This document shows positions 1-64,000 of a DNA stretch of 64,000 nucleotides, piece after piece. A program made the translations under genes and the position numbers. The DNA is taken from IMG/VR virus record IMGVR_UViG_3300003691_000003, positions 14,097-78,096 of that record. One strand, written 5' to 3'. Under the pieces are notes generated by a model, which saw only the letters and a list, made by a program, of their open reading frames with translations, made no database searches and was not told the DNA's origin. The stretch comes from a virus (Duplodnaviria > Heunggongvirae > Uroviricota > Caudoviricetes). The number at the start of each line of letters is the position of its first letter. Positions within the stretch are counted from its first letter, which is position 1.

Positions 1-39
1 AACTAAAGGGTATTCGTTTACCAAATAAAATATTAGGCA

Positions 40-3000
40 TTACTTCTTACCGGTTATCTTTATAGGGGTATTAACATCTATAGTACCTTTCTTCAAAGCC
101 TTTATAGCTGCACCTTCAGTTTTAAACTCTACAGTTTTTTGGTCCTTATTAGGTTCTGTTAAATGAACTGATCCTAGAATAGCTTCATGGCCAGGAGCAA
201 ACATGGCGTATCCATATCCTTTTCTAGCATCACTCAAATGATTAGTAGGCATCATCTTTTTCTTTGCTTCATCTACGGCTTCAGGAGTCATGGGTACAAA
301 GGTAGACATAGCGTCACCGTCGTAATCAGCAGCAAAGCCCGGTAAGTGCAATGGGTTCAACCCTATAGTCTTACCATCGACTGGTACAGGGAACATAGCC
401 ATTAGGTTAGTTCTCATGAGAGTAGGTGCCCTGTTAACAATAACTGGAACATCTTTTATTACTGCGTTAAATGCACTTTGAGCTGCGGTGTTGCGAGATT
501 CGTATGCCTTCTTAGCTTCAGGTCTACTGTAGCCTAATCTAGACAAATAACGTTCTATGTGGAATCTATACATCTCCCATAGTCCTTCCTTAGGATACTT
601 AATTTCGTTAAATCCTACATCTGGTGCAGCGTATATAGTTCCACGTCCAGAGAAATCCTGTTTCTTTTTAAGTATCTTATCTTGAAACATTCCTGTCTTA
701 GGGCCTTTAGTTCCAGATATTTGCTTAAGTATACCTTTGAGATCTTTACCTCTAACTGATCCAGAAATAGCATCTCCCATTCCCAGTGTAGCTTTTAGAG
801 CCTTATACATTCCGGCTCTTTCCTGAGTTAAGTATTCTGGAGAAATTTCGTTTATCAACTTTGACGTAGGAGAATCTACTAGCATATGATCTTTATAAAA
901 AGAGTTTATATCCGCATACTCTAGCTGGTTACCACCTTTATTTATCACAGGTCTCATGTTCGGAGGGAGTACTGGAATATTACGCAGTACGTAAGCATCT
1001 TTAGGATGCACTCCTGTGTTTAGCGATCCTTTTAGAAACTTAGCCTTTTTGATGTATGCGTTACGTCTAGATACAGCCGTAGCTTCTAAGGATCCTGTTA
1101 CTGATTCCTTTAGCTCTTTATCTACATCTATGTCTTCTAACATTGCCTCAAAAGCAGCACCGCTTACTAATGGTTCTTTTTCGGTATCGTCAGCTGCCTT
1201 CTTCAACAGGCCAGATCCTATAGTACGAACTGTAGTATCAGTTGCAGTATCAATTATGGAGTAGTGTCCTTTGCCATGCTTATTAACTCCCATAGCTCCG
1301 CTAACTATGCCATCGAATTCTTTCTTGTTCAACCCTAATATAGATTTCAGAGGTGTTTCAAACATAGGGTTAACCATGGGTTCTGCTAACTCATAGTGAC
1401 TCCACTTCTCACCTTTAAGTCCACCAGTTATACCTATGTCGAACAGTCCGCCTTTCTCAGGTTCTAAGTTTTTAGAACTAAGAAGCTTAGGGGTTTTTAT
1501 CACCCCGTTAGACATTTGTAAAATATCATGATCCGTCATTGGAGTAGCCTGAAGTACACCGTCTTTATTCTTAACATTAACTCCAGAGGCTTTGAGGTAA
1601 TCAAAGAACCTCTTAGACGCAAAAGTTTGCTTAGGCTTTGGAAGAGGTCTTCCACCTATGAAGCTATCCCAGAAGTCTGAGTTTTCCTCCGACTTTATAG
1701 TACCTATTTCTTTCAGGTTCTTTCTAGCATTGGATCCAAGTAACCCAAGGAATTCCATATACCCTACGCTCTTTGCACTTCTTTCACCACCCTTAGTTGG
1801 CTGGCTGTATGCATCATATCCGCCTACGCTACGAGCAGAATAATTGGAGTCGGTTGTCTTATATAACTTTAAGAAATACTGAGGTCCGGCCAACGCCTTT
1901 CCTAACGCCTTCCCCGTAGTAGGATCTACTATAGTATCGGTATCACTTAAGCCTAGTTCTTTTAGCTCAGACATAAGAGCTTTAATGTTACTCTTGTTTT
2001 CATAATTCTTAACCATGTAAGGAGAGCCTTTTTTATCAGCAATCTTACCGGCCACTGTTTCCATGACTTGTCCGAAGTTTATTCTACTAGTTACAGATGC
2101 AGGATTTAGCAATATATCTACTGCCTTGCCTGTAGTCTCGCTTATTGGCATATCATGGTCTTCTATTACTTTAGAAATTACACCTTTATTGCCGTGTAGC
2201 CCAGTTAGTTTATCACCTATTTCTAATGGCTTTACCGAGCGTGCAAGTATGCGAACATTCTTAGTCTCAGTATGTACATCTACTATTTCACCAGGCTCAT
2301 CGTGTTCCCAGTACTTAACTACTAATCGATAAGGATTTACCAGTATCTTGTTCAAGTTGCCCAGTACCTTATCCTCAGGAGTGACTTCTCTTTTTTCTAG
2401 AACTGCAAATACTGCGTCTCCATGTTCAAGTCGAGTACCTTTTATCACGAACCCTCTCTTATCCAGCTTCTTGAGTTGGTCAGGAGTTAACTTGCCAGAA
2501 GAATATCGTTTGAATATTTCTTTATTAGCAACTGTGTCTGCCCTCATAACATAATCATACTTGTACGAGTGTAAGCTGTTTAAAGATTTAGCAGCAGATC
2601 TGCTTATGACTAAACCATCTTCGTGGTTAAAACCTTTCCATGGTAGATAAGCACTGTACAGGTTTAACCCTAGGGCTAACTTCCCGTCTTTAGTGTAGTT
2701 ATTATCAGACAGTATCTGCCCCTTTTTAACTTTATCTCCTACTTTCAGCCCAGTAGGACTATCGTCCAAAAATCCCTTATTGTTAAAAGGTAGGCTTTTG
2801 ACAAAGTGTTCTGTATGTAACTTACCGTCTTTATCCTTTATAGCCATATACTTATTTGTTATCTTTGATACTATTCCGGAAGTAGGAGATATAGTACTTA
2901 TGTGATGACCTAGGGCATCCACGAAAGGCTTATGATTTTCGTCTAACGTTTGTACTATAGGTGCTTCTCTATTTTGTAATGACAATGCTTGGGGTATGGC

Positions 3001-4560
3001 CTTACCAGCCATGGTTAACCTGCCAGGGTGATTACTGTTTAGGAAAGGAACCAAGTTAGTTGTAATAGTGTACATATCCGCTGCATCTGCCAGCCAATAT
3101 TTAACTTTAGATCTGGGTACCATCTTAATCTTACCCTTATCTTGAGCATGTACTGATCTACCTTTCTTTTCTTTTTCTCCTGGAAATCCTACAGTGTTCT
3201 GCATCATTTCTACAGACGTTAGGTAGTGCTGCTTACCTGAGTTGTCTATAACTCTGGCGTACATATTGCCTTCTTTGTCTCTTCTAGCATTAACTGTGAA
3301 TCTCTGATCCACACCTACGCTGGCTGATTCCGGAGTTCTACTCGGATCTATGATGCCTAAATGGGATGGATCTATATTACGAGCCCCATCTGGTATGGAC
3401 TTATCATCTTTCACTCCACCTTCGCCTGGGCCTACAATAGTTAACTTGCCTACGCTTTCTAAGCTTTCTATAGGGTTAGTCTCCGTAGGAGCAGAAGATA
3501 GTGGAGATCTGAGTATGAAATCGGTAAAGATCTTGGTGTAAGGCTTTACGTGTATAGCGCTTTTAATCTTAGGATTTTCTTTTTTTATACGTTCCAGATT
3601 AAACGTAAGTTTATTAGTAGCCTTGCTTACCGTCTCATGGCTTCTCTCAGAATTAAATCTGCGCTCTATGAAATCAGATAGATTCTGTACACGCTTGAAC
3701 TGGAGAGAGTCTCGGTTATCTTCTTCTCGTTCTCCTTTGTACACTTTAACTAAATTGCTTATAGCCTTTACTATGACGTTTCCGCTAACATTAGTATGAC
3801 TGGCACCTAGCGTAATCTTTGTTGTGCTGGGATCTAGCTTTGTAGATTCTAAGGATAAACGAAGGGCTTGTATTTTTTCTTCCTTAGAGGCTTCTGCATT
3901 TTGATCTTTTCTAGGAACCATCTTTAGATACAAAGAGTTTATAGTCTTCTTATCAGTAGCGGCTGCCTGTGAGTTCTTAGACCAGATCTCAGAAGGTACA
4001 TACCTTTCCACGGAATCTCGTCCCATGCTAAATATATCAGTGAGGACAGGGCCCAGTAATGACTTAGTTCCTTTGACATCTATATAGAATAATTGATTCT
4101 TAGGATTCAAAGTTATACTGAAACTTTGACCTGATCCTGTATTAAACTGAGCCTCGAAAGTACCGTCGTCTTTAGCTCTAGAGTATACTCCAGGCTTGAG
4201 GAGTACTAAGTTAGCAACTGAATAATTGTTACCTTTGTACATGACCGTATGCTTTCCAGTCACGTGGAACGAATCCGCCAAAGGGAAATTCTTTTCAGAA
4301 TCAACTACCTTGTTAGTAGCCTTATCTATAAGTTGAAGATCCCCTTTTATAGGGTACGTTAAAGACTTTGACTTGAGGATAGCGTTCTTCTCGTCTCTAT
4401 GATCAAACGCTTTTTTGTCTACATGCACGTTTGCCACGGTCAATTTAAAGTCCCTATTCTCTATAGGGAACTGCTTGGCAATACCTGCTATCATTGACCT
4501 ATCTACATTCTTGCTAATATTAGCAGGGCTTTCATAAATAGGAGTAGTTCCTCTAGTCAT
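40..4560 (-). CDS. Single-chain, minimal multisubunit-type RNA polymerase (fused beta / beta-prime homolog). Probably virion-associated. It lacks the C-terminal beta-prime elements.
   Basis: Residues ~780-860 read [56 protein letters not shown]. This matches the RpoB C-terminal double-psi beta-barrel almost residue for residue (GDK.[39 protein letters not shown]..ET). Residues ~1415-1430 read [16 protein letters not shown], matching the RpoC Mg-binding loop NADFDGDQMAVHVPLT. Both motifs lie in one frame, beta first. The ORF ends ~85 aa after the DxDGD loop. It sits beside the portal-like and tail fiber genes on the same strand. Confidence 0.8.
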   Translation of the reverse strand: [1506 protein letters not shown]

Positions 4561-4575
4561 TAATAATATCCTCTA

Positions 4576-4890
4576 TTACAATTTTTGGGTTGGAGATTTT
4601 TCTAGATAGGTTATTACTATCCAGTAATTGCTTTCAAATGCCTGGGTTGACCTATCGATTATGATGACCTCTCCATTACCGTTCAGTCCTCTAGTCAATA
4701 TGCTTTCTGCCATACTTAGATCATCTAAGTCTGCTTCATCTCCTATATTACCTCTGAATATCTTACAGTTATATTCGCTGTAGTTAACTTCAGAAACGTT
4801 AGTAGGGTTATCAGGAGTCATGCCAGGCATGCCCCCTATTTCTTCTCTAGCAGTTGGCGTTTTAAAAACGTCAGAATTTACGCTACTCAT
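4576..4890 (-). CDS. hypothetical protein in the structural module
   Basis: 104-aa ORF, same strand and tightly spaced between the RNAP and the portal-like gene. No recognisable motif. Confidence 0.5.
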   Translation of the reverse strand: MSSVNSDVFKTPTAREEIGGMPGMTPDNPTNVSEVNYSEYNCKIFRGNIGDEADLDDLSMAESILTRGLNGNGEVIIIDRSTQAFESNYWIVITYLEKSPTQKL

Positions 4891-4905
4891 TACACTCTCT
4901 CCAGG

Positions 4906-6780
4906 TTACATGCTTTTAGGTTCGGACAGTTTGCCCTTACTCTTTTTCTTAATAGGTTTCTTTTCTTCTGTAGCTTTCGGCTTAGTATCTTCTTTTACTA
5001 TAGGATCTGGGCTTTTAGCTTCTGCATCGCTTTCTTTAGCAGCAGTAGCTTCCTCTGGGGCAGCAGGTGCCTCCATTCCTACTTCAGCAGATTCAGTTGC
5101 GTTCATCAAGGTTTCAGGGTCTATACCATACGTCGGCAATAACTGAAGAACCATGTTAGCCATAGCCTCATCCTTGCGAACAATCTGAACTAACATGTTT
5201 CGTCTGGCATCTAAAGAAGCGGATGCTACCTGATGAGTTAGGTCATGAGCCTGAGCCTTGGCGTCTTCAAATCCACTATCACTATCTGCATCATCAGAAG
5301 TATTTCTATTCTTTAAGAACCTGGCTATTTCTATGCCCTTCTCGGCTTCTATCTCACTAGATGCCTTAGCTATAGAATCATCCTTCTTGCGTTCAAGCTC
5401 TTCTTTATAATCCATTCCAAATGCTTCGAATAGAGTACTCATAGAACCTTCTCCATTGAGAACCAACTCGGACAATAGTTGCTTAGCTTGTAAATCATCA
5501 GTAAGTTTGAATGGGGTCATAGTAGTTTCTACTTTTTCTATATTCAAGTAAGAACTAATTTTTACAAACACCCAATCCACTAAATTTTGAATCTGAGCCG
5601 TATACTGATTCATGGTATTTTCGAGCATGCGAAGACCTACTGTAGAACTCGTCCAATTAGTAGTTCCACTGAGTAATTCTAGAGAAACACCTAGACCTAA
5701 GAGCATAGTTTCTTCAGCCTGTTTTATCTCAGGTGACACTAGTAAACTCTTACCTTCTCCTCCTAAGTTCTGGTAGCCTAGGGGAACAGGAGATATAAGT
5801 ATGTGGTTAGGGTCAGATTTATGCTTTTTTAGAGCACTCTCTATTTTCTTAGAAAAGCCCGCCAAGCTCATACTGACCACTGGGTCTCCGTTTGCACTCT
5901 GACCTTGTGGAAATACTGCCCTTAGAGGAGCTAGATAATCTGTAGCTATCGCTTCGTTAGCCTTTCTTAGAACTGCTTGATAAAATACTAATGAGTACAT
6001 GCTTATGATCGGAGGTAATCCCAATCCTTCCAGTACGCTACCCATGGATATATTTTTGAGGTGGAATAGATTCTTACTATCGAACTTAAAGTCTTTACCT
6101 TCTTTCACCGCTTCTACCATACCCCAAGGTATTGAATTTACGAATAACTTATCTCCTTGTTGTATCTTCCTTTTAACTGTTCCAGGTATCTGATAGTAGT
6201 ATTCTGACTCCCCAGTTATAGGGTTATGATTAACGGATACATTTTCAGGGGACCACTTAATAAGGTTTATATCATCTATATCTAACGATTTAACATCGTT
6301 TATACTAAAGACTACTTTATCATTACACCCAGGGCACACTCCGGTGAATGAGTATTTAGTGAATCTTGCAAAGTCCGCATTGACACTGTTGTAGCTAGTA
6401 GTACACTTAGGGCATACAAGGTTTCTTTGTATAGGGAAGTATACCGACAGGAATACATTGCCTATTGTATAGAAGTCAAAGCCTGCATCACATATCTTAT
6501 TCTTTAAATCTAGGCTTCTAACTATATGTTCGTATTTCTTCTTCAGTTCGATATTCTTAGTATCGTGTACGAAAGTAGTTATAGGGTACGTGGATAGCTT
6601 ACGTATAACCTCAGTTATAGTAGGGGACTGTACAGTTATATACCTAGACCACTTAATTACATCATGTAAGTTACGTGGAGTAAACTGGTTTGCAATGTTG
6701 AACCAAGGGTTAGGTGTAGTACCTACTCCGAATTGTTCGAACATGCTACCGCCAGTGTTCAAGTGAGGAGGGACAGCCAT
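4906..6780 (-). CDS. large virion structural protein, possibly portal
   Basis: 624-aa ORF in the structural block upstream of the tail fibers. It has an internal CPKC..CPGC zinc-ribbon insertion and an acidic/Lys-rich Ala/Glu/Pro C-terminal tail. Size and position fit a portal, but no diagnostic motif was recognised. Confidence 0.35.
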   Translation of the reverse strand: MAVPPHLNTGGSMFEQFGVGTTPNPWFNIANQFTPRNLHDVIKWSRYITVQSPTITEVIRKLSTYPITTFVHDTKNIELKKKYEHIVRSLDLKNKICDAGFDFYTIGNVFLSVYFPIQRNLVCPKCTTSYNSVNADFARFTKYSFTGVCPGCNDKVVFSINDVKSLDIDDINLIKWSPENVSVNHNPITGESEYYYQIPGTVKRKIQQGDKLFVNSIPWGMVEAVKEGKDFKFDSKNLFHLKNISMGSVLEGLGLPPIISMYSLVFYQAVLRKANEAIATDYLAPLRAVFPQGQSANGDPVVSMSLAGFSKKIESALKKHKSDPNHILISPVPLGYQNLGGEGKSLLVSPEIKQAEETMLLGLGVSLELLSGTTNWTSSTVGLRMLENTMNQYTAQIQNLVDWVFVKISSYLNIEKVETTMTPFKLTDDLQAKQLLSELVLNGEGSMSTLFEAFGMDYKEELERKKDDSIAKASSEIEAEKGIEIARFLKNRNTSDDADSDSGFEDAKAQAHDLTHQVASASLDARRNMLVQIVRKDEAMANMVLQLLPTYGIDPETLMNATESAEVGMEAPAAPEEATAAKESDAEAKSPDPIVKEDTKPKATEEKKPIKKKSKGKLSEPKSM

Positions 6781-6928
6781 ATTTATTATTTACCTAAAGT
6801 AGTTGGTTTGCAGATAGTATATCATGGTGTTAAATACTTGCATAGTTCCATAGACTGATTTTAACTCAAAGTACAAGAAACCACGCCCATAAAATAACCC
6901 TATATTATTCAATAATTTAGGTGCGGTT

Positions 6929-6953
6929 TGGTATAAGTATTGTGAAGGGAATA
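6929..6953 (+). promoter_or_regulatory. extended -10 phage promoter copy 1 (TGGTATAAGTATTGTGAAGGGAA)
   Basis: Matches the 18-copy consensus TGGTATAAGTAtTATGTAGaGAAAC, upstream of 7010. Confidence 0.5.
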
Positions 6954-7009
6954 ACAACTATTCCTATTACTCAACGCAAAACCAACAGCATGAAAGAGGA
7001 GAAACTATC

Positions 7010-7279
7010 ATGGCTACTAAAAACAACGAAACAAAAAATACTGCAAAGAACGAAGCAACTGAAGAATCTGTAACTGTAAGTGAGCGTATTGCACAGGCCC
7101 GAGAAGGCCGAGCAATGTCCGCTGCAGAAACTTCAATCAAGCTTGCAGCTTACGTAGGCGGTCTAGTATCGTTCGTAACTCTAGCGGTTGCAGGAGTTCA
7201 AAAAGTAACAAATCTATATGGATCTGATGAAGATTCTATGGAAATGGCTGGTGCTGTGGATGATGCGGATACTCTGTAA
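7010..7279 (+). CDS. small hypothetical protein with one predicted TM helix
   Basis: 89-aa ORF with an AGGAG-like RBS (aaagaggagaaactatcATG). It has a hydrophobic stretch LVSFVTLAVAGV and lies downstream of promoter copy 1. Confidence 0.5.
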   Translation: MATKNNETKNTAKNEATEESVTVSERIAQAREGRAMSAAETSIKLAAYVGGLVSFVTLAVAGVQKVTNLYGSDEDSMEMAGAVDDADTL

Positions 7280-7302
7280 TCATCTCCAGTAACATCTAAG
7301 AA

Positions 7303-7326
7303 GTCAGGGATTACCCTGACTTTTTA
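7303..7326 (+). terminator. rho-independent terminator
   Basis: GTCAGGG-ATTA-CCCTGAC followed by TTTTT. Confidence 0.6.
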
Positions 7327-7361
7327 TTTACTATGAACTTTTTCAATTGGAGATAATAATA

Positions 7362-7730
7362 ATGAACGATATATTAACGGATGAACTATGCGTAGAAGTA
7401 GTGTATAGAGAGATCAAGAAGAACATGATCGATGATCCCGTATTGAGAGAAGCGGAATCTAGTGCACAGACCAGAGTCCTACAAATGGTTAAAGAATCGT
7501 TAGAAGTAAGAGGAGTAGACATACGCTCCGAACAAGGTAAGGCATACGTGTCGTACATCCTACGTGAGTTGGGGTGTGGAGGCGACTACAAGTACGAAGT
7601 ACCATCTCATAATAGAAGAATAACAGATAATTTTAAAGTAGAGTCAGCGTACTCTTTATTCACAACAACAATATTACACAGCATATTTAGAAAGAATAGA
7701 AAAGCATCGGACGTCCCTGTCTCCTCTTGA
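7362..7730 (+). CDS. hypothetical protein
   Basis: ORF with a GGAGAT RBS 7 nt upstream of the ATG at 7362. The ORF track starts it at 7347. Confidence 0.5.
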   Translation: MNDILTDELCVEVVYREIKKNMIDDPVLREAESSAQTRVLQMVKESLEVRGVDIRSEQGKAYVSYILRELGCGGDYKYEVPSHNRRITDNFKVESAYSLFTTTILHSIFRKNRKASDVPVSS

Positions 7731-7765
7731 ATGTAAAGACCGATGTTGACTAGGGAGAGGGTAGA

Positions 7766-7797
7766 TGTAATAATCTACCTTTCTTTTTTTAGCTAGG
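7766..7797 (+). terminator. terminator-like hairpin with the conserved flank CTTTCTTTTTTTAGC
   Basis: GTAGAT-gtaataa-ATCTAC then CTTTCTTTTTTT. Confidence 0.4.
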
Positions 7798-7804
7798 ATA
7801 AGTA

Positions 7805-8167
7805 ATGGACATAACATTTAGTAACCCCAATATTCATGATTTCTTCAATAACGTTAAGGGTAGTACCCCTCCATTGGCAGAGTTTAAAGAGGCCATGTCA
7901 AAACCATTACTGCCTGGGAATTTCATACTAGAGATAAAAGTACTAACTGAGACCATAGTTAAACAGATGAGTAGGCAACAGATAGGGGAGGGTATAACTA
8001 AGAGGTTAATACAGCTTACCAATAGGTTAACTGCTAGAAAAATAGCCTATAACGCACTTATAGTTGCAGAAGAGAGGAGTTCCTCTGTGGAAGATAAGCT
8101 TCTAAATAACATACTAGAAGCTCTCCGTGACCTAAGGTTCTTACTGCTTAAAATACTGCGTAGCTAA
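7805..8167 (+). CDS. hypothetical protein
   Basis: 120-aa ORF following a terminator-like hairpin at 7766-7797. Confidence 0.45.
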   Translation: MDITFSNPNIHDFFNNVKGSTPPLAEFKEAMSKPLLPGNFILEIKVLTETIVKQMSRQQIGEGITKRLIQLTNRLTARKIAYNALIVAEERSSSVEDKLLNNILEALRDLRFLLLKILRS

Positions 8168-8833
8168 TTATGGAGTCCCGATAGCCACATGCAGGTTTAT
8201 AGTTGCCAGTAGTATATTTGCAGTATTTGCTATTTCTCTTATTTTTAAGTTAAGTACAACAGTATTTTCGAAAGTGCTTTGAGTTTGCTGTATGTAGAAG
8301 TCTAAGTCAATTGAGAAGGTTGTCCAGGTGTCCGTGTCCCCATGCATGGCCGTTCCAAGTATAGCTAGTCCCGAAAATTTAGTAACATTATATTCGAACT
8401 CAGAAGATACTAGTCCAGTCTTAGTATCTACCCAATCCCCTATATCCACGTCGTTACCACCTATATACGCAGTTGTTGTATCGCTGGCATTACGTATTAT
8501 ATCTCCTCCTGTTCTGAATATAATACCTGCTCGTACTGAACCAGGGTCAGTTATATCTACTCCTTGGGCTATTAAGGTACCTAGACTAGCCGGGACACCA
8601 GGGGGAGTGGTACCTATTTCCGCAAACAAAGTTTTTATATCCGCAGATAGTGAGTTTTGGAAGCCAGTATTAGCCACAGGTGCAGTGCCAGCAGACACCT
8701 CTCTAAAAAGAGTTGCTATGTCATTTCCGGCAGTATCCTGAATGCCTACATTAGAAATGGGCGTAGCCCCGTTTATAGGAGCTAGTATAGTATCTAAGTC
8801 AGCCCCTGAGCTGTCGAGTAATCCGGTAGCCAT
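8168..8833 (-). CDS. tail fiber tip / receptor-binding protein, paralog A
   Basis: 221 aa. The N-terminal ~75 aa (MATGLLDSSGADLDTILAPINGATPISNVGIQDTAGNDIATLF...) are nearly identical to the adjacent 8838..9494 product. The C-terminal two thirds diverge. It sits directly downstream of the tail fiber gene. Confidence 0.6.
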   Translation of the reverse strand: MATGLLDSSGADLDTILAPINGATPISNVGIQDTAGNDIATLFREVSAGTAPVANTGFQNSLSADIKTLFAEIGTTPPGVPASLGTLIAQGVDITDPGSVRAGIIFRTGGDIIRNASDTTTAYIGGNDVDIGDWVDTKTGLVSSEFEYNVTKFSGLAILGTAMHGDTDTWTTFSIDLDFYIQQTQSTFENTVVLNLKIREIANTANILLATINLHVAIGTP

Positions 8834-8837
8834 ATCG

Positions 8838-9494
8838 TTAAGGTGTTCCTATTTGAATGTTCAAGGTTATATCTGTAGAGACTATATTTGTAGTATTTCC
8901 TATTTCTCTTATTTGCAAAGCTACAGTGCAAGACTCTACGGTATCGTCAAGAGAGCTAGATAAGTAAAAACTTAATTCGGAGCTAAAAGTAGTCCAGGTA
9001 TTAGTGTTTCCATGTAGCACAGTGCCGGAGGGTACATCCCCGAAAGTCAGTGTCGCATTATACTGAAAATCACTCGATGATAGCCCAGTCTTATCTGCAA
9101 CCCAGTCCCCTGCGTCAGCTCGTGGTCCACCTGAAGACGATGTTGTACTGGAGTTATTTATAACATCACCATCAACTTCGAATATTATCTCGCACCTAAC
9201 CGACCCTGGGTTGGTCAAGTCTTGAGCCAGAGGCGTGAAAGTACTGTCAACCGCTAATAGTGGAGGTACTGTCCCTATCTCTGCAAACAAAGTTTTTATG
9301 TCAGCCGCTAACGAATTTTGAAATCCAGTATTAGCCACAGGTGCAGTACCCGCAGCAACATCTCTAAATAGGGTCGCTATATCGTTGCCTGCAGTATCCT
9401 GAATACCTACGTTAGAAATAGGCGTAGCTCCGTTTATAGGAGCTAGGATAGTGTCTAAATCGGCGCCTGCGCTATTGAGTAACCCTGTAGCCAT
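8838..9494 (-). CDS. tail fiber tip / receptor-binding protein, paralog B
   Basis: 218 aa. Shares its N-terminus with 8168..8833, with a divergent C-terminus. It starts 2 nt after the stop of the tail fiber gene. Confidence 0.6.
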   Translation of the reverse strand: MATGLLNSAGADLDTILAPINGATPISNVGIQDTAGNDIATLFRDVAAGTAPVANTGFQNSLAADIKTLFAEIGTVPPLLAVDSTFTPLAQDLTNPGSVRCEIIFEVDGDVINNSSTTSSSGGPRADAGDWVADKTGLSSSDFQYNATLTFGDVPSGTVLHGNTNTWTTFSSELSFYLSSSLDDTVESCTVALQIREIGNTTNIVSTDITLNIQIGTP

Positions 9495-9495
9495 A

Positions 9496-11304
9496 TTACT
9501 TACCTTCTAGATCTGTTACCTTAGTGTGTAACTCATTTATCGCATTGACCAGAACACCCACAAGGTGACCATAGTCCATGGAAGCAACTTTTCCATCTTT
9601 TCTTGAAACGATTTCAGGAAGAACCTTCTCCACCTCATCCGCAATAAGACCGATATCGGTTTTGCCACTAAATTCTCCGAGTCCTTGCGCCCAGTTATAT
9701 CGAACACCTCTGAGGCTATTGCATATATGTAGAGCATCATCAATAGTATGGATGTCATCTTTAAATTCCTCTGCAGAAGTTGCCTGAACTGTGAGTCCGG
9801 TAAGAGCTCCAGTAAATGCCCCAGTTGTACCTGTCAATCCACCTGTTAAAGTTCCCCCTGATAACTTCAAGTAAGAAGAGGATACGCCTGCCGGAGTAAC
9901 GGCTCGTCCGTTATCTGAACCTGCTGCTACCTCTGCGTTAGTAGCTAATTCTACAACTCCAGATGCCGTTGCAGATGCTGCTGGCAAGTAGCCTGGGTTA
10001 TTAATTGCAAACGATAGCCCTGCCGGAGTCACTACCCGCAATGCATCACTACCGGTATCAGTCTCAGTGTTAGTGGCTAGTTCTGCAACACCTTTTACCG
10101 AGGTGGAAGCGTCACTAACTGCAGCTCCTGTATTATCTAAAACAAACTTTAGAGATGCCGGAGTTACTGTGCGAGTAGTATCGGTTCCTGTAAGAGATTC
10201 TGCGTCTGTTGCTAATTCTGATTTACCAGCAGTCGTAGTAGTTGCTGCGGACACTGCTGCATTGGCATCAAAGTTACTAAGTGCAAATCCTAACCCTGCT
10301 GGAGTAACTGCAGTGTCAGTGGCTGATCCAGTATCGGCTTCTGCGTTAGTAGCTAACTGAACGGTACCATTGGCACTAGTAGTAGCAACTTGTCCGTTAA
10401 ATACATCCAATAGGGTAGCTGGAGTTATTGCTCTACCTGCATCCGTTAAGGCTAAGGCTTCTGCGGTGTTAGCAAGTTCTATAATTCCTGAAGCAGATGC
10501 ACTGGCGACTATTGTACCTAACACTGAAGGAGTAATGACCCTAGTAGCATCTGAAAGAGCTATGCCTTCAGCAGAAGTAGCTAATTCAACTATGCCTTCT
10601 ACTGAGTCTGTAGCAGAAACAACTCCGCCACCGTTTCCAGCAGCTGACCCTATGCCTTGTACGGCTAGAGTTGTTACGCTGTTAGAATCAATTTGTATAT
10701 CGCCATTAGCGAGCGTTACTACGAACACTCCGGTCCATCCAGAATCTGCCGTAGGAGTTATCTGTGCACCAGTAGTTGCTGCTGCACCAGTCTTAACACC
10801 TATCTCAATTACTCCAGTCATTATAGATCCTAGAGCACTAGGATTGAATGGGTCATAAGTAGGTAGGTTGTCAGTACCCGTAGTTACATCTACGAATCTA
10901 ACTTGTATAAGACTATCTGCTGATTGACCGCCAGTTACTGGAGGTACAAATGTAGGAGATGTATATTCATCAACTAATAGGGCTAACTTAGTTATAAGTC
11001 TAGCATCTATTCCGCTTATAGCTTCTTTAGTTGAGAAGAATCCCTGACTAAGAGTAAACGATAAAGTTGAAGGGGTGTATCCTATATCCGACACTAATAA
11101 GTCGGAATCACCTATGAGTCCACTAGTAAGCAATCCAGTAGTAACACCGTTTACAGTAGCAGCGTTTATAGCAGCATCTACACCGGATCCTAGGATTATA
11201 GCGTTATTATGTAAATCCGTTAGTGGACGGTTATCCACTGTGTAGTAGTAAGGATCTAGTGACGTAAAGAACTGAACAGTATTAAAAAGGTCTTGTATGG
11301 CCAT
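9496..11304 (-). CDS. tail fiber protein with phage fiber repeats and a C-terminal S74 intramolecular chaperone (autoproteolytic) domain
   Basis: Six ~35-aa repeats of the form G(V/I)xELAT(N/S)AE..G(S/T)D..R.VTPA(G/S)L, the phage tail fibre repeat type. The C-terminus DDIHTIDDALHICNSLRGVRYNW...GLIADEVEKVLPEIV...DYGHLVGVLVNAINEL matches the intramolecular chaperone / peptidase S74 domain of tail fibers and endosialidases. Confidence 0.8.
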   Translation of the reverse strand: MAIQDLFNTVQFFTSLDPYYYTVDNRPLTDLHNNAIILGSGVDAAINAATVNGVTTGLLTSGLIGDSDLLVSDIGYTPSTLSFTLSQGFFSTKEAISGIDARLITKLALLVDEYTSPTFVPPVTGGQSADSLIQVRFVDVTTGTDNLPTYDPFNPSALGSIMTGVIEIGVKTGAAATTGAQITPTADSGWTGVFVVTLANGDIQIDSNSVTTLAVQGIGSAAGNGGGVVSATDSVEGIVELATSAEGIALSDATRVITPSVLGTIVASASASGIIELANTAEALALTDAGRAITPATLLDVFNGQVATTSANGTVQLATNAEADTGSATDTAVTPAGLGFALSNFDANAAVSAATTTTAGKSELATDAESLTGTDTTRTVTPASLKFVLDNTGAAVSDASTSVKGVAELATNTETDTGSDALRVVTPAGLSFAINNPGYLPAASATASGVVELATNAEVAAGSDNGRAVTPAGVSSSYLKLSGGTLTGGLTGTTGAFTGALTGLTVQATSAEEFKDDIHTIDDALHICNSLRGVRYNWAQGLGEFSGKTDIGLIADEVEKVLPEIVSRKDGKVASMDYGHLVGVLVNAINELHTKVTDLEGK

Positions 11305-11403
11305 TGAAGTATCTCGTATTATCGATAATTAATTATAAGGAACTGGTGTTCCTGTTAGAGCTCTGGTACTATTTTAGTATGATTAAAACATTGGAGAGCA
11401 TAT

Positions 11404-11886
11404 ATGATAACTAGATATGGAATTACTTTCAACTATAATGGTGATAGATTACGTTGGATCTGGCCTTGGGCCCGAAAACAAGGCCTTAAATACGTGTCTA
11501 TGAAGACAGTGGATAGGTATAAGTCATTATCACACTACTGGTCTTTAAGGGCAACATTAGAGGAGACTATGAGAAGAGATAAGATGATGGGGTTTGACTT
11601 AGTAAGTATGGTCGAGGCGTACGTGTCTGTTAAATCACCTAGTGGTAAAGTAGTAGTGGTACTGGGGCAAAAGCTACTTAACAAAATAAAAGGCAATGTG
11701 TTGCTTGATAAGCATAAAGTTCAGACCTTAGGCGTATTTGATTCAGTAATGCTAAGAGTAGATGATAGCAGAGATGGGGTAGATCTTATGCGTAGCATAG
11801 ATCCGGAGCTTGGCATAGCTATGCTGTTTACAGATGGCAAGGTAGTTCAAACTAACGTCAATAATGACGTAAAGCTTATTTCTTAA
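11404..11886 (+). CDS. hypothetical protein
   Basis: 160-aa ORF, the first plus-strand gene after the structural block. RBS ggagagcatatATG. Confidence 0.5.
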   Translation: MITRYGITFNYNGDRLRWIWPWARKQGLKYVSMKTVDRYKSLSHYWSLRATLEETMRRDKMMGFDLVSMVEAYVSVKSPSGKVVVVLGQKLLNKIKGNVLLDKHKVQTLGVFDSVMLRVDDSRDGVDLMRSIDPELGIAMLFTDGKVVQTNVNNDVKLIS

Positions 11887-11899
11887 AGATCTAAAAAAC

Positions 11900-11924
11900 T
11901 GGTATAAGCCTTATGTAGATACTT
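11900..11924 (+). promoter_or_regulatory. extended -10 promoter copy 2
   Basis: TGGTATAAGCCTTATGTAGATAC upstream of the SNF2 helicase. Confidence 0.5.
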
Positions 11925-11943
11925 ATTCATAGGAGGATTAGAA

Positions 11944-13935
11944 ATGAAAGTATGTTTTTCGAATAATAAAAAAAGGATTCTTTTTAGACCTAACCCTAAA
12001 AACCCTATGGAGATACGAGCATTACGCAAGTTTGCAGGGGGTACTTTAGAGTCTAATGGGGATATATCATGCCCTGCAAAAATCAACGTAGCGTATAACT
12101 TGGTAAGACGGTTTAGTAAGAAATTCAGCAAGTACCTATCTATTGATACTGACGTAGATAAGTTTATATCCAAAGAATTCAAGCTTAAGGCTATACCAGA
12201 TAGCTTCAGTTACTTCACAACTCCTTTAAAACACCAAGAGATAGCCCTTAGGTATTTGTATACTGTTGGGTCTGCTGGTATTCTTTTAGATCCTGGCCTA
12301 GGCAAGACTAAGGTAATCTTGGATTATATGGCTCTTATGAAGTTTGGTAAGTCTCTTATAGTATGTCCTAAGGCATTACTCTTTGTGTGGGAAGAGGAAA
12401 TAGAGAAACATAGACCTGATTTAACTGGGTATATTGTTAAATCTACTACCTGGGGAATGCAGATAATAAACTTAGAAAAGAAACGTTTTCCAGAAGCTAC
12501 GGAGCGCAAGAAAGTACTAAAAGAAGGGAAGTACGACGTAGAGGAGCGCATAGTAGTATTAAAAGAAAGGTGGGAACTCCTCAAGGAGAAGAAGCTCGCT
12601 AAGCTACGTGAAGGCTGGGACGATGATAAGTATAATATAGCTAAGCATGACATCATAATAGTTAATTACGATAAAGTAGTTACTGGGCAGTATTACTTTG
12701 AGAAATTAGGTTTCGACTTTATAAGCGTAGACGAAGGGTTGATCAAAGACCCTAAGACAGAACGTACCAAAGCAGTGACAAGGCTAGGCAAGAGAATACC
12801 CTACCGATCTATTATGTCTGGGACATTAATAAACAACTCCCCACTTGACGTATTCGCACCCGTTCGTTTCCTAGAACCCTCATTGACAGGATCTGCTTTC
12901 ATAAAGTTCAGAGATAGATACTGTACAGTCATAAAGCCTAAGGCTAACCCTAATGCTGTCAAACAATTCACTGGATCGTTTATAGCTGGGTATAACGACG
13001 TAGATGAGGTTCGCTCTATACTGGAATCTTGCAGCATAGTTATGTCTAAGGATGAATGGTTGGATTTGCCTCCTAAGAAATTCCATAATATATATTGTGA
13101 TATGTCGGATGAACAGCAGGTTCATTACGAAAACCTAGCTACGAATTATATAACTAAGGTTGGAGAAGATTATGTAGAAGTAGATTCGGCCCTTACAGTG
13201 ATGTGTAAGTTATCTCAGATACCTAACGGATTTATATACATATATAACGAAGAAGAATTAGACGAACTAGTCAACGATGACGATAGTGAGTTTGATGACT
13301 TGGATTTAGTACCAGAAGATTCAGTAGAGGATGTGCCTGAGGTAAAGCGAATACGTAAGACTCACTTCTTTAAAGCTCAACCGAAGATAGATAAGTTCAG
13401 AACTTTGTACAGAGAGAAGCTACATAACCGAAAGTTTATAATGTGGTATAACATGTCTGCTGAAGCTGAAATAATAGAGAAAGAGTTTGCTAGTAGTGGC
13501 GTAAGCTATTTATCTATAAAAGGTGGGGAGAAAGATACTGGCGGTAAGGTTAAACGATTTAACACTGACCCTTCTATACAGATACTATTATGTCAGGCTA
13601 AGTCGGTTAACTACGGAATAACGGTACTAGGATCTACGCCTGAGAAGCTAGAAGCTAATGGCATACAGGTAGTGCCGGATATAAACCCTTCAGTATTTAC
13701 CCAAGTGTTTTATAGTCTCAACTATAGCTTAGAATTGTTCTTGCAACAGCAGGATAGGTGTCATCGCATAGGTCAAGATAAGGAAGTAGATTACTATCTA
13801 TTACTTACAAGAAATACGACCGATATGGATATACTAAGTAGACTGGATGAGAAAATGAACATACGTGCCAGCATACTGGTAGACGTTTTAAATTTATTAA
13901 AAGAGAGGATAGGTAACAAAGGTGGCGACATATAA
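11944..13935 (+). CDS. SNF2-family DNA-dependent ATPase / helicase
   Basis: Motif I LLDPGLGKTKVIL, motif II DEGLIK (DExH-like), and the C-terminal SNF2 signature QQQDRCHRIGQDKEV (motif VI, Q..R.HRIGQ). Confidence 0.8.
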   Translation: MKVCFSNNKKRILFRPNPKNPMEIRALRKFAGGTLESNGDISCPAKINVAYNLVRRFSKKFSKYLSIDTDVDKFISKEFKLKAIPDSFSYFTTPLKHQEIALRYLYTVGSAGILLDPGLGKTKVILDYMALMKFGKSLIVCPKALLFVWEEEIEKHRPDLTGYIVKSTTWGMQIINLEKKRFPEATERKKVLKEGKYDVEERIVVLKERWELLKEKKLAKLREGWDDDKYNIAKHDIIIVNYDKVVTGQYYFEKLGFDFISVDEGLIKDPKTERTKAVTRLGKRIPYRSIMSGTLINNSPLDVFAPVRFLEPSLTGSAFIKFRDRYCTVIKPKANPNAVKQFTGSFIAGYNDVDEVRSILESCSIVMSKDEWLDLPPKKFHNIYCDMSDEQQVHYENLATNYITKVGEDYVEVDSALTVMCKLSQIPNGFIYIYNEEELDELVNDDDSEFDDLDLVPEDSVEDVPEVKRIRKTHFFKAQPKIDKFRTLYREKLHNRKFIMWYNMSAEAEIIEKEFASSGVSYLSIKGGEKDTGGKVKRFNTDPSIQILLCQAKSVNYGITVLGSTPEKLEANGIQVVPDINPSVFTQVFYSLNYSLELFLQQQDRCHRIGQDKEVDYYLLLTRNTTDMDILSRLDEKMNIRASILVDVLNLLKERIGNKGGDI

Positions 13936-14278
13936 TGTTTATGAATCAACTTATGGTACTAGTACTTCTGGAACTGGTACTGATTGGGGTAGTGGTACAG
14001 CCACAGGTACTACTTATGCTAGTATCTCTGGTGGAACATATCAGACAGTCAATTGGGAAACAGAAACCGAAAGAGTAGTATTGGACAACGAAAGGAACAT
14101 GGTCTTTAGGATGCTCCCCCAAAAGAAACATAGTTGGATGGGTTCTATTTTTCCAAAAAAGGGACTCAATAAGGCAGACGTAAGAAAGATATTCATAGGA
14201 AGAAAATTTATAATCAAGGCTACTAGAGGTCACCCTCCAAGCTCTGACCACATGCTATCAAATTACTTATTTGAGTAG
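13922..14278 (+). CDS. hypothetical Gly/Thr/Ser-rich protein (uncertain)
   Basis: 118-aa ORF overlapping the helicase stop. Low-complexity N-terminus GTSTSGTGTDWGSGTATGT. A competing antisense ORF exists at 13946..14251. Confidence 0.3.
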   Translation: MATYNVYESTYGTSTSGTGTDWGSGTATGTTYASISGGTYQTVNWETETERVVLDNERNMVFRMLPQKKHSWMGSIFPKKGLNKADVRKIFIGRKFIIKATRGHPPSSDHMLSNYLFE

Positions 14279-14283
14279 ATTCT

Positions 14284-14308
14284 TGGTATAAGTAATATGA
14301 GGAGAAAT
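14284..14308 (+). promoter_or_regulatory. extended -10 promoter copy 3
   Basis: TGGTATAAGTAATATGAGGAGAAAT. Confidence 0.5.
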
Positions 14309-14311
14309 ATT

Positions 14312-14521
14312 ATGAATACTTTGATCAAATACATACTACTAGTAATTGCGGTTCTCGGTTTACTTCTTGGAGGAGGAGGGTGGATGTTCAGCTTAGGCTT
14401 ACAGATACTAATCGCACCGCTAATGTTCTTGGGATATATATTCTTGTTCCTATTCGGTCTATACGCTGCAGCCAATGTAGTAGCTCTACTATTTGGTGGC
14501 TTTTCAAACAAAAGAGGGTAG
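14312..14521 (+). CDS. small membrane protein
   Basis: GAGGAG RBS then ATG at 14312. Two hydrophobic helices (LIKYILLVIAVLGLLLGGGGWMF...LMFLGYIFLFLFGLYAAANVVALLFG). Lies downstream of promoter copy 3. Confidence 0.5.
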   Translation: MNTLIKYILLVIAVLGLLLGGGGWMFSLGLQILIAPLMFLGYIFLFLFGLYAAANVVALLFGGFSNKRG

Positions 14522-14551
14522 CTCCTCTTTTTTATATGGTAAAAAATAATA

Positions 14552-16126
14552 ATGAAAGATTCAATACTCGACTACTTCCCATTCGAGGAAGCTCGCGCAT
14601 CTCAAAAACAAGTTATACCCTTAATACAAAAAGCGTACGAGGACGGCAAGAAAGTAGTAATACTAGAAAGCCCTGTAGGTTCTGGCAAGTCTGCTATGGC
14701 TATGACTATAGCTAGATTCTATGGTAATAGTCACATACTTACTCCTAGAAAGGCGCTGCAAGATCAATACTACAATGATTTTAAAGACCATGTCACTGTA
14801 ATGAAAGGCAGGGCAGCTTATCCGTGCTATTGGGAACTAGGACACACGTTTGATAAATCCTATTATCAAAAAAATATAGAGCTTGGTAAACCCTTATATA
14901 TGAGCAAAGATATAATAACTACTGCAAGCGGTCCATGTAGCCATGCAAAAAACGGTAAAGAGAACTTCCAGAAATGCATGGAAGTACATACCATTTGCCC
15001 ATACGCTAGGGCAATAGACGTGGCTAACGATTCAGATCATATAATTCATAACCTGCACGGGTTTATATACCAAGCTAACTTCGCAGAAAGATTCGAGGTT
15101 AGGGACTTGCTAGTGGTTGATGAGGCTCATGATCTCGAAGGTATAGTACGTGGCTTTACTTCTAGGACGATAACAGTGGTTAAGCGACTTAGCCAAATGC
15201 CAGGAGTAACTATCCCCGAGTTCAAGCACTTAGATGAATGGATAGATTGGTTTCAGACAGAAGACTTTACTCCTAGGGACAGAAAATCGAAAGAAGACTT
15301 CGAGGAGTCTGTGGATAAGCTGGAAGCATCTAAGATGTCAGAGTTTGTCGTGGAGGTAGATGAGGATAGTTATAAAAGAACTACCAAGTTCAAGTTCACT
15401 CCTATAAGCATAGGAACTATGCCGCACTCTCTCATACTGAGCTTCGGTAAGCGTGTGTTGCTTATGTCTGGGACGATATATAACAAAGATACATTCTGTA
15501 GAAGTATAGGCATAAAGCCAGATGATGCTCATTTCATTAGAGTAGGTAGTTCCTTTCCCGTAGAGAAAAGGCCTATATACATGAAGAGGAAGTATCTACA
15601 CGATACGTCTCACGCAGGGTGGTCAAGAAATTTAACAGAAATTGGTATAAGTATACTGAAGATACTTGACGTCTACTCAGATGTCAAAGGCATAATACAT
15701 GTATCTTCTTACTCCGCTATGAACGATATTATGAGTACCGTAAAAAGTAGTAGGTTAATTGCACACGACAGAGAGGATGCTATAAATGGGTTGGATAATT
15801 TTTTTAAATCAGAAGGTAACGGAGTTCTAGTGTCACCTATCTGTCATCAAGGGGTAGACTTTAAAGATGATAGAGCAAGATTTCAAATAGTAACAAGAGT
15901 GCCTTATGCTAATACAGGGGACGTGTTTATACATCATAAAGTAAAGACGGATTTCCCATGGTATAACTTGCAGGCTCTAGTTAAGTTTGGTCAAATACTA
16001 GGCAGAGTTAATCGCTCAGAATCAGATTATGGAGCTACTATTCTACTAGATGAACGTTTCGAGAAATTCATCAACAGGAATCGTAGACTTATACCGAATT
16101 GGATTTTAGAAGCAATTCTAAAATAA
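14552..16126 (+). CDS. DinG/Rad3 (XPD)-like Fe-S DNA helicase
   Basis: Walker A ESPVGSGKS and DEAH box VVDEAHDL. A four-Cys cluster (C...C...C...CPY) sits between motifs I and II as in Rad3/DinG Fe-S helicases. C-terminal helicase motif QGVDFKDDRARFQIVTRVPY. Confidence 0.8.
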   Translation: MKDSILDYFPFEEARASQKQVIPLIQKAYEDGKKVVILESPVGSGKSAMAMTIARFYGNSHILTPRKALQDQYYNDFKDHVTVMKGRAAYPCYWELGHTFDKSYYQKNIELGKPLYMSKDIITTASGPCSHAKNGKENFQKCMEVHTICPYARAIDVANDSDHIIHNLHGFIYQANFAERFEVRDLLVVDEAHDLEGIVRGFTSRTITVVKRLSQMPGVTIPEFKHLDEWIDWFQTEDFTPRDRKSKEDFEESVDKLEASKMSEFVVEVDEDSYKRTTKFKFTPISIGTMPHSLILSFGKRVLLMSGTIYNKDTFCRSIGIKPDDAHFIRVGSSFPVEKRPIYMKRKYLHDTSHAGWSRNLTEIGISILKILDVYSDVKGIIHVSSYSAMNDIMSTVKSSRLIAHDREDAINGLDNFFKSEGNGVLVSPICHQGVDFKDDRARFQIVTRVPYANTGDVFIHHKVKTDFPWYNLQALVKFGQILGRVNRSESDYGATILLDERFEKFINRNRRLIPNWILEAILK

Positions 16127-16142
16127 GTTACGGAGAATAAAA

Positions 16143-16343
16143 ATGTTAGAACGTGTATTGACTTTAAATCAAGATATAGAAGCAGAAACTAAAAATCATA
16201 TCGACGATTTAAATTTTGTTAGTGATATTGTTAATTGTGTTAATAGCTTAACTTGCAACGAAGCGACTGAAGTCCTCAGTGGGGATTTCGGAGATAGGAT
16301 TCAACGAGAGGTTCACCTATCGAGTACCTTAGGGAACTACTAG
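16143..16343 (+). CDS. hypothetical protein
   Basis: 66-aa ORF with RBS ggagaataaaaATG. Confidence 0.4.
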   Translation: MLERVLTLNQDIEAETKNHIDDLNFVSDIVNCVNSLTCNEATEVLSGDFGDRIQREVHLSSTLGNY

Positions 16344-16441
16344 TACTCCCGTAGCAAGTTACAGTAAAAACATACAACAATAAATTACTACAGAGGGTAC
16401 TAGCATGAGCTGGAACTGGTCAGGACAAGGATTAAACGGCA

Positions 16442-16633
16442 ATGGGTCAGGAAATAACAATGGAGGCGAGAAGAAATAGCATGACTAAGAAGGCTGGAAT
16501 AGGTAAGCGAAAAATAAACAACTTGGTTGCCAAGCATTCCGGTACGTTTAACAGGTCGTCCGTTCAGAGAGATAGAACGAAATTCTACAAGAAATATAAG
16601 CACAAAGGTCAAGATCTCGATTCAAACGAGTGA
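16442..16633 (+). CDS. small basic protein
   Basis: 63-aa Lys/Arg-rich ORF ending just before a strong bidirectional terminator. Confidence 0.35.
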   Translation: MGQEITMEARRNSMTKKAGIGKRKINNLVAKHSGTFNRSSVQRDRTKFYKKYKHKGQDLDSNE

Positions 16634-16646
16634 CCTTTGAGCTATG

Positions 16647-16676
16647 GAAGCCCACTAATCCTGGGCTTCATTTTTT
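16647..16676. terminator. bidirectional rho-independent terminator between convergent genes
   Basis: GAAGCCCA-ctaatcc-TGGGCTTC followed by ATTTTTT. Lies between 16442..16633 (+) and the sigma factor gene (-). Confidence 0.7.
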
Positions 16677-17440
16677 AGATAGTATTTTTTTAGCAACCTG
16701 ATAGCTTCACTTCGTTTAGCACGAACCATGTCTTTAGGCATGCTCATTTCCCTAGCAACAGACGCAGCTCTGCGTTCCTTGCCAGTATCCATGCCAAAAG
16801 TTAAGTATACAATTCTAGATAAGTCCTCTGGAAGAGTCGTCAATGCATTGTGTAGAAAGGTAGATTCTATTTCAGTTTCTATAGCACCTTCGAACGGATT
16901 TATTAGCTTTTCCGATTCTGTTACATCTTCAAAGAAGTAAGTTAGGTACCTGGTTTTAGATAATTCATTAAGATCCTTTCTGGCAACATCGGGGAAGCGC
17001 TCACACAGTTCATCCAAGGTAAGAGGTACTTCCCTTGAGTTCTGAGCCTTTAATATCCTGGTAGATAACTGCTGCTTCCATATAGGCAGGGCAACTACTC
17101 TCATCTGGGACATAGCCTTGAGCTGTCTCTGTAAAACCCACCAACCTGCATAGGTCAGGAACTTTACTCCAGTGTGGTGATCAAATTTATTGAAGCCCAC
17201 TAGCAAGCCTTCATTACCGGCAGCTATTAAGTCTTCGAATTGGTTCTGATCATTTCGGGAAAGGTCTTTTGCTTTTTTAAAAACATATCGCAAATTTGCT
17301 TTAATAACAACATCTCTGGCCCTACTGCGTTCTTTCTCAGGAAGGTCCTTGTTATAGTAAGTCTTAAATAGTTCTTGTTCCTCCTCACGACTAAGCATTT
17401 TTTGCTTACATATTTCGTCATAATATTTCGTGAGATCCAC
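16655..17440 (-). CDS. sigma-70 family RNA polymerase sigma factor
   Basis: Region 2: DLIAAGNEGLLVGFNKFD...GVKFLTYAGWWVLQRQL (compare DLIQEGNIGLMKAVEKFD..GFKFSTYATWWIRQAI). Region 4 HTH: ASVAREMSMPKDMVRAKRSEAIRLLKK. A lone minus-strand gene among plus-strand genes. Confidence 0.8.
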   Translation of the reverse strand: MDLTKYYDEICKQKMLSREEEQELFKTYYNKDLPEKERSRARDVVIKANLRYVFKKAKDLSRNDQNQFEDLIAAGNEGLLVGFNKFDHHTGVKFLTYAGWWVLQRQLKAMSQMRVVALPIWKQQLSTRILKAQNSREVPLTLDELCERFPDVARKDLNELSKTRYLTYFFEDVTESEKLINPFEGAIETEIESTFLHNALTTLPEDLSRIVYLTFGMDTGKERRAASVAREMSMPKDMVRAKRSEAIRLLKKYYLKNEAQD

Positions 17441-17534
17441 TCTATAAGTATCCTCTTAGGTTTGATTTCAAGTGTAGTATATGATAATATGCCACCTCCT
17501 ATAAAGTCAAGTCCTAGTATACGAGAGGGTATAT

Positions 17535-17744
17535 ATGTCAGTTATTAACGTAGAAGTATCTACTAACCAAGACGGAATCACAGAATTACACTTCAAGTCT
17601 AGACGTGCTTCTGAAGAATCCAAAGATATTTTAGATCAAATATTGTTCGCTACTGTAGCTCCTGGGCTACGCAGAGGTGGATACATCAATTCAAATTCTG
17701 TAAAAATACAATTTAAGCCAGACAATTCCACAAAAACGAAATAG
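17535..17744 (+). CDS. hypothetical protein
   Basis: 69-aa ORF with RBS gagagggtatatATG. Confidence 0.4.
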   Translation: MSVINVEVSTNQDGITELHFKSRRASEESKDILDQILFATVAPGLRRGGYINSNSVKIQFKPDNSTKTK

Positions 17745-17745
17745 G

Positions 17746-17770
17746 TGGTATAAGCAATATGGTCATGGAA
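17746..17770 (+). promoter_or_regulatory. extended -10 promoter copy 4
   Basis: TGGTATAAGCAATATGGTCATGG. Confidence 0.4.
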
Positions 17771-17952
17771 AAGAATAGCCACATCTCTATCACTGCCAAG
17801 GAACTTGAGCAGTTTAGAGACACGGGCGAAGTACCAGATCGAATAAAAGAGGTATGGGGTTATGGGGTTCATGAGCTCCATGAAATTATCATAAGTAACC
17901 AATATTCTCTTTTACCTTAAATATTACATCATTATCCGGAGAAAATAAAAAG

Positions 17953-18795
17953 ATGAGTAATTTAGATGCAGTAAAGGAAGCCTTAGAGGGTCTTCCCAAA
18001 GCAGTAAAGCAAAACGCAACAGATCTTCTAGAGAGAATGGAAGCAGTTGTAGAGGGAATCGGAGATTCTGATAGAGGGTGGAGTCCACCATTCTTGAAGC
18101 TTATCCAACCGACTACTGGAGAGATTCCAGATGGAGCGGGTATAGGAAGCCTTGTTGTAGGAGACGAGATTCTTGTAAAGAAGAAGGGCGAAGCTCTTCC
18201 GGTAATCCCAATTCGTACTTGGTCTACTAGACAGTACTGGGATCCAGATCCAAATAGTCCAACTCTGTTATGTAACAGTCCAGACGCTAAGACAGGCTAT
18301 AAGTATGGTCAGTGTTACGGATGTACATTTGCACAATGGGAAGATGGAGTAGGTTCGGCCTGCAATAAGAGCAAAGTATTTTTAGCTATAACGGCAGACT
18401 TAGCTCACATCGTACAGGTGTCCTTCACTAAGGGTTCTTTCAAAAGTGGTAACGCTTGGGAAGCTAAGCTTAAACGTGCCGGAGTATCTCCTTACAAACG
18501 CATATACGACCTATCTACTGAGAAGCACGCAAAAGCTCCGACTTTTTTAATCGGTGCCGAGCCTTCAGGTGATAGACCGGATCCTAAGATCATTGGATTT
18601 TTAACTGCTTTGTTCGCTAGTACTTCAGCTGATAGAACTGAGTTCTTAGCTAAGTTCTATGAAGGCGTTAAGAATAAACAAGCGTCACAGCCACCTGCGC
18701 TAACAAGCGAAGACCAGGCAGTTGAAGTAGAAGTTATTGCTGCAAGTGATCAGCCTGCAGATGATAAATCTGATTCAAAAGGCTATGAACTGTAG
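17953..18795 (+). CDS. hypothetical zinc-binding protein with an acidic C-terminal tail, possibly an ssDNA-binding/recombination partner of the downstream nuclease
   Basis: 280 aa. Four-Cys cluster CNSPDAKTGYKYGQCYGCTFAQWEDGVGSAC. The acidic C-terminus (EVEVIAASDQPADDKSD) recalls SSB tails. It is followed by a strong terminator and then the Cas4-like nuclease operon. Confidence 0.3.
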   Translation: MSNLDAVKEALEGLPKAVKQNATDLLERMEAVVEGIGDSDRGWSPPFLKLIQPTTGEIPDGAGIGSLVVGDEILVKKKGEALPVIPIRTWSTRQYWDPDPNSPTLLCNSPDAKTGYKYGQCYGCTFAQWEDGVGSACNKSKVFLAITADLAHIVQVSFTKGSFKSGNAWEAKLKRAGVSPYKRIYDLSTEKHAKAPTFLIGAEPSGDRPDPKIIGFLTALFASTSADRTEFLAKFYEGVKNKQASQPPALTSEDQAVEVEVIAASDQPADDKSDSKGYEL

Positions 18796-18813
18796 TTCTT
18801 AATGTAAGTTAAA

Positions 18814-18842
18814 GGAGAGAGGCTTTTGCCTCTCTTTTTTTT
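18814..18842 (+). terminator. rho-independent terminator
   Basis: GGAGAGAGGC-TTTT-GCCTCTCTC followed by a T8 tract. Confidence 0.75.
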
Positions 18843-18844
18843 AA

Positions 18845-19579
18845 GTGAGAGAAATGATGAGAGATTATAAAATTTTAGATTACACGCATATGTCTGACAA
18901 CATAAGTAGGTTCATTGCTAGCTACAAGACACTAGGCGCAGTAACGTGTACAAAACTAGTTCCGCAACTCCTTACCTTAACTGACGATTCTAATCTAGTG
19001 TGCTTGCCTATAATGGAGGATTCTAAATCAGTGCATTGTCTCCTGGTTAATCGAGCTCCTATTCTAAGAAATGAAGAAGGGGATATGAAAATATCTATAG
19101 AAGCTTACGGCTTTACTCCGGTCGTCAGGTTCATGGCTAACGAGATAGCTTCTATGAATCCTATATTCGGTGAGGCGGCTATAGCCTACTACGAATACAT
19201 TTTAGAACTAGACCCTGCTCAGTATGGTGCGTGCGATATGGTAGGAGCAGACGGCAATACCATAAAAGGTCTCCCTTTTTTAAACATGGATAGTACCTTG
19301 GAAGAATGGTTTGAATTTCTTAAAAAAGAGATACAATTATTAAAAAGTTATTTGTACGATAACGGCCCTATGCTTCTCCAGGAGTCCATAATGAGAGAGC
19401 CTCCCGGTATGGAAAATATAAAAAGTATCCTACAAAATGCCCTATCTGAAAATGGTATTCATGGGGAAGCTGTTGTTATTAATAGAAAAGATATTGACAT
19501 GGATGATGAAGGTATGGCATCATTCCTCGATCAACAAGATGTTAACGACGAGGAGGGCGGCGGAAACAAGCCACATTAA
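18845..19579 (+). CDS. hypothetical protein
   Basis: 244-aa ORF immediately upstream of the nuclease, with an acidic C-terminus. Confidence 0.5.
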   Translation: MREMMRDYKILDYTHMSDNISRFIASYKTLGAVTCTKLVPQLLTLTDDSNLVCLPIMEDSKSVHCLLVNRAPILRNEEGDMKISIEAYGFTPVVRFMANEIASMNPIFGEAAIAYYEYILELDPAQYGACDMVGADGNTIKGLPFLNMDSTLEEWFEFLKKEIQLLKSYLYDNGPMLLQESIMREPPGMENIKSILQNALSENGIHGEAVVINRKDIDMDDEGMASFLDQQDVNDEEGGGNKPH

Positions 19580-19585
19580 TAGCTT

Positions 19586-20506
19586 ATGACTGAAGAGATA
19601 AAACAAAAAGAGGAAGATTTAAAACTTCTCCCAGATACTTTCCCGGATATGACTGATATAGGCTTAGGCCCATGGTCAGTATCTAAACTTAAATGTATAC
19701 AAAACTGTTCTTTACAATTTTACTTGCGGTATATAGTAAAGCTTAAAGTTCCACCTCCACCTATGAACGAAGATCGTGCAAGGACTAGCTTAGGCTCCGC
19801 AGCGCACGCAATCTTAGAATACATAGCGAAAGGGCATACGGTAGAAGATGCATTCAATATAGTTCAGGAAACGTCAAAGAACTATTTGCCAGAGGAATAC
19901 TGGCCACTTATAGAGAAAGAAAATCGGTACAACATAGAAATGTTTTGGACTAGAATTCAAGAATTCAAAGCAAGGCATGATGTTAAGAAGATATACCCTG
20001 AGCTAAAGCTAGGCATGACAAAGGACTTCAAGAAGACAAGTTTCTTTGCTGATGATGTGTACTTTAGAGGAGTAGTGGATATAGCTTTGGAGTTGAATAA
20101 CGGAGATGCTTTAATAATAGACCACAAGAGAGGTCCTGACCCTGCATGGGGACTTAGAGCGTACGAGTTTCAACTGTCCAGTTATATACCCCTATTTCAT
20201 TATGGATATAAAAATATAAACGGTGCTCAAACAGGAGTTCATTTTATTAATCATGGTGAAATTTTACTTAACAAATATCAGACGAGTGAGAAAGTTGCGG
20301 AAAAAAATGCTAAAGAACTTGTGTTCTACGCAGAAGCCGCAGCAGAAGCCGTTGAAGAAAAGGGCGGGTTTATGCACAAACGAGGAAACATGTGTAAATA
20401 CTGCGATTATCAAGAAATGTGTAAAGCAGGGAAGAGAGGTACTTCCGGAGATCTAGAAAAATATGCATCAGCTTCTAAGCAGCTGATAAATATAACCGAG
20501 ATTTAA
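19586..20506 (+). CDS. Cas4/RecB-like PD-(D/E)xK exonuclease with an Fe-S cluster
   Basis: Catalytic core GVVDIALEL...ALIIDHKRG (D..E.K). One N-terminal Cys (LKCIQNC) plus the C-terminal CKYCDYQEMC triad typical of Cas4/AddB-type nuclease Fe-S clusters. Confidence 0.75.
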   Translation: MTEEIKQKEEDLKLLPDTFPDMTDIGLGPWSVSKLKCIQNCSLQFYLRYIVKLKVPPPPMNEDRARTSLGSAAHAILEYIAKGHTVEDAFNIVQETSKNYLPEEYWPLIEKENRYNIEMFWTRIQEFKARHDVKKIYPELKLGMTKDFKKTSFFADDVYFRGVVDIALELNNGDALIIDHKRGPDPAWGLRAYEFQLSSYIPLFHYGYKNINGAQTGVHFINHGEILLNKYQTSEKVAEKNAKELVFYAEAAAEAVEEKGGFMHKRGNMCKYCDYQEMCKAGKRGTSGDLEKYASASKQLINITEI

Positions 20507-20508
20507 TC

Positions 20509-21162
20509 TTGAATAACAGCCTCTATAGATACCGTAAACCCTTAACCCCCAAAGTTGAGATAGCGGCATCCGTAGAGGCTAAACCTTGCACTACCTGCAG
20601 GGAACAAAAACTCTTAAGAGAATTCCACAAAAGCAAGCAGAGAAAAGACGGTAGAATATCTATTTGTAAATCCTGCTGGTCGTACAATGATAGAAATAAT
20701 CCCGTACGCATAACTACTATAATTAAGTGCAGGACTACTTGGAATCTTAATAATCCAGAAAAAATAACAGCTGCAAGCGGAAAAAGAAGAGCAGATGAGA
20801 TAAAGGCTACCCCAGGGTGGTTTAATAAAAAAGAAGTAGAAGGGATATACCGATTGTCTGCTTCATGTAGAGACGAATACGGAGATAAATATCCTACCGA
20901 TCATCGTGTTCCACTGAACGGTAGAAAACTAGAGTATGCAGATTGTACCCAAGTTTGCGGACTTCACGTAGGACAAAATTTAGAACCCTTTCCAAAAAGA
21001 CCCAACTCCCAAAAAAGTAATAAACTGTTACCCCAGTACGGTGTATCCCCTGAAGCAATTCCTGATGGGCATTACAAAGTATGGGTAGGGGACGTGTATG
21101 GAGAAGGATTCAGCATAGCAGAATTTTATAATAAAGAACTAATAAGGATAACTACAACATGA
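20509..21162 (+). CDS. HNH endonuclease (putative homing endonuclease)
   Basis: N-terminal Cys4 zinc finger (C..C...C..C). C-terminal [37 protein letters not shown] motif. This motif is paralogous to the C-terminus of 53851..54702. Its stop overlaps the thyA start (ATGA). Confidence 0.65.
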
Positions 21163-22118
21163 AGCAATACTTAGAACTACTGAAAGATGTTAAAGAAAAA
21201 GGTAGAGCTAAACACGATAGAACTGGTACTGGCACAGTAGCCCTATTCGGTGCGCAATCTAGATACGATTTGACCGAGAATAAACTTCCCGTAATAACTA
21301 CTAAAGCAGTACACCTTCCTTCAGTAATACATGAGTTGTTGTGGTTTATATCTGGCAATACTAATGTCAAATACCTCCAGGATAACGACGTAAAGATATG
21401 GAATGAGTGGGCGGATGAGTGGGGAAACCTTGGTCCAATCTATGGAAAGCAATGGCGTAGGTGTAACAACTATAAAGATACATCCTGGGGCCGTGCTAGG
21501 GACGTAGAGGGTAATGAGCTGGTAACTAAGGACGTAAGTATAGATCAGCTGCAAAACGCCATAGACACGATATTAGACGATCCCTACAGCAGACGAATAA
21601 TAGTTAGTAGCTGGAACGTAGCAGATATCTCAGATATGAAGCTGCCACCTTGCCACTTACTGTTCCAATTCTACGTAGAAGATATGACTACTTCGGAAAG
21701 AGCTGAATGGTTACAATCTCATGATTTAGAATGTTTCAAAACGTATTATCTAGAAGGAGACTCTTCATTAGATGATCTGAACGTACCACGTCGCTGGTTA
21801 AGTACTCAGTTGTATCAACGTTCTGCAGATATGTTTCTAGGAGTTCCTTTTAATATAGCAAGTTATGGGTTGCTTACTCACATAGTAGCAAAGCTTACGA
21901 ACACTGCCCCGAGAGAATTCATACACACCATAGGGGATGCTCATATCTATTCAAATCATTTTGAACAAGTGGACGAGCAATTATCTCGTGAGGTAAGACC
22001 TTGTCCCACCATAGTGTTTAATGAAGAGCTTACAGAGTTGAGCGAACTATCTATAGATAGCTTTGACGTCATAGATTATGACCCTCATCCAAAAATAAAA
22101 GCTAAAGTAGCAGTTTAA
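21159..22118 (+). CDS. thyA: thymidylate synthase (ThyA family)
   Basis: [11 protein letters not shown]...DRTGTGT...[23 protein letters not shown]...[19 protein letters not shown]...[12 protein letters not shown]...[25 protein letters not shown]. These motifs are collinear with E. coli/L. casei ThyA and include the catalytic Cys. A ~35-aa insertion follows FYV, as in the L. casei-type enzyme. Confidence 0.9.
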
Positions 22119-22122
22119 TCAA

Positions 22123-22146
22123 AGGTCACTGAGGTGGCCTTTTTTA
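22123..22146 (+). terminator. rho-independent terminator after thyA
   Basis: AGGTCAC-tgag-GTGGCCT followed by TTTTT. Confidence 0.55.
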
Positions 22147-22159
22147 ATGGAGAATATAA

Positions 22160-22354
22160 ATGCAATGTTCATGTGGCGGTGAAGCCGTAGAAAAAGAAAG
22201 ATTCAAGCAGCGTAATAAAGTTATAGTATCCATAATAGACTTTCCTGAATGCAAATCATGCGGGAGAGTAGGCGAGGTAACTCAGCGTGACTTGATAGAC
22301 GGAGAAATGAAAGTAGTTAAGAAGGGTCCTCCGGGTACTAAGATGTGGGATTAG
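22160..22354 (+). CDS. small zinc-ribbon protein
   Basis: 64 aa with a CSCGG...CKSCG pattern. Lies after the thyA terminator. Confidence 0.4.
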   Translation: MQCSCGGEAVEKERFKQRNKVIVSIIDFPECKSCGRVGEVTQRDLIDGEMKVVKKGPPGTKMWD

Positions 22355-22377
22355 TAGTTAAGAAAATAGGGTAAACA

Positions 22378-22402
22378 TGGTATAAGAACTTTGAGGAGAA
22401 CT
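22378..22402 (+). promoter_or_regulatory. extended -10 promoter copy 5
   Basis: TGGTATAAGAACTTTGAGGAGAAC. Confidence 0.5.
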
Positions 22403-22405
22403 ATT

Positions 22406-22624
22406 ATGACTATGTTTATTTGCAAGACAAAAGTAGTTGGAAGTGAATGGAAATGTGATAGATGCGGTTACAGTTGGGACTTAGATGATAAAGATATTCC
22501 CAAGTGTAAGACTAGAGAGCGGGTTGCCAAAGACGATGCCATTAGGGCTGAGGATCTGAGGCTCGCTAAGAGCAGAAAACATATTCACTACATACGTACA
22601 CAAATATTAGGAGAGGACATATGA
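22406..22624 (+). CDS. small zinc-ribbon protein
   Basis: Promoter copy 5, then GAGGAG RBS, then ATG at 22406. Pattern C..C(12)CDRCGY. Confidence 0.45.
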   Translation: MTMFICKTKVVGSEWKCDRCGYSWDLDDKDIPKCKTRERVAKDDAIRAEDLRLAKSRKHIHYIRTQILGEDI

Positions 22625-22884
22625 CCTGGAACTACAGGATATGTAAAGAAACTACTGACGATGGTGTTGTGGAATACACCCTTCGTGAGGCCTACTACAA
22701 CGACAAGTTTGAAATAACTGCAGTATCTATTGATAGTAACTCTGAGTTTATGTCTCACTTAGAGGGAGGAGACGATGACGATGCTGCTATACAGGAAGTA
22801 AAGTCTCATATAGACAAGTTGGTAGAAGCTACTAAGAAAGAAGTAGTAGACTTGGATAATATAACTTTTTCAAATTGGGAGTAA
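22621..22884 (+). CDS. hypothetical acidic protein
   Basis: 87-aa ORF with ATGA overlap to the upstream gene. Confidence 0.45.
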   Translation: MTWNYRICKETTDDGVVEYTLREAYYNDKFEITAVSIDSNSEFMSHLEGGDDDDAAIQEVKSHIDKLVEATKKEVVDLDNITFSNWE

Positions 22885-22890
22885 CGTTGT

Positions 22891-23472
22891 ATGACTGCTA
22901 AAAGAGTGCTAGACACAGTAACGTCCAAATCGAACTTCGGTGATGAAACTGGGTTCGTGGATGTTCTAGATAGAAAGATACTAGTAGGTGATTTTTTATA
23001 TTATTTAAATGATAAAGGTTCCTACGGACTATTAATAAACCAGGTACTGAAGGGTTGCAAGAGCACCGTTAAGTGTCATGGATCTCATATAGATACTTAC
23101 GCAACCACATTTTCTATGCTGACAGGAAGTGTGCCAGCTACCTTGGATGACATAAGAAGTAGATGGGGCAACGCAGCATTAATAGGATATGTACAAAACT
23201 ATATGATGGACAATAAAAGCTATGTGTACCGTCATATGTCCACTCACTTCCTACATGGAGATCTTAGAGTAGAGGGGTATGAATGCATTATGCAACCTAG
23301 TAGATGCTTAAAATTTAGCAATGAATTCTTAGTAGAATTTTTAGCTAAGGACAGACAACTAGCAGCTTCTAGAGGGCCTACTGTACCGAGTGAATCTTCG
23401 TACATGCTAGCGTCTGAGCCCATTGACCTAGAGAGTCGAAGAGAAGAACTATCAAATAACTTAGGAGCGTAG
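22891..23472 (+). CDS. hypothetical protein
   Basis: 193-aa ORF. Confidence 0.5.
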   Translation: MTAKRVLDTVTSKSNFGDETGFVDVLDRKILVGDFLYYLNDKGSYGLLINQVLKGCKSTVKCHGSHIDTYATTFSMLTGSVPATLDDIRSRWGNAALIGYVQNYMMDNKSYVYRHMSTHFLHGDLRVEGYECIMQPSRCLKFSNEFLVEFLAKDRQLAASRGPTVPSESSYMLASEPIDLESRREELSNNLGA

Positions 23473-23473
23473 C

Positions 23474-23899
23474 ATGTCTACTTTAAAAACAATCACGTGG
23501 TGTACTGCGGAAATAGAGGTGAGCGATCAGAGCATAACTCACTTACTGGCTACCGAAGGTGTTACTCACATAGCGTGTGAAGCAAGGTATGTTGGAGATT
23601 CAGTAGTTCTGAGTTGTAGAATTTCTGTAGGCTCTCAAACACACCCCATGGTGGTAATCATACCCCCTCATGAAGAATTTCCTGATAAACATAATAAGAA
23701 AATTTTAGACATATTTAGTGTAATTGGAGTCGGCGTTATATCCAGTTTAGTATTTGGACCAGATTCCGACTACGAGTACTGGGATTCCATAGTGTCCGAT
23801 TACAGGGAAGGCCTAGCCATATCTGAAATAATAATAAACGAAATCGCCGAATTCACAGAAGACCGAGACACAATCTTGAGTTTACTATCGGGGGACTAG
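23474..23899 (+). CDS. hypothetical protein
   Basis: 141-aa ORF tightly following the previous one. Confidence 0.5.
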   Translation: MSTLKTITWCTAEIEVSDQSITHLLATEGVTHIACEARYVGDSVVLSCRISVGSQTHPMVVIIPPHEEFPDKHNKKILDIFSVIGVGVISSLVFGPDSDYEYWDSIVSDYREGLAISEIIINEIAEFTEDRDTILSLLSGD

Positions 23900-23936
23900 A
23901 GGATATACTCTTTCTCCTAATAAAAAGGATAAAAAG

Positions 23937-26906
23937 ATGTTTAAAGAAATAAAAGAAAAAGTAAACATATTAGATGGGTTTGAAAAATATCTAGATATGT
24001 CTATGGTTCCATGTGGAGAGGATACGTTTGAACCAGAAGATAAGACTTGTCCATTTTGCGAACACAGAGATTGTTTCAAGATAAAATCTAGCGAAGAATT
24101 CTCGTGTTGGTCTTGTTTCTCAGATTGTCAAATAAGTGGGGGAGACTTAGTAGACTTCGTGAAAAGATATCACGATGTTTCCATATCAGAAGCTGCTAGA
24201 ACTATTGCGGAGGATTTTGGAATAGCTGTTTCGTCAGTCAAAAGAAATCCTAAGCAAGAAGTCATGGACCTCGCAGGTAGCTACTACCACAACCAACTAC
24301 TTGAAAATGAAACGTCTACTATAGCTAAAGATGGGGTCAAGTATTCTCCTTTGAACTATCAGCTAGAAGTAAGGAAACATGATAAGCGTACGTTAGAGTA
24401 TCTAAAAGTAGGTTGGTCTGATGGAGGGTTAGTAGAGTATTTAACATCCATAGGCATAGACTTGAAGGTCATAGAAGGCGCTGGCCTTATGAATAAGAAG
24501 GGTAATGATTATATTGCCGGTGGTAGATTCGTATACCCTCACATTGTTCATAATAAAGTATCCAGCTTTACCCTAAAGTCTCCTGATCCTAAGGATAAAG
24601 TTTATCAGTTTAGGAAAGTTAATAGGTTAAATGAGGTAGTTCTATACAATCAGAATTCTGCTACCAGGGCCAAGGCTACTATTATCATAGTGGAAGGAGA
24701 GAATGATGTTGCCTCTGTACTGGATGATGGGTGGAGCGAAGGTATAGTTGGGACTTGCGGAACAATAGATACTCATCAACTAAGTTTTCTAAAGAAGCAT
24801 GTAGTAGATAAGCATGTCATAACTTTGTTCGATGCAGATGGAGCGGGGGATAAGTATCGTAGCAAGGCTAACGAACTCGCACCGTTTGCCGCAGTTATGC
24901 AACACATCAAGGTGCCTGTCGAGTTTAACGATATTGATGCGTATCTAAAGAAGGGTAATACCCTAGAGGATGCTAATAGAGATTTCGAAGTCACGGTTGA
25001 TTTAACCGGTGGTCAAAGAAGTTTGGCTCTATTGCCTCCTACTGCCAACTTACATATGGATACTCTACGTAAGCAGGCTAAGAAGCCCGAAGCAATGAAA
25101 GACGTTAAAGAAGGCTCTAATGTAGACATTGAAAGTGAAAATCAAAAGACTGTTACTGTCGAAGAGGATGGCAGCTTTGATGACGACGCTGGATCTGGTT
25201 CTAGAAAAATAACTGAGGCAGAAGGGTGCTATTTAAAAACTAGATACTCTAATGGTGAGCCTCAGGTAGTAGCCATAACTAACTTTGTTATCGTAATAAA
25301 TAACATATTTATACGTGGTAATAACGAACGTACTAGAGAGATTCAAATCATATCTAAGAATGGGCAGACAAGTAGACCCTTGTCAGTTTCGTCTGCAGAT
25401 AAAGTATCTCTTAAATCGTTTAAAACGTTGCTAGCTAATGCTGCAGATGCTAGTTTTTATGGAACAGAAAACGATCTTATAAACATATGGGAATATGTGT
25501 ATGCCAAAGGTTCTCCTAGGTTTGTAATAATCCCGGACATGGTAGGATCTATAGCAGAGTTCAACGGCTGGTTATTTGACGATTGCTTTATCAATGTACA
25601 AGGTGAGGTGTTTTCTCCGGATAAGGGTGGAGTCATGTGGGCTGATACTACTGGTCACTCTAAGACTCAGCAGCGTGGTATCAAGGGCAGAGATATTAAT
25701 GATAGTGAATGTAGCAGTGCTAGTATTCCTAGGTTAAACAATATGTTTGGCAAAGATGACTACGAAGATCTACTTGAGGGCTTCGTGGCTAACCTTGCTC
25801 AGAACTTAGGTAACCCTGGAATGGCTCTTACAATGATAGCGTGGGCTCAAGCTAATGCATATTCTGATGATATATTCGATGTATGGAGATGCTTTCCTTT
25901 CTTATTCATGTGGGGCCGTCATGGTCAGGGTAAGACGAACTTAGTTAAGTGGGTCTTAGCTACTTACGATATGGAAGAGAAAGGATACACTACTATTGCT
26001 AACCTAAAGACGGCTGTGGGTTTTGAACGTAAGGCGGCTTACTACGCATCTCTGCCATTGGCGATTGATGAGGTAAGAGCTGATAAAAATACGTCCATGC
26101 ACTACGGCAGATTCCGAAGCTGGTATAACCGTGCTCCTAGAACCATGGGTACACGAGAGGGGTCTAATGTTAAAGTAGTACCGGTCAGATCTAACTTTAT
26201 ATTTAGTGGCCAGGATATATTTACGGATGATGCGCTAGCAGACAGATGTATATCTTTACAACTTCCTAAAGGCGGTAGAGAATTAAGAGATTCTTACTCC
26301 TGGATAGAAGGTCGCATAGATGATTTGTCAGCTATAGGTTATAACTGGATACTTGAAGCTAAGGGTACTGATTTTAAAGAAGTGGAAGAAGGCATGAAGG
26401 ATGTAGGCACTATGCTAAAAGCCACTCCTGCCAGTTCCAGATCTAGAATTCAGTGGGGTATCATAGGGTATTTCGCATTGAAGTTGAGGGATAAATACCT
26501 CCCTGACTTTAACTACGAAAGTTATCTCAAGACTACTGTAACTTTAGAAGCTAAGAGTAACACTGAGAACGATGCGTTATCTATATTCTTTACTCACGTA
26601 GAAGGTATGTGTGCCGGAGAACGTCCGGATATTCACTCTGATCACGTTAAGGTGGAGGATGACGTAATGTATATATGGTTTATGGAAATGGTAAACCTAG
26701 TTAGTAGAAGAACTGTGCACGACAACAGAGAGGCGTTTACTTACAACGCATTGAGAGCTGCAATACTAGAAGAAGGATGGTGTCTTGGATCAGGTATCAA
26801 GCGATTGGGTCATCGTAATACTCAACGAAGAGTAATACAGATTGATCTAAAGCATAAGACAGTGCCTTTCAGTTTGACAAGTATAGCGGAATCTCTAACT
26901 TCATAA
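23937..26906 (+). CDS. DNA primase-helicase (DnaG-type zinc-binding plus TOPRIM primase fused to a P-loop NTPase/helicase)
   Basis: N-terminal zinc finger CPFCEHRDCFKI...CWSCFSDC. TOPRIM motifs IIVEGENDVASV (E-G..D) and LFDADGAGDKY (DxD). C-terminal Walker A FMWGRHGQGKTNLV and Walker B LAIDEVRADK. Confidence 0.8.
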   Translation: MFKEIKEKVNILDGFEKYLDMSMVPCGEDTFEPEDKTCPFCEHRDCFKIKSSEEFSCWSCFSDCQISGGDLVDFVKRYHDVSISEAARTIAEDFGIAVSSVKRNPKQEVMDLAGSYYHNQLLENETSTIAKDGVKYSPLNYQLEVRKHDKRTLEYLKVGWSDGGLVEYLTSIGIDLKVIEGAGLMNKKGNDYIAGGRFVYPHIVHNKVSSFTLKSPDPKDKVYQFRKVNRLNEVVLYNQNSATRAKATIIIVEGENDVASVLDDGWSEGIVGTCGTIDTHQLSFLKKHVVDKHVITLFDADGAGDKYRSKANELAPFAAVMQHIKVPVEFNDIDAYLKKGNTLEDANRDFEVTVDLTGGQRSLALLPPTANLHMDTLRKQAKKPEAMKDVKEGSNVDIESENQKTVTVEEDGSFDDDAGSGSRKITEAEGCYLKTRYSNGEPQVVAITNFVIVINNIFIRGNNERTREIQIISKNGQTSRPLSVSSADKVSLKSFKTLLANAADASFYGTENDLINIWEYVYAKGSPRFVIIPDMVGSIAEFNGWLFDDCFINVQGEVFSPDKGGVMWADTTGHSKTQQRGIKGRDINDSECSSASIPRLNNMFGKDDYEDLLEGFVANLAQNLGNPGMALTMIAWAQANAYSDDIFDVWRCFPFLFMWGRHGQGKTNLVKWVLATYDMEEKGYTTIANLKTAVGFERKAAYYASLPLAIDEVRADKNTSMHYGRFRSWYNRAPRTMGTREGSNVKVVPVRSNFIFSGQDIFTDDALADRCISLQLPKGGRELRDSYSWIEGRIDDLSAIGYNWILEAKGTDFKEVEEGMKDVGTMLKATPASSRSRIQWGIIGYFALKLRDKYLPDFNYESYLKTTVTLEAKSNTENDALSIFFTHVEGMCAGERPDIHSDHVKVEDDVMYIWFMEMVNLVSRRTVHDNREAFTYNALRAAILEEGWCLGSGIKRLGHRNTQRRVIQIDLKHKTVPFSLTSIAESLTS

Positions 26907-26929
26907 GCCTCGTAACAGAGGCTTTTTTT
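26905..26929 (+). terminator. rho-independent terminator after the primase-helicase
   Basis: AAGCCTC-gtaaca-GAGGCTT followed by TTTTTT. Confidence 0.7.
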
Positions 26930-26957
26930 ATATAAAAATAAAAAGGAATAAAACGCA

Positions 26958-27563
26958 ATGATGAAACGTACGGACGTAATGATTGATATTGAAACTTTAG
27001 CTGCAACTGATGGGGGAGTTAACGGTCGTGTTAAGGAAGATGCAGTCATAGTCCAAATAGGGTGTGTATTCTTCGACCCCAGAGAAAAGAGTAGCGTACA
27101 AGAGTTGAGAAAGAAAAGTTGGATGAGTACCATATCGTCTGATTCTCAAAAAGATAGAGTCATTTGCCCAGATACTGTTGCTTGGTGGAAAGAGCAAGAT
27201 TCTGAAGTATACAGAGAAGTCATGAGTGGTACTACTACTTTAAGCGATGCTTTAGACGGTATGGTGGAGGCGTGTGATACCAATCTAGATAAGCATAGTA
27301 GGCTATGGGCTCGTGGAGATATATTTGATGTATCTATACTACGCCATGCGTTATTCAGTCTCGGTAAAGAACTAGAAATTCCATTCTGGAATGTGCGATG
27401 CTTACGTCCTATAGAAGAGCTAGTTTTCGGTAAGGGCGTAAAAAAGCAATTCGAAGTAGGAAATGCACACGATGCAATAGACGATGCAATTGGTCAAGCA
27501 AGACTTGTTCAGGAGTGTTTCAGACAAACACAGAGAATAAGAAATGAAAATGGGAGCGTATAA
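26958..27563 (+). CDS. DEDDh 3'-5' exonuclease (DnaQ / RNase T / T4 DexA-like)
   Basis: Exo I MIDIETLA (DxE), Exo II region, and Exo III HDAIDDA (H-x4-D) near the C-terminus. A strong terminator lies upstream. Confidence 0.75.
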   Translation: MMKRTDVMIDIETLAATDGGVNGRVKEDAVIVQIGCVFFDPREKSSVQELRKKSWMSTISSDSQKDRVICPDTVAWWKEQDSEVYREVMSGTTTLSDALDGMVEACDTNLDKHSRLWARGDIFDVSILRHALFSLGKELEIPFWNVRCLRPIEELVFGKGVKKQFEVGNAHDAIDDAIGQARLVQECFRQTQRIRNENGSV

Positions 27564-27583
27564 CTCTCTACTTGGAGGTAGAC

Positions 27584-28207
27584 ATGAGCGGTAGAAGAAG
27601 AGGTAGAAGGGGAGGGAACAGGCATGTTCCCGACTTTGCCCAAAGATTGCAAGATTCACATAACGCTAGAAATGGTATAGAAAATGAAAGTACCCTTCCA
27701 GTTATTAACCTAACTACCGAAGCTAGCAGTACATCCTTTACTTTGTCAGGAAGTGACACTACCTCCTTCACTGTTGCAGGATGGAACAATGTGGTATCCA
27801 ATACGTCAGGCAAGATAGATAGATTCGAAAATGAAAGCATAGAGAGAATACTCATGGGGTTCGTAACTTGGATGTCTAACCTCAAATTTACGGTACACTT
27901 CGGAGAGGGCTATACTCAAGACATGGGAATGCAGCTTCTTAAGGAGTTTCTTAAAGCCAACAAAGGGTACGATGACTTGGATCATTTATTTAACGGGTTG
28001 TTTTATAGTCAAGTGATATCCCCTTCACATCAGTTTTCAGATTTAGATATAGATCCTCAAAATGAAGTAGATAACTCAAGTAGGTTATTTCGTAATTTTG
28101 AAGATGAACTTTTGCCAGACAGGCCTGACTACACAACCATTATAGATCTGCAAGGTACGCAAATACACGGCAATGTGGACGATGAACTTAACCTTATAAA
28201 TTTCTAA
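27584..28207 (+). CDS. hypothetical protein with an Arg/Gly-rich N-terminus
   Basis: GGAGGT RBS 5 nt before the ATG at 27584 (the track starts it at 27572). Begins MSGRRRGRRGGNRH. Confidence 0.45.
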   Translation: MSGRRRGRRGGNRHVPDFAQRLQDSHNARNGIENESTLPVINLTTEASSTSFTLSGSDTTSFTVAGWNNVVSNTSGKIDRFENESIERILMGFVTWMSNLKFTVHFGEGYTQDMGMQLLKEFLKANKGYDDLDHLFNGLFYSQVISPSHQFSDLDIDPQNEVDNSSRLFRNFEDELLPDRPDYTTIIDLQGTQIHGNVDDELNLINF

Positions 28208-28216
28208 GGAATTGAT

Positions 28217-28477
28217 ATGAATGATACAAAAGATAAACTGGTACAATCCGCCATGCCATGTCCTTTTTGCGGCAAGAAAGCTTCTCTAGATACCTACAAA
28301 CGTTACGTAGGAGGAGGAGCCTTCGGGAGAAGGAGAAGGTATGAATGCTCCTTTCGCTATTACTGTGCTAAGGGTTGTGCACAAACTCTTTACTACAAAA
28401 GAGAGTCTACTTGCTTAAAGAGATGGAACACTCGCTTTGGAAGTAAGGTAGAATCAGGTAGGCTGTTTAAGCTATGA
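28217..28477 (+). CDS. Lar-family restriction alleviation protein (zinc ribbon)
   Basis: MPCPFCGKKASL...YECSF.YYCAKGCAQTLYY...CLKRWNTRF. The PCPFCG N-terminal motif and the C-terminal W-N-x-R are the hallmarks of the Lar restriction-alleviation family. Confidence 0.55.
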   Translation: MNDTKDKLVQSAMPCPFCGKKASLDTYKRYVGGGAFGRRRRYECSFRYYCAKGCAQTLYYKRESTCLKRWNTRFGSKVESGRLFKL

Positions 28478-28746
28478 CATCATTAGTAGTAAGGTCGATT
28501 AAACATTTTCGAAAGGTTTGTGATAGGCTAAAGTATAGGTTTAATGTAGATCATATGGACGAACTATTAGACCTACTTGAACATAAAGATGAAGACTACC
28601 ATGAAGAAGTACTAAAGACTTTGGAGTATTACTATTCTTGCATGATGAAGAAAGAAGGTGCTTCCAAGATGGATATAGATGTGGCCTGGGCTAAAAAGCT
28701 CAATATAACATCGTTGTTTCTAACCATGGAGAACATAGATGACTGA
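28474..28746 (+). CDS. hypothetical protein
   Basis: 90-aa ORF with ATGA overlap. Confidence 0.45.
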   Translation: MTSLVVRSIKHFRKVCDRLKYRFNVDHMDELLDLLEHKDEDYHEEVLKTLEYYYSCMMKKEGASKMDIDVAWAKKLNITSLFLTMENIDD

Positions 28747-28939
28747 CGTAAAAGAGCAGGTGAAAGTATCTAGGGATTTAGCTAGGGCAATTATGTTTAG
28801 TACTCTGTATGATGTGCCTGATTCAGAATTAGAGAATTTTCTGAGAGAGCGTAACTCTGAGTATGATTATAAGGTCGTACATAGCCCTCCTTATTCTCAC
28901 GATAACCTGGCTAAAAAAGTTTTAAGGTATAATGAATAG
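28739..28939 (+). CDS. hypothetical protein
   Basis: 66-aa ORF overlapping the upstream stop. Confidence 0.4.
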   Translation: MTDVKEQVKVSRDLARAIMFSTLYDVPDSELENFLRERNSEYDYKVVHSPPYSHDNLAKKVLRYNE

Positions 28940-28949
28940 GGCAGTTTTT

Positions 28950-28974
28950 TGGTATAAGTATACTGAGGAAATGT
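28950..28974 (+). promoter_or_regulatory. extended -10 promoter copy 6
   Basis: TGGTATAAGTATACTGAGGAAATG. Confidence 0.5.
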
Positions 28975-29009
28975 TACTATAAATGAACTAATACAGAAGG
29001 ATGTAGGAA

Positions 29010-29366
29010 ATGCAATGCAATTGTGATCAAGCACTTGACCTGATTAAGCAACGGGACAATATTAAAAAAAGATACTTAACTTTGTTGGATGATATAATGG
29101 AATACGGTATATCTGAAAGCACAGGAAAAGGTGTACACGTACGGGCTAGAATCAAAGCGTTTAGAAAAGATATACAACAGACCATACCTTGTAGTAGACA
29201 TGAGTTGACCAAATGGCTATTAGACAATGGACACGATAGAGAGTTGGACATGGTTAACATATATAGTAGAGGGGCTGCTATCCACATTAGTTTTGAAGAT
29301 TGCGTTTGTGCGGTAGTACCTCAGTTATACCAGAAGTTCTTACTAGAAAATGTAAGGGCTGCATAA
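29010..29366 (+). CDS. hypothetical Cys-containing protein
   Basis: 118-aa ORF downstream of promoter copy 6. Confidence 0.45.
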   Translation: MQCNCDQALDLIKQRDNIKKRYLTLLDDIMEYGISESTGKGVHVRARIKAFRKDIQQTIPCSRHELTKWLLDNGHDRELDMVNIYSRGAAIHISFEDCVCAVVPQLYQKFLLENVRAA

Positions 29367-29430
29367 TAAATCAAGGGACTAGTTAAGTAGTCAGTTCCTA
29401 TTTTATTTTCACTAATAAAGGGATACCGAA

Positions 29431-29658
29431 ATGGAATTACGAGAATATATGGTAGGTCAAGAGATAATGGTTAGTCCGGCTGAAGGGGAAACTGAGGATG
29501 GTAAGAAGTTATTCCAACACTGTGCTAACGGTCATACCGAAGTATACAAGAACGTTTTTGAAAAGGAAGTCGAGCCCCTGCTAATAATGCATGGTGTATC
29601 TTTTATCACCACGGATCTAGAACATAGAACTGAAGTAAGACAGCATGAGAGAGAATAA
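29431..29658 (+). CDS. hypothetical protein
   Basis: 75-aa ORF. Confidence 0.4.
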   Translation: MELREYMVGQEIMVSPAEGETEDGKKLFQHCANGHTEVYKNVFEKEVEPLLIMHGVSFITTDLEHRTEVRQHERE

Positions 29659-29694
29659 GCATGCGATGCCATAGAATTTAAATGAGGAAGTACT

Positions 29695-29991
29695 ATGAAA
29701 TTTCAAAAAGATGAAAGAGATCAGCTAGGTGGCTGGGCTCCTGGGAATTACACCAGCGTATGTATGTACTGCGAGGTAGAGTTTCTGGGGGATAAAAGAG
29801 CCATAAGCTGTGCTGACTGCGTGTATGACCGTAACGCCCTTGCCGTCAAAACAGAGGAAGAACTAGCTCATAAATTGGGTCAATTCGGACCGGACATGTT
29901 TGATATAAGCGTAAAAGAATCTGCTCCACCTCATGTACACAAAGCTTTTGCTGAGGGCGTTTCTAGGCGCATTGCCGACACCGGGCAATGA
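29695..29991 (+). CDS. hypothetical zinc-ribbon protein
   Basis: 98 aa with CMYCEVEF...CADCVYDRN. Confidence 0.45.
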   Translation: MKFQKDERDQLGGWAPGNYTSVCMYCEVEFLGDKRAISCADCVYDRNALAVKTEEELAHKLGQFGPDMFDISVKESAPPHVHKAFAEGVSRRIADTGQ

Positions 29992-30200
29992 CAGGCTCAT
30001 TTATAGGCGTATGTACAATTCTACCAGAACACATGAGCGCACAAGAATGTCCTTACTGCCCTAATGAAGGATACTCTGTAGTACCTAACAGGTACACTGG
30101 AGAGCCTGAGCAAGAACAGTGTGAATTTTGCTATACAGTTCCAACTAGTATTTTTAATCTAAATAATAATAAGGACCAACATGAATCAACCTACAAGTGA
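29988..30200 (+). CDS. hypothetical Cys-containing protein
   Basis: 70 aa with ATGA overlap and the pattern CPYCPNEGY...CEFC. Confidence 0.4.
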   Translation: MTGSFIGVCTILPEHMSAQECPYCPNEGYSVVPNRYTGEPEQEQCEFCYTVPTSIFNLNNNKDQHESTYK

Positions 30201-30335
30201 TGAAGTTCTTGTAGAGCTGTTAGGGCAAGAGGTAGATCGCTTAACCTTAACAGTCTCTATGCAGATGGACTTTATAAAAAGACAGCATAGAAAAATTAAA
30301 CGCCTTAATGAAGAGAGTAGGGCTAAGGATAAACC

Positions 30336-30725
30336 TTGAAAGTAATATGCAACTATTGCAATGAAGAAGCCGTTCTGGTCCAGGGTAGTCAGCTTTTTTC
30401 CCATATACCTAAGTTAAAAAATAAACTATTTTGGAAATGCTATCCATGTGCAGCACATGTAGGCTGTCCTGAGGGTTCTAGAAAACCTCATGGGTCACTG
30501 GCTAAATCTGAACTCAGAAAGCTTAGAATGAAATGTCATGCTAAATTAGACCCTCTGTGGAGAAATACTTCAGATTCTAGAAGTGACATATACGCCATAC
30601 TCGCTATAAACATGGGGTTGACCAAAGAGGTATGTCACATAGGCATGTTCAACGAGAGTACTTGTGATCACGCTATGATGGTCATAGACCAGATGTCCAT
30701 GGAGAGGTCTAGAAATGTTTGTTAG
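30336..30725 (+). CDS. zinc-finger protein
   Basis: 129 aa with CNYCNEEAVL...CYPCAAHVGC...C...C. Confidence 0.5.
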   Translation: MKVICNYCNEEAVLVQGSQLFSHIPKLKNKLFWKCYPCAAHVGCPEGSRKPHGSLAKSELRKLRMKCHAKLDPLWRNTSDSRSDIYAILAINMGLTKEVCHIGMFNESTCDHAMMVIDQMSMERSRNVC

Positions 30726-30888
30726 AAATAATATACCAAATGTAAAGTGTAGTTTTTGTGATAAAACATTGATACTATTACCTGATGGAAAACCGATGTC
30801 AAAATATTACACTATGGATCTATCAGAGATGTATTGTTCTGCTAGATGCAGCTTAAACATGTATGAGGAGAAGAAACGAAATGGTTAA
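30715..30888 (+). CDS. small zinc-ribbon ORF (uncertain)
   Basis: 57-aa ORF (MFVRNNIPNVKCSFCDK...CSARCS), not in the six-frame track. It overlaps both neighbours. Confidence 0.25.
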   Translation: MFVRNNIPNVKCSFCDKTLILLPDGKPMSKYYTMDLSEMYCSARCSLNMYEEKKRNG

Positions 30889-31126
30889 AGAAGTTTATAT
30901 ATCGGAAGTAGAAGTACATCGCTGTGTTATAAATCTAGATGGGGCAATTGCCGTAGTAGGCATTCCTTGTCATTTCAAAAAGGAAAATGGAGAAGTTATT
31001 AGTATAATTACAGACCCTTTCCCTCGTAGAGAAGAGGCGTTGGCTGCAGAAGCTAGGCTCCACTCCTATGTTGCCTCCTGTCAAGAAGTAAGACGCTTCC
31101 GGGTAGAGTCTAACAAAGGAACGTAG
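30881..31126 (+). CDS. hypothetical protein
   Basis: GAGGAG RBS before the ATG at 30881. A terminator follows at 31127-31150. Confidence 0.4.
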   Translation: MVKEVYISEVEVHRCVINLDGAIAVVGIPCHFKKENGEVISIITDPFPRREEALAAEARLHSYVASCQEVRRFRVESNKGT

Positions 31127-31150
31127 AAAGGGACTATACCCTTTCTTTTA
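31127..31150 (+). terminator. terminator with the conserved CCCTTTCTTTTAGC flank
   Basis: AAAGGG-actata-CCCTTT then CTTTTAGC. Confidence 0.5.
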
Positions 31151-31211
31151 GCCATTTAATATGTCACAATACTGTTGAATTTATAAACGATGACTAAATG
31201 AGGATATTATT

Positions 31212-31541
31212 ATGTTGGGTTCAACAGATCAGGAATTACCTAAGTACGTAAGCCATAAAGCTTTAGAAGCTATTAAAATTGCCAGCATGGAATACCACCC
31301 TGACGGTACGGCTACATTAACCCCGGAAGACGAAGATGTATGGTCGTTCCAGGTTAGCCAAGATTTTCTTGTCGAATACTCACCTTCTATCGGTGGCTAT
31401 TACGTAAAAGATTCTGAAGGTGAAGAATTCTTCTTAGATGAAGATGATTTCGAAAACGAATATGCTAAGGTCTTTAGTTACACTATCATCGTTGACTGCG
31501 AAGACGAGTGTGACTGTGATTGCGGTGGCTGTGATGAGTAA
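31212..31541 (+). CDS. acidic protein with a C-terminal Cys cluster
   Basis: 109 aa, highly acidic, ending CEDECDCDCGGCDE. Confidence 0.45.
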   Translation: MLGSTDQELPKYVSHKALEAIKIASMEYHPDGTATLTPEDEDVWSFQVSQDFLVEYSPSIGGYYVKDSEGEEFFLDEDDFENEYAKVFSYTIIVDCEDECDCDCGGCDE

Positions 31542-32190
31542 TGATGAAGCTATCGAAGCAAAGATTAAAGAGCTAGGGCTAGATGCACCCAGGGTTACTC
31601 CCGATCGTATCGCTGAGGTCATAGTCTCGGAAGAGTTCCACGTGTTTCCAGGATCTCAACTTACAGTATGCTGTATTACCCTACTTAATGGGTTTACCGT
31701 AACTGGTACTAGCGCATGTGCTAGTCCGGAGAACTTTAACAAGAAAATGGGTGAGACCATAGCAAAGCGAAATGCTAAGGATCAAATCTGGGCTCTAGAA
31801 GGATACCTACTTAAGCAAGAGCTATATGATAATAGCGATAAAGCTTATTATGATAAAGTCATATCTACTGCAAAGATGTGCCACGAAGTTAATGCTTCTA
31901 TATGCAGGTCTTTTAGAGATTTCTCTCAAACGTCATGGGAAGACGCTCCAATGCTGATTAAGAAGTCAGCTATGGAAGGTGTTAAATTTCATGTGCTAAA
32001 CCCTGAAGCTTCTCCAGAAGATTGCCACGTTAGCTGGTATAACTACAAGAAAGCAGAAGGCTGGACGTATGGAGAGATAAAAGATTTAGAGAAAAAAGTA
32101 CACCCTAACATGGTAGCTTACGATAAGCTTAGCGAGGGTGACAAAGTTAAAGACTACGTATTTAAACAGGTAGTCGGCAGCTTGATGTAA
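31534..32190 (+). CDS. RyR-domain protein
   Basis: The start at 31534 overlaps the upstream stop. The C-terminus CHVSWYNYKKAEGWTYGEIKDLEKKVHPNMVAYDKLSEGDKVKDYVFKQVV matches the RyR (ryanodine-receptor) domain consensus (..W...GW.YG......K.HP.LV.Y..L.E.EK..D). Confidence 0.6.
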   Translation: MSNDEAIEAKIKELGLDAPRVTPDRIAEVIVSEEFHVFPGSQLTVCCITLLNGFTVTGTSACASPENFNKKMGETIAKRNAKDQIWALEGYLLKQELYDNSDKAYYDKVISTAKMCHEVNASICRSFRDFSQTSWEDAPMLIKKSAMEGVKFHVLNPEASPEDCHVSWYNYKKAEGWTYGEIKDLEKKVHPNMVAYDKLSEGDKVKDYVFKQVVGSLM

Positions 32191-32212
32191 CGAATGGGCG
32201 TAGAAAAAGGAA

Positions 32213-32238
32213 GGGGATCTTATAAGATCCCTTTTTTA
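32213..32238. terminator. bidirectional terminator between convergent genes
   Basis: Palindrome GGGATCTTATAAGATCCC followed by TTTTTT. Lies between the RyR gene (+) and the basic protein gene (-). Confidence 0.65.
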
Positions 32239-32637
32239 TTTGTAGGTCGGTCTATCTAAACTGTTTAACACATCGTGAAACTTTCTTCGTCTAACTCTCT
32301 TGTAGAGACTACCGGATGGCATGCCTTTGCCAGCTGATTCCATCATTCTTTTAACGTAGCTCGTAGATGGCTTAGTAGATTTAGCTTTCTTACTGACCCT
32401 AAGCTTTATAAATTTCATAGTCTTAGCGGACTTGGTTAGCTTAGGTATACTCAACGTAGGAGCTTGTGTAGGCCTCATCACGGACATTTTACTAGCAACG
32501 GGTAACTTAGGCTTAGATACCTTAGCTATCTTGTGAGACGCTCCAGGCTTGGTCTTAGCAGTTATGTCTTTAGTTTTCTTGGTGATCGTAGCAACGATCT
32601 TACCAAGCATAGCTTCTTTGGTTATAGTATTTTTCAT
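32236..32637 (-). CDS. highly basic (Lys/Ala/Ser/Thr-rich) protein, possibly a DNA-associated internal/histone-like protein
   Basis: 133-aa ORF convergent with the RyR gene, and the two share a terminator. KPK/KSK-type repeats. Confidence 0.5.
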   Translation of the reverse strand: MKNTITKEAMLGKIVATITKKTKDITAKTKPGASHKIAKVSKPKLPVASKMSVMRPTQAPTLSIPKLTKSAKTMKFIKLRVSKKAKSTKPSTSYVKRMMESAGKGMPSGSLYKRVRRRKFHDVLNSLDRPTYK

Positions 32638-32679
32638 ACGATTATTTTAACACAACGGGTCAATAACCTCTAATCATCT

Positions 32680-32704
32680 TGGTATAAGTATTATGTAGGG
32701 AACC
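32680..32704 (+). promoter_or_regulatory. extended -10 promoter copy 7
   Basis: TGGTATAAGTATTATGTAGGGAACC. Confidence 0.55.
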
Positions 32705-32728
32705 TAACGATAATCTGAGGAGACTATT

Positions 32729-33184
32729 ATGACACAACCTTTACTTAAAGTACCAACGCTTAACAACCTAGAAATCTTGTATGCAATCCAGGACATAAGC
32801 GAAGGAATGTATAGAGCTCTTGCTCCAATGCGAAAAGATGTATTCGAATTTAGAAAGGAATTATTAGCAGATAAGTGTAGCAGAGGGTTTACTGGAGACT
32901 TCATACTGGCTATTGAGCTTTGTAAAAAGACCAATGAATTCCGTAATTTACAAGATGAAATGAGAAGAGCCATATTGGATCTATTTCTAGAATCGCTAGT
33001 AAACGACATAGAAGAAGATATAGTAGATGATATAGATCAGTTCGACTTCAACGCTAAAGTGTCCGGAATACTTGTACTAATGTTCAAATCCAGCGAGATG
33101 ATGCCAGTAACTATAGGTAAAGAACTCTGGAAGCATACAGGCAAGATGGAGAGTATAGAGGAAACATTAAGAACCTTTCAATAA
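32729..33184 (+). CDS. hypothetical protein
   Basis: Promoter copy 7, GAGGAG RBS, 151-aa ORF. Confidence 0.5.
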   Translation: MTQPLLKVPTLNNLEILYAIQDISEGMYRALAPMRKDVFEFRKELLADKCSRGFTGDFILAIELCKKTNEFRNLQDEMRRAILDLFLESLVNDIEEDIVDDIDQFDFNAKVSGILVLMFKSSEMMPVTIGKELWKHTGKMESIEETLRTFQ

Positions 33185-33192
33185 GGTTCTTT

Positions 33193-33378
33193 TTAGTCTA
33201 GTATCTGATCGTATATTAATTGATCAGCTTCTTCTCTCATATTATCATGAGTATCCCTATTGGCTTCTAGGTGCGATTCATCTATAGGCTTCTTAGGCTT
33301 GTCCTTAGGGGCAGAGAACAACACTTTTTTGTTATTCTCTTTTTTAGCTTCTGCGATTTTCTGCAAGTATATATTCAT
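33193..33378 (-). CDS. short member of the MNIYLEKIAE family
   Basis: Starts MNIYLQKIAEAKKENNKK. The first 36 nt are nearly identical at the DNA level to the other family members. Confidence 0.45.
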   Translation of the reverse strand: MNIYLQKIAEAKKENNKKVLFSAPKDKPKKPIDESHLEANRDTHDNMREEADQLIYDQILD

Positions 33379-33882
33379 CTACTTAGCTTTCTTGTAACGT
33401 TCTTTGCTGATTTTACCAGCTTGGTACCCACCTGCGTGTATAGCACTTGCTATTGCAGCACCGGCTAATGCGTTACGATTTCGTATTTTGGTAAATTTCT
33501 TGTTGACTGATAAACCACCTGCTGTTCCACCTACGCCTGCAGCACCTACTGTTCCTAAGATAGGCTTATCCTTAGTCTTCTTAGTATCTTTTTCATATTC
33601 TGCGAACTTTAATAGTATCTGGGCTTTTTTCTCAGTCCAATCAATCTTACGATTCTTAGCTGTAACATTGCCAGATCTCATCTGAGCCAATGCATCTCTA
33701 TCACTCTTGAGAGCTGATCTGGCTTTACTAACTTGAGCTGCATCCATACCCATAGAGTTACGTGGAGGTAACGAAGTAGTCCTGACTTTAGCCTTAGGCA
33801 TTGTCTTAACCGGTGCTTTCTTAGGTGCACCTTTTACTATGCTAAGGGCTCTACTGATAAGGGATGCGCTTTTTATGATCAT
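33379..33882 (-). CDS. basic glycine-zipper protein, related in composition to the MNIYLEKIAE family
   Basis: 167 aa. Basic N-terminus, then GTVGAAGVGGTAGG and AGAAIASAIHAGGY Gly/Ala zipper segments like the 51-55 kb family members. Followed immediately by the MNIYLQKIAEAK ORF. Confidence 0.5.
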   Translation of the reverse strand: MIIKSASLISRALSIVKGAPKKAPVKTMPKAKVRTTSLPPRNSMGMDAAQVSKARSALKSDRDALAQMRSGNVTAKNRKIDWTEKKAQILLKFAEYEKDTKKTKDKPILGTVGAAGVGGTAGGLSVNKKFTKIRNRNALAGAAIASAIHAGGYQAGKISKERYKKAK

Positions 33883-33963
33883 TTTTTGAGTAATCCGAGT
33901 AAGTGTATTATTTGTATACTAAGTAGTTTAACACACTATGTGGCCAATAAACAAAGCCTACTA

Positions 33964-33988
33964 TGGTATAAGTATATTGAGGAAACAT
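33964..33988 (+). promoter_or_regulatory. extended -10 promoter copy 8
   Basis: TGGTATAAGTATATTGAGGAAACA. Confidence 0.5.
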
Positions 33989-34009
33989 TAACTTCTTAAG
34001 GAGATTACT

Positions 34010-34192
34010 ATGGACTACAGAAAATTCCATGAAGGCGTGGATAAGCTTATAGAAGAAGCGTTATTGGCTATGTCAGATAACGACATACACAGTCTTAAAT
34101 CTACGATAATATCTATGGAGTCATTAAACCGTAAGTTGAAGATAAGCAAGAATCCGCCTAATTTAAAAACGTATGTGACTATTCACAGATGA
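34010..34192 (+). CDS. hypothetical protein
   Basis: Promoter copy 8, AAGGAG RBS, 60-aa ORF. Confidence 0.4.
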   Translation: MDYRKFHEGVDKLIEEALLAMSDNDIHSLKSTIISMESLNRKLKISKNPPNLKTYVTIHR

Positions 34193-34251
34193 TGCGTGGT
34201 GCAATAAAGGAAAGAGCCCAGCTCTTTCTTTTAAATAAAAATATCACTTCC

Positions 34252-34276
34252 TGGTATAAGGGTTATGTAGAGAGCA
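34252..34276 (+). promoter_or_regulatory. extended -10 promoter copy 9
   Basis: TGGTATAAGGGTTATGTAGAGAGC. Confidence 0.5.
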
Positions 34277-34381
34277 TCAACTTCTCTATACGTCTAACAG
34301 GCATAACGAAGAGAAAAAGGTATTAGGCAGCTACCAACTGTCTAGTACTCTCTTTGGCTATATATATTATGAGGTGCACAG

Positions 34382-34576
34382 ATGAAAATATCTGCATTAG
34401 AAAAAGCTATTATAGATTCTAACAAAAAACTAGAGAGTGCTACTGCAAGAAAGCACGAACCTATTTCTTTAGGTAGAAGTATTCAAAGAATAACAGACTC
34501 AGATTGGGACTTCTCAGGAGAACGATCTACCCTAAAGGCAGTAATAGACGGGTATGATTCAGTTATAAATAAATAG
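34382..34576 (+). CDS. hypothetical protein
   Basis: 64-aa ORF with a GAGGTG RBS. A terminator follows. Confidence 0.4.
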   Translation: MKISALEKAIIDSNKKLESATARKHEPISLGRSIQRITDSDWDFSGERSTLKAVIDGYDSVINK

Positions 34577-34582
34577 TAAAGT

Positions 34583-34608
34583 AAGGGTTTTCATGCCCTT
34601 ATTTTTTT
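34583..34608 (+). terminator. terminator-like hairpin
   Basis: AAGGG-ttttcatg-CCCTT followed by ATTTTTTT. Confidence 0.45.
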
Positions 34609-34627
34609 ACATATCTCTATAGAAGAT

Positions 34628-34652
34628 TGGTATAAGTATAGTGAGAATAAAT
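34628..34652 (+). promoter_or_regulatory. extended -10 promoter copy 10
   Basis: TGGTATAAGTATAGTGAGAATAAA. Confidence 0.5.
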
Positions 34653-34678
34653 AACTATATCTGAGGAGATAACTAATT

Positions 34679-35059
34679 ATGAATCTTACATCTAAGGAAC
34701 TTGGTTCTAAAAAACTAGTATTAGAAATATTAACTACCGCAATATCTGAACTCATAGATGGTAGTCTAACGTCTACCGTGTTTGAATCTACACATAGCAA
34801 GTATTTCAACGAGCTTACTGACGCCCTACGTGAAGTGGAAAACGTGAAAGTAGCAGTCGAAGATCACTTGGCCAACATGAATGATTTGGCAGCGGATGAC
34901 CCTATTGCAAGCCCCGAAGAGATAAGCAGTATGTGCGTAACTCTATTCTTAGAGATGACGCAGCTTATTCCTAACAAAATCTCAATAGAGAGAAGGGGGT
35001 CTACGCCGCAAGTCAAGATAACTCTTGATAACGGATTCACAGGCAGTTCGCCAATCTAA
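34679..35059 (+). CDS. hypothetical protein
   Basis: Promoter copy 10, GAGGAG RBS, 126-aa ORF. Confidence 0.5.
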   Translation: MNLTSKELGSKKLVLEILTTAISELIDGSLTSTVFESTHSKYFNELTDALREVENVKVAVEDHLANMNDLAADDPIASPEEISSMCVTLFLEMTQLIPNKISIERRGSTPQVKITLDNGFTGSSPI

Positions 35060-35082
35060 CAAATGTTCAGGGGATACTACAA

Positions 35083-35259
35083 ATGTCAGAACAAGAATAC
35101 GCAGTACTAACTCTAGTACTACTATCGACGCTATTACTAATGATGCTAGGGATGATAATATACCTAACTTACACGGTACGGGTATGTAGAAAGAACTCTT
35201 CTAAGAGAATAGAAGCTTTAGAAAAAGTTCACCTAGAATCACTTTCTAGACGGGATTAA
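35083..35259 (+). CDS. small single-TM membrane protein (holin-like size, speculative)
   Basis: 58-aa ORF, not in the track. MSEQEYAVLTLVLLSTLLLMMLGMIIYLTYTV followed by a basic tail. Ends inside a terminator hairpin. Confidence 0.3.
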   Translation: MSEQEYAVLTLVLLSTLLLMMLGMIIYLTYTVRVCRKNSSKRIEALEKVHLESLSRRD

Positions 35260-35273
35260 TCTCCCGTTTTTTT
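35251..35273 (+). terminator. rho-independent terminator
   Basis: CGGGA-ttaatc-TCCCG followed by TTTTTTT. Confidence 0.55.
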
Positions 35274-35291
35274 AACAAAGGACTACACAAA

Positions 35292-35516
35292 ATGAAAACT
35301 GGAATGGTACTTACACTTACTTTTTTAATACTTACGGCTATATACTACTTAGAGTCTAACGCAGAGGCTAATAGTTCTGACCCCAAATCATGGGTCGATA
35401 ACATAGGTGGTTACCGTGTAATATGTATGAACGGAGTCTATTATTATCGCTTGCCCAAGTTGGCCCCTGCGTACAGACAGGACGGCACTCTTTATTTATG
35501 TGAGGTGAAAAAATGA
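35292..35516 (+). CDS. small secreted/membrane protein
   Basis: 74 aa with an N-terminal hydrophobic signal-like helix MKTGMVLTLTFLILTAIYYL. Confidence 0.45.
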   Translation: MKTGMVLTLTFLILTAIYYLESNAEANSSDPKSWVDNIGGYRVICMNGVYYYRLPKLAPAYRQDGTLYLCEVKK

Positions 35517-35800
35517 AGCGACAAGAAATGCTGCTAAGTATACTTGGGGAAGAGGGTTGTGAAGTATCCCAGCAAACTTCTAAGGCTCATAGATTTGGAC
35601 TATACAATATAAGGAATGGCTCTACTAACGCTGAAAAGTTACAGGTAGAGTTTAATGACCTTTTAGCCGTTGCAGAAATGCTCAATGAGGAGGATAATGA
35701 AATCAACCTATATCCTCGTAGAGATCTAATAGAAGCTAAAAGGAACAAGGTAGAAAAGTACTTAATTGTGTCTAAGGAATTAGGAACGTTAACGGAGTAA
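35513..35800 (+). CDS. hypothetical protein
   Basis: 95 aa with ATGA overlap. Confidence 0.45.
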   Translation: MKRQEMLLSILGEEGCEVSQQTSKAHRFGLYNIRNGSTNAEKLQVEFNDLLAVAEMLNEEDNEINLYPRRDLIEAKRNKVEKYLIVSKELGTLTE

Positions 35801-35804
35801 TAAA

Positions 35805-36275
35805 ATGAACGAAGAACAGAAAGAAGAATATTTTAACACTTTGCAAGATTGGATGCATCGCATACACATGGCAACTATAACCATGAAGGACGAAGCTATA
35901 ACTAAGGTTATTTCTGAGATCAAATCATTCTCCTGGTTGTCGGAAGGCGAGGATATAGAAGATAAGCTAAATAGGCGTATCTCTACTAAGGTCCATGCTA
36001 CTCAAGATCCCAAGTATGGGATACGGAATAACCGTTTAGTAAACATACGTTCTGGGGAAGATATACCCGAAGATGAGCCGGTGTTTTTGATGAGGGCTAA
36101 GGATGTTCTAGCCACTTCTGGAATGAGAGGGTATAGAATTTTAGTTAAGAATCATTGTCATAGTGACGATGGTGCCCACTTAGAAGCAATAGACCGTAGA
36201 ATAAACGAGTTCAGAGACTTCTCTACTAGTAACGAAGGGCTCATGCACTTACCTACTACGGAGAGAGCAGATTGA
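35805..36275 (+). CDS. hypothetical protein
   Basis: 156-aa ORF. Confidence 0.5.
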   Translation: MNEEQKEEYFNTLQDWMHRIHMATITMKDEAITKVISEIKSFSWLSEGEDIEDKLNRRISTKVHATQDPKYGIRNNRLVNIRSGEDIPEDEPVFLMRAKDVLATSGMRGYRILVKNHCHSDDGAHLEAIDRRINEFRDFSTSNEGLMHLPTTERAD

Positions 36276-36496
36276 AGATACCAGATGCCATAGTAGACTC
36301 TTTTATATCCGTCGTATACATCGTCGCCTTACTGGCTATTATCTTGGCCATTCCAGTTTCTATATTAGTATTCCTATACTATGTTGTGGACTTGATATTT
36401 GCCTTAGCATCGTCGGAGATATTTGTAAGACTGGCTATATTAGCGGTACTACTATTAAACCTAAATCAATTGCGTAAAAACAGGAAAAGAAAATGA
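36272..36496 (+). CDS. small membrane protein (two TM helices)
   Basis: 74 aa with ATGA overlap and hydrophobic helices. Confidence 0.45.
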   Translation: MKIPDAIVDSFISVVYIVALLAIILAIPVSILVFLYYVVDLIFALASSEIFVRLAILAVLLLNLNQLRKNRKRK

Positions 36497-36714
36497 ATTC
36501 AGTAGACTTTTGTTTCTGGCTACAAGGCTTCTTCGAGATCTCCAGCCTAGACTCTTTAACAGATAAGCAAGTTGAAGTAATTAAGAGCCATCTGCACTTA
36601 GTGTTTAAGCACGAAATAGACCCGTTGAGAGAATCTCAGACAGAGACTCCGACATCGGTTTTAAATAGTGTGCATCAGGTACCAGGTATTAACGACCCTT
36701 TAATTCGTTGTTGA
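36493..36714 (+). CDS. hypothetical protein
   Basis: 73 aa with ATGA overlap. Confidence 0.4.
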   Translation: MNSVDFCFWLQGFFEISSLDSLTDKQVEVIKSHLHLVFKHEIDPLRESQTETPTSVLNSVHQVPGINDPLIRC

Positions 36715-36818
36715 AACAACTCACCTTAAGGCAATGACTGAAGTCTTAGCGATACGTCGCATTTAAAAGGATTGGGCGAACCTGGTCGAAGAAGTCACAA
36801 ATAATCAAGGAGTAGATA

Positions 36819-36956
36819 ATGTATAGATTCAAATGGTATCGCAAATGGAGAGGGGGCTGTTGGTACAAGAACACCGAGCTAGGGTGGCTGCCAATAACAA
36901 AAGAAGTAAGCTGTAGATTATTTAGCGGCTACGTAGAGGACTATACCAATGACTAA
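36819..36956 (+). CDS. small protein of the F/KWYRKWRGG paralog family
   Basis: 45-aa ORF MYRFKWYRKWRGGCWY with an AAGGAG RBS. Paralogous to 37615..37773 and 37766..38086. Confidence 0.35.
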   Translation: MYRFKWYRKWRGGCWYKNTELGWLPITKEVSCRLFSGYVEDYTND

Positions 36957-37260
36957 AGTACAAAGGTATAATCTATCAAGTAGTTTGTACAGTAGGCATA
37001 AAATATATGAAAAAGAAAGCTCTAGGGGTGATTGGTGCAAAGACTCAGATGTCGAAAAGCTGGAGTTGCGTGTTAAAGAGCTTGAAGAAAATGGTATGCA
37101 GCAAGCTGTTGATAATTTATGCGATATGGCGGCTAATGAATTAAATGGGCTAGTTAGCCCAGATAACTCAACAGATAGTATTAATGCAAAACGTCACATG
37201 AGTGAATTCGCTAATAGACTTCGCAAATATAGAAATATAATCAAGGAGTCCAACCAATGA
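36949..37260 (+). CDS. hypothetical protein
   Basis: 103-aa ORF. Confidence 0.45.
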   Translation: MTKVQRYNLSSSLYSRHKIYEKESSRGDWCKDSDVEKLELRVKELEENGMQQAVDNLCDMAANELNGLVSPDNSTDSINAKRHMSEFANRLRKYRNIIKESNQ

Positions 37261-37589
37261 CAACACATAAAGAATGGGACGATGCTAAGCTGAATCTGAA
37301 AATTGCTGAGTTAGCGTTCCCTGACAGAGATAAAGATAATCCGCTAATGAATTGGCTGAACATGGAATATGATGATTATCTAGTCAACATGAATGACCTG
37401 ATGCCGTTGGTGTTTGAGCATGGGATAGAACTAAGAAAATATGAAGATAGAGATTACTGGACAGCTTACGCGAGGGGTATTGGTAGGGTTATTAAGAATG
37501 AAAACCCTGCTAGGGCGCTATGCGAATGCTTATATTTAGTGCTACTAAAAAAGTCTAAAGAGAATGACCGTGAAAATACACCTAATTAG
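37257..37589 (+). CDS. hypothetical protein that shares a domain with 39589..40278
   Basis: LKIAELAFPD...DLMPLVFEHGIEL...ARALCECLYLVLLKK parallels LGIAKLVFPQ...WSIIMPLVSKYKV...RAYAECIYLILLDSK in 39589..40278. Confidence 0.45.
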   Translation: MTTHKEWDDAKLNLKIAELAFPDRDKDNPLMNWLNMEYDDYLVNMNDLMPLVFEHGIELRKYEDRDYWTAYARGIGRVIKNENPARALCECLYLVLLKKSKENDRENTPN

Positions 37590-37614
37590 ATGTTTATAAA
37601 CTCAGGAGTAGGCA

Positions 37615-37773
37615 ATGCACATGTTCAAGCAGTACAGGAAGTGGAGAGGAGGATACTGGATACGCAGCGAGCTTTATAGCTGGCATAAGGTCAGTAAAGG
37701 ACAATTGGATAGTTACCGGATCTGTGCGGCTTGTTACGGAGGCATAAACGTGTGGGAGGACTATAGTGAATAG
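37615..37773 (+). CDS. small protein of the WYRKWRGG family
   Basis: 52-aa ORF MHMFKQYRKWRGGYWIRSE with a CAACYGG motif. AGGAGT RBS. Confidence 0.35.
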   Translation: MHMFKQYRKWRGGYWIRSELYSWHKVSKGQLDSYRICAACYGGINVWEDYSE

Positions 37774-38086
37774 ATTCAAATGGTATCGTAAGTGGAGAGG
37801 CGGGTACTGGGTATACGAACACTTCTTAGGCTGGTATTCTATATCTAAAGATAAGTATGATGATACTTTGAAAGATCGAGAATGCATGCTGGACAACAGA
37901 CTAGAAGACTGGACTGTAGTAAAGTCTATAACTTGTGCATGTGGTGAGAAAAAGTCATGCTCCCTAGTTATTGACGTATACTCTGATGGGAGCTTCGGTA
38001 GATCTTCCGAGAATTGGCTGTCATGTGGAAATATAAGATCTAACATTAGGAAGTACAAAAACTCAGGAGTAAATAATGACGTGTAA
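37766..38086 (+). CDS. small protein of the WYRKWRGG family
   Basis: 106 aa starting (GTG) NRFKWYRKWRGGYWVYEH. Confidence 0.4.
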   Translation: MNRFKWYRKWRGGYWVYEHFLGWYSISKDKYDDTLKDRECMLDNRLEDWTVVKSITCACGEKKSCSLVIDVYSDGSFGRSSENWLSCGNIRSNIRKYKNSGVNNDV

Positions 38087-38240
38087 CGACTTAATAGAAC
38101 GATTAAAAAAGTTCCCAGAAGACGCCATAGTTATACTCGGTGATACGGAATCAGGCTGGAGTAATATAGATAGCTTAAAGTCCGATGACATTACTGTAAG
38201 TATAATTGGAGAGCAGTATCCGGTATTTTCTGATAACTAG
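38076..38240 (+). CDS. small hypothetical ORF
   Basis: 54-aa ORF, not in the track, with an AGGAGT RBS. Confidence 0.3.
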   Translation: MTCNDLIERLKKFPEDAIVILGDTESGWSNIDSLKSDDITVSIIGEQYPVFSDN

Positions 38241-38271
38241 TAAAACAATATAAAATGATTCGAGGAATAAG

Positions 38272-38664
38272 ATGGATAACTACAAAAAAGTGGCAACACA
38301 AAATCCTATATCCTACGAAGAGTATGAAGAAGCAGTTGCTCTTAGTAAAACTTGTGATAAAACAGTGCAGGAATATCACAAATCAAATAGGGAAATTTTC
38401 AAAGAACGAATGAGGGAGAATCCGATTTTCGATGACGATGAACTCCGCTATTCAGCAACAGCATTCTGTGATTGCGGTCATGGAATGGCTTACCCAAAAG
38501 ATTGCGATACATTGCATTATTGGTCATGTTCGGCAATATTAAAAGGCATGGCAGATGGTAACTTACCTCACACAGAAGATCTACCGTTCACATATTATTC
38601 AGTGAAGGCGGAGAGTGATAGTAACGGTAGTACACGTGGAAGAGTGCTACCTAACTTTAGTTAA
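38272..38664 (+). CDS. hypothetical protein
   Basis: 130-aa ORF with a GAGGAA RBS. Contains CDCGHGMAYPKDCD...HYWSC. Confidence 0.5.
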   Translation: MDNYKKVATQNPISYEEYEEAVALSKTCDKTVQEYHKSNREIFKERMRENPIFDDDELRYSATAFCDCGHGMAYPKDCDTLHYWSCSAILKGMADGNLPHTEDLPFTYYSVKAESDSNGSTRGRVLPNFS

Positions 38665-38680
38665 TATTGAGTTAGGTTTT

Positions 38681-38705
38681 TGGTATAAGAGTAGTAGAGA
38701 GATTT
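38681..38705 (+). promoter_or_regulatory. extended -10 promoter copy 11 (overlaps a terminator hairpin)
   Basis: TGGTATAAGAGTAGTAGAGAGATT. Confidence 0.4.
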
Positions 38706-38718
38706 ACTACTCTTTTTT
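38688..38718 (+). terminator. rho-independent terminator
   Basis: AGAGTAGTA-gagagattt-TACTACTCT followed by TTTTTT. Confidence 0.65.
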
Positions 38719-38742
38719 ATAACTAATGAATAGGAGACAGGC

Positions 38743-38934
38743 ATGAACACTGTACAGCAGTTATGTGTAAGTAGCATATACGTACATCAAGATTTCAGCA
38801 TAGAGCAGGGTAGGACTTACACTACCAGCGTACCTACTGATGATACTGATAAAATTACAGTATTTACTAGATTTTGGGTAAAAGTACCTAAAGAGAATTT
38901 TGTGTTATCCGAGGAGAAAGCATGTATTCCGTAA
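38743..38934 (+). CDS. hypothetical protein
   Basis: Promoter copy 11 and terminator, then a 63-aa ORF. Confidence 0.4.
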   Translation: MNTVQQLCVSSIYVHQDFSIEQGRTYTTSVPTDDTDKITVFTRFWVKVPKENFVLSEEKACIP

Positions 38935-39200
38935 TAGTAAATGGAAGAGTCCTGGACTACAAGTACTCTAACTACAACGATAAAATACCTGGTATGTATT
39001 GCTTTCAAGTAGGGGACAGGCCTCTGGGGTTTATATCTAAGGTGGGAAGCAGATGGTCTGCTGTCCCAACTTTAGTCCCACTTGGTTTTACTGTTCGAGG
39101 TTTCTCTACCAGACTAGATGCTGCAGAATTTTTAGTAGATATTAGCATAGGTACACTCAAGGATACTAGTAATGCAAATTTATCATCACACGTGGATTAG
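38922..39200 (+). CDS. hypothetical protein
   Basis: 92-aa ORF. Confidence 0.4.
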   Translation: MYSVIVNGRVLDYKYSNYNDKIPGMYCFQVGDRPLGFISKVGSRWSAVPTLVPLGFTVRGFSTRLDAAEFLVDISIGTLKDTSNANLSSHVD

Positions 39201-39322
39201 TGGGTACCGGGCTTGCATAAAAGGCATCCCACGTGAACGTAATTGGTTTGAAACAGTACGACCAAACACAACAGATTCTATCCAGTGGTTTTCTGGGTGG
39301 GATACAGCTAAGGAGGATCGCA

Positions 39323-39592
39323 ATGAATCCATTTAAAAAATTATTTGTAATAATGGTTGGCTTTTTTAAGAGATTAGGTCACTACGAACCAGACGTAACT
39401 TTCAGAACAAAAGAAGGAGTGAGGTACACAGTAGCGGAACCTGAAGCTTTCCTTGCAACAAGAGATCCGTTTAATATACAGATGGTTGAAAGGCTAAGAG
39501 AAGATGTATATGGTAGGTCTTACAGAACAAGGGAGTATATATCCTGGACAGATAAAAGGCCTGAAGAATTAATACCAGTTAGGGTGAAATGA
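39323..39592 (+). CDS. hypothetical protein
   Basis: AAGGAGG RBS before the ATG at 39323 (the track starts it at 39233). Confidence 0.45.
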   Translation: MNPFKKLFVIMVGFFKRLGHYEPDVTFRTKEGVRYTVAEPEAFLATRDPFNIQMVERLREDVYGRSYRTREYISWTDKRPEELIPVRVK

Positions 39593-40278
39593 GTATGGAC
39601 ACATGCAATAAATGTGGTGGCGAGCTAGACTGCCGGGCAGGGTGCTCTGCACATCCTAGTAATTGGTACTGTCCATCATGTACTAGTCAAAGCCAAGGGC
39701 TACCGGGGGGACATACTCCTGAAGCAATCTCCAAGATGAGTAATTCTTACTTGAGTCTTGGTATAGCCAAACTGGTCTTTCCACAGTACGTCATAACAAG
39801 AGCAGATAATGGAAGTGGCTACTCTGTTTTCGTAGAAGATTTTAATAATAAGGATAGCCATAGGGTCGTAGATTTTGTACACGACTGGTCCATAATAATG
39901 CCACTAGTAAGTAAGTATAAAGTAAAGCCAAATCCTTACAAGAGTGGAGAATGGAGAGCATCTAGCTTTGATATGAAACATATCGCCTATGCGTCTACTC
40001 TAGGGAGGGCCTACGCCGAATGCATCTACCTAATACTACTAGATAGCAAGCTTACGTCGAGTGAACCAGGTACAGCTCCTTGGATTAAAGATGTATCGGA
40101 ACATTCTCCTGTGCTATGCTGGGCGTGGAATGAAGGTGACGAGAAGCCGGCACCTACTCAAGTCTCAATGGTACAAAATGGTCAATATTTTGACGCTGAT
40201 CAAAGCTGGGAGTTCGCAACGCCTATAACCTCCGAAGGATTATGGAAAGGAGGGACATATGACGGCAGTAGTGTATGA
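39589..40278 (+). CDS. zinc-ribbon protein carrying the domain shared with 37257..37589
   Basis: N-terminal CNKCGGELDCRAGC...CPSC, plus the shared domain noted above. Confidence 0.5.
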   Translation: MSMDTCNKCGGELDCRAGCSAHPSNWYCPSCTSQSQGLPGGHTPEAISKMSNSYLSLGIAKLVFPQYVITRADNGSGYSVFVEDFNNKDSHRVVDFVHDWSIIMPLVSKYKVKPNPYKSGEWRASSFDMKHIAYASTLGRAYAECIYLILLDSKLTSSEPGTAPWIKDVSEHSPVLCWAWNEGDEKPAPTQVSMVQNGQYFDADQSWEFATPITSEGLWKGGTYDGSSV

Positions 40279-40426
40279 TACGTTCAAAGATACTGAAGAA
40301 GGTAGAGCTGAGCTTAAACGAGTTCAACTCCTTTGCGATTCTGACGGTGACGTTACTAATCAACGTGTGGTTACTAGGCCTAACGGCGATTTAGAACTAC
40401 GGGTACTTGTGAGCATGCCAGAATGA
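40259..40426 (+). CDS. small hypothetical ORF
   Basis: 55-aa ORF, not in the track. Strong GGAAAGGAGGG RBS. ATGA overlap with the next gene. Confidence 0.35.
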   Translation: MTAVVYDTFKDTEEGRAELKRVQLLCDSDGDVTNQRVVTRPNGDLELRVLVSMPE

Positions 40427-40686
40427 TTACTGCAGTGGCAATACGTCATCCAGATGGCAGAGTGTTCCAGATGCCAAAGCCTTTTAGACATCATCACATA
40501 ATACGCATAATGGCCTCCCACTTAGAAGACTATGGTCCAGGACATTGTAGGGATCAGGGCTTCGTAGATGACAAGGGTAACTACTTAGGCAGAGAAGATG
40601 CCTTCGTTATGGCCGTTGAAAATAAACAATTTATAAACAAAGATCCATTGTATCCTCACGAACTTTTTAGTGAAGATCTCTGGTAG
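40423..40686 (+). CDS. hypothetical protein
   Basis: 87-aa ORF. Confidence 0.45.
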   Translation: MITAVAIRHPDGRVFQMPKPFRHHHIIRIMASHLEDYGPGHCRDQGFVDDKGNYLGREDAFVMAVENKQFINKDPLYPHELFSEDLW

Positions 40687-40694
40687 GAGAAAAT

Positions 40695-41009
40695 ATGAAA
40701 GCCATAGAGCAGTTACTTATTTCTGTCGTATTTATAGCAGTAGGTTCACTATTCACTTACTCTAGCTTGCAGAACGAAATGAATCCTCCTACGGAGGTAC
40801 CCATGATGAGGCACTGTGCCTCGATGGATTCTACGCTAGTTGAATATAGTATATTCAGATACAAGTGTAGTAACGGAGGTACTTTTCAGATAGATGACAT
40901 TGGTGAGGAGTTCCAGTTAATGCCGGAACATTGTGAACGTACAGGGTTCAGTATAACTGGGACCAAATACGGAAATTGTTCGTGTCTGCCCATGAAGGAA
41001 AAAGAGTGA
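40695..41009 (+). CDS. small membrane-anchored/secreted Cys-containing protein
   Basis: N-terminal TM helix LLISVVFIAVGSLFTYS and several Cys residues. Confidence 0.45.
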   Translation: MKAIEQLLISVVFIAVGSLFTYSSLQNEMNPPTEVPMMRHCASMDSTLVEYSIFRYKCSNGGTFQIDDIGEEFQLMPEHCERTGFSITGTKYGNCSCLPMKEKE

Positions 41010-41142
41010 AACATTCCAAGCACATTGGAATAGGCGGCATTAAGTGTCATTGCTGTACGCCCTTTCCGAAGGGCAAGAAGCTGACTAAGATTTTGCATAA
41101 AGAGCAAAGAATGAAAGATAAGAAGTTAACGGAGAAAGAATA

Positions 41143-41364
41143 ATGGAGAGTATATTTGTATATGCAGCATTTCTAGTAGGGTTCCTACTTGGACTAATAG
41201 TTGCAGCTACGGGGTTAGATGGAGTAGATAAAGTTCCAGTAGAACTTCAGATGATAACTCATTGTAAGAAGATAGACGATGATCTTTTACATTATTCCAA
41301 GACACACTTCACTTGTAAGGCGGGTGCCACTTATAACAGAGACGTACTGGAGAAAGTATTATGA
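41143..41364 (+). CDS. small membrane-anchored protein
   Basis: N-terminal TM helix FVYAAFLVGFLLGLIVAA. C-terminal domain similar to 40695..41009 (HC..D..L..YS....C..G). Confidence 0.45.
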   Translation: MESIFVYAAFLVGFLLGLIVAATGLDGVDKVPVELQMITHCKKIDDDLLHYSKTHFTCKAGATYNRDVLEKVL

Positions 41365-41549
41365 ATCACCGAGATGTAATTGTATTTGCTATGCTGCTAT
41401 ACATACTTTCACTATGCCTAATACTAGTTGTGGCCGCAATGGGAGCAGCTCAGGCACCCCATCCAGACCAAGTAACGACACATGTACTAATTGTAGCAGC
41501 AATAAATGTATGCTCTGTAGTATTTCTAATAACCAGGATAAAGGAGTAG
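41361..41549 (+). CDS. small two-TM membrane protein
   Basis: 62 aa, very hydrophobic. Confidence 0.4.
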   Translation: MNHRDVIVFAMLLYILSLCLILVVAAMGAAQAPHPDQVTTHVLIVAAINVCSVVFLITRIKE

Positions 41550-41553
41550 TATC

Positions 41554-41772
41554 ATGGATAAATCCCTTACTCTAACGGACATACTCAATGAGTATTCCCT
41601 AGTATACTGTTTCCTACCTAAAACCATAATGAAGAGAAATGACAAGGGTTATTTCGTGGAAGCGGGTAAACGCAGAGGTATACTAATTAAGAGAGTACAT
41701 AATGGCTGCGATGTCTGGTATCATAACCCTGAAAATTATATATCCTGGAAGTCTTTCCTAAGAGGTGAGTAA
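41554..41772 (+). CDS. hypothetical protein
   Basis: 72-aa ORF. Confidence 0.4.
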   Translation: MDKSLTLTDILNEYSLVYCFLPKTIMKRNDKGYFVEAGKRRGILIKRVHNGCDVWYHNPENYISWKSFLRGE

Positions 41773-42086
41773 TGGCTGCAATTAAATTTTGGATGTTTGT
41801 AAGAGTCCCTTCAACTAACACGTACATGTTATTGAGAACTTATGGCGACAGTGATCCAGCTAAGAAAACCAGCTGGGACCTATCTGATGCACTCATAGAT
41901 GTGGTGGAACAGGACAATAGTTATATGCTATTAACTAAGACGGGTCATAGATTTAACTGCGACAAATCAGCAGTAGGAGTAGATGGTACTTTAGCCTCAG
42001 CATACGCCCGGGTACACGAACTATACGACGCAGTACCTATTTCTGCAAGAGAAGTAGTTAGTGAATTTATGAGGAACAGAGAATGA
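41772..42086 (+). CDS. hypothetical protein
   Basis: 104-aa ORF. Confidence 0.45.
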   Translation: MAAIKFWMFVRVPSTNTYMLLRTYGDSDPAKKTSWDLSDALIDVVEQDNSYMLLTKTGHRFNCDKSAVGVDGTLASAYARVHELYDAVPISAREVVSEFMRNRE

Positions 42087-42427
42087 GTCATTACCCAGAT
42101 TTCTGGAAAATAGTAGTTTTAAAGATAAAGGACCGGATCGATCACAGAGTTGTAGGCGGATGGTCTGGAGGGTACTTAACTGGCGATAGCTGGAGAATAT
42201 CCTCTGGAATAACAAGTATTGTATCTATAGGTAAGTTCTACGAAGTACATAATACATCAGGTAGCGTGTACTACTGTAGGAAAGATTCAGAGAGGCTAAA
42301 CGCATACACCTCCTCTGTGGTAGAAGGTATGAAAGAGTCCTATGATATAAAGTTCGTAAGTATGGAAGATACCTTACTGGTAGTTAGCAATAGTACCGAG
42401 GATCCCGGAACCGACGATTCCAGCTAG
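42083..42427 (+). CDS. hypothetical protein
   Basis: 114-aa ORF with ATGA overlap. Confidence 0.45.
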   Translation: MSHYPDFWKIVVLKIKDRIDHRVVGGWSGGYLTGDSWRISSGITSIVSIGKFYEVHNTSGSVYYCRKDSERLNAYTSSVVEGMKESYDIKFVSMEDTLLVVSNSTEDPGTDDSS

Positions 42428-42619
42428 GTGCTTTTTCTTCATTAGCTTTGCTTGAGGTATTCTGTTTTTGATAACGTTGTTAGCCAACGTACTACCTACT
42501 TCATAACCACCGGCAGCACCTAAGATACCAGGGCCATAGTCTTTTATGGCCTTGATAACTTTATTAGGTTTCTTTTTAACCTTGGTACTTTCTGCGATTT
42601 TTTCTAGGTATATGTTCAT
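42374..42619 (-). CDS. MNIYLEKIAE-family small basic glycine-zipper protein
   Basis: Starts MNIYLEKIAESTK. Contains GILGAAGGYEVGSTL and GIVGSGILGTIA. Translationally coupled to the upstream family member. Confidence 0.55.
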   Translation of the reverse strand: MNIYLEKIAESTKVKKKPNKVIKAIKDYGPGILGAAGGYEVGSTLANNVIKNRIPQAKLMKKKHLAGIVGSGILGTIANYQ

Positions 42620-42622
42620 TTT

Positions 42623-43054
42623 TTATTTTTTCTTAGAATTCAAGTGTATCTTATCTTTGCCTAAGCTCTTGCCCATGTGGTGTCCTCCATATGTCCCTAG
42701 TGGACCTAAACCTACCAATGTTCCTATTCCAGAACCTACAGCTGCGTTATTAGCTACGGTTTTAAAATTTGCTTTCTGTTTAGCAGTGTAACCTTCTCCA
42801 AGTCTTTTAGGTATCATGGACCCTATGGTGCCTCCCACGACTGCTCCTCCGAGTGCCCCTGATAAGGCAGTTCTTATGCCTTTACCTATGCCTTTACGCC
42901 CATGGGCAATTGCAGATATTACTCCCATACCCCCGCCTATGTTTGCACCATGTGCCCCGCCTTCTGCTGCATGACTCAAAGGTACATCTTTATGGTTAGG
43001 TAATTTAGCCTTAGTCTTCTTAGCTTCTGCGATCTTTTCTAGGTATATGTTCAT
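42623..43054 (-). CDS. MNIYLEKIAE-family basic glycine-zipper protein
   Basis: Starts MNIYLEKIAEAKKTKAK. Gly-rich segments GGAHGANIGGGMGVISAIAHG and GALGGAVVGGTIGS. Confidence 0.55.
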   Translation of the reverse strand: MNIYLEKIAEAKKTKAKLPNHKDVPLSHAAEGGAHGANIGGGMGVISAIAHGRKGIGKGIRTALSGALGGAVVGGTIGSMIPKRLGEGYTAKQKANFKTVANNAAVGSGIGTLVGLGPLGTYGGHHMGKSLGKDKIHLNSKKK

Positions 43055-43137
43055 TTTTTAGTCCGTTTAAGCGAGGTATACGTTCGTAGGTAAATGTCAA
43101 CGTTTGTAAATCTATATTCAAGAGTTTAACACAAAAG

Positions 43138-43162
43138 CGGTATAAGTATATTGAGAGAGACC
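43138..43162 (+). promoter_or_regulatory. extended -10-like promoter copy 12 (CGG variant) ahead of the Cys-protein array
   Basis: CGGTATAAGTATATTGAGAGAGACC. Confidence 0.45.
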
Positions 43163-43193
43163 ACTTATTTTTAATAATCCAAGAGGACAGTTC

Positions 43194-43430
43194 ATGGATA
43201 ATACAACAATTGTACACTTGGTTCACAGAGTTAACTCTAAGAAGCCCAAGGAATGCATATATTGTACAAAGACGGCTGGGGATATATTAAACGAAGGTCA
43301 AAGGTTTTCTCATACTATTGGTGGGTATTACAGCAGGCTAGAAGGTGGTCGTAAAGCAAAGCCATGTTGCACCGTATCAAATAGGTTATTTTCTGGGAGA
43401 GAAGAATGCGAGTATCAGTTCACCTTGTAA
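43194..43430 (+). CDS. HLV-CxxC family member 1
   Basis: IVHLV..CIYC...C..SNRLF. Confidence 0.5.
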   Translation: MDNTTIVHLVHRVNSKKPKECIYCTKTAGDILNEGQRFSHTIGGYYSRLEGGRKAKPCCTVSNRLFSGREECEYQFTL

Positions 43431-43621
43431 CTATAGGTAGCCATCGTTGTCAATTTTGCAACATGGATGCAAATTCCATGGATGTATTCGAGCATCGTAT
43501 AGCGTCCACCATGGATAACTACGAAGAATATGTACATGAGTACGGTAAGGTCTTTATCCCTCACCCATGTACGCCACGAAACTCATCCAATAGAATGTTC
43601 AAGTCTAATAATGGAGAATAA
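43406..43621 (+). CDS. HLV-CxxC family member 2
   Basis: SVHLV..CQFC...C..SNRMF. Confidence 0.5.
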   Translation: MRVSVHLVTIGSHRCQFCNMDANSMDVFEHRIASTMDNYEEYVHEYGKVFIPHPCTPRNSSNRMFKSNNGE

Positions 43622-43622
43622 C

Positions 43623-43877
43623 ATGAAACGTATAAAACTACATCTCCTGAACGGAGATCCTTTCAAGCTAGAGGTAGGCAGCTACTGTGTAAAGTGCAAT
43701 ACGTCCCTGAATGATATCTTAGAAAATGACGAAGATTTCCAATACCTAGAACATAGGTATGAAAGATCTCTGTCTAGTCCTAGCGACTATCGCAGGTGCT
43801 ACAACCCTTCCATTGCTGGTTCAGATCGCTTATTTGGAGAAGGACATGCAAAAGACACGCAGGAAAGAGATAAGTAA
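43623..43877 (+). CDS. HLV-CxxC family member 3
   Basis: KLHLL..CVKC...C..SDRLF. The ATG at 43623 overlaps the upstream TAA. Confidence 0.5.
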   Translation: MKRIKLHLLNGDPFKLEVGSYCVKCNTSLNDILENDEDFQYLEHRYERSLSSPSDYRRCYNPSIAGSDRLFGEGHAKDTQERDK

Positions 43878-44085
43878 AACCGTAATACACCTAGTAACCG
43901 ACGATTCAAACCCTTTCTGTGAAGTGTGCGGAACACATATGACAGATATATGGGATAGTCCGGATCGAATCATACCTGAACCAAAATCATATCGTTTTAA
44001 GCTGAGTAACAGAGGTAGGCACTTCGCCAGCTGCAATCCTCACTCCGTATCCAACTCTGACCACTTATTTGAGAAAGAACTATGA
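43846..44085 (+). CDS. HLV-CxxC family member 4
   Basis: VIHLV..CEVCG...C..SDHLF. Start uncertain (the track shows a longer ORF from 43759). Confidence 0.4.
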   Translation: MQKTRRKEISKTVIHLVTDDSNPFCEVCGTHMTDIWDSPDRIIPEPKSYRFKLSNRGRHFASCNPHSVSNSDHLFEKEL

Positions 44086-44300
44086 GCCCTGAAAAGACAA
44101 TACATGTTTATGAAAGTGATACGTATCTATGTAATCGTTGCGGCATAGATCTAGACAGTACAGAGCATATATTAGAACGATGCGTAAGCGTACAGAGTGC
44201 TGAGATATTTTACGCTAAGGGAGATGGGCATATGTTGTGTTCTGGCCTAAGCAGATCGTCTTACTTATTTAAAAAAAGGGAGAAGATGATATATGACTGA
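44082..44300 (+). CDS. HLV-CxxC family member 5 (divergent)
   Basis: IHVY..CNRCG...C...SSYLF. Confidence 0.45.
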   Translation: MSPEKTIHVYESDTYLCNRCGIDLDSTEHILERCVSVQSAEIFYAKGDGHMLCSGLSRSSYLFKKREKMIYD

Positions 44301-44529
44301 TACACGAATACTCCACCTAGTTAGTAAAGGCGGCAAGTGCTCTAGATGCCATAAGAGTAAACAAGACTTTGAGCCTGACGTAGACGCCCGAACCGGTTCA
44401 GAAGGTTTGTATAAAAAATATGCAACTGGCGAGGAAATATCTGCCTACGGCGTTATCTACTATCCATGCGATGATACAACTGGAAGGGTATTCTCTTCCA
44501 AAGTAAACTTAGAAGGATTCAAGTTATGA
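44293..44529 (+). CDS. HLV-CxxC family member 6
   Basis: ILHLV..CSRC...C..GRVF...NLEGFKL. Confidence 0.5.
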   Translation: MTDTRILHLVSKGGKCSRCHKSKQDFEPDVDARTGSEGLYKKYATGEEISAYGVIYYPCDDTTGRVFSSKVNLEGFKL

Positions 44530-44771
44530 GATCTAATAGAATACTTCATTTAGTTCCTAATAAAGAGGAGCGTAGTTGTAAGGTATGCGGCAAGCATCAA
44601 CGTTTTTTTAACACAGAGAAAGAGTCGGTGGCTTATAACGAAAGGGTTTATAGAGAATTCGTAGTTGAAGGAAAAGCTAAATCGTTTAATCATGTCGAGT
44701 ATACAGCATGCTCTGGTCCAGTTACTAGAATGTTCAATGACGTAGTTAACTTAGAAGGATTCAAACTATGA
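44526..44771 (+). CDS. HLV-CxxC family member 7
   Basis: MRSNRILHLV..CKVCG...C..TRMFNDVVNLEGFKL. Confidence 0.55.
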   Translation: MRSNRILHLVPNKEERSCKVCGKHQRFFNTEKESVAYNERVYREFVVEGKAKSFNHVEYTACSGPVTRMFNDVVNLEGFKL

Positions 44772-45004
44772 GATCTAATAGAATACTTCATTTAGTTCTT
44801 ACAGATGAGCGTAGGTGTGAGATATGTAATAGGTATGTACACACTGTTAATCGTGAAAGAGAATCAGTCACTCGTAACAGCACCTTATACCGAGAGGCAG
44901 TATCCTTGACTAAGTCTTTTAGCACTACTAAGTACATAGTATGTTCAACACCAGTTACTAGAATGTTCAATGACGTAGTTAACTTAGAAGGATTCAAACT
45001 ATGA
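44768..45004 (+). CDS. HLV-CxxC family member 8
   Basis: MRSNRILHLV..CEIC...C..TRMFNDVVNLEGFKL. The N- and C-termini are identical to member 7 and the middle is divergent. Confidence 0.55.
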   Translation: MRSNRILHLVLTDERRCEICNRYVHTVNRERESVTRNSTLYREAVSLTKSFSTTKYIVCSTPVTRMFNDVVNLEGFKL

Positions 45005-45210
45005 GCCTATCAACTGAGACGCCGTCTAGGATATGTCACTTTATGGACAAGGGTAAATGTACCGTGTGCGGAATGGAAACCAAATACCTAATAGCTTTAG
45101 ATGCAGACTTTCTTTTCGCCATCAGCCTACCTACTTACTCTGAAACTTTAAGAAAAGGTAAAGCAGTTGCCTGCGGGTCTAATTCTCATAGGTTATTCAG
45201 TAGTCTGTAA
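45001..45210 (+). CDS. HLV-CxxC family member 9 (divergent)
   Basis: ICHF..CTVCG...C..SHRLF. Confidence 0.45.
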   Translation: MSLSTETPSRICHFMDKGKCTVCGMETKYLIALDADFLFAISLPTYSETLRKGKAVACGSNSHRLFSSL

Positions 45211-45222
45211 CGTGGTAGTTTT

Positions 45223-45247
45223 TGGTATAAGTAATGTGAGGAGGATT
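45223..45247 (+). promoter_or_regulatory. extended -10 promoter copy 13, internal to the array
   Basis: TGGTATAAGTAATGTGAGGAGG. Confidence 0.5.
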
Positions 45248-45249
45248 TT

Positions 45250-45507
45250 ATGGATATACTTAATGAGGTTGAATACACTCTTCATTTACTGGGAAAGACT
45301 GGTAGCAAATGTAAGTTCTGTGGCTTGGATAATAAGGACTTAGTAATCAACGTAAATTACCATCTTTTTACTGGCAGCAAAGATACTTACAGAGTATGCA
45401 TGGCTGCACGCACTAAAGACAATAGTGCAGTTTATTATATTAGCTGTAAGAAAGATTATGGTGGCCTATTTGATTCACCTGTTAACTTAGAAGGATTCAA
45501 ACTATGA
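45250..45507 (+). CDS. HLV-CxxC family member 10
   Basis: LHLL..CKFCG...C...GGLFDSPVNLEGFKL. Preceded by promoter copy 13. Confidence 0.5.
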   Translation: MDILNEVEYTLHLLGKTGSKCKFCGLDNKDLVINVNYHLFTGSKDTYRVCMAARTKDNSAVYYISCKKDYGGLFDSPVNLEGFKL

Positions 45508-45743
45508 CTGCAATATATCGGACATTACATAGGATTGAACAGCCTTATAGTCTAAAGTGCAAACATTGCGGAATGAGAGTTATTGACATGGGGTGGCAGG
45601 ATAGAACCTCTTCTTATCAGTCTGAGTATATGGTCTTACTAAACCCGAAAGGTGACGAGAATACGATAACTAGTTATTCTGCATGCGTAGATATGCATAG
45701 GTTTTTTAAGACGTACGTTAAACTGGCGGGGTTCAAACTATGA
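45504..45743 (+). CDS. HLV-CxxC family member 11
   Basis: LHRI..CKHCG...C..MHRFF...AGFKL. Confidence 0.5.
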   Translation: MTAIYRTLHRIEQPYSLKCKHCGMRVIDMGWQDRTSSYQSEYMVLLNPKGDENTITSYSACVDMHRFFKTYVKLAGFKL

Positions 45744-45982
45744 AGGATATACGTAAGAGACAAATAACAGTTCATCTTGCTAGTAAGAATGCTCCAGATC
45801 AGTGCAAGCTTTGCAGGAAGGTAGTGAGTAGATTTTCTTACACGCATATATGCACGACTGAGATAAGGTTCTATGAAGACAGGTTATCTAATACACACCC
45901 TGATACGGCAACGTATAATGAGTGCAGAAAAATAGGTAGACTGTTTAATGCATATGCAGTGACAAGAGGATTCAAGCTGTGA
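45740..45982 (+). CDS. HLV-CxxC family member 12
   Basis: TVHLA..CKLC...C..IGRLF...RGFKL. Confidence 0.5.
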   Translation: MKDIRKRQITVHLASKNAPDQCKLCRKVVSRFSYTHICTTEIRFYEDRLSNTHPDTATYNECRKIGRLFNAYAVTRGFKL

Positions 45983-46221
45983 CTATACGGCTACTACGGA
46001 ATATAACTCTACATTTCGTAAGGGATGTACAGCACAACTACTGCGACGTTTGCGGAAAGCTGTTTGAAGACTTCTCTATAGATGATAAGTTTACTTCAGA
46101 CGAAGGACACTACGGCGACAGGCTATACCACGTCAAGTTCGATAGTGTAAAGTACGTCTCTTGCAGAATGGAAAGTAGATTATTCAAGGGACATACGGTG
46201 GTAGGAGGATTCAAGCTGTGA
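45979..46221 (+). CDS. HLV-CxxC family member 13
   Basis: GTG start. TLHFV..CDVCG...C..SRLF...GGFKL. Confidence 0.5.
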   Translation: MTIRLLRNITLHFVRDVQHNYCDVCGKLFEDFSIDDKFTSDEGHYGDRLYHVKFDSVKYVSCRMESRLFKGHTVVGGFKL

Positions 46222-46493
46222 CAAAATTAGTAGACAGTCATCGTGTACTTCACTTAACAAATGGAGTAGAACGTATATGTAGGTATTGTGGCAGAGAGGA
46301 TACGAGGGATTATGGACACGCATTCGTAGAGCGCAGGTCTACCTACCAAGATTTCGTGGGCAGGGCTTCAAAGCTTTTCGCAACTAAACCAACATTTTAT
46401 AAATCATGTAAGACGGTGACTCCGTCTGATAGATTATTCGTAAACGGAGAAAGATCATATGGCAACGGAAATAGAGAGAAAGTTCTTAGTTAA
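46218..46493 (+). CDS. HLV-CxxC family member 14
   Basis: GTG start. VLHLT..CRYCG...C..SDRLF. Confidence 0.5.
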   Translation: MTKLVDSHRVLHLTNGVERICRYCGREDTRDYGHAFVERRSTYQDFVGRASKLFATKPTFYKSCKTVTPSDRLFVNGERSYGNGNREKVLS

Positions 46494-46959
46494 AAATAAT
46501 AGTTTTTTACTTAAAGCGGCAATGGCACCTATCAAGATATATCAAGGTTACCTATCAACAGACCCGACTAAGACTATTCGTATTCGCATAACTGAGTGGC
46601 CAGGCAAAGAACCTTTTGCCGAGCTAACTATCAAAGGTATTGGCAACGATAGTGGGACTTCTAGAAAAGAATGGGAAGTACTTATACCTATAGAAGATGC
46701 TCTAGAGATGATTAACTTATGTGATAATGAAATCATAAAGAAGAAAAGGTATTTACTTAGAGAGAAGCGTAGCATGTTCGAGGTAGATGTCTTTGAAGGT
46801 TCATTGGCAGGTTTGGTTATAGCTGAGATAGAACTGGATAGTGAAGATCAGGAAATTGAAAGACCATCTTGGCTAGGTAAAGAAGTTACTGGTCAGATAA
46901 AGTACTACAATTCATTCTTAGCTGAACATCCAACCACCGATCACGGGAGAACATCATGA
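46459..46959 (+). CDS. CYTH-domain protein (triphosphate tunnel metalloenzyme: class IV adenylate cyclase / triphosphatase-like)
   Basis: Begins MATEIERKFLV, the ExExK signature that opens CYTH/CyaB/ThTPase domains. Length 166 aa, with alternating beta-strand-like charged/hydrophobic pattern and an acidic patch EIELDSEDQEIE. Confidence 0.6.
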   Translation: MATEIERKFLVKNNSFLLKAAMAPIKIYQGYLSTDPTKTIRIRITEWPGKEPFAELTIKGIGNDSGTSRKEWEVLIPIEDALEMINLCDNEIIKKKRYLLREKRSMFEVDVFEGSLAGLVIAEIELDSEDQEIERPSWLGKEVTGQIKYYNSFLAEHPTTDHGRTS

Positions 46960-47234
46960 GAGAGAAGATGCAGGTTTACATTCCTCATATTACTCAGAAG
47001 CAATTCGATAGTGAGGATGCAGCTCTTACTCCTAGAGAGGGTAAGTTTTTCATATCTCGTCAACGTTCTATTCAGACGCTCGAAAGAGCTCTAAAGAAAC
47101 ATCCTAAGGAGACTGGGTACATAAAGATATTCGAACTTAGTCTTAAGAAGATAGTAACCATGGATGACATCAATGAAGAGATAAGAGAGGCAAAATGCAA
47201 GACATCACTGAAGAAAAAAAGACTACTCTGGTAA
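46956..47234 (+). CDS. hypothetical protein
   Basis: 92-aa ORF with ATGA overlap. Confidence 0.45.
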   Translation: MREKMQVYIPHITQKQFDSEDAALTPREGKFFISRQRSIQTLERALKKHPKETGYIKIFELSLKKIVTMDDINEEIREAKCKTSLKKKRLLW

Positions 47235-47638
47235 TGATACGTGGACTTCCTGGATCAGGTAAAAGTACTATGGCCCGGAAGCTTGTCGATGAACAGGGCT
47301 ATTGCCATTTCGAGAATGACATGTACCATATCAACGATGGTGTCTACGATTTTGACGTTAATAAGGTCGTAGAAGCTGGGCTGTGGTGTAGAGGAAAGGT
47401 GGAAGAAGAATTAGCCAAAGGTAATAACGTAGTGGTCAGTAATACTTTCATAGAATTCATACACATGTCTTTCTACATCAACCTAATCAGTGATAATGGA
47501 TATAAGCTAGAGATCTTGGAAGCCACCGGCAACTATGGTAGTGTCTACGACGTTCCTGTCCATGTCTTGGCTAGCATGAAGAAGCGTTGGCAAGAGCTGT
47601 CTGACATGAGATCCACTGTAATACACACGGGGTTTTAA
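47195..47638 (+). CDS. P-loop polynucleotide 5'-kinase-like protein (kinase domain only)
   Basis: Walker A MIRGLPGSGKSTMA. The C-terminal VPVHVLASMKKRWQEL resembles the T4 Pnk kinase-domain end VPIDVLRSMYKSMREYL. Its 147-aa length equals the T4 Pnk kinase domain. Confidence 0.55.
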   Translation: MQDITEEKKTTLVMIRGLPGSGKSTMARKLVDEQGYCHFENDMYHINDGVYDFDVNKVVEAGLWCRGKVEEELAKGNNVVVSNTFIEFIHMSFYINLISDNGYKLEILEATGNYGSVYDVPVHVLASMKKRWQELSDMRSTVIHTGF

Positions 47639-47815
47639 ATGAGAGCCAGACGAAGTTCCGACCAAAAGTTGGAAAGACTCAAGAAGCGAAATAATCCTCG
47701 CAATATGCCAGTAGGCCCATTCACCGGTAGATGTAGTTACTGTGAAAGCGATGACCTCTGGGATGATGAAACAATGTATGGCTGCAAGTGTTGTGGCAAA
47801 ATGTACCGTAATTAA
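47639..47815 (+). CDS. small zinc-ribbon ORF
   Basis: 58-aa ORF, not in the track, with CSYC...CKCCG. Confidence 0.35.
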   Translation: MRARRSSDQKLERLKKRNNPRNMPVGPFTGRCSYCESDDLWDDETMYGCKCCGKMYRN

Positions 47816-47828
47816 TAGGAGATAAAAA

Positions 47829-48227
47829 ATGGAAGAACAATATAATACGATCTTAATCATAAACGACGTACACGTATCAGATGTACTTACCTCCGTGGTA
47901 TGGTCAAAAGTTAAAAAGATCCAGGTAAGAGTACGTAGTTTTCTTTCATCCGGGGTCGACGAGGGACGAGAGCCTTGTGCGGAAAGCGACGGAGTTAATG
48001 TGTTAGAAGTTGCCGTGCACACGACGGACGGGAGTAGGCCAGTGCTGTCTCGTACTGAATTCGTTCTTACTAAAGACTTTGACGTTGGGGTAGGAATAGA
48101 AGAAGAGGCTACCAGGGTTTTGTTAGATAAAGTGTATACGAAGTTTACCAGAAAACCGAATGTTATAAATGTCAGAGAGACAATGGTAGACTTCTTAGAT
48201 AAGCGCTCATCTCCATCAAATAAATAG
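47829..48227 (+). CDS. hypothetical protein
   Basis: 132-aa ORF with a GGAGAT RBS. Confidence 0.5.
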   Translation: MEEQYNTILIINDVHVSDVLTSVVWSKVKKIQVRVRSFLSSGVDEGREPCAESDGVNVLEVAVHTTDGSRPVLSRTEFVLTKDFDVGVGIEEEATRVLLDKVYTKFTRKPNVINVRETMVDFLDKRSSPSNK

Positions 48228-48236
48228 TACCCCTAG

Positions 48237-48261
48237 TGGTATAAGTATTATGTAGAAACAT
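48237..48261 (+). promoter_or_regulatory. extended -10 promoter copy 14
   Basis: TGGTATAAGTATTATGTAGAAACAT. Confidence 0.55.
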
Positions 48262-48285
48262 TTAACTAATTAGGAGTGACTTACT

Positions 48286-48468
48286 ATGAACTGCCAGTTT
48301 AAAAATGGGAAATACATCTTCGAGAAGAACGGAGTTTATTTCTCTGCTACAAAGGAGCAGGTGGGTGAGCTAAGTGACATATGTAATCAAATACTAGAAG
48401 AGGAGGGTAATAGTGATAGGACGAAACAAAGTACCAGAGGAGAACATCTTCTCTCTAAATCAGGGTAA
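48286..48468 (+). CDS. hypothetical protein
   Basis: Promoter copy 14, AGGAGT RBS, 60-aa ORF. Confidence 0.4.
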   Translation: MNCQFKNGKYIFEKNGVYFSATKEQVGELSDICNQILEEEGNSDRTKQSTRGEHLLSKSG

Positions 48469-48661
48469 GTATGATTCCATGGCTCTGCAACTTGACTACC
48501 TTAAGGAGGAGCTTTCTGAGATTCAAAACGAACTCAACTTCTCTAAGGAAATCCTGAACAACGCCGGAATGACTTATAGTTCTTCTATGATCAGAGATAG
48601 CGAACAGACTATGCTTTCACTCGAACGTATTATACGAAAGTTAATCCCGGAGTACGGTTGA
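48413..48661 (+). CDS. hypothetical protein (GTG start)
   Basis: GGAGG RBS before a GTG at 48413. Overlaps the upstream ORF. Confidence 0.35.
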   Translation: MIGRNKVPEENIFSLNQGKYDSMALQLDYLKEELSEIQNELNFSKEILNNAGMTYSSSMIRDSEQTMLSLERIIRKLIPEYG

Positions 48662-48662
48662 T

Positions 48663-48911
48663 ATGCATATTGGAGATTGGAAGCCCTACGCAATATGTCC
48701 TGGATGCTCAAGTCGACATGAGCCATCTTTTGGCAAGGTATTTTTCTTGGATATAGAGGTGTGCCCTGACTGTGGCATAGACAAAGAAGAGTTTGAAGTA
48801 TCTATTCAGAGATATGTCAATGAAAGTGTCTGGTGGAAACCATCTACTTGGGGTAAGCACCACTACCAAAGACTTATACATGTAGACAAGCTCAAAATAA
48901 ACGTCCCGTAG
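48663..48911 (+). CDS. zinc-ribbon protein
   Basis: CPGC...CPDCG. Confidence 0.45.
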   Translation: MHIGDWKPYAICPGCSSRHEPSFGKVFFLDIEVCPDCGIDKEEFEVSIQRYVNESVWWKPSTWGKHHYQRLIHVDKLKINVP

Positions 48912-49108
48912 TCAGCGGGTAATTGGTTGGTTACCAATGAAGAAGTGGGTTGACATCCATATCAAAACTACAGTGGAAAGTATATTCCACCATGACGGGG
49001 CATGAAAGGTATGAAAGCGTGGAGGTGGACTTAGGTCCAGACTAAAACTAGTCTAACCGTTGAAGCGCCCATACCACCCCTCTAATTCGCATAATATAAG
49101 GAACGAAC

Positions 49109-49609
49109 ATGTCAGAGAATATAGAAATTCACGGTAAGCTTATGGAATTTTTAACTAAGGATGACGTTATACGTGATACCGATTTAGTTAGAAGTACAGT
49201 CCAGGATCATTCAGACCATGGAGGCTGGGATACAACTTTCAAAGGCGAAAACTGGTTGGGTACACATTGGCACGCTGCTAGTGAAGAGCTATCTGCTTGG
49301 GTAGGTAGAACATTCCAAGACCTATTGACGTTTAGAGACGAAGGCTATAACGATATGTGCCCTGCAGAAATGGACTACGAAATAGTCCGTGAAGTAACTG
49401 GGCATATCGTAGAATGTGTCGATCATGATCACTGGAAGGTCGAGGGTATCGATGTACGCTATAACAATAGCTCTGGCAATCAGGGTTGGTACGTAGATGA
49501 TGACCCAGATGCTGTGTTCCCTAATACTTTGGATGACTTTCGCATGGCTATAAAAGATGCTATGTATCTATCTAACATGAAGAGGAACGGCAAACATGAC
49601 AGCTTCTAA
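49109..49609 (+). CDS. hypothetical protein
   Basis: 166-aa ORF with an AAGGAA RBS. Confidence 0.5.
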   Translation: MSENIEIHGKLMEFLTKDDVIRDTDLVRSTVQDHSDHGGWDTTFKGENWLGTHWHAASEELSAWVGRTFQDLLTFRDEGYNDMCPAEMDYEIVREVTGHIVECVDHDHWKVEGIDVRYNNSSGNQGWYVDDDPDAVFPNTLDDFRMAIKDAMYLSNMKRNGKHDSF

Positions 49610-49931
49610 TCCAGTATTCACTAAAGCAGTTAAGGTTATAGGTGGCCTACACGCAACTTTCGTATTTGAAAATCAGAAAGACGTAGACCAATGGCTTACT
49701 ACTCGTAACAAAGATGGGTATGCTAGGCTTGACGACGTATATGGAAACTTATCATTCACTCAACGTAATTTAGATGGTTTAAAGATCGGAGATAAATGCT
49801 ACGCTGTAGGCGAAGGCGATGAAGTGTTTGAGATAATAAACATGGTTAAGTACTCACGACATAGATATGGTTTTGGCCTAGCTGGTCATGGCATGGAAGA
49901 TGTAGGGAAGTGCTATAAATCATTAACTTAA
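49596..49931 (+). CDS. hypothetical protein
   Basis: 111-aa ORF. Confidence 0.45.
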   Translation: MTASNPVFTKAVKVIGGLHATFVFENQKDVDQWLTTRNKDGYARLDDVYGNLSFTQRNLDGLKIGDKCYAVGEGDEVFEIINMVKYSRHRYGFGLAGHGMEDVGKCYKSLT

Positions 49932-49949
49932 ATAATCTAGGAGATTATC

Positions 49950-50432
49950 ATGGAACAAGAGCAACTCGAAAAAATCAAAGAGCGCTTAATTGTAGCCTTA
50001 GATGAAAGTAAAAGATATATGGAAATGGACGTAGAGTATTTCGAAGCTAATGTTCTAGGCTCCGAGGATGCAAAGCTTAAGTACGCAATGTCACAGGCTG
50101 AGTTCGTTGTTATAGCTACGGAATATAAACCAAGCTTCTTCCAAGAAGTGCAACCTCTATTCAGCGATATGCTTAAAGGCATGGATGCTATGTTCGATAC
50201 TGACGATGAGGTAATCATAGAGGAAGCCGCTAGGTTATCCACTGAAGGATTACGCCTACTATACCCACTCCAATTAAAACTATTTAAAGAAATACTAGGT
50301 GAGGAGTATGATCTGTCTTGGCTAGAGGACATAGATGCTATCATTGATAGGTACACGCCCGTTATTAAACGTAATCTTAGAATGGAATTAAAAAAGGAGA
50401 GTAATAGTGAAGACGATGCAACAATTGATTGA
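49950..50432 (+). CDS. hypothetical acidic protein
   Basis: 160-aa ORF with an AGGAGA RBS. Confidence 0.5.
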   Translation: MEQEQLEKIKERLIVALDESKRYMEMDVEYFEANVLGSEDAKLKYAMSQAEFVVIATEYKPSFFQEVQPLFSDMLKGMDAMFDTDDEVIIEEAARLSTEGLRLLYPLQLKLFKEILGEEYDLSWLEDIDAIIDRYTPVIKRNLRMELKKESNSEDDATID

Positions 50433-50841
50433 TAAACCAATCGAGGGTAACTGCTTTGATGGCAGAGACCTAAACAGACTGATAGGCTTTATGACCACAG
50501 AGCAAGTAAAGGCTTCTGGCATAGATCTCAAATATGACTACGTTCATACGCAGTCTAAAGAGTTCACCGAAGAAGCAGTTCTAGAGCAACTTAAGAAAGA
50601 CGTGGAGTTTGGCTTTGAAAAGGCTTTGAACAAGCGTGGCTTATCCGCAGGATTAATGGTGGACGTGGTTACCATGTGGAACCGTATCTTAGAAAATGGA
50701 CTGGAAGGTCTCAGTGATACTAGCTACGCTCAATATGGATTACCTGTGTTCAAGGCTACTGCTGTGAAGTATGGTTTCGATAATCCAATCGGAAAAGACG
50801 TAGGTGATGAGTACAAGTACTCGGCTGATTTTGGGTATTGA
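50407..50841 (+). CDS. hypothetical protein
   Basis: 144-aa ORF. Confidence 0.45.
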   Translation: MKTMQQLIDKPIEGNCFDGRDLNRLIGFMTTEQVKASGIDLKYDYVHTQSKEFTEEAVLEQLKKDVEFGFEKALNKRGLSAGLMVDVVTMWNRILENGLEGLSDTSYAQYGLPVFKATAVKYGFDNPIGKDVGDEYKYSADFGY

Positions 50842-50844
50842 TGA

Positions 50845-51024
50845 ATGAGAGCTAGAAGAGAACTAACCGTAGAGGGTGTAACTAAGTCTTTGATAGAATG
50901 GTCTGAGTTAAGTGGAATACGTAACCGGACCATAGCGTTTAGAATAGATAGTGGCTGGGAACCTAAGCGTGCTATAACAGAACGTGCGGTCCAAGGTAAC
51001 AACCAACGCTTAAGAACTGCGTAA
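50845..51024 (+). CDS. small helix-turn-helix DNA-binding protein
   Basis: 59-aa ORF, not in the track. VEGVTKSLIEWSELSGIRNRTIAFRIDSGWEPKRAI fits the G.T.SL.EWS...GI...TI..R...GW HTH pattern. A terminator follows. Confidence 0.4.
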   Translation: MRARRELTVEGVTKSLIEWSELSGIRNRTIAFRIDSGWEPKRAITERAVQGNNQRLRTA

Positions 51025-51047
51025 TGCTACTCTTGGAGTAGAAAGTC

Positions 51048-51072
51048 AGGGGTCTAGTAACCCCTTTCTTTT
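51048..51072. terminator. bidirectional terminator with the conserved CCCCTTTCTTTTAGC flank
   Basis: AGGGGT-ctagta-ACCCCT then TTCTTTT. Lies between the convergent + small HTH gene and the - MNVYLEKIAE gene. Confidence 0.6.
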
Positions 51073-51631
51073 AGCTCTCAGATAACTTCTTTAACTTACG
51101 CCTAGCTTGAGCAGCTTTGCGCTTATCGTATCTCTCTTTCGATGATTTTTTCTTGGAGTTTATATATGAACCCACTAACGCTCCTGTCGTCACCCCAGCT
51201 CCTAGACCAGTCTTAAGTGCAGCTTTAGCAGCGTAATTACCCAGCTTTCCTCTTACTACTTTAGCTCGTCTATCTCGGTAAGTTTGAAAGGACTTAATAG
51301 TGGCGTCATGTGGTGAAAGCCCATGTTTACGACTAAGGCGTTCTGCTCGTACCATAACGTCCCTAGGGATAGTACCCTGATTAGTCTTTACCATCTTCTT
51401 AGACTTCATAGCTGCGCTACTTGCAGCTTCATTGGTAAACATTTCTTCACTATATCTCTTAAAACCGACTGTCCCACCTACGTAACCACCGACGAGTGCA
51501 CCAGTCCTTACAGGATGCATCTTTTCATGATCCGGTGTTTTCATTCTCTTGTCAATGTAGCTACTGTATCTACTCCGCAAGCTTTTCTTTTTACCCTTAG
51601 CTTCTGCGATTTTTTCTAAGTATACGTTCAT
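51071..51631 (-). CDS. MNIYLEKIAE-family basic glycine-zipper protein
   Basis: Starts MNVYLEKIAEAKGKKKSLRS. Contains GALVGGYVGGTVG and GLGAGVTTGALVGSY. Confidence 0.55.
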   Translation of the reverse strand: MNVYLEKIAEAKGKKKSLRSRYSSYIDKRMKTPDHEKMHPVRTGALVGGYVGGTVGFKRYSEEMFTNEAASSAAMKSKKMVKTNQGTIPRDVMVRAERLSRKHGLSPHDATIKSFQTYRDRRAKVVRGKLGNYAAKAALKTGLGAGVTTGALVGSYINSKKKSSKERYDKRKAAQARRKLKKLSES

Positions 51632-51633
51632 TC

Positions 51634-52530
51634 TTAGTTACCTTTCTTCTGATGTTTAGTGTATACCTTATCGGCTATTTTCTTAGTTACGTGCAAAGCT
51701 CCGCCTTTGGCTGCTGCAGAAGTGACGTACGTACCCATTGCCGCTGCTAATCCTGGAACAGCTTTGAGCATTTTCTTCTTACCTAAATGTTTTTTCATCT
51801 TGCGTAAGGCATGAGTATTTGCATAACCCTCGTCTGCCAATGTAGGTAACTGAGATGCTAGAGCCACTGCTTGAGACCTATCCCTAGTTTTTTGATTCTT
51901 ACTATATATGCCAAGGGCTGCTACGCCACCTACGTTAGAGGACATGCCCCTAGCACGAGTCATAGCCTTCCCTATATATTTTTTGTTATGTAGTTTAGCG
52001 TGACCCTGTTCATGTAGTAGGGCGCCAATGTCCCCATTCCCCCCTCCAGATATAACACCTTTGCGGGATATGCCCTTAGTTTTGGGGATGTACATCGGAC
52101 TATGTCCTACTGTCACATTAAGAGCACCGGCATTGATTTGCCTAAGACGGCTTACTGCCTTTCTGTAATTCTTACCCAACGTAGCATTAGCAAAAGGTAG
52201 TCTAGTCCTACTCTTGACAGGGGTGATTATCTTATCTGCTCTTCTACTACCTGCTTCAGAGTTACCTGATATCGACGTAACCTTACCCACTAACTTGTCT
52301 TCTTTCATGGATTTCTTGTACGCAGACAATTCTTTTTTAGAATACTTGTTGCTACCCCTATCCATCTCTTTATTCATCTTGTTGTGTAAGGCTTTGTTGG
52401 CAACCCCGGCTGCGCCACCTATTATGGTTGATGGGACAAACGCCTTAACGAAGGTCTCGCCTATATGATACTTTCGCTTATCTTTCTTCTTACTCTTAGC
52501 TTCTGCGATTTTTTCCAAGTATATGTTCAT
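51634..52530 (-). CDS. MNIYLEKIAE-family basic glycine-zipper protein (largest member)
   Basis: Starts MNIYLEKIAEAKSKKKDKRKY. Contains IIGGAAGVANKA, GGGNGDIGALLHEQGHAKLH and LAAAMGTYVTSAAAKGG. Confidence 0.55.
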   Translation of the reverse strand: MNIYLEKIAEAKSKKKDKRKYHIGETFVKAFVPSTIIGGAAGVANKALHNKMNKEMDRGSNKYSKKELSAYKKSMKEDKLVGKVTSISGNSEAGSRRADKIITPVKSRTRLPFANATLGKNYRKAVSRLRQINAGALNVTVGHSPMYIPKTKGISRKGVISGGGNGDIGALLHEQGHAKLHNKKYIGKAMTRARGMSSNVGGVAALGIYSKNQKTRDRSQAVALASQLPTLADEGYANTHALRKMKKHLGKKKMLKAVPGLAAAMGTYVTSAAAKGGALHVTKKIADKVYTKHQKKGN

Positions 52531-52532
52531 TG

Positions 52533-52922
52533 TTACTTATCCTTACGGGCCTTCAGGGCTTTATATGATTCGTAGGCTGTCCCGGCTGCTGCTGCTCCAA
52601 GGGCTGCTCCCTTAAGGACTCTACCTTTGGATTGTTTGAGTCTATTCTCTAATGCCTCTCCATACTTAACTTTTTTTTTCAATTTCTTGAAATGGTCGTT
52701 GGGGCTTTTGCGGTTAAAAACGTTCCAAGTCTTATCGTTGTACTCTCGATGCTTTGTATGCAGGATATCTGCCTTACGTACAGACTTGGCAGTTTTCTTA
52801 TCATAGGTCATAGCTACGCCTGTTGCCGCTCCACCTGCGGTAGCAACTGCTGCCGTTTCTGTAGCTCGTCTAGCCTTACTCTTAGCTTCTGCGATTTTTT
52901 CTAAGTATACATTTGTAGTCAT
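52533..52922 (-). CDS. MNIYLEKIAE-family basic protein
   Basis: MTTNVYLEKIAEAKSKARR. An upstream in-frame ATG at 52958 exists, but family conservation favours the start at 52922. Contains VATAGGAATGVAMT and GAALGAAAAGTAYESY. Confidence 0.5.
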   Translation of the reverse strand: MTTNVYLEKIAEAKSKARRATETAAVATAGGAATGVAMTYDKKTAKSVRKADILHTKHREYNDKTWNVFNRKSPNDHFKKLKKKVKYGEALENRLKQSKGRVLKGAALGAAAAGTAYESYKALKARKDK

Positions 52923-53005
52923 TTGGTAAGTCTCGTTAGGGTTATTAGTCGTATTCAATGAAAGTATTTTAGCACGAGAATTCCCTCAATAACAACTGGC
53001 GGACT

Positions 53006-53030
53006 TGGTATAAGTATTATGTAGAGAAAC
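53006..53030 (+). promoter_or_regulatory. extended -10 promoter copy 15 (the consensus itself)
   Basis: TGGTATAAGTATTATGTAGAGAAAC. Confidence 0.55.
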
Positions 53031-53055
53031 TTAACCAGTCTGAGGAGACAATATT

Positions 53056-53292
53056 ATGGATACACCACACGTTACCCCTGTTCTTGACGGAGAAAAAATT
53101 ATACGTCAAACACGGAACGGCAATTATATGGTATGTATAGTAGGATACGAAGACGTAGATGACCCCTACCTTAAGCCATTCGTATCGGTTCATCATGTGA
53201 GTGAAAACCCACGTGATAGAATGACATTTAAAAATATCAAGGACGCTAACGCATTTGCAGATGTCCAGAATAAAATAGATATAACTTTCTGA
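53056..53292 (+). CDS. hypothetical protein
   Basis: Promoter copy 15, GAGGAG RBS, 78-aa ORF. Confidence 0.45.
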   Translation: MDTPHVTPVLDGEKIIRQTRNGNYMVCIVGYEDVDDPYLKPFVSVHHVSENPRDRMTFKNIKDANAFADVQNKIDITF

Positions 53293-53302
53293 GGAGACAA
53301 CT

Positions 53303-53569
53303 ATGAGTAACGACAAGCTACTAACCAATGTACAGATTACGAACCTAATAGCTGAATGGGAAGGACTCAAGGAAACAGCTTGGGATATGGATACTTTCCT
53401 AAAAGTAGTGAAAGAGCATCTAATTAACACGGGCTATCCCGAGCTAGAGAAACTGCTAGTCAGAGAAGCTAATAAGTACGATGATGTTATAAACGACTTC
53501 GAAGACTACCTGTTCTCAAATATAGTAGAAGGTACAAAAACAAGAGGAGACAACCATGAACAACGATAA
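53303..53569 (+). CDS. hypothetical protein, tandem paralog 1
   Basis: MSNDKLLTNVQ... parallels MNNDKILTKVQ... of the next ORF. Confidence 0.45.
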   Translation: MSNDKLLTNVQITNLIAEWEGLKETAWDMDTFLKVVKEHLINTGYPELEKLLVREANKYDDVINDFEDYLFSNIVEGTKTRGDNHEQR

Positions 53570-53825
53570 AATATTAACCAAGGTACAAGCGGACAACTTT
53601 CGACGTGCGTGGGAAAAACAACAGAGAGCCGTCAGTGGGTTAGAGGATATGCTGGATATACTTATTGAGCAATCTGAGCAAGCGGGGTATCACCGTCTAG
53701 CTGGCTTAGCGATAAGCAGGAAAGAGCACTGCATGACATCCACTGAAGAATTCCACGAATTCCTATATGAAAATATAATGGATTGTGCGTGGGAAAGAGA
53801 CGAAGTTAATAACTCTAGGATATAG
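53556..53825 (+). CDS. hypothetical protein, tandem paralog 2
   Basis: Paralog of 53303..53569. Confidence 0.45.
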   Translation: MNNDKILTKVQADNFRRAWEKQQRAVSGLEDMLDILIEQSEQAGYHRLAGLAISRKEHCMTSTEEFHEFLYENIMDCAWERDEVNNSRI

Positions 53826-53830
53826 AAGGC

Positions 53831-53856
53831 AGGGCTAACAACCCTTTCTTTTAGCT
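53831..53856. terminator. terminator-like hairpin with the CCCTTTCTTTTAGC flank between convergent genes
   Basis: AGGG-ctaacaa-CCCT then TTCTTTTAGC. The stem is short. Confidence 0.35.
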
Positions 53857-54702
53857 AGGCATTACATGTACGTAAGTCCACGGGTCGTGCTTATTACTCT
53901 TGGATGCATTATCAGGCCCCGTCAATGGTTGTAGATTGTAATGTACGTGTAACCCACATACTAACTTCCCCATTAATGGTACTATATGATCGTTTTGAAA
54001 AGCTATGCCGGTTAGCTCAGATAGGTCAGAAGTTTCCTGGTACACAGCTGTGGTCTTCTTAGAATCAAACCAAGGAGGAGTCGCATGCTTCTTAGTAGCT
54101 CTTCGTTTTGCCCAATGTGCCCGCATCTGAGGCCTATGAGTATCTCTGTACCGCTTATAGACAAGCAATCGTTCAGGTTTGGTACGGAGATAATAATCTC
54201 TTTGTTCAATTTTTATTCTCTCTCGGTTAGCTTCTCGGTATTTAATAACTCTAGTGCGTATCTTCTCCTTATTGGCAAGACGGTACTTTTTATCTCTTAT
54301 GCGTATCTTCTCCTTATTAGTATCTCTATACCTCTGCTGCTGCTCGTCCATCCTCTCCTTGTTAGCTGCTCGGTACGCCCTGTAAGTCTCATGCTTAGAT
54401 TCTTGGTAGTTAGCGAAGTGTTCTGGGCCCTTTGCACGTTCAGCTTCGAGTTTTTTTAATTCGTTAGCCCTTCTAATAGAGTTGATGTAATCCTTATTTT
54501 TAGCATGATGCTCCCGTGCCCGTTTACGCATCCTCTCTGGATCTTCAAGCCTGGCCATTCTTCGAGACTCATTCATGCAAGTAACACATCGGGTATTATC
54601 CACTCTGCGTTCGACAACGTGTCCATGCTTACACGGCCCACCAGTAAAGTATGTCTTGAGGCCCTGCTCTTTTGCTTCTTTTCTTAGTATTATCGTTTTC
54701 AT
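53851..54702 (-). CDS. HNH endonuclease with an internal Lys/Arg-rich repeat region (putative homing endonuclease)
   Basis: N-terminal zinc-binding GGPCKHGH...CVTC. Four ~15-aa repeats NKE(K/R)I.....YR.A. The C-terminal NDHIVPLMGKLVCGLHVHYNLQPLTGPDNASKSNK is paralogous to the HNH core of 20509..21162. Confidence 0.6.
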   Translation of the reverse strand: MKTIILRKEAKEQGLKTYFTGGPCKHGHVVERRVDNTRCVTCMNESRRMARLEDPERMRKRAREHHAKNKDYINSIRRANELKKLEAERAKGPEHFANYQESKHETYRAYRAANKERMDEQQQRYRDTNKEKIRIRDKKYRLANKEKIRTRVIKYREANRERIKIEQRDYYLRTKPERLLVYKRYRDTHRPQMRAHWAKRRATKKHATPPWFDSKKTTAVYQETSDLSELTGIAFQNDHIVPLMGKLVCGLHVHYNLQPLTGPDNASKSNKHDPWTYVHVMPS

Positions 54703-54868
54703 GTCACGTATTACAACATAACAGACCAGCCCCAGTCAACGGACTATAGTCACGGACCATTTATTAGATAATAATCCAAGTCTCAATTCACGGGGAAAGC
54801 CGCCCCAGACCCTTATAGTGATCCAAATCAGAGAATACTAACGAATACTAGCCACTATAGTGATCTAC

Positions 54869-55201
54869 TTATTTCTTCTCATCCCGCTTAGACCATTTCT
54901 TTTCTATCGCATGCACATCCTTACGCCATTTGTTGTTCTTCTTAGCAGAACTATACCCTGACCCTGCACCTACTATACCACCGATAACTCCGGCAGCTGC
55001 AGATACTTTCTTGGATCTACCAGCTAATACTCGGGCTGCGGCTGTCGTGGCTATTCCCGCTACAGCTCCAGCTTTGGCAGCTTGTCCCTTTGGGCTTTGA
55101 TTTTTCGACTTATCAAATTTACCAGGATCAGGATAATCGTCACTATCCGAGGTTAAATCATATTTAGATTTTGCTATTTTCTCTAGATATATGTTCTTCA
55201 T
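54869..55201 (-). CDS. MNIYLEKIAE-family protein (divergent)
   Basis: Starts MKNIYLEKIAKSKYD. Contains GAVAGIATTAAARVLAG and AAAGVIGGIVGAGSGY glycine zippers. Confidence 0.5.
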   Translation of the reverse strand: MKNIYLEKIAKSKYDLTSDSDDYPDPGKFDKSKNQSPKGQAAKAGAVAGIATTAAARVLAGRSKKVSAAAGVIGGIVGAGSGYSSAKKNNKWRKDVHAIEKKWSKRDEKK

Positions 55202-55314
55202 GTTCAGTCTCCGTTATTAGTATTCAGTACGTCTAGTTTAAAGCATGGATGCTACTTATGTAAATACCTGATATAATCAAAGAACTGTATATAGACCTCA
55301 CTGGAGAACTATCC

Positions 55315-56271
55315 ATGAACCAACCGAGTATTAAGCCTAATGCGGCAGATGAACATATGAAGAAAGGGATCTTAGACTATATCTCTGAGTCAAGAATAGG
55401 AATGTCACTGGCCTGTATCGCCCTATCCATAGGGGTTCTGTTCTATCCTAAATGGGTTAGAGAAAGGATTGACGCCATCAGATCTAAGACGGGAGCGTAC
55501 GACAAAGTTCTAACATTGCTCGTGGACAACCCCCTTATTGAGCACGCAGCAGTGCTCAGAGAGATGAATTTGGATGCTCAGAGCTCTGTGCTGGCCTCTA
55601 ACGTGAGGTGGCTGTGTAATGATACCATCGAGGTGACTAAGAAGCTAACAAGAGCTCAGCACGTTATTAAGGGCAAAGATCTAGACATCAAGTTTACAAA
55701 TCAAGAGAATATAGACCTTATCTCCTTTATGACCAAGGTGTATCCTAGTTATTTAAGCATAGACCTCAATGAAAAGTTAGATGCTGACATGTCCAATATG
55801 GTTGTCATGGAAACTCCTTATGGTCAGATAGTATGGCACGTGCATGAAGACGAGTTGATGGCGTTCGATCACTTAGACATCCAAGACTACTCCCGAGAGC
55901 CTGATTCCCTGAGTATAGACAAGAGCGATTGCATTAGGATGTGCAAGAATTCCAAGATCAATCCCCATATAGGTAGCTACGGTAATGTCATAGCCTTTTA
56001 CTATGAAACTACCCGAGACAAACCTGTCGAGGTCCAAACCATTGCGGCGATGTCAGGGTACAACGATTATGTCGACGACCTAGCACCTAGACACATGTGG
56101 ATTGAGGTTGACCGGTATGGTACTAAGAAGTGTGTTAAGTATACATTCGAAGAAAGTACCGATGACCTACACGGAGAGAAGCTCGGGCCATCAATCACTG
56201 ACAATCCTCAGGTTGAGAAGAAGGGCTCAGTTATTCCATTACAGTTAGTACCTACACTGAAGCTGGACTAA
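55315..56271 (+). CDS. hypothetical protein
   Basis: 318-aa ORF with a GGAGAA RBS and one N-terminal hydrophobic helix (MSLACIALSIGVLFY). A strong terminator follows at 56314-56337. Confidence 0.5.
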   Translation: MNQPSIKPNAADEHMKKGILDYISESRIGMSLACIALSIGVLFYPKWVRERIDAIRSKTGAYDKVLTLLVDNPLIEHAAVLREMNLDAQSSVLASNVRWLCNDTIEVTKKLTRAQHVIKGKDLDIKFTNQENIDLISFMTKVYPSYLSIDLNEKLDADMSNMVVMETPYGQIVWHVHEDELMAFDHLDIQDYSREPDSLSIDKSDCIRMCKNSKINPHIGSYGNVIAFYYETTRDKPVEVQTIAAMSGYNDYVDDLAPRHMWIEVDRYGTKKCVKYTFEESTDDLHGEKLGPSITDNPQVEKKGSVIPLQLVPTLKLD

Positions 56272-56313
56272 GCCAATATCATAGGCTTCCTTTCTGGGAG
56301 CACAGTTCAGGGA

Positions 56314-56337
56314 GGAGTCATTGCGACTCCTTTTTTT
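56314..56337 (+). terminator. rho-independent terminator
   Basis: GGAGTC-attgc-GACTCC followed by TTTTTTT. Confidence 0.7.
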
Positions 56338-57704
56338 ATGAGTTACGAGAAAGTACGGATTTGTCACAGATTGGCAGACTAGTGTAAATGCTCTAGAGGC
56401 CACGTGATTGCTGACTATGGTGTTTTCTTGGATGAGGTGATAGGAACGAATTCTCAAAATCGTCACAGAAGAGTCACAGGAAAAGGTTACGTAAGTTACT
56501 GATATTTATACAGTTAAGGTAGTATGCCCTTTGAGAATATTTTTTACACTAGGAACAACCCCTCATATAAATATATTTTTTAAAGAAAAGTATATTATAT
56601 TACTATAGGTTGTCACAGAGTAACGGTAGAGAGGGAGAAGTTTTTCAGACGGAGTTTTACCTTGGTTGATGTTTTGTTGTAGCGGAAAATAGTTTCGCTG
56701 GATTTATTTTTTTATTTTCAAGTGAGGAATATTTCGTGTCGTATATTCTAAGTATCGTAGAAAATACCTGTGACACCGGAACAGGCTCGGAACGCTCGGG
56801 AACACCCTATTGTTCCCTGGGAAAGGTACGGGGTTATTGGTCTGAGGTGGTTTCTTAGAACGGTGGGAACAGCAGAAATTATTCTATTAGCCATTTATAG
56901 AAAACTGGAAATTATGGGTTGACACCAAATCATGACCCCGTGACGGTTTGTGTATTAGTTGAAAAAAATTATTTTCGTGTCACAGCCGTTCTAAAAACCT
57001 TGATGGGACCAGTCATACCGTGCGTCTCAGCGGGAACAATTGGGTGTTCCCAAGCTGTTCCCAAGCGTTCCCAGCTGTCACAAAAGTAGAAATCGTACAA
57101 TAAACGTACAACTTTTGTCGTTTAATTAGAATGTTTTCACTTTTCTTGACCGTCAAAATTTTGGCTCCCGGTATGAAAAAACGCTGAAACGCATTGAAAC
57201 ATTTGACACACTTTTTTATGACACCCTTTTTTGGACGGTTTTTAGCTAAAAACACTGTACGTTTTTTGTACAAATCGTACGTTTATTGTACAAATTGATC
57301 ACTTTTTGTCCCGGGACGAAAATAACGACACATTTGATGCAAATACGACACTGTAAGCTAGAAAATACCTTAGCTTTCTATCGTAACTACCATCCAAGCT
57401 CTCTAAATCATTAGAAAGCGTCAAAATATTGACACTATTTACTTCTTTGGCCTATCACACGTATAATCACTGTCAAATCCATGACAATACCCAAGAAAGT
57501 ACCGTAGTTACGACACTATGCTCCGCAGTCCACTACCTACGACTCTACATCCTTCTACTATACCTTACGAATCGCCCATGGAACAATCATGGAACAATTA
57601 CACGAATCGTCTTTGACCCTGTCACACATTGTAGCTATGTTAGTAACCACTAACCTATTTATTTGACTATAAATCACAGATGTTTCCAAGAAAGTACCGA
57701 AGAG

Positions 57705-57729
57705 TGGTATAAGTACTATAGAAAAGGAA
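57705..57729 (+). promoter_or_regulatory. extended -10 promoter copy 16
   Basis: TGGTATAAGTACTATAGAAAAGG, inside the non-coding repeat region. Confidence 0.45.
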
Positions 57730-57889
57730 CTTTAGGCGATAGTAATGTTACTCTAACTTAGAAATGTTCCTCGAATGTAACACCTACTGTTCCCGTGACT
57801 ACTCAACGAGCTTTAGGCGATAGAAAAGGAACTTTAACATATACATTGTTCCTCGAATGTAACACCTACTGTTCCCAAGGAAAATACCT

Positions 57890-58306
57890 ATGACCAATCC
57901 GACCCCGTTAGACCTTAAGCCAAAGGTTACATCAATGCATGAGATCAGGGCCTATCTATTTACATATGTCTCCGATATTTTCTCTGATAAGCTAGGCAAC
58001 TCGCTTGAACGCTTAGCTGTTGACACTAAGACATCACGCAGCAGTATCTTTTACTGGAGAGCACATGGTAGGTTCAGTCGACGTATGTTACTTAGAATGC
58101 TCAATCATCTGGACATAGAAGAGAGAGACTGGACTCATGCATTATCAATTACTGCTACAGCTCTCCATAAATCTCACTGGAGGATACTACCTAAGAAGAA
58201 AGACTACGATTCATCAGTAGTCTGTACTCTCGCATACCCTTCATTCAAACGAACCCTAGAAAACTCTGCAAAAAATTTGTCTGAGTTGGGTAAACCAAGA
58301 AAATAG
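57890..58306 (+). CDS. hypothetical protein with a possible HTH
   Basis: 138-aa ORF. LERLAVDTKTSRSSIFYWRAHG looks HTH-like. First gene after the repeat region. Confidence 0.45.
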   Translation: MTNPTPLDLKPKVTSMHEIRAYLFTYVSDIFSDKLGNSLERLAVDTKTSRSSIFYWRAHGRFSRRMLLRMLNHLDIEERDWTHALSITATALHKSHWRILPKKKDYDSSVVCTLAYPSFKRTLENSAKNLSELGKPRK

Positions 58307-58314
58307 CCAAACAC

Positions 58315-58339
58315 TGGTATAATTATTATGTAAGACCTA
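58315..58339 (+). promoter_or_regulatory. extended -10 promoter copy 17
   Basis: TGGTATAATTATTATGTAAGACC upstream of the SPFH gene. Confidence 0.5.
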
Positions 58340-58381
58340 ATTACTACTACATTTCACTAGAAACTTCAAAGGAGTTACACA

Positions 58382-59347
58382 ATGCAAGACGAACAGAAAA
58401 CAAAAAAGACATTCTTCTCAGAAACACGCAAGGATAGATACGGAGATGAACGTCTCACCCTTAGAGCAGGGAGGGTAGTTGGAGTAGCAATGTCATCATT
58501 CATTACTCTTATCATCATGGCAAACTCATACACAACTGTTAGTTCTGGTCACGTTAAGGTTAGAACCTTCTTCGGTGAGGTATCTCATGAGGAATTAGCT
58601 GAAGGGTTTCATGTCGTACATCCATTAGCTACATTCAGTAAGTATGATACGAGACAGCGTACCGTAACAATAGATAACATCATGGTTCCAAGTCAGGATA
58701 AGCTTAAGACCGATATGGATGTATCGATCATCTACAGTCTAACTGCAGCATCTGCATCAAACGTTAAGCAAACTGTTGGTTCTTTACAGGACCTAGAAAC
58801 TACCTTTCTTGTAGTCAAGGCTCGGTCATTGATTAGAGAGCTCGGCAAGGGTATTCTACAGTCTCAGGATTTCTTCCTAGATAGTGTACAGCAACAAATG
58901 CAGGTGGATGCTACTATCCAACTGTCTGAGTTCATGTCCAGTAAAGGAGTCGTAGTGCATGAGGTGTTATTTAGAGATGTGACACTACCATTGGTTGTAT
59001 CTAACGCCATTATCGAGACTAAGCAACGACAAGAGCAAGTGAATCAGGAAAAAGCTGCACTTCAGATTGTTGAGCAGAAGTCTAGACAAGTAGTAGTCCA
59101 AGCTAAAGCACAAGAAGACGCTGCGTTATCTACTGCTAACAAGAAACGTACACTTGCTGATGCTAATGCGTATGAAATACTTACAGCTGCAAGAGCTAAG
59201 GCAGAAGGTAACGACTTGGTTAAGAGATCTATCACGCCAACCTTGATAGAATATGTCAAAGCAACGTCATGGGATGGTAAATACCCTACAACCATGATGG
59301 GTAATGACACTCCGATACTTATGACTATGCCTGTTAAAAGTAATTAA
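58382..59347 (+). CDS. SPFH / band-7 (prohibitin, HflK/C-like) domain membrane protein
   Basis: N-terminal TM helix VVGVAMSSFITLIIMA. Then GHVKVRTFFGEV...GFHVVHPL...YDTRQ, the typical SPFH-domain opening. A long coiled-coil-like Q/A/K-rich region follows. Confidence 0.65.
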   Translation: MQDEQKTKKTFFSETRKDRYGDERLTLRAGRVVGVAMSSFITLIIMANSYTTVSSGHVKVRTFFGEVSHEELAEGFHVVHPLATFSKYDTRQRTVTIDNIMVPSQDKLKTDMDVSIIYSLTAASASNVKQTVGSLQDLETTFLVVKARSLIRELGKGILQSQDFFLDSVQQQMQVDATIQLSEFMSSKGVVVHEVLFRDVTLPLVVSNAIIETKQRQEQVNQEKAALQIVEQKSRQVVVQAKAQEDAALSTANKKRTLADANAYEILTAARAKAEGNDLVKRSITPTLIEYVKATSWDGKYPTTMMGNDTPILMTMPVKSN

Positions 59348-59469
59348 CATTTAATGTGTAAATAGAGGGTGGATTTGAACGTCTACCCTCTTCCATTCAT
59401 GTAAAATAATATTGTTACAGTTACTAAACTGTAATTTTTACTACTTTTAGATGAACTCGGAGAAGAATA

Positions 59470-59676
59470 GTGCCAATAATATATGATAAAAGTGACAGAC
59501 CTACCAAGCTACAAGAATGGCTGTTTGTCATCAGATGGATGTTGATATCATTTTACCTGCCTGAAATATATACATATGTAATGGACGCAGAACCTGGCAC
59601 AGTAATAATACTGTTCCAAATAGTACTGATAGCCTGGGCGTTGATACGTACAGACCTATTTGTGAGACCTAATTGA
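59470..59676 (+). CDS. small two-TM membrane protein
   Basis: 68 aa, hydrophobic. Confidence 0.4.
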   Translation: MPIIYDKSDRPTKLQEWLFVIRWMLISFYLPEIYTYVMDAEPGTVIILFQIVLIAWALIRTDLFVRPN

Positions 59677-59704
59677 TGTAATATACCTACGAGAGGAGAG
59701 AATC

Positions 59705-59959
59705 GTGGAACCCCTAATTACCCAACCTACCGAAAGCCTCTTGGATATAGAGGATATAATGTCATCCGACTACACAGTTAGTAAGGACAGTGCATCGATA
59801 TTAAAAGACGGTGCCCCTATAGATTACAGACTAGCCATTGCAATATCACTGACCCTCAGAAACGAAACCATTCGACGTTCGAAAATACTAGAAAAGCTAC
59901 GTGTAGACAGAAGTAACATGGCTAGTACTCGTTTGTTCTCAGACGAGGGTGTGTCATGA
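59705..59959 (+). CDS. hypothetical protein
   Basis: 84-aa ORF (GTG start per the track). Confidence 0.4.
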   Translation: MEPLITQPTESLLDIEDIMSSDYTVSKDSASILKDGAPIDYRLAIAISLTLRNETIRRSKILEKLRVDRSNMASTRLFSDEGVS

Positions 59960-60258
59960 AGGATATATCGGATAGACTAACTGAAGAAGTACGTGGCGTC
60001 CTGTTGTCTGAACCTGGACTGAGGCTGTATGGACCAGTGACTAAGTCTGAGATGCAGAGAGAGTTTCCAGACCTGAATGCACGAGCAATTGGACGTAGAT
60101 ACCGTCACAGAAAGATATTCAGACTGAACCACACTAACTATTCAACGGATGCATTGGTATTTATGATGAAACTAGATATAGCCTCGTTGAAGAGGCTCGG
60201 TAAGATAATTGATACCAAAATATCGGATGAACAAGAACGTTATAGGAGATTGTTATGA
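59956..60258 (+). CDS. hypothetical protein
   Basis: 100 aa with ATGA overlap. Confidence 0.45.
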   Translation: MKDISDRLTEEVRGVLLSEPGLRLYGPVTKSEMQREFPDLNARAIGRRYRHRKIFRLNHTNYSTDALVFMMKLDIASLKRLGKIIDTKISDEQERYRRLL

Positions 60259-60944
60259 GTATAATGGATTGGCAGGAAGTATCATTCGACACTGCAGCCT
60301 TAGATACTATTATTAGTACAGCACCACAGATGGACACGAGCGTTAAGTGGGTCGAAGAAAGTACCGAAGAAAACATCTCGGAAACCTCACTCACTGAAGA
60401 TGACGTAGAGGATCTATCACAGGCATTCAGCTTAGGTAATGATGGCGGTATCACTCTTTTCGGTGTGTGGTTAAACACTGATGAGATACTGAGAGCCTTG
60501 CAGGAATTGTATAAAAGATCTGAAGTCTTGGACGCACTAGAGAACACAGGTGCTACTGATCTATTCTCCAGTAACAAAGATATAGTGTCTCACTACACAC
60601 TCACTACTTTAGACAATGAAAGTGAGCTTTGCATTGCAGGGGGTAATGTACCTGTGTCCAAAGTACACATTATACGTGATCAATTAATGACCATGATGCG
60701 AAATAGTTTGAGTGATGACGTGGATTCGGTCGAACACGAGGCTATGCTGTCTGCATTGTGTGCACTTGATTGCAAAGGTTACCAAGATACTCATAAGACT
60801 GTATGCATGGAAACTATTAGGGATCTCGATGACTTTGAGTTAGAGATACGCAATAGACGTACTGCAACTGAGCAAGCTTCAGTAGATGGATTTATAGGTG
60901 ATTTGATGCTTCAGAACTCGACGGGGGATGACCATGAGCGCTAA
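60255..60944 (+). CDS. hypothetical protein, tandem paralog 1
   Basis: GVWLNTDEILRALQELYKRSEVLDALENTG... parallels GVWLDKLETIKLLEEYHKRSIALDILERAG... in the next ORF. Confidence 0.5.
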   Translation: MSIMDWQEVSFDTAALDTIISTAPQMDTSVKWVEESTEENISETSLTEDDVEDLSQAFSLGNDGGITLFGVWLNTDEILRALQELYKRSEVLDALENTGATDLFSSNKDIVSHYTLTTLDNESELCIAGGNVPVSKVHIIRDQLMTMMRNSLSDDVDSVEHEAMLSALCALDCKGYQDTHKTVCMETIRDLDDFELEIRNRRTATEQASVDGFIGDLMLQNSTGDDHER

Positions 60945-61491
60945 TGACCTAGACTATGAAACATCTATGATAGACGTCGATGTTAAGTATAGTATCAATG
61001 AAACAGGAGAGATAAGTCTCAACGGGGTATGGCTAGATAAGCTTGAAACCATTAAACTGCTAGAAGAGTATCACAAAAGGTCAATAGCCTTAGATATACT
61101 TGAGCGTGCAGGGATAGCTAACATGTTCGACCTTGACCTGGGCAAGCACAGTCACTACGAGCTTACCGCAACTAACACTTGCGGAGAGCTGACGATGGTG
61201 AATAGAGGTCCAGAGGGAGATCCAGATGCTTCTATTAACAACTCTGAGAAAATCCGAGATAGACTAATGTCTTCTATGAGAAGTAACTGCCCAGGGTACA
61301 ACTACTGCGAAGATGATGTTACCTATAACACGCTTAGATCAGCTGACCTGTCAATGTATGTAGATGGTGGAGCTCCGGTAGAGTTTGTAAATGAAGCCGA
61401 CATTGTAAGACGCACGGGGAGTACTCTCCCTATGTCTGAGGAAGAAATGATAGAAGAGCGCGATGAAATGAGACGTGTAGAATACTTCTAG
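60928..61491 (+). CDS. hypothetical protein, tandem paralog 2
   Basis: Paralog of 60255..60944. Confidence 0.5.
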   Translation: MTMSANDLDYETSMIDVDVKYSINETGEISLNGVWLDKLETIKLLEEYHKRSIALDILERAGIANMFDLDLGKHSHYELTATNTCGELTMVNRGPEGDPDASINNSEKIRDRLMSSMRSNCPGYNYCEDDVTYNTLRSADLSMYVDGGAPVEFVNEADIVRRTGSTLPMSEEEMIEERDEMRRVEYF

Positions 61492-61538
61492 CGTAGTTAA
61501 AATACGTATGAACTCACTAACTAACGGAGAAAATACCT

Positions 61539-61736
61539 ATGAAGTTCTTAATTGTACTACTCACTGTCTTTACCTTAGCCAGTTGTGGTGGACGTAGCTC
61601 AAAGCCAACACCATTTGAAGTGTCCCCGAACGACGAAGATACCATTATAATGCAAGGTTGCAGGGATCTGAAGAAAGAAGTCCTTGATTGGAACCTTAAC
61701 CACCCTAACGAAGCTCCTAAAACGGCGGATTGCTAA
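61539..61736 (+). CDS. small lipoprotein
   Basis: MKFLIVLLTVFTLASCGG: a signal peptide with the lipobox LASC. Confidence 0.55.
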   Translation: MKFLIVLLTVFTLASCGGRSSKPTPFEVSPNDEDTIIMQGCRDLKKEVLDWNLNHPNEAPKTADC

Positions 61737-61737
61737 T

Positions 61738-62136
61738 ATGACTGACTTAAAAGACAAGCTAGCAGCTATACACAAGCAAGTATTCGATCTTTTTACCTAT
61801 GCTGAAGACATTGTTCAGTATGGAATGGAAGAGAAGTGGGTAATGCCTGAGCGTGACTACGACGGAAGCGAGCCTATCCTTGGTGATTGCGAAGACTTTG
61901 CCCTTGCATGTAGGGCACTGTGCAGATTAGCAGGTGTAGATAACTCTCGTCTAATCTATTGTGTGACTGAAACTGATGAAGGACACTGTGTTCTGGAAGT
62001 AGAAGGTTGGATACTAGACAATAGACAAGAAAAACTAACAAGCCGAGATAGTGTGAGAGCTTTCGGTGGATACGAATGGGTTGCAGCTTCTGGATATAAT
62101 TCAGGCGAACCTTGGAGACTAATAACAAACGGATAA
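61738..62136 (+). CDS. transglutaminase-like cysteine peptidase fold protein
   Basis: GDCEDFALACRALCRLAGV...DEGHCVLEV...LDNRQ gives a Cys-His-Asp order and spacing as in the transglutaminase-like superfamily (G.C..FA.....LLR..GIP ... GHAW.EV). Confidence 0.45.
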   Translation: MTDLKDKLAAIHKQVFDLFTYAEDIVQYGMEEKWVMPERDYDGSEPILGDCEDFALACRALCRLAGVDNSRLIYCVTETDEGHCVLEVEGWILDNRQEKLTSRDSVRAFGGYEWVAASGYNSGEPWRLITNG

Positions 62137-62163
62137 CATCCGTGATTGCCATAAGGAGGACTT

Positions 62164-62886
62164 ATGTCACTTGGAGACTGGTTAACTAACGCCAACAACA
62201 TATTTAGAAGAGACTCACCTACCCACGCCACTAGAAGTCCTGGTACGAACTCGGGCCTACCCCCAACCATACCTGTACAGCCTTCCATTAGTGCGACTTC
62301 TGACTTACCTCAAAATGCTACCTTTCGTGTTAACGGACTTGGAGGCGGTTTAGCTAACAGTGAAGGGACCATAAATACTTACCGAGGGCAACCAATAGGA
62401 GTGCGTGGAGTGTCTAGCCCGACTGAGTACTTAGAAGACCGATACCTTGGAGGGTATGGCGCCACTGAGGAAAGCCGTCTTCATAGAGAACGTGCTGATA
62501 GGGCTCAAAATGAGTTTGCAAGAATGTACGATATGAACGTCGAAATTAATAACGTCGATCAGGAGCGCGAAGACTACTATCGGGACATGTCTCGTGGAAC
62601 CAGAACGGAGGTTCGCTACGAGCAGGAAGTCTGTGAATACAGAGGAATGGAGGTTATGCCTGACACTTGTCCTCGTGATGATAGAAGATACTCTAGAAGA
62701 CATAGTAACAGAGTGACTGACATGCGCACCGGAGAGCCTATACCTATGGAGAGGCTAGAGCATAGATTGAACTCCCTTAGCAATAGGTTGTCTGACTGTC
62801 ACCATACCATATCCCAGCTTAAATCTGAGCTGGAAAAGTATAAAGCTCTAGCCGCAACCGGCGTATCTAACTTATTCGAAAGCTAA
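62164..62886 (+). CDS. hypothetical protein
   Basis: 240-aa ORF with an AAGGAGG RBS, Arg/Glu-rich. Confidence 0.5.
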   Translation: MSLGDWLTNANNIFRRDSPTHATRSPGTNSGLPPTIPVQPSISATSDLPQNATFRVNGLGGGLANSEGTINTYRGQPIGVRGVSSPTEYLEDRYLGGYGATEESRLHRERADRAQNEFARMYDMNVEINNVDQEREDYYRDMSRGTRTEVRYEQEVCEYRGMEVMPDTCPRDDRRYSRRHSNRVTDMRTGEPIPMERLEHRLNSLSNRLSDCHHTISQLKSELEKYKALAATGVSNLFES

Positions 62887-62907
62887 AGTCACCTTTTGCC
62901 CATTTTC

Positions 62908-62932
62908 TGGTATAATGAATATGTAGGAACAC
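62908..62932 (+). promoter_or_regulatory. extended -10 promoter copy 18
   Basis: TGGTATAATGAATATGTAGGAACAC. Confidence 0.5.
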
Positions 62933-62941
62933 AACCCACCT

Positions 62942-63154
62942 TTGATTTTCAGGAGAGAGAACTTGGAAGATTATAAACTAGACTCTGTTACAGGAGGCAT
63001 AACCTGTAAGGGCATCCCCTTAACTACTGAAGATATTGTAGATTTATTGAACAGTAGACAAAACCTAGTGTTTACAATTAGTAAACTCATGAAACAATTA
63101 AATGACGTAAAGAAGCCTCCCGAGAGAGGCATGCCAATGACACGAGGAGGTTAG
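62942..63154 (+). CDS. hypothetical protein
   Basis: Promoter copy 18, then a 70-aa ORF. Confidence 0.4.
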   Translation: MIFRRENLEDYKLDSVTGGITCKGIPLTTEDIVDLLNSRQNLVFTISKLMKQLNDVKKPPERGMPMTRGG

Positions 63155-63155
63155 C

Positions 63156-64000
63156 ATGGCTAAGATAGCAGACTTAACACTCGAAGAACTCTACGACAAA
63201 CCAAAGATCACTCCCTTAGTACTAAAGCATATCCAGGAGAAGGATAAGTTCAATGTTATTAATGAGAGATACTGTAATGCTGCGTGCATGCTGTGTTCTA
63301 ATAATAAAGAATCCATCAGTACATACCACAAGGCAGCAGACGTAGTAATAATTCAAGATCACAGACCTATCGCAGAAAGATATAAGTCTACCGCTCAGTT
63401 AGAGAGGATACACGAACAGATCACTGCATTTTTAGCCAATAAGCATTTCCCGAAAGGCACAGTGTTCCGTACATTGAACACACTCAAGTGCAACGTTACT
63501 CTTGAAAACTTAGAAGGTAAATCAAGCTTAACCGAGACACGTGTAAAGAGATGTGCTCCCTACATGCTAGATGAGATACGTAGGAGCGGTGCTAAGGTAA
63601 TAATATCTACGTCGACCGTGGCCACTAAGGTATTAGGTCTTACTGGGTACAGTAACTACAACAACCGTGGAGAAGTACATCACTCACCGGTGGTTGATCT
63701 TCCAGTAGTACTTACCTTGCACCCTAAAGTATCAACTATGATCAGGCAGAATAGTTCAGGTCAAATGTGGGGTCCTGACTTCTTCGGAGTGTTGGAAAGA
63801 GACTTTGCAAAGGCTGGCCAACTGTTGTCTGGTGAGCTAAGCATGCCGAATCTAGATGAAGCTATTAAAGAGGCTACTAAAAGAATCTTTATATGTAAAA
63901 GTCTAAATGATGTACGTAAGTGGACCAAGTTCCTTATGGAAATACCTTCCCACAAACCAATAAGTTGGGACTTAGAAACGTCCAGCCTAGACCCCTGGGT
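63156..64000 (+). CDS. DNA polymerase, N-terminal part (truncated at the window edge). An extra N-terminal domain precedes the family-A 3'-5' exonuclease motif.
   Basis: GGAGG RBS, then an ATG at 63156 with an open frame to the window end. The last residues, KPISWDLETSSLDPW, match the Exo I motif of PolA-type proofreading domains (D.ET.SLD). The preceding ~270 aa, with Cys residues CNAACMLC and an LTLHPKVS motif, could be a degenerate UDG-like domain as seen at the N-terminus of some phage PolA enzymes. Confidence 0.5.
   Translation, partial: MAKIADLTLEELYDKPKITPLVLKHIQEKDKFNVINERYCNAACMLCSNNKESISTYHKAADVVIIQDHRPIAERYKSTAQLERIHEQITAFLANKHFPKGTVFRTLNTLKCNVTLENLEGKSSLTETRVKRCAPYMLDEIRRSGAKVIISTSTVATKVLGLTGYSNYNNRGEVHHSPVVDLPVVLTLHPKVSTMIRQNSSGQMWGPDFFGVLERDFAKAGQLLSGELSMPNLDEAIKEATKRIFICKSLNDVRKWTKFLMEIPSHKPISWDLETSSLDPW

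Follow-up and report, generated by a model that had tools for sequence, protein, structure and literature searches.

A single reading frame at the left end of the window (the 64,000-nucleotide stretch of phage DNA analyzed here) almost certainly encodes, judging by its homology, an RNA polymerase subunit in which beta is joined to the N-terminal part of beta-prime. The best explanation overall, and one we consider probable, is that this protein serves as the large subunit in a bacterial-type RNA polymerase core, encoded by the phage, that consists of two polypeptides. A separate protein encoded downstream would supply the remainder of beta-prime (bridge helix, trigger loop and C-terminal cleft modules). 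A previous sequence-only reading had called the gene product a single-polypeptide polymerase, a label that is misleading because the fusion needs beta-prime-C. The fusion adds a new member to a family that is already known but poorly characterized. Feature coordinates are given in Table 1.

Table 1. Positions of the polymerase gene, its predicted parts and neighboring features in the window.
Feature	Position	Strand	Basis or remark
Start of next gene, MPNILFGKRIPFS...	1..40	-	ATG overlaps polymerase stop (TAATG); runs off window
Beta/beta-prime-N fusion gene, predicted RNA polymerase large subunit	40..4560	-	Stop codon 40-42
Beta-prime N-terminal module, residues 1002-1506 (E. coli beta-prime about 20-554)	43..1557	-	hhalign, Pfam, PDB
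DYDGD, residues 1412-1416, catalytic Mg-binding aspartate triad of beta-prime barrel	313..327	-	Family alignment
Beta-prime clamp helices (coiled coil), residues 1215-1261	778..918	-	Alignment and model
Deletion site of beta-prime zinc-binding domain, around residues 1047-1051	1408..1422	-	Profile-alignment gap
Beta module, residues 1-1001 (E. coli beta 46-1342)	1558..4560	-	hhalign, Pfam, Foldseek
HGNKG, residues 789-793, conserved lysines of beta double-psi beta-barrel	2182..2196	-	Family alignment
Flap-tip-like segment, residues 726-745	2326..2385	-	Aligned with E. coli beta 895-915
Small 104-aa ORF between portal and polymerase genes	4576..4890	-	Arash gp205 ortholog
Portal protein gene, first of portal/small ORF/polymerase block	4906..6780	-	Weak PHROG portal match
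One GGTATAAGTA copy, divergent region upstream of portal operon	6930..6939	+	Faces away from polymerase gene
SNF2-family helicase	11944..13935	+	Pfam SNF2-rel_dom, E = 8e-23
XPD/Rad3-like helicase	14552..16126	+	Pfam Helicase_C_2, DEAD_2; Arash Gp197 ortholog
Sigma-70-family factor, 261 aa, candidate specificity subunit	16655..17440	-	Pfam Sigma70_r2, PHROG 351

The polymerase gene is an uninterrupted minus-strand frame of 1506 amino acids with an ATG start and no internal stops, as had been described. When a 67-sequence family profile was aligned by hhalign, residues 20-1001 matched Salmonella RpoB 46-1342 (E = 2e-50, 963 columns) and residues 983-1504 matched RpoC 2-554 (E = 1e-38, 503 columns); the two matches abut end to end and the linker is absent. 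Pfam domains occurred in the order Rpb2_2, Rpb2_3, Rpb2_6 (E = 8e-52), Rpb1_1 and Rpb1_2. A phmmer search of the PDB returned beta chains (E = 2e-65) and beta-prime chains (E = 1e-41), with cyanobacterial gamma chains also matching the beta-prime part, and identity to bacterial beta and beta-prime was only 23-27%. Residues 307-1506 were modeled with AlphaFold2 (pLDDT 79); confidence held across the junction, and Foldseek matched the model to bacterial beta chains (E = 1e-48). Homology was continuous over residues 20-1504 by the profile, Pfam and PDB searches, which bears out the covalent fusion proposed previously and shows its two diagnostic motifs to be embedded in that homology rather than isolated. 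As judged from the alignments, beta is trimmed but complete, with the lineage-specific inserts SI1 and SI2 missing, and the beta-prime part stops just past the Mg-binding barrel. Since no linker separates beta from beta-prime, which extends through the Mg barrel, a single polypeptide holds both active-center double-psi beta-barrels.

The RpoB-type motif segment and the RpoC-type Mg-loop segment quoted in the sequence-only reading were located at residues 780-834 and 1410-1425. HGNKG was invariant in the 67-member family alignment, where it aligned with the E. coli beta 1064-1068 region; the D, D, G and D of DYDGD were 100% conserved and aligned with NADFDGD at E. coli 458-464. From DYDGD to the C-terminus there are 90 residues. 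The distance between the two motifs had been equated with beta 1065-1342 plus beta-prime 1-460, but it is 623 residues, about 115 shorter. In the profile alignment, the fusion lacks the beta-prime zinc-binding domain and portions of the C-terminal region of beta. The missing zinc-binding domain (E. coli beta-prime 67-98, with four cysteines) is a 32-residue gap common to all family members. By profile alignment, the 1506-aa fusion contains neither bridge helix nor trigger loop and ends before the former; the beta-prime match stops at about E. coli 554, in agreement with their earlier placement outside this ORF. The clamp helices have the same length as E. coli beta-prime 262-310 in the family alignment and form two long helices in the AlphaFold2 model (model H911-930 and H939-953), with a tip that is poorly conserved within the family and in which E. 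coli R275 is replaced. In bacteria, the clamp helices are the main docking site of sigma region 2 and the flap tip is the docking site of sigma region 4. The flap-tip hydrophobic residues L901, L902 and I905 of E. coli are V, L and L in the fusion.

Gp206 of phage Arash and its counterparts in Vibrio phages D69, D148 and D181 are orthologs of the fusion with 51-53.5% identity over 99% of its length, the closest figure (53.5% over 99%, with conserved synteny) belonging to Gp206. These phages share the beta/beta-prime-N architecture, the portal/small ORF/polymerase order, the helicases and a sigma factor. Arash is a different phage from that of the window, with no nucleotide-level match; the gene after its polymerase is on the opposite strand and its beta-prime-C lies 4.8 kb away. 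It is the sole source of experimental data, namely virion mass spectrometry (Yousefi et al. 2023, PMC10585845). Gp206 is labeled simply "beta subunit" in that paper and in GenBank, and the fusion is not mentioned (PMC10585845).

The bridge helix and trigger loop of relatives are carried on a separate beta-prime-C protein of 606-647 aa. The partner gene anticipated by the sequence-only reading was separate in every relative examined; however, it was not the next gene but lay 0.6-4.8 kb downstream of the fusion gene, as in Arash, D181 and loci L004 and L005, and in 26 of 39 long related loci it was no more than 10 kb away. For Arash Gp216 and its homologs, the alignment covers E. coli beta-prime 571-1393, a range that complements the fusion because the latter ends at about 554. 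By analogy with these relatives, the genome of the window phage very likely encodes such a partner. The beta-prime-C gene is not within the window and would lie beyond its left edge. The 13 visible residues of the next ORF resembled neither beta-prime-C N-termini nor the 298-aa protein at the same position in the closest relative.

The structural-module setting described previously was supported, with the polymerase gene in an operon with the portal gene and adjoining a tail-fiber gene; the polymerase and portal genes would be co-transcribed. The window portal protein was 51% identical to Arash portal Gp204. A portal homolog lay directly upstream of the polymerase gene in all 39 long related loci (73 of 75 overall), and the portal/small ORF/polymerase order was conserved in each of the 39. 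The 104-aa ORF had 39.5% identity to Arash gp205 by tblastn and no match in Pfam or PHROG. A homolog of the SNF2 helicase was found within 10 kb of the polymerase gene in 38 of the 39 long loci, and the XPD/Rad3-like helicase was 38% identical to Arash gp197. No second polymerase set was detectable.

The sigma-70-family gene reported before was confirmed. Its product can be aligned with SigA/RpoD over regions 2 to 4.2 and is the ortholog of Arash gp196 (44.5% identity). A sigma gene also accompanies P0135, a very distant full-length fusion, and one was found within the 10-kb flanks in only 9 of 39 long loci, mostly near the flank edge. Regions 2-4 of the window sigma and the retained clamp helices and flap tip point toward sigma use, while the missing zinc-binding domain, the variable clamp-helix tip and the 9 of 39 loci point against sigma pairing. 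The host-type extended -10 promoters previously assigned to this phage were not borne out; instead, a promoter-like motif, GGTATAAGTA, recurs in the window (13 exact copies, 26 with at most 1 mismatch), almost always on the plus strand and upstream of a ribosome-binding site. Motifs of this type also recur in Arash, which has a Salmonella host, in Vibrio phage D181, and in L003, L004, L005 and L009; this recurrence, the sigma gene of P0135 and the single detectable polymerase set likewise favor sigma use.

These results could be read in more than one way. One reading, that the fusion arose artificially through assembly or a frameshift or is a fragment captured from cellular rpoBC, is barely credible, and we found no point in its support. 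Arash and Vibrio phage D69, which are independent isolates, carry the same single ORF, as do 66 other full-length homologs in the database (1480-1600 aa), so the fusion is no frameshift artefact. At least 444 protein clusters (50% identity) extend across the same beta/beta-prime junction, which was spanned by all 150 of the best representatives from 1.84 billion proteins. The low identity to bacterial beta and beta-prime argues against captured rpoBC, and the gene is flanked by phage genes in synteny with Arash. Recurrence, the junction census and synteny refute the artefact and captured-rpoBC reading. The architecture had also been thought unusual, which holds relative to phiKZ/AR9 but not within this family, where it is the rule; the fusion is not rare, being the standard form throughout a large phage family to which Arash also belongs. 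Packaging of the window polymerase in the virion, also proposed previously, is likely by extrapolation from the 53%-identical Arash ortholog. In Arash virions, Gp206 yielded 3516 spectra, the most of any protein and more than the major capsid protein, the beta-prime-C protein Gp216 yielded 1210, and sigma Gp10 and helicases Gp217 and Gp197 were also detected (PMC10585845). The enzyme could instead be made after infection for middle/late transcription, the Arash signal being contamination by a very abundant protein. The virion list does contain many metabolic, non-structural enzymes (ribonucleotide reductases, RNA ligases, a kinase), and its authors themselves allowed for carry-over of abundant proteins (PMC10585845). 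We regard synthesis after infection as unlikely in view of the Gp206 spectral count, the position of the gene directly downstream of the portal gene and the single polymerase set. If host polymerase does not serve the early genes, a phage with a single polymerase set must bring in the enzyme together with its DNA; the enzyme would be packaged in the capsid and then injected, and phage transcription would start independently of host polymerase. The rifampicin pocket appears diverged, so the enzyme would probably be insensitive to the drug. The fusion itself probably stands in for alpha-dimer-assisted assembly.

Sequence features leave the chances that the phage polymerase is sigma-dependent at about even. 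Promoter specificity would probably come from the phage's own sigma-70-family factors, which would dock on the clamp helices and flap tip that the fusion retains and would read a lineage-conserved G(G/T)TATAAGNA element. The sequence-only reading held that two transcription machineries coexist, which overstates the case; the phage's sigma factors could just as well work with its own polymerase. In a two-machinery arrangement, the fused polymerase would be sigma-free or use a non-sigma specificity protein, in the mode of phiKZ/AR9, and the phage sigmas would redirect the host core. Such hijacking is the norm in jumbo phages without their own polymerase (PMC7598289; PMC7824862), and the absent zinc-binding domain and variable clamp-helix tip of the phage beta-prime are in keeping with it. 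In region 2.2, the window sigma also retains the greater part of the canonical core-binding sequence (DLIAAGNEGL, versus DLIQEG in SigA), but the two most conserved core-contact residues, Q and E, are both alanine. In Arash virions, the sigma factor Gp10 is packaged along with the polymerase, and sigma genes accompany the fused polymerase across deep divergence. Moreover, where sigma-70 promoters have a near-invariant -7 T that host sigma-70 needs, GGTATAAGTA has G, and the window holds fewer canonical -35/-10 matches than expected (35 versus 57 +/- 8). Taken together, these points make two separate machineries doubtful.

The rpoB-rpoC fusions of Helicobacter and Wolinella are about 2890 aa long and work with alpha, omega and host sigmas. 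In these cellular, bacterial-type enzymes the beta C-terminus is covalently joined to the beta-prime N-terminus (PMC1557499). About half of 149 classified representatives of the phage family resemble them, being complete single-chain beta-beta-prime proteins, whereas in the window gene beta-prime breaks off after the catalytic barrel. Cyanobacterial and plastid gamma/RpoC1 and RpoC2 likewise separate the Mg-barrel part from the bridge helix/trigger loop part; however, the phage split is about 65 residues earlier, the fusion ending at gamma about 560 of 624-626, and cyanobacterial gamma is not fused to beta. The phiKZ/AR9 enzymes are also phage two-barrel polymerases with beta-prime split after the catalytic barrel, and one of them is virion-packaged, with an SNF2-type helicase linked to the polymerase genes (PMC7824862). 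In contrast to the window lineage, they consist of 4-5 polypeptides, occur as two paralogous sets and are far more diverged from bacterial beta/beta-prime. Their phages also encode no sigma factor (PMC7824862).

Metagenomic tailed-phage contigs termed mReC carry beta/beta-prime homologs that are readily aligned to cellular ones; the paper describing them (Weinheimer and Aylward 2020, PMC7481178) is silent on fusion, a split beta-prime and sigma factors. None of the mReC polymerase contigs matched the contig identifiers compared, and the Arash capsid protein did not match the mReC marker PF07068; the two sets probably overlap. In architecture, the phage fusion can be likened to the helicase-associated polymerase of yeast pGKL2, in which K2ORF6p and K2ORF7p form a large subunit of beta plus part of beta-prime and a small separate beta-prime C-terminal subunit (PMC6211774). 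However, pGKL2 is a eukaryotic cytoplasmic plasmid, its polymerase is much more reduced, and its beta-prime split is archaeal-type (between a15 and a16) rather than directly after the catalytic barrel. The pGKL2 fusion was called unique among RNA polymerases (PMC6211774), a claim that the phage fusion family contradicts.

The polymerase gene is a single open reading frame of 1506 aa with an ATG start and zero internal stops, and both RNA polymerase motif stretches quoted in the sequence-only reading were found in it, the beta-barrel stretch at residues 779-834 and the Mg-binding loop at residues 1410-1425. These matches were not isolated. Pfam domains followed in the order Rpb2_2 (199-291), Rpb2_3 (361-425), Rpb2_6 (610-924, E 8e-52), Rpb1_1 (1007-1249), and Rpb1_2 (1365-1436, E 1.3e-14). 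Among solved structures, residues 74-996 matched bacterial beta chains (best E 2e-65) and residues 1131-1505 matched beta-prime (E 1e-41). A family profile of 67 full-length homologs, compared by hhalign, placed residues 20-1001 on Salmonella RpoB 46-1342 (E 2e-50, 963 columns) and residues 983-1504 on RpoC 2-554 (E 1e-38, 503 columns). An AlphaFold2 model of residues 307-1506 (pLDDT 79.4, pTM 0.64) was confident across the junction, and Foldseek matched it to bacterial beta chains at E 1e-48 to 1e-44. Judged by homology along its whole length, beyond the motifs, the ORF is a cellular-type beta joined to the N-terminal part of beta-prime (beta-prime-N). The profile alignment ended beta at about residue 1001 and aligned residue 1013 to beta-prime residue 30; on this alignment no linker separates the two subunits, and beta-prime has lost roughly its first dozen residues.

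A frameshift artefact was ruled out, as the single ORF recurs in relatives including Salmonella phage Arash, and so was cellular contamination, as relatives share the fusion and the neighboring genes are syntenic with Arash. On sequence evidence the polymerase is real, conserved, and functional-looking. The earlier reading of the sequence was correct and its inferences were mostly sound; however, the spacing between the two motifs, which it had equated with that of the cellular subunits, is about 115 residues shorter because of deletions relative to E. coli. Lost are beta SI1 (225-343), beta SI2 (938-1042), and the beta-prime zinc-binding domain (residues 67-98) with all four of its cysteines. 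Kept in beta are the fork/D-loop region (PSRTPES), the ED pair (NHEDG), HGNKG, NPASVTSR, and a flap-tip-like helix; kept in beta-prime are the lid, the clamp helices (1215-1261, length unchanged), switch 2, NRAPTLM, DYDGD, and a shortened rudder. Across the family, the GxHGNKG lysine motif and the NPxxxxSR motif of the beta barrel are 97-100% conserved, and the aspartates of AADYDGD, which is present with NRAPTLM (cellular NADFDGD and NRAPTLH), are 100% conserved. Three substitutions (D516 to T, H526 to S, S531 to T) mark a divergent rifampicin pocket, and the enzyme is therefore probably insensitive to the drug.

We searched 1.84 billion representative proteins with the 301 residues around the junction (880-1180) and obtained 1090 hits at E<=1e-3, of which 993 clusters reached E<=1e-10 and 444 reached E<=1e-30. 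The family is large, and it is environmentally widespread. The best 150 of the 1090 hits all crossed the beta/beta-prime junction save one fragment. When 149 of these were classified by local segment profiles, 60 carried beta, beta-prime-N, and the rest of beta-prime (beta-prime-C) in one chain of about 2000-2600 aa, 57 were of the window type, 9 joined beta to only the first ~110 residues of beta-prime, and 23 were other forms, mostly fragments without the N-terminal segment of beta. The fusion had been called an unusual architecture, but these counts make it the norm of the family. The junction is thus a hallmark of the family, with beta-prime cut at varying places between branches. The split point of the ~110-residue branch falls in a low-confidence loop of the AlphaFold2 model (residues 1116-1126). 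A beta/beta-prime fusion in phages was not described in the open-access texts searched.

The phage to which the window belongs could be placed at the protein level. Megablast of window positions 1-20000 against phage records gave no nucleotide-level match; synteny with Arash, a 180.8-kb myovirus, was clear between proteins. Nine Arash genes are colinear with the window, namely gp193, gp195, the sigma gene gp196, the helicase genes gp197 and gp198, gp199, the portal gene gp204 (51% identity), gp205, and gp206. The window polymerase aligned to Arash Gp206 in a single piece covering 99% of its length, with 53.5% identity and the same domain order, and is by this alignment its ortholog. The polymerases of Vibrio phages D69, D148, and D181, whose genomes are about 187 kb, are 51% identical to it; judged from such relatives, the whole genome would be roughly 180 kb, of which the window covers 64 kb. 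In IMG/VR, a single-protein scan returned one locus; an alignment-based scan did better, with 75 related loci, of which many come from contigs 130-190 kb long. All 39 loci that reach 20 kb, and 73 of the full set of 75, have a portal homolog directly upstream of the polymerase; the arrangement shared with Arash is portal, small ORF, and polymerase, with helicases and sigma close by. The window gene is not a discovery in itself, because it is the ortholog of a published, proteomically characterized protein; fusion is usual in its family.

The window ORF runs 90 residues past DYDGD and stops at the counterpart of E. coli beta-prime ~554, short of the bridge helix; the trigger loop is also absent. 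In Arash (Gp216), D181, and two metagenomic relatives, L004 (the closest relative) and L005, beta-prime-C is a separate protein of 606-647 aa that corresponds to E. coli beta-prime 571-1393 without SI3 and holds the bridge helix and trigger loop. Its gene lies downstream of the polymerase gene by 0.6 kb in D181, 1.9 kb in L004 (67% identity), 4.3 kb in L005, and 4.8 kb in Arash, and within 10 kb of it in 26 of the 39 long IMG/VR loci. The phage split is ~65 residues earlier than the cyanobacterial gamma/beta-prime split. We infer by analogy that the window genome has such a partner, whose gene is out of view because it would lie beyond the window edge. The identical polymerase protein is on record under the NCBI WGS prefix JQIA01, on a contig of 78,096 bp; searches for sequence past the left window edge, with the exact protein and with exact 52-nt patterns in genome, viral, and metagenome collections, gave no match. 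The next ORF, whose start overlaps the stop codon of the polymerase (TAATG), exits the window after 13 visible residues; it was set aside as a candidate for beta-prime-C, since these residues resembled neither the N-termini of beta-prime-C proteins nor the 298-aa protein at this position in L004.

Among multisubunit phage polymerases, the enzymes of phiKZ and AR9 consist of 4-5 pieces, occur in two sets, and have no phage sigma (PMC7824862; PMC7598289). Judged from its genes, the window polymerase shows none of these three defining features. Its beta is intact and fused to beta-prime-N, whereas the phiKZ/AR9 core is split into 4-5 polypeptides; one polymerase ORF is present in the 64-kb window and a single place in the complete Arash genome matched, in contrast to the two paralogous sets (virion and non-virion) of phiKZ/AR9; and the window has one sigma gene and Arash two, whereas the phiKZ/AR9 genomes have none. 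The closest architectural analogue is the polymerase of the yeast plasmid pGKL2, in which K2ORF6p comprises beta and part of beta-prime and K2ORF7p the C-terminus of beta-prime, a fusion called unique among RNA polymerases by its authors (PMC6211774). Among cellular enzymes, those of Helicobacter and Wolinella are complete rpoB-rpoC fusions (PMC1557499). The single-polypeptide two-barrel polymerases crAss-like gp66, YonO, and P23-45 likewise hold both barrels in one chain, but they have little or no similarity beyond the motifs, whereas the similarity of the window protein to bacterial beta and beta-prime is extensive and the fusion needs a second subunit. The mReC set (Weinheimer and Aylward 2020, PMC7481178) also has beta and beta-prime homologs detectable with cellular-type profiles, as the window has strong Pfam and PDB matches, and probably overlaps the fused family. 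For its capsid marker PF07068, the Arash capsid protein gave only a weak PF05065 hit (E 0.0036), and for its terminase marker PF03237 the Arash terminase scored 23.9 bits against a cut-off of 22; the window holds no capsid or terminase gene. The mReC paper makes no mention of fusion, split, or sigma (PMC7481178), and its supplements list none of the relatives' contigs, only other contigs from one shared sample.

Like the phiKZ/AR9-type enzyme, a polymerase of the fused family has been found in virions, in Arash only, by mass spectrometry (PMC10585845). Spectra there numbered 3516 for Gp206, the top of all proteins, 1210 for Gp216, 1148 for the SNF2 helicase Gp217, 517 for the helicase Gp197, and 467 for the sigma factor Gp10; the list also holds metabolic enzymes, and the authors allow for carry-over of abundant proteins (PMC10585845). 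Because of these data and the conserved portal gene upstream, the window polymerase is likewise predicted to be packaged in the virion. The Arash SNF2-family helicase gene gp217 lies directly after beta-prime-C, as does its homolog in at least five IMG/VR loci, and Gp217 is abundant in virions; poxviruses and yeast plasmids similarly package helicases with their transcription systems. In two relatives' loci, a PAAR-motif protein is encoded close to polymerase or sigma genes, consistent with a grouping of genes for tail-tip or ejection proteins around those for the polymerase.

The phage sigma-70 factor named in the sequence-only reading was borne out. The window encodes a 261-aa protein, orthologous to that of Arash gp196, whose alignment with SigA/RpoD extends from region 2 to region 4.2. 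The second Arash sigma, Gp10, is encoded among structural genes and was detected in virions. In the very distant family member P0135, a complete fusion with an intein, a sigma gene lies 8 kb off, next to a PAAR gene. The promoters had been described as host-type, which is not apt. At window positions 28001-48000, canonical sigma-70 -35/-10 matches were fewer than in shuffles (35 vs 57.1 +/- 8.2), and terminator-like hairpins were mildly enriched (17 vs 10.4 +/- 3.4). The window holds 13 exact copies of GGTATAAGTA and 26 with at most 1 mismatch, almost all on the plus strand and 20-40 nt 5' of a ribosome-binding site (GAGGAG); TATAAGTA occurs 15 times on the plus strand and once on the minus strand against an expected 2.8. 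The same element, in the form G(G/T)TATAAG(T/G/A)A or G(G/T)TATAAGNA, stands upstream of genes in Arash, D181, L004, L005, and two further relatives' loci, L003 and L009. It resembles a -10 element, but G takes the place of the -7 T that is near-invariant in sigma-70 promoters according to Feklistov and Darst (2011) as cited in PMC7598289. For the minus-strand structural genes, among them the polymerase operon, a second class of promoter was sought; the candidate ATATACTA, which precedes the portal and sigma genes, was not enriched and was dropped. Several small minus-strand genes have GTGTTAAA (read as TTTAACAC on the opposite strand) upstream of them, beside GGTATAAGTA motifs; this recurring sequence is a possible second regulatory element.

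A holoenzyme of phage core and phage sigma is the reading that we favor, short of proof, because the clamp helices and flap tip are retained, a sigma factor is co-packaged in Arash, and there is a single polymerase set; it is weakened by the missing zinc-binding domain and the variable tip of the clamp helices. At a confidence somewhat under even, we tentatively extend this to a self-contained sigma-dependent system. A bacterial-type core without alpha would be held together by the beta/beta-prime fusion, would enter the capsid with a phage sigma factor and be injected, and would then be reprogrammed by further phage sigmas to the lineage-conserved promoter. Many relatives have this core as one chain of about 2000 aa. 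If the proposal holds, no earlier phage-encoded multisubunit polymerase would have been shown to work with true sigma-70-family factors, and no natural single-chain bacterial-type core would be smaller. An alpha-free, phage-sigma-driven enzyme would be a compact model for core assembly and sigma binding, a possible orthogonal transcription system, probably rifampicin-insensitive, and a second independent route to host-independent early transcription beside the phiKZ-type and N4-type virion polymerases.

Coordinates of features in the window and in relatives' loci
Feature	Sequence	Position	Strand
Polymerase gene (beta joined to beta-prime-N)	window	40..4560	-
Nine genes colinear with Arash	window	55-20485	
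Sigma-70-family gene	window	16655-17440	
ORFs resembling EndoVII-like C-terminal domain	window	20755-21033; 53881-54111	+; -
ORF weakly similar to 633-aa protein	window	51682-52326	-
Promoter-like motif (T)TGGTATAAGTA(T), examples	window	6930, 14285, 15644, 28951, 32681, 33965, 34629, 43139, 45224, 48238, 53007, 57706	+
GTGTTAAA element, divergent intergenic	window	32637-33900; 43054-43140	
Helicase gene gp217	L001 (Arash)	23145-24563	
Insertion in polymerase gene	L002 (D181)	10519-11467	
PAAR-motif protein genes	L004; L009	15465-15743; 27211-27486	
Sister-clade locus with the 633-aa ORF	L005; L006	13339-15240; 11203-13104	

Mobile elements were seen at several polymerase genes. In D181 and D148, the gene is broken at ~residue 515 by ~950 bp with a homing-endonuclease gene, probably an intron or other mobile insertion, which the D69 gene does not have. 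LAGLIDADG inteins occupy recurrent sites in P0127, P0128, P0135, and other distant members, one site within the beta barrel region and another just past the beta-prime DxDGD barrel, and inflate these proteins to 1800-3700 aa. In the sister clade of L005 and L006, the fusion gene ends at ~residue 1112, after beta and ~110 beta-prime residues, and a 633-aa ORF fills the gap between it and a 385-aa gene for what is left of beta-prime-N; the locus has EndoVII/HNH homing-endonuclease genes on its flanks. A PHROG search of the 633-aa and 298-aa proteins that interrupt or flank relatives' polymerase genes found no function. The 633-aa protein is weakly similar to a minus-strand stretch of the window, and two window ORFs resemble the C-terminal domain of the L005 EndoVII-like endonucleases at 35-49% identity.

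Follow-up and report, generated by a model that had tools for sequence, protein, structure and literature searches.

The 64,000-nt stretch of virus DNA analyzed here (the window) encodes RNA polymerase and sigma factor sequences on its minus strand. A fused RNA polymerase beta subunit and N-terminal part of beta' (1506 aa; 40..4560) matches the Pfam families Rpb2_6 (8e-52), Rpb1_1, and Rpb1_2, contains the DYDGD catalytic motif, and is 53% identical to gp206 of Salmonella phage Arash. The enzyme of this clade aligns to bacterial rpoB/rpoC at about 25% identity. A sigma-70-family factor of 261 aa (16655..17440) has the Pfam domain Sigma70_r2, with Sigma70_r4 also found in its homologues, and is 45% identical to Arash gp196. 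The orientation of this gene in relatives is always opposed to that of the adjacent genes. Arash gp10 represents a second sigma family, and both families have region 2, region 3.0-like, and C-terminal HTH features. Neither a homologue of the gp10-type virion sigma nor the beta'C subunit is found within the 64-kb window.

A conserved motif is found 19 times in the window, always on the plus strand. The preliminary description had counted eighteen plus-strand copies between 11900 and 62932, and a PWM scan covering -22..+22 found exactly 18 there (17 TGG sites and the variant CGGTATAAG at 43138), none on the minus strand, and one extra site at 6929. The 19 sites score 21-41 bits, compared with a top score of 18.4 bits in 50 shuffles and a minus-strand maximum not above 8 bits. 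The sequence TGGTATAA[GT] has 18 matches on the plus strand and 0 on the minus strand of the window, and the 9-mer TGGTATAAG occurs 16 times versus 0.37 expected by chance. All but one of the 19 sites are intergenic. Most leaders measure 12-52 nt from predicted start to ATG, and they have GAGGAG-type ribosome-binding sites.

The sites are named here by the position of TGG or its equivalent, and all PWM scores are in bits. Site 6929 (6909..6950; 40.7), outside the range covered earlier, has TCAATAA at the -35 position and a 66-nt leader before ORF 7010-7279. Site 11900 (11880..11921; 35.0) is ahead of the SNF2 helicase gene (11944-13935), and site 58315 (58295..58336; 32.5) is ahead of the SPFH/Band-7 gene (58382-59347; Pfam Band_7); both genes had been assigned correctly. 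Site 58315 is an exact TGGTATAAT, as is site 62908 (62888..62929; 25.6), which precedes genes of the DNA polymerase region. At site 14284 (14264..14305; 39.7) GAGGAG starts at the predicted +1, and the likely ATG is at 14312. The one site inside a gene, 15643 (15623..15664; 39.3), is within a helicase ORF (14552-16126) and is a possible internal promoter for the genes at 16143 and 16442. All of its promoter features are kept in the relative L017, while in farther relatives the WY(K/N)Y codon string alone is kept and the TG start is absent. A weak site at 17746 (17726..17767; 21.2, leave-one-out 7.7) has a conserved start ATGGAAAAGAA about 4 nt past the predicted +1, so that its transcript would be nearly leaderless; the layout is identical in L017 and L018.

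ORFs also follow site 22378 (22358..22399; 34.8; leader 13 nt; ORF 22406-22624), site 28950 (28930..28971; 35.0; ORF 29010-29366), site 33964 (33944..33985; 35.2; ORF 34010-34192), the variant site 43138 (43118..43159; 22.8; ORF 43194-43430), and site 45223 (45203..45244; 31.5; leader 12 nt; ORF 45250-45507). Site 57705 (57685..57726; 27.9; leader 170 nt; ORF 57890-58306) borders a 1.6-kb non-coding repeat region. Terminator-like hairpins often precede sites. One lies immediately upstream of site 34252 (34232..34273; 39.2; ORF 34382-34576), whose 115-nt leader has a 5' stem-loop of -8.4 kcal/mol, and one is upstream of site 34628 (34608..34649; 32.5; ORF 34679-35059). Another, at 38687-38714, has 12 pairs followed by a T-run and overlaps site 38681 (38661..38702; 29.2; ORF 38743-38934).

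The conserved portion of the motif is shorter than 25 nt and consists of T.AAtAA, 12 nt, TGGTATAAG, TA, 3 nt, TG, and purines. A 25-nt consensus had been proposed; the motif behind it is real, but only three sites are within three mismatches of it. These are 53006 (52986..53027; 36.6; ORF 53056-53292) with 0 mismatches, 32680 (32660..32701; 38.5; ORF 32729-33184), which is divergent from the minus-strand gene 32236-32637, with 2, and 48237 (48217..48258; 38.3; ORF 48286-48468) with 3. The TGGTATAAG core is invariant, and TA is found at +9/10 in 13 of 19 sites. T14 is invariant in 18 of 18 TGG sites, and the TG pair at +14/15 is present in 17 of 19 (p=2e-19). Purine bias extends to about +21, and the AAC that ends the 25-mer is not conserved. 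Upstream, the -35 position is taken by T.AAtAA (-20..-14 counted from the T of TGG; spacer of 17 bp), and [AC]A.A[AT] is found at offset -18 in 11 of 19 sites (p=2e-13), contrary to the earlier statement that no conserved -35 is apparent. The G of TTGACA is never present in this element at the sites. Both the TG start and the -35-position element keep a fixed phase relative to the core. The position corresponding to -7 has G in place of T in 17 of 19 window sites and in 30 of 31 Arash sites; in sigma-70/sigma-A promoters T-7 is near-invariant and essential.

This arrangement can be read as a promoter. In the proposed register T.AAtAA would occupy the -35 position and, after a further 12 nt, TGG the extended -10 and TATAAG the -10 hexamer. 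TA and 3 nt would then lead to T(-1) and G(+1), and the initial transcript would be rich in purines. We infer the +1 register and the timing of transcription from the sequence. Several roles had been suggested for the downstream block, and a start-site element fits best: 5-6 nt past TATAAG, ahead of the purine-rich stretch, T is invariant and the G next to it nearly so. The suggestion of a conserved structured 5' leader is not supported, since on folding the leaders show less structure, on average, than random windows.

The motif is conserved across the phage clade. In Arash (53% GC) GGTATAAG is the top strand-specific k-mer and has the same architecture, with 30 copies on the non-structural-gene strand and 1 on the opposite strand (2.4 expected). 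Two Arash-like IMG/VR contigs also carry GGTATAAG, Vibrio phage D69 has the version TG[T/G/C]TATAAG-TAAyATGTA, and the architecture is found in nine metagenomic relatives. In the relatives L017-L022, the strand that carries the neighbouring replication genes has 8, 5-6, 3-4, 6, 3, and 7 sites, and the opposite strand has 0-1 GGTATAA[GT]. Clade proteins are also encoded on the contigs that a 19-mer search matched exactly. The -7 G is kept in Arash, D69, and the metagenomic relatives. In each of the three lineages that are either cultured or complete, the -35-position element keeps one offset and the TG start is enriched; only about a third of the Arash sites have the upstream box. At orthologous intergenic promoters the core is kept, while flank identity is at random level. 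For example, the L017 orthologue of site 11900 keeps TGGTATAAG, while the flanks are just 23-32% identical.

Other promoter classes are present in these genomes. The sigma gene of the window is preceded by a sigma-70-like promoter (TTGACT-18-TATCAT; 17481..17510, minus strand; 10/12 match), which is distinct from the motif and carries T at -7. Equivalents of the form TTGAC(T/A)-~17-TAnnAT are ahead of the sigma orthologues in L017, L018, and Arash, and inspection by eye gave weaker, partial matches in L020 and L022. Canonical sigma-70-type sites show no excess in the window (121 versus ~144 expected; best 10/12). A candidate element, yTAAA(A/C)TA, is found upstream of the structural and RNA polymerase genes on the minus strand and also in Arash and D69, in agreement with the earlier proposal that the minus-strand structural genes use another class. 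The gp10 homologue of D69 is preceded by a late-type CTAAAATA element, as expected if the protein is made late and then packaged.

Judged from these features, the motif is very likely a promoter. It is probably a clade-specific promoter of non-structural (early/middle) operons, read by a phage sigma-70-family factor with the phage polymerase as the most likely core. The preliminary description had started from a sigma-A extended -10 promoter with an unusual downstream block and placed a separate, possibly phage-dependent class on the minus strand. The -7 G, the clade-wide conservation of the motif, the -35-position element, and the TG start, and the lack of enrichment of canonical sigma-70-type sites argue instead for a phage-specified class. 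The reader would be a sigma-70-family factor encoded by the phage rather than the host primary sigma, and the core enzyme would most likely be the bacterial-type phage RNA polymerase, made up of the fused beta/beta'N protein and a beta'C that is necessarily encoded outside the window.

It is unlikely that the host sigma-A/sigma-70 holoenzyme simply uses the sites as strong extended -10 promoters, with the extra bases tuning strength or start-site choice. The motif does share with extended -10 promoters (TGnTATAAT; sigma-70/sigma-A regions 2 and 3.0) a TG(G) abutting a TATAA- hexamer, classical distances to an upstream element (about 17 bp) and to a downstream purine start (about 7 nt), and a sigma-70-family protein as the likely reader, and the early genes of many phages use host polymerase. 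Some recognition by the host may occur, since TGG plus TATAAG matches TGnTATAAT at 8 of 9 positions and two sites are exact TGGTATAAT. However, G replaces the T needed by host primary sigmas at -7 in about 90% or more of sites across phages of different host groups, TA at -6/-5 and T-1/G+1 are conserved, and the upstream element is T.AAtAA rather than TTGACA. The T of TG varies in Arash, where the next two G's are present in 31 of 31 sites (selected as GGTATAA[GT]). Conservation follows the phage lineage, not the host, and convergence would not yield non-consensus details shared by Salmonella and Vibrio phages and low-GC metagenomic relatives. In addition, the sigma-gene promoter shows what a host-type promoter looks like in these genomes. 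Sigma appropriation in the style of T4 MotA/AsiA, in which the host holoenzyme works with a phage co-factor and an activator reads the T.AAtAA box instead of a -35, is improbable. The layout resembles that of T4 middle promoters, in which a good -10 is combined with a non-canonical box about 13 nt upstream and TTGACA is lacking, and the box is kept across the clade. Yet this reading leaves the -7 G and the conserved downstream TA and TG unexplained, limited Pfam screens found no MotA- or AsiA-like protein, the Arash box is far from universal, and a co-factor is unnecessary in a clade with two sigma-family genes and a full polymerase. Very improbably, the motif acts at the RNA level, as a processing site, 5' stabiliser, or translation enhancer, or is a DNA site used in replication, packaging, or recombination: stem-loops follow it at a minority of sites, namely 6929, 15643, and 34252 (folding) and 38681 (hairpin scan), and at most D69 sites (folding), and GAGGAG comes directly after it at three sites, but the leaders average less structure than random windows, there are no Rfam matches, the best-conserved part is upstream of any plausible transcript start and fits -10/-35 geometry, and the terminator-like hairpins before sites, the strict gene-strand orientation, and the operon-head position are what a promoter predicts.

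Features of the motif are shared with several known phage and bacterial systems. The early promoter of the AR9 virion RNA polymerase is AAATATATATTAT-N6-G+1 (PMC5312081). Like the motif, early promoters of phiKZ/AR9-type jumbo phages combine a long A/T-rich element of high conservation with a G start that is conserved a fixed few nt downstream, and they head non-structural operons in a strand-specific manner, but the sequence is different. These phages also resemble the clade in having a multisubunit polymerase found in virions (here those of a relative, Arash). Their polymerase consists of 4-5 separate polypeptides, and sigma-family genes were not found in them (PMC7824862), whereas the clade has a fused beta and beta'N and two sigma-70-family genes. 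In the SPO1 gp28, phiEco32 gp36, and T4 gp55 systems, as in the clade, a phage sigma gene lies behind a host-like promoter and the phage-wide consensus is unlike that of the host. Those sigmas work on host core polymerase, while the clade has its own. TATAAGTA differs by one base from the T4 late box TATAAATA (T4 gp55), to which the candidate late box yTAAA(A/C)TA is also similar; unlike the motif, T4 late promoters lack an upstream element and require the sliding clamp. Firmicutes group-3 sigma promoters (sigma-B type) have the form GTTTAA-N12-15-GGGTAT. In the motif, too, the upstream box is A-rich and of the TTAA type, and (T/G)GGTAT follows after 12-13 nt. However, the motif has a conserved block that runs on (ATAAGTA) and a different start spacing, and it serves phages of Salmonella and Vibrio, which are not known to have sigma-B.

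The polymerase and a sigma factor are likely packaged in the Arash virion. Mass spectrometry of virions detected gp206 (beta) with 3516 spectra, gp216 (beta') with 1210, and the sigma gp10 with 467, and gp206 was the most-detected protein of the preparations (PMC10585845). Each protein thus has about 2 spectra per residue, and this suggests that the three are present in roughly similar amounts. The homologue of the window sigma, gp196, is absent from the virion list (PMC10585845). Packaging is short of proven, because the list also includes ribonucleotide reductase, ligases, kinases, and many other obvious non-structural enzymes, and the authors allow for carry-over (PMC10585845).

Two cascades could account for the use of the motif. 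In the preferred one, the polymerase and a virion-carried sigma (the homologue of Arash gp10) would be injected with the DNA and fire the motif promoters immediately. The sigma factor at 16655-17440, expressed from its own sigma-70-like promoter, would later switch transcription to yTAAA(A/C)TA promoters, which would drive the minus-strand structural and polymerase genes. Nearly as likely is that the window sigma reads TGGTATAAG, in which case the motif would define a middle class comparable to that of the SPO1 gp28 cascade. The conserved sigma-70-like promoter of the sigma gene fits such a classical cascade, from host polymerase to phage sigma to motif, at least as naturally as it fits the preferred one. 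Overall, the same unusual promoter is shared with distantly related phages of Salmonella and Vibrio, and this makes the phages' own sigma and RNA polymerase its probable readers.

The repeated plus-strand motif of the window is very likely a promoter. It consists of an upstream box (T.AAtAA), 12 nt, a core of the TGG/TATAAG type, TA, 3 nt, a TG pair and a run of purines, and its sites are named here by the window position of the TGG. The word TGGTATAA[GT] occurs 18 times on the plus strand and 0 times on the minus strand, and TGGTATAAG alone is present in 16 copies where 0.37 are expected. A position weight matrix spanning -22 to +22 of the motif finds 19 sites with scores of 21-41 bits, 19 of 19 on the plus strand, while the minus-strand maximum is at most 8 bits and the best of 50 shuffles reaches 18.4 bits. 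Within the range for which the preliminary description had reported 18 copies there are exactly 17 TGG sites plus CGGTATAAG at 43138, and the 19th site is at 6929. The SNF2 and SPFH genes that it had named downstream of copies were both confirmed. The repeat itself is real, but the 25-nt consensus drawn from it was too long, and only three sites match it with three or fewer mismatches. All but one of the 19 sites are intergenic, with predicted leaders mostly of 12-52 nt before GAGGAG-type ribosome-binding sites.

Conserved positions are found on both sides of the core. The TGGTATAAG core is invariant across the motif sites. Downstream of it, 13 of 19 sites have TA at +9/10, every one of the 18 TGG sites has T at +14, and 17 of 19 sites have the TG pair at +14/15 (p=2e-19), followed by purines up to about +21. 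The TG at the predicted promoter positions -15/-14 has its T in 18 and its G in all 19 window sites, while in the cultured relative, Salmonella phage Arash, the T is variable (T in 18 sites, G in 5, C in 4, A in 3). It had been thought that there was no conserved -35 element. The T.AAtAA box, at -20 to -14 from the T of TGG, in fact occupies the -35 position with a 17-bp spacer, and the pattern [AC]A.A[AT] is present at offset -18 in 11 of the 19 window sites (p=2e-13). The G of TTGACA is never present in this element at the window sites.

The downstream block is best read as a start-site and initial-transcript preference, since the aligned sites of several lineages share T at -1 and G at +1, followed by T/A, A and a purine. 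Of the explanations first offered for the block, the start site thus survives and the structured 5' leader does not. When +1 to +40 was folded at all sites of the window and Arash, the mean structure was below that of random windows (Mann-Whitney p about 1), and a 5' stem-loop is found only at a subset of motif sites and at most sites of Vibrio phage D69. An Rfam search of the window matched no known RNA family. At three sites GAGGAG starts at the predicted +1 or +2, giving leaders of 12-13 nt, and site 17746 has a conserved ATG about 4 nt past the predicted +1. Two individual sites have unusual surroundings. At 38687-38714 (+), a terminator-like hairpin of 12 pairs, with a T-run, overlaps promoter 38681. 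Its stem starts inside TATAAG, which suggests a compact module that ends upstream transcripts and begins new ones at one place. Site 15643 (+) is a full-scoring promoter site within the helicase ORF 14552-16126, on a conserved WY(K/N)Y codon string, and has a counterpart at 12997 of the IMG/VR contig L017. The TG start and upstream box have been added only in the window and in L017, its closest relative, suggesting an internal promoter of recent evolution.

The key result is that the motif goes with a clade of phages rather than with a host. In Arash (180.8 kb, 53% GC), an unbiased k-mer screen ranked GGTATAAG/GGTATAAGTA first among strand-specific words, with 30 copies on the non-structural-gene strand versus 1 on the other (2.4 expected), placed upstream of genes and tRNA clusters. 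Orthologous sites are kept in two Arash-like IMG/VR contigs (L014 and L015). Phage D69 (45% GC) has TG[T/G/C]TATAAG-TAAyATGTA with TTCAATAA 13 nt upstream. Further metagenomic contigs carry the motif, with 8 sites on the replication-gene strand in L017 (of a group with 40-44% GC), 5-6 sites in L018, 3-4 in L019, 6 in L020, 3 in L021 and 7 in L022; on the opposite strand of these six, GGTATAA[GT] occurs 0-1 times. In the window and all relatives examined, every motif site is on the non-structural-gene strand. The window, Arash and D69 all show enrichment of the -35-position element, at one common offset, and of the TG start, and orthologous intergenic promoters keep the core intact while their flanks fall to 23-37% identity. 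An exact 19-mer search of IMG/VR returned 8 loci, two of which (L008 and L011) are on one contig; L011, L012 and L013 code for clade proteins (beta'C, structural proteins and DNA polymerase). Three homologous loci on contigs of 118-152 kb (L006 at 3551, L009 at 6340 and L010 at 99) have one exact TGGTATAAGTATTATGTAGAG each, followed by a stem-loop and T-run, with canonical TTGACA-17-TATAAT promoters alongside. PHROGs annotation of these contigs yields nucleotide-metabolism genes only, and the phages may or may not belong to the clade. INPHARED phages contain no near-identical DNA for the window, L009 or L012. Searching IMG/VR for loci by the sigma factor found nothing, and searching by the polymerase found two Arash-like contigs only.

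The window, part of a 78,096-bp JGI contig, also has genes for an RNA polymerase and a sigma factor. ORF 40-4560 (-) is a single 1506-aa fusion of RNA polymerase beta and the N-terminal catalytic part of beta' (Pfam Rpb2_6 at 8e-52, Rpb1_1 and Rpb1_2), with the catalytic motif DYDGD. It is 53% identical to Arash gp206 and 51% to the corresponding protein of Vibrio phages D69, D148 and D181. This ORF adjoins the portal gene, on the structural-gene strand. Arash has homologues, in conserved order, of the window's genes for the portal, SNF2 helicase, second helicase, PD-(D/E)XK nuclease, thymidylate synthase and primase. ORF 16655-17440 (-) encodes a sigma-70-family protein (Sigma70_r2) that is 45% identical to Arash gp196. 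The family has over 200 metagenomic members, and regions 2 and 4 are both present in many of them. The sigma gene is oriented against the replication-gene neighbours in every relative examined. Arash and D69 have a second sigma factor, gp10, with region 3. In Arash virion preparations gp206 is the most-detected protein with 3516 spectra, while the beta' protein gp216 has 1210 and gp10 has 467 (PMC10585845), or about 2 spectra per residue for each. The virion list also includes obvious enzymes that are probable contaminants, and its authors allow for carry-over (PMC10585845). Among the other genes of the window, the thymidylate-synthase homologue at 21159-22118 (+) is conserved in the clade and has 319 aa against a Pfam model of 266 positions. 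Genes for dCMP deaminase and dNMP kinase are present in relatives as well, and a modified pyrimidine may occur in the phage DNA.

The window sigma gene is preceded by a different kind of promoter. A sigma-70-like TTGACT-18-TATCAT lies at 17510-17481 (-), and an equivalent TTGAC(T/A)-~17-TAnnAT precedes the orthologues in L017 (about 9934), L018 (about 9944) and Arash (120780, +). The Arash equivalent was found after the gp196 start codon was corrected to M60; the annotated start is apparently 59 codons too far upstream. In L020 and L022 the matches, judged by eye, are weaker and partial. Since the sigma-gene promoters carry T at -7, these genomes have two distinct sigma-type promoter classes.

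A third class may serve the late genes. The sequence (GTG)yTAAA(A/C)TA lies close upstream of minus-strand genes of the window, among them those for the portal and tail fibre and several that are embedded in the plus-strand region. Candidate boxes, often GTGyTAAA(A/C)TA, are at about 32650, 33931, 43129, 52972, 11377 and 6864. They are also found upstream of Arash gp39, gp185, gp199, gp204, gp212, gp216, gp218, gp228, gp229 and gp241 and at 1158-1168 of contig L023, and Arash late genes have CTAAAATA/TTAAACTA about 30 nt before the ATG. The candidate box resembles the T4 late box TATAAATA. It was proposed from its position upstream of late genes rather than from enrichment, and counts of TAAAATA-type words gave no strong strand statistics, so the class is a lead only. 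Several window genes behind the box may be leaderless, as they either have no Shine-Dalgarno sequence or start only about 5-6 nt after the box. A single plus-strand GGGTATAAG before Arash gp9/gp10 was considered as a cascade link and is probably a chance match, because 2.4 are expected per strand and in D69 a late-type box precedes the homologues of these genes.

Recognition of the motif is likely specified by the phage. In the preferred model, an injected holoenzyme of polymerase and gp10 would read (T)GGTATAAG, and the gp196-type sigma, expressed from its own sigma-70-like promoter, would later direct the late box. Nearly as good is a model in which the gp196-type sigma itself reads the motif, as in the SPO1 cascade; the SPO1 gp28-type class has in common with this system a phage-encoded sigma-70-family protein and a sigma gene behind a host-type promoter. 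Domain content does not distinguish the two sigma families, both of which have region 2, a region 3.0-like helix and a C-terminal HTH. Arash gp196 is absent from the virion protein list (PMC10585845).

Recognition by the host primary sigma fares less well. The motif has extended -10 geometry and seems to behave as a sigma-type promoter, and A-11 of its -10 hexamer is present. Primary sigmas need T at -7. This position is G in 17 of 19 window sites, 30 of 31 Arash sites and all listed D69 sites, and the motif lacks this defining feature of host primary-sigma promoters. Three scans of the window showed no enrichment of canonical sigma-70-type sites (53 found versus 50.6 expected, 35 versus 57.1 and 33 versus 36.6), and none scores above 10/12. 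As far as sequence comparison goes, conservation over phages of different hosts and the lack of excess canonical sites argue against host recognition. A T4 MotA-type system would have an activator box in place of the -35 element. The motif has an upstream box, and no MotA- or AsiA-like protein was found among about 20 proteins screened, which include a minority of the small ORFs at most.

A few other sites may be used by the host enzyme. A canonical extended -10, TGATATAAT, at 55269-55277 (+) lacks the downstream TG and upstream box of the motif, lies 37 nt upstream of gene 55315-56271 (318 aa, no Pfam match), and may be a true host-type promoter. Arash has well-placed TTGAC(T/A)-17-TAnnAT sites at 54870, 54379, 51785, 49355 and 19719 (-), in a tRNA-rich region and before a dNMP kinase gene (7 found versus 2.8 expected), which may form a small host-type immediate-early set. 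In the window, 56271-57890 is a stretch of about 1.6 kb without a convincing ORF, with many short repeats (GTCACAG, (A/T)GACAC, GTTCCC/GGGAAC) and no Rfam match. The GC skew, mostly positive further upstream, is below or close to zero between about 52 and 58 kb. The repeat-dense stretch could be an origin, terminus or packaging region.

The motif is similar in logic to the promoters of jumbo-phage virion polymerases, including AR9 (AAATATATATTAT-N6-G). Like the early promoters of phiKZ and AR9, it has a highly conserved element with a conserved start base at a fixed distance, on the non-structural-gene strand. The two systems have different promoter sequences and enzyme architectures, and sigma genes set the present one apart; no sigma is known from phiKZ-type phages with multisubunit polymerases (PMC7824862). 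A literature search found no paper with GGTATAAGTA in a phage context, none describing the motif and none on a sigma-dependent virion polymerase, and the Arash paper (PMC10585845) does not mention promoters.

The complete scheme is put forward tentatively. Arash, the D69-like Vibrio phages and many metagenomic relatives including the window, a widespread and mostly uncultivated clade, may run a self-contained bacterial-style transcription system. A virion-packaged beta/beta' polymerase with its own sigma would fire (T)GGTATAAG-N5-TG promoters on injection, and a second phage sigma would switch to the T4-late-like yTAAA(A/C)TA. If so, the clade would have the first virion RNA polymerase holoenzyme to depend on a sigma-70-family factor, one that bridges the sigma-less jumbo-phage polymerases and phages that supply only a sigma to the host enzyme. 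Re-tuning of -10 recognition from T to G at -7 would insulate the phage promoters from the host enzyme. Arash, as a cultured member, can be used to test how a factor of the sigma-70 family reads G rather than T at -7, and the promoter, sigma and polymerase are a possible orthogonal set for synthetic biology. The motif is a simple diagnostic for an "orphan" phage clade with its own bacterial-type RNA polymerase and two sigma factors, and the three promoter classes lead to predictions of operons and timing across the clade.

What the first reader, a model, noticed from the sequence alone, without database searches (positions are those of the whole stretch)
42374..55201. Family of at least 8 basic glycine-zipper proteins sharing an N-terminus that mimics the T4 capsid-targeting sequence (MNIYLEKIAE|AK vs T4 IP MKTYQEFIAE|A)
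Seven minus-strand ORFs begin with an almost invariant MN(I/V)YLEKIAEAK(K/S)KK:
- 33193..33378, 42374..42619, 42623..43054, 51071..51631, 51634..52530, 52533..52922, 54869..55201.

The first ~40 nt are conserved at the DNA level (ATGAACATATACCTAGAAAAAATCGCAGAAGCTAAG). The bodies are unrelated in sequence but alike in composition: Lys/Arg-rich stretches alternating with Gly/Ala zipper segments such as GALVGGYVGGTVG and AGIATTAAARVLAG.

The shared N-terminus matches the T4 internal-protein capsid-targeting sequence position by position (M-x-x-Y-x-E-x-I-A-E-A). It ends in I-A-E, the (L/I)xE consensus cleaved by the T4 gp21 prohead protease.

The likeliest reading is a set of internal head proteins. 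They would be targeted into the procapsid by a cleavable N-terminal signal and co-packaged with the DNA. The basic regions suggest DNA binding. The glycine zippers suggest membrane activity on injection. Members lie in translationally coupled tandem groups.

The 33379..33882 protein and the basic 32236..32637 protein have the same composition but lack the signal.
Basis: partly seen in the sequence, partly recalled or inferred. Interest (0 to 1): 0.7.

Follow-up and report, generated by a model that had tools for sequence, protein, structure and literature searches.

The report
Portable capsid-cargo tag on phage proteins
Seven otherwise unrelated small proteins of an uncultured large phage begin with the same eight-residue tag (N-x-Y-L-E-K-I-A), which comparative evidence suggests is this lineage's counterpart of the phage T4 capsid-targeting sequence: a portable label, matched to the phage's own head-maturation protease, that marks proteins for loading into the capsid.

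Summary
Seven minus-strand ORFs (not eight) begin M-(x)-N-[IV]-Y-L-[EQ]-K-I-A. Their bodies are unrelated and mostly basic with glycine zippers. Conservation starts at the ATG and acts on the peptide.

The window comes from an uncultured relative of Salmonella phage Arash, a myovirus lineage that packages its RNA polymerase. The same tag, near-invariant in 40 distinct instances, heads, joins or ends many proteins in other Arash-like metagenomic phages. It clusters around the head-maturation protease gene and is grafted onto varied cargo: Gly-zipper proteins, HExxH proteins, an SNF2 helicase, a GNAT.

So the capsid-targeting reading is supported. The proposed T4-type cut after I-A-E is not: Glu follows the tag in only 40% of instances. 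Cleavage after the invariant Ala is more likely but inferred. No proteomics exists for any tag-bearing phage.

The parts
33193..33378 (-). Tag protein A, 61 aa, MNIYLQKIAEAK...; acidic body (pI 5.3), no Gly-zipper. Tag N2-A9 = 33352-33375.
   Evidence: Its ATG directly follows, in frame, the TAG stop of 33379-33882.
33379..33882 (-). Basic (pI 10.7) double Gly-zipper protein, 167 aa. No YLEKIA tag, but its N-terminus MIIKSAS fits the generic h-x-K-x-A motif.
32236..32637 (-). Very basic protein (pI 11.1), 133 aa. N-terminus MKNTITKEAM fits the generic h-x-K-x-A motif. No clear Gly-zipper.
42374..42619 (-). Tag protein B, 81 aa, MNIYLEKIAEST...; basic, two Gly-zipper segments. Tag = 42593-42616.
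42623..43054 (-). Tag protein C, 143 aa, MNIYLEKIAEAKK...; 22% Gly, pI 10.4. Tag = 43028-43051.
51071..51631 (-). Tag protein D, 186 aa, MNVYLEKIAEAKG...; pI 10.6, Gly-zippers near both ends. Tag = 51605-51628.
   Evidence: (Gly-zipper_Omp below cut-off)
51634..52530 (-). Tag protein E, 298 aa, MNIYLEKIAEAKS...; HExxH...E (H173, E174, H177, E234) putative Zn-peptidase-like core bracketed by Gly-zipper helices. Tag = 52504-52527.
   Evidence: It has 86 remote homologues, 18 of 87 proteins carry the same tag, and many others carry variant h-x-K-x-A N-termini.
52533..52922 (-). Tag protein F, 129 aa from the ATG (a TTG start at 52958 is possible), MTTNVYLEKIAEAKS...; pI 10.3. Tag = 52890-52913.
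54869..55201 (-). Tag protein G, 110 aa, MKNIYLEKIAKSK...; Lys replaces the Glu after the tag; pI 10.0, Gly/Ala zippers. Tag = 55172-55195.

Best explanation
The shared N-terminus is a portable peptide tag with core N-x-Y-L-E-K-I-A. It marks proteins as cargo of the procapsid in a subset of Arash-like phages. These are large myoviruses that, judging from the cultured member Arash, package their own RNA polymerase.

The tag is an extended, high-information version of a short motif, h-x-K-x-A (h = L/M/I/V/F). That motif flanks the domains of the lineage's own head-maturation protease, which has the gp21/assemblin fold. A related form of it is frequent in the scaffold-like and other head-module proteins.

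Proposed mechanism (inferred):
1. During procapsid assembly the tag docks the cargo to the protease/scaffold core.
2. The activated protease then cuts at the tag, most probably right after the invariant Ala (YLEKIA|EAK...). This releases the mature basic protein inside the head.
3. The protein is kept with the DNA and probably ejected into the host.

In this window the cargo set is seven tagged proteins: five basic double-glycine-zipper proteins, one HExxH peptidase-like protein that also has zippers, and one small acidic protein. Two or three neighbours carry a degenerate N-terminal version of the motif.

Shown here:
- The tag, its modularity and its peptide-level conservation.
- The protease gene and the fold of its model.
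- The motif statistics.
- The virion abundance of tag-less counterparts in Arash.

Inferred:
- Packaging of these particular proteins.
- The docking partner.
- The scissile bond.
- Ejection and any membrane or DNA activity.
For: (1) Seven ORFs share the tag while their bodies are unrelated. Codon changes are 50 synonymous: 32 non-synonymous inside the tag, against 22: 171 just after it.

(2) The same tag occurs in other viral contigs that share the Arash head module: L072-L076, L015, and this phage's own L079. There it clusters around the protease gene on the same strand. In 40 distinct N-terminal instances N, Y, L and K are invariant, with E 39/40, I 36/40 and A 38/40.

(3) The tag is modular.
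- The L015 orthologue of the Arash gp217 SNF2 helicase has gained it (MNNRYLEKIARSEVKEHQSRV versus MPEYQLRDHQSRV).
- It also sits between a GNAT or helicase domain and a Gly-zipper module, at fused module junctions without a nearby Met, and at the C-terminus of a Gly-zipper protein in this phage's head module (...NKYLERIAQNRNNDQ*).
- HExxH homologues carry lineage-specific N-terminal variants such as YLEKIA, GFEKxA and ELTKIA.

(4) The protease.
- P0047 sits on a 78,096-bp contig, as does window protein P0001.
- In 119 homologues three h-x-K-x-A sites are near-invariant: before the catalytic domain, right after it, and at about residue 385. The residue after Ala is variable, and in the model each site borders a disordered linker.

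(5) A stricter form of the motif, h-[EDTQN]-K-x-A-[SA], is enriched only in head-module proteins: Arash 20 observed vs 2.7 expected, L079 7 vs 0.2, L072 14 vs 0.5, D69 13 vs 0.8. The looser h-x-K-x-A gives 302 vs 73.

(6) In the window, all 10 ORFs with h-x-K-x-A in their first 14 residues are on the minus strand. That is 10 of 24 minus-strand ORFs against 0 of 96 plus-strand ORFs. It is the strand of the portal, RNAP and tail-fibre genes. The plus-strand neighbours have their own sigma70-like extended -10 promoters.

(7) Experimental anchor.
- In sucrose-gradient-purified Arash, the basic Gly/Ala-rich proteins gp95/96/97/100 are encoded outside the head module. They give 406/816/1060/471 spectra, against 1333 for the major capsid protein. 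gp224 gives 222 and the gp217 helicase 1148 (PMC10585845).
- gp96 is homologous to a tagged L075 protein (E 5e-18).

(8) T4 precedent. The first 10 residues of IPIII suffice for head targeting, with residues 4 and 7 serving targeting and 8 and 10 serving processing (PMC9026906). The tag shares Y4, E6, I8 and A9 with MKTYQEFIAE.

(9) A hybrid leader, MRNYLEFIAEA, heads a DarB-like protein next to a 'DNA ejection protein' in L034.
Against: - There is no proteomic or genetic data for any tag-bearing phage. Arash, the only relative with virion mass spectrometry, lacks the tag.
- The Arash MS lists 116 proteins with near-complete coverage. It therefore includes contaminants or unprocessed forms and shows no propeptide removal.
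- In this window the tagged genes lie in a hyperplastic region of small genes, not in the head module.
- The Gly-zipper segments, and the weak Zn_peptidase_2 similarity seen in some homologues of protein E, would also suit membrane proteins that are never packaged.
- Part of the motif enrichment comes from scaffold repeats in which LEKAAA starts a repeated helical unit. Enrichment alone therefore does not prove cleavage.
- No docking partner is identified.
- A shared late-promoter motif linking the islands to structural genes is only borderline.
Confidence: 0.6

Rival explanations
1. One reading: a T4-type capsid-targeting sequence cut after Glu10 (I-A-E|A) by a Glu-specific gp21-like protease, giving mature N-termini AK...
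For: Six of seven window copies have I-A-E, and five have I-A-E-A. The T4 gp21 consensus is (L/I)-x-E, and the T4 CTS is MKTYQEFIAE|A. The closest structural match of the protease model is T4 gp21.
Against: Only 16 of 40 distinct tag instances have Glu after YLEKIA, and window copy G has Lys. The three conserved sites in the protease and the head-wide motif have invariant Lys and Ala but no conserved Glu in a P1-like position. E-A-K in the window copies may simply reflect their recent common origin.
Confidence: 0.15
2. The proteins are small phage membrane proteins, for example for superinfection exclusion, lysis timing or envelope remodelling. The tag would be a cytoplasmic N-terminal helix for oligomerisation or membrane targeting, unrelated to capsids.
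For: They have small-xxx-small zipper helices. Pfam Gly-zipper families give weak hits. The HExxH family resembles membrane Zn_peptidase_2 in 5 of 56 members. In L015 the tagged genes follow a holin/endolysin/spanin-like cassette. In the window they lie among small accessory genes.
Against: The zipper segments are only weakly hydrophobic (best 19-residue Kyte-Doolittle mean 0.8-1.45). The tag also sits on a soluble SNF2 helicase whose Arash orthologue is one of the most abundant virion proteins. It clusters next to protease and scaffold genes. It matches the motif at the protease's own domain borders. Arash counterparts are abundant in particles.
Confidence: 0.15
3. The motif is only a protease cleavage site or a favoured helix start, with no targeting role. 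The proteins enter the head by other means, or the N-terminal nonapeptide is simply trimmed.
For: The generic h-x-K-x-A motif is widespread in scaffold repeats and at linkers. In the AF2 model of protein E the tag is a short helix.
Against: The tag conserves extra positions (invariant N at -2 and Y) beyond the generic motif, over bodies with no similarity. Removing 9 residues has no obvious purpose unless the propeptide does something first, as in T4. The tag is position-independent: N-terminal, internal or C-terminal.
Confidence: 0.07
4. A relic of recent gene duplication or recombination, or a nucleotide-level element such as a translation-initiation region, with no protein-level function.
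For: Three copies are nearly identical over 36 nt. The genes lie in tandem groups.
Against: The excess of synonymous changes inside the tag contrasts with saturated change immediately after it. There is no upstream conservation. The same peptide is encoded by different codons in phages whose core proteins are only 42-50% identical. The tag also occurs internally and at a C-terminus.
Confidence: 0.03

Closest known systems
Phage T4 capsid-targeting sequence (CTS) of internal proteins IPI/IPII/IPIII and Alt, processed by prohead protease gp21
   Same: A roughly 10-residue N-terminal peptide shared by otherwise unrelated, often small basic proteins of one phage. The Tyr lies at position 4 and I-A at positions 8-9 (Y-x-E-x-I-A shared). 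The phage encodes a protease of the same fold. Cargo genes are scattered and fast-evolving. Cargo includes enzymes.
   Different: The consensus differs (N-x-Y-L-E-K-I-A versus MKTYQEFIAE). T4's targeting residue F7 is Lys here. The Glu needed for gp21 cleavage is not conserved. The associated motif is h-x-K-x-A. The tag also works from internal and C-terminal positions. The host phage is not T4-like: its major capsid protein is HK97-type, it has multisubunit RNAP genes, and in Arash the RNAP is packaged. The cargo is dominated by double glycine-zipper proteins.
phiKZ / 201phi2-1 / SPN3US ejection (inner-body) proteins processed by gp175/gp245
   Same: Large phages with multisubunit RNAP and many internal head proteins. 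They have paralogue families with conserved N-termini and a gp21-fold protease that also cleaves itself.
   Different: Those propeptides are mostly 110-250 residues long and are cut after (S/A/G)-x-E. Here the tag is 8-11 residues long and has a different motif.
Herpesvirus assemblin and its release/maturation sites (e.g. YLQA|T and VQA|S; PMC4498786)
   Different: Here the conserved positions are hydrophobic at P5 and Lys at P3. Cleavage is not demonstrated. In herpesviruses these sites are not used as tags on unrelated cargo.
Encapsulin cargo-loading peptides and the HK97 protease C-terminal capsid-targeting tail (recalled from general knowledge, not tested here)
   Same: Short terminal peptides that are sufficient to load cargo into an HK97-fold shell. 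They can be moved between proteins.
   Different: Unrelated sequences, usually C-terminal, and not coupled to a cleavage motif.
Phage P1 Dar internal head proteins (DarB)
   Same: Enzymes packaged in the head and injected. A DarB-like protein in contig L034 carries a hybrid leader, MRNYLEFIAEA.
   Different: P1 Dar proteins are not known to use this tag (my knowledge). L034 is a different, unclassified phage.

Membership tests
T4-type CTS-bearing internal head proteins | A short N-terminal peptide shared by otherwise unrelated proteins of the same phage | tested here: met
   Seven ORFs share the tag; bodies are unrelated at E > 0.8
T4-type CTS-bearing internal head proteins | Sequence MKTY[QKN]EFIAE followed by Ala | tested here: not met
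   Only Y4, E6, I8 and A9 are shared lineage-wide. Position 7 is Lys, not Phe. Glu10 is present in 16 of 40 instances
T4-type CTS-bearing internal head proteins | Removal of the peptide by the prohead protease after (L/I)-x-E | not testable with these tools
   The site is present in 6 of 7 window copies but absent in 60% of the family. The protease-linked motif is h-x-K-x-A
T4-type CTS-bearing internal head proteins | A gp21-fold prohead protease encoded by the same phage | tested here: met
T4-type CTS-bearing internal head proteins | Proteins present inside mature heads and ejected | not testable with these tools
   Indirect only: tag-less counterparts gp95/96/97/100/224 and helicase gp217 are abundant in Arash virion MS
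T4-type CTS-bearing internal head proteins | A T4-superfamily phage (gp23-type capsid, gp22 core) | tested here: not met
   The closest relatives are Arash and Vibrio phages D69/D181/D148. The Arash major capsid protein hits only HK97-type Phage_capsid, and weakly
phiKZ/SPN3US-type ejection proteins | Long N-terminal propeptides cut after (S/A/G)-x-E | tested here: not met
   The tag is 8-11 residues long and has no conserved x-E site
Assemblin-type protease-scaffold processing | Assemblin/gp21 fold with conserved sites flanking the protease domain | tested here: met
Assemblin-type protease-scaffold processing | Cleavage after Ala at those sites | not testable with these tools
   Inferred from where invariance ends, at Ala
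Pfam glycine-zipper families (PF13488, PF13441, PF05433) | A score above the curated cut-off | tested here: not met
   Best is 19.3 bits against a cut-off of 25, for 51071-51631. The others have no hit
HExxH zinc metallopeptidase (for 51634-52530) | HExxH plus a downstream Glu ligand, a recognisable peptidase family or fold | tested here: inconclusive
   H173, E174, H177 and E234 are invariant in 56 homologues. Pfam Zn_peptidase_2 hits only 5 members, weakly, and not the window protein. The model has no significant PDB match

The most novel reading that the evidence does not exclude
The tag and the generic h-x-K-x-A motif together form a previously unrecognised cargo-loading code. It would be used by several uncultured phage lineages, each with its own 'dialect' (YLEKIA, GFEKxA, ELTKIA...). 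In this code, cargo is recruited into procapsids by presenting an extended copy of the maturation protease's own substrate motif. The cargo is then released by an assemblin-like cut after Ala. The main cargo, double glycine-zipper basic proteins plus enzymes such as an HExxH peptidase, an SNF2 helicase, a GNAT and a DarB-like protein, would be ejected with the DNA to act on the host envelope and host defences.
Probability: 0.3. Interest if true: 0.8.

Novelty: new variant of a known kind. Interest (0 to 1): 0.62.

Why it matters
Capsid-targeting peptides are well characterised essentially only in T4. How large phages that package RNA polymerases and many other proteins choose their cargo is an open question.

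Here a very short, almost invariant and position-independent tag can be read directly from sequence. It occurs in a large uncultured clade: more than 1,100 homologues of its protease exist in public data. It comes with a candidate recognition motif for the protease and a catalogue of cargo. That makes three things directly testable:
- which proteins these phages inject;
- what specificity this branch of the gp21/assemblin protease family has;
- whether an 8-residue tag can be used to load foreign proteins into such capsids.

It also flags a class of abundant virion proteins, the basic double glycine-zipper proteins, whose function is unknown.

Tried and rejected
- Nucleotide search of deposited phages with the region: no match.
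- tblastn of the 298-aa member and of tagged homologues against deposited phages: nothing, or only Arash. No cultured tag-bearing phage was found.
- The strict back-translated leader starting at ATG-AAY found nothing in IMG/VR. A looser YLEKIAEA pattern was needed.
- The word-indexed search of the 298-aa protein found only itself. The exhaustive HMMER search was needed to find 86 remote homologues.
- A census of tagged proteins with a tag profile failed.
- I first took ATACTTATACC upstream of four islands for their promoter. It is the reverse complement of an extended -10 promoter, TGGTATAAGTAT, that drives the divergent plus-strand genes at a fixed 35-45 nt from their start codons.
- A second candidate, TGTGTTAAA(C/A)TA, is only borderline: 3 exact copies, no enrichment at 2 mismatches, found in 7 of 9 upstream regions against at most 6 in random sets.
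- PHROGs and Pfam give nothing significant for the tagged proteins.
- The AF2 model of the HExxH protein has no significant PDB match.
- An ADP-ribosyltransferase-like reading of the VYHGTS motif in Arash gp96 and its L075 homologue got no Pfam support.
- The N-terminal ILRKEA of the HNH-like endonuclease 53851-54702 is probably chance, because that N-terminus belongs to a conserved domain (phrog_1081).
- Sequence search of the protease against PDB sequences found nothing. Fold comparison was required.

Full report
**1. What is in the sequence**

The other clusters it finds in the window are small groups of similar neighbouring ORFs. Neither a regex scan nor a PSSM scan of all six frames finds an eighth copy.

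Upstream DNA is unrelated. Similarity starts at the ATG and stops after about 11-12 codons. Inside the tag, pairwise codon differences are 50 synonymous to 32 non-synonymous. In the next ten codons they are 22 to 171. The conserved object is therefore a peptide, not a nucleotide element. Only three copies match the quoted 36-mer within 3 mismatches.

- Member 52533-52922 carries the tag two residues further in.

After the tag, the bodies have no significant mutual similarity. Six are basic (pI 10.0-10.6). They share an architecture: tag, Lys-rich stretch, a small-xxx-small zipper, a variable middle, a second zipper, and a basic tail. The zippers are only weakly hydrophobic. The seventh, 33193-33378, is acidic and has no zipper.

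**2. What genome this is**

The window is phage DNA with 40% G+C. It encodes a 1506-aa RNAP beta-like protein, a portal, tail-fibre proteins, helicases and a primase. No deposited phage is close at the DNA level.

At the protein level the nearest relatives are Salmonella phage Arash (portal about 50% identical) and Vibrio phages D69, D181 and D148. Window positions 1-27.5 kb are syntenic with Arash 103.8-134.7 kb. The remaining 36 kb, where all tagged genes lie, has no Arash counterpart.

In that part the plus strand carries small genes, each preceded at a fixed distance by an extended -10-like promoter, TGGTATAAGTAT. The tagged genes sit in small islands on the other strand, which is the strand of the portal, RNAP and fibre genes.

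Arash is described as an orphan myovirus. Its sucrose-gradient-purified particles contain RNAP beta and beta-prime and many other proteins (PMC10585845).

**3. The tag outside the window**

Scanning IMG/VR for back-translated YLEKIAEA found the same peptide at the start of Gly-zipper proteins in several contigs. Local BLAST shows these contigs to be Arash-like.
- L021/L072 carries homologues of Arash gp218-gp225.
- L015 carries homologues of gp12-gp15 and of the gp217 helicase.

Fetching head modules through the gp222 homologue gave more. L072, L073, L074, L075 and L076 each have 2-6 tagged genes around the protease gene, on the same strand. L077, Arash and the D69 head-module region (L078) have none, or only degenerate forms.

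From 40 distinct N-terminal instances the logo is M-(x)-N(40)-[K/I/R/V]-Y(40)-L(40)-E(39)-K(40)-I(36)-A(38). The next residue is variable: E16, K7, G6, A5, Q2, L2, V1.

The tag is modular.
- The L015 orthologue of helicase gp217 has it as an add-on of about 10 residues that Arash lacks.
- It links helicase or GNAT domains to Gly-zipper modules in single reading frames.
- It occurs at junctions with no nearby Met.
- In this phage's own head module it sits at the C-terminus of a basic Gly-zipper protein (L079).

The 298-aa window protein has 86 remote homologues with invariant HExxH...E. Counting the window protein itself, 18 of the 87 proteins carry the YLEKIA tag. Many of the rest begin with variants such as GFEKQAKKK, FDELTKIA or ELIKVA. 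The cargo is the same and the address label differs from homologue to homologue.

**4. The protease and the generic motif**

The 531-aa neighbour of the tagged genes in L021 matches 'head maturation protease' (phrog_18299, E 4e-8). It is 42% identical to Arash gp222.

L079, a 6-kb contig with 40% G+C from the same sample, shows P0047 within this phage's head module.

In 119 aligned homologues three short sites are near-invariant:
- L29-x-K31-x-A33, before the catalytic domain.
- L217-x-K219-V-A221, immediately after it (PADxTSS-vLQKVA-S/N/Y).
- V385-E-K387-R-A389.

In the model each site abuts a disordered linker, and the residue after Ala varies. This is the layout expected of autoprocessing sites. 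It resembles the release and maturation sites of herpesvirus protease-scaffold precursors (YLQA|T, VQA|S; PMC4498786).

A stricter form of the motif, h-[EDTQN]-K-x-A-[SA], is enriched only in head-module proteins.

| Source | Observed | Expected from shuffles |
|---|---|---|
| Arash | 20 | 2.7 |
| L079 | 7 | 0.2 |
| L072 | 14 | 0.5 |
| D69 | 13 | 0.8 |

With only K-x-A fixed, P5 is L/M (3.7x / 5.3x), P4 is E (3.9x) and P1' is S or A (2.7x / 1.6x).

The tag Y-L-E-K-I-A-x fits this motif exactly and adds invariant N and Y.

In the window, all 10 ORFs with h-x-K-x-A in their first 14 residues are on the minus strand (10 of 24, against 0 of 96 on the plus strand). Two control windows further into the proteins give 1 ORF each. 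The ten include the two 'signal-less' basic proteins: MIIKSAS (33379-33882) and MKNTITKEAM (32236-32637).

**5. Experimental anchor**

Arash has an analogous island outside its structural modules: gp95c-gp97c and gp100c. These proteins are basic (pI 10.3-11.2) and Gly/Ala-rich. Two of them have N-termini that fit the motif (MSLHKLAK and MEKQAS).

| Arash protein | Spectra in virion MS |
|---|---|
| gp95 | 406 |
| gp96 | 816 |
| gp97 | 1060 |
| gp100 | 471 |
| major capsid protein | 1333 |
| gp224 (Gly-zipper, head module) | 222 |
| gp217 (helicase) | 1148 |

gp96 is homologous to a tagged L075 protein (E 5e-18). This class of protein is therefore an abundant particle component in a cultured relative. 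There are caveats. That proteome lists 116 proteins with near-complete coverage, so it is not clean. It also gives no evidence of N-terminal trimming.

**6. Comparison with T4**

The recalled T4 sequence was verified on data: MKTY[QKN]EFIAEA starts 2-3 unrelated proteins per locus in ~170-kb contigs. According to the T4 review, the first 10 residues of IPIII suffice for head targeting. Residues 4 and 7 matter for targeting and 8 and 10 for processing. Asp at position 10 blocks cleavage but not targeting (PMC9026906).

The present tag shares Y4, E6, I8 and A9. It has Lys for F7 and lacks a conserved Glu10. It works like a CTS but is not a member of the T4 CTS family, and the phage is not T4-like.

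A hybrid leader, MRNYLEFIAEA, on a DarB-like protein in L034 hints at a continuum between the two.

**7. Mechanism and rivals**

Best-supported reading (confidence about 0.6): the tag is a portable docking and recognition peptide for the procapsid core and protease. The tagged proteins are head-internal cargo.

A cut at the tag is likely. This step is an inference.

Rivals:
- The exact T4-type cleavage (0.15).
- Unpackaged small membrane proteins (0.15). This rival is kept alive by the zippers and the Zn_peptidase_2 hint.
- A cleavage site with no targeting role (0.07).
- A duplication relic or nucleotide-level element (0.03).

What the glycine zippers and basic regions do is unknown. Candidates are membrane insertion on ejection, or DNA or charge interactions in the head.

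**8. Novelty**

No paper in the searchable library mentions this tag or glycine-zipper head or ejection proteins. Capsid-targeting propeptides and gp21-fold proteases are known kinds. New here are the tag itself, its position independence, the h-x-K-x-A motif tied to the protease, the cargo class and the phage clade. Hence: a new variant of a known kind.

Noticed in passing
window, GGTATAAGTAT on the + strand starting at 6930, 14285, 15644, 28951, 32681, 33965, 34629, 43139, 45224, 48238, 53007, 57706, 58316: A family of at least 13 near-identical extended -10-like promoters, TGGTATAAGTAT, often with (T)CAATAA near -35. Most lie about 35-45 nt upstream of the SD and ATG of a plus-strand small gene. 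All nine exact copies have the same orientation, against about 0 expected.
   Followed up: partly
window 43194-46493 (+): A tandem array of about 12 small paralogous genes (69-91 aa). They carry CxxC-type motifs and most share the C-terminus ...NLEGFKL. Several are translationally coupled by ATGA overlaps.
   Followed up: no
window 36819-38086 (+): Three small ORFs share an N-terminal (F/Y)K(W/Q)YRKWRGG(C/Y)W motif.
   Followed up: no
window 8168-8833 and 8838-9494 (-): Two adjacent ~220-aa paralogues with near-identical N-termini (MATGLL[DN]S[SA]GADLDTILAPINGATPISNVGIQDTAGNDIA), next to the tail-fibre gene 9496-11304.
   Followed up: no
window 56300-57900: An ORF-poor stretch with no tRNA and no Rfam match. 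It contains iteron-like repeats: an exact 30-nt repeat spaced 82 nt apart (57765 and 57847), direct and inverted copies of GTACGTTTNTTGTACAAAT (57086-57296), and 70-nt inverted arms at 56794-56863 and 56986-57055. It may be an origin or a regulatory region.
   Followed up: partly
L079 ~aa 5-20 of the partial gp218-like protein (same phage, outside the window): The gp218-like structural protein of this phage contains KAYLLEKIAEDVDL, where the L021 orthologue has KAFVRTRVRDDSEL. This tag-like internal segment could be chance or a mimic of the tag.
   Followed up: no
L034 10107-12023 (+): A 639-aa DarB-like protein (phrog_10089, E 2e-27) starts MRNYLEFIAEA, a hybrid between the T4 CTS and the YLEKIA tag. 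A 'DNA ejection protein' homologue lies in the same locus.
   Followed up: partly
L015 6637-10512 (+): Five tag copies within 4 kb, directly after a holin/SLT-endolysin/spanin-like cassette. One copy heads an SNF2 helicase. Two are in frame behind helicase and GNAT domains with no intervening stop, which suggests polyprotein-like fusions.
   Followed up: partly
window 33379-33381 / 33378 and 42623-42625 / 42619: The stop codon of the upstream Gly-zipper gene is followed in frame by the ATG of the next tagged gene (TAG-ATG; TAA-AAA-ATG). Stop-codon readthrough would give module-tag-module fusions like those seen as single ORFs in L075/L076.
   Followed up: no
Arash gp96c (L002 5250-5927, -) and L075 7090-7755: The conserved motif LLGY(H/D)xV(Y/H)HGTS in an abundant virion protein recalls H-G-S/T motifs of ADP-ribosyltransferase/Tpt1-type enzymes (from memory). 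It has no Pfam support.
   Followed up: partly
window 53851-54702 (-): An HNH / endonuclease-VII-like gene (phrog_26577, phrog_1081, phrog_1035) sits between the tag-gene islands on the same strand. Its N-terminal ILRKEA fits h-x-K-x-A but is probably coincidental.
   Followed up: partly
L078 26960-27415 (Vibrio phage D69): A cultured relative has one degenerate tag, MDNVDTLLEKIAAKSKKPRKKK..., and a small protein, MDKVAKLKSIAKGLATAGAGG..., between the RNAP beta and beta-prime genes. D69 may be a usable experimental system.
   Followed up: no
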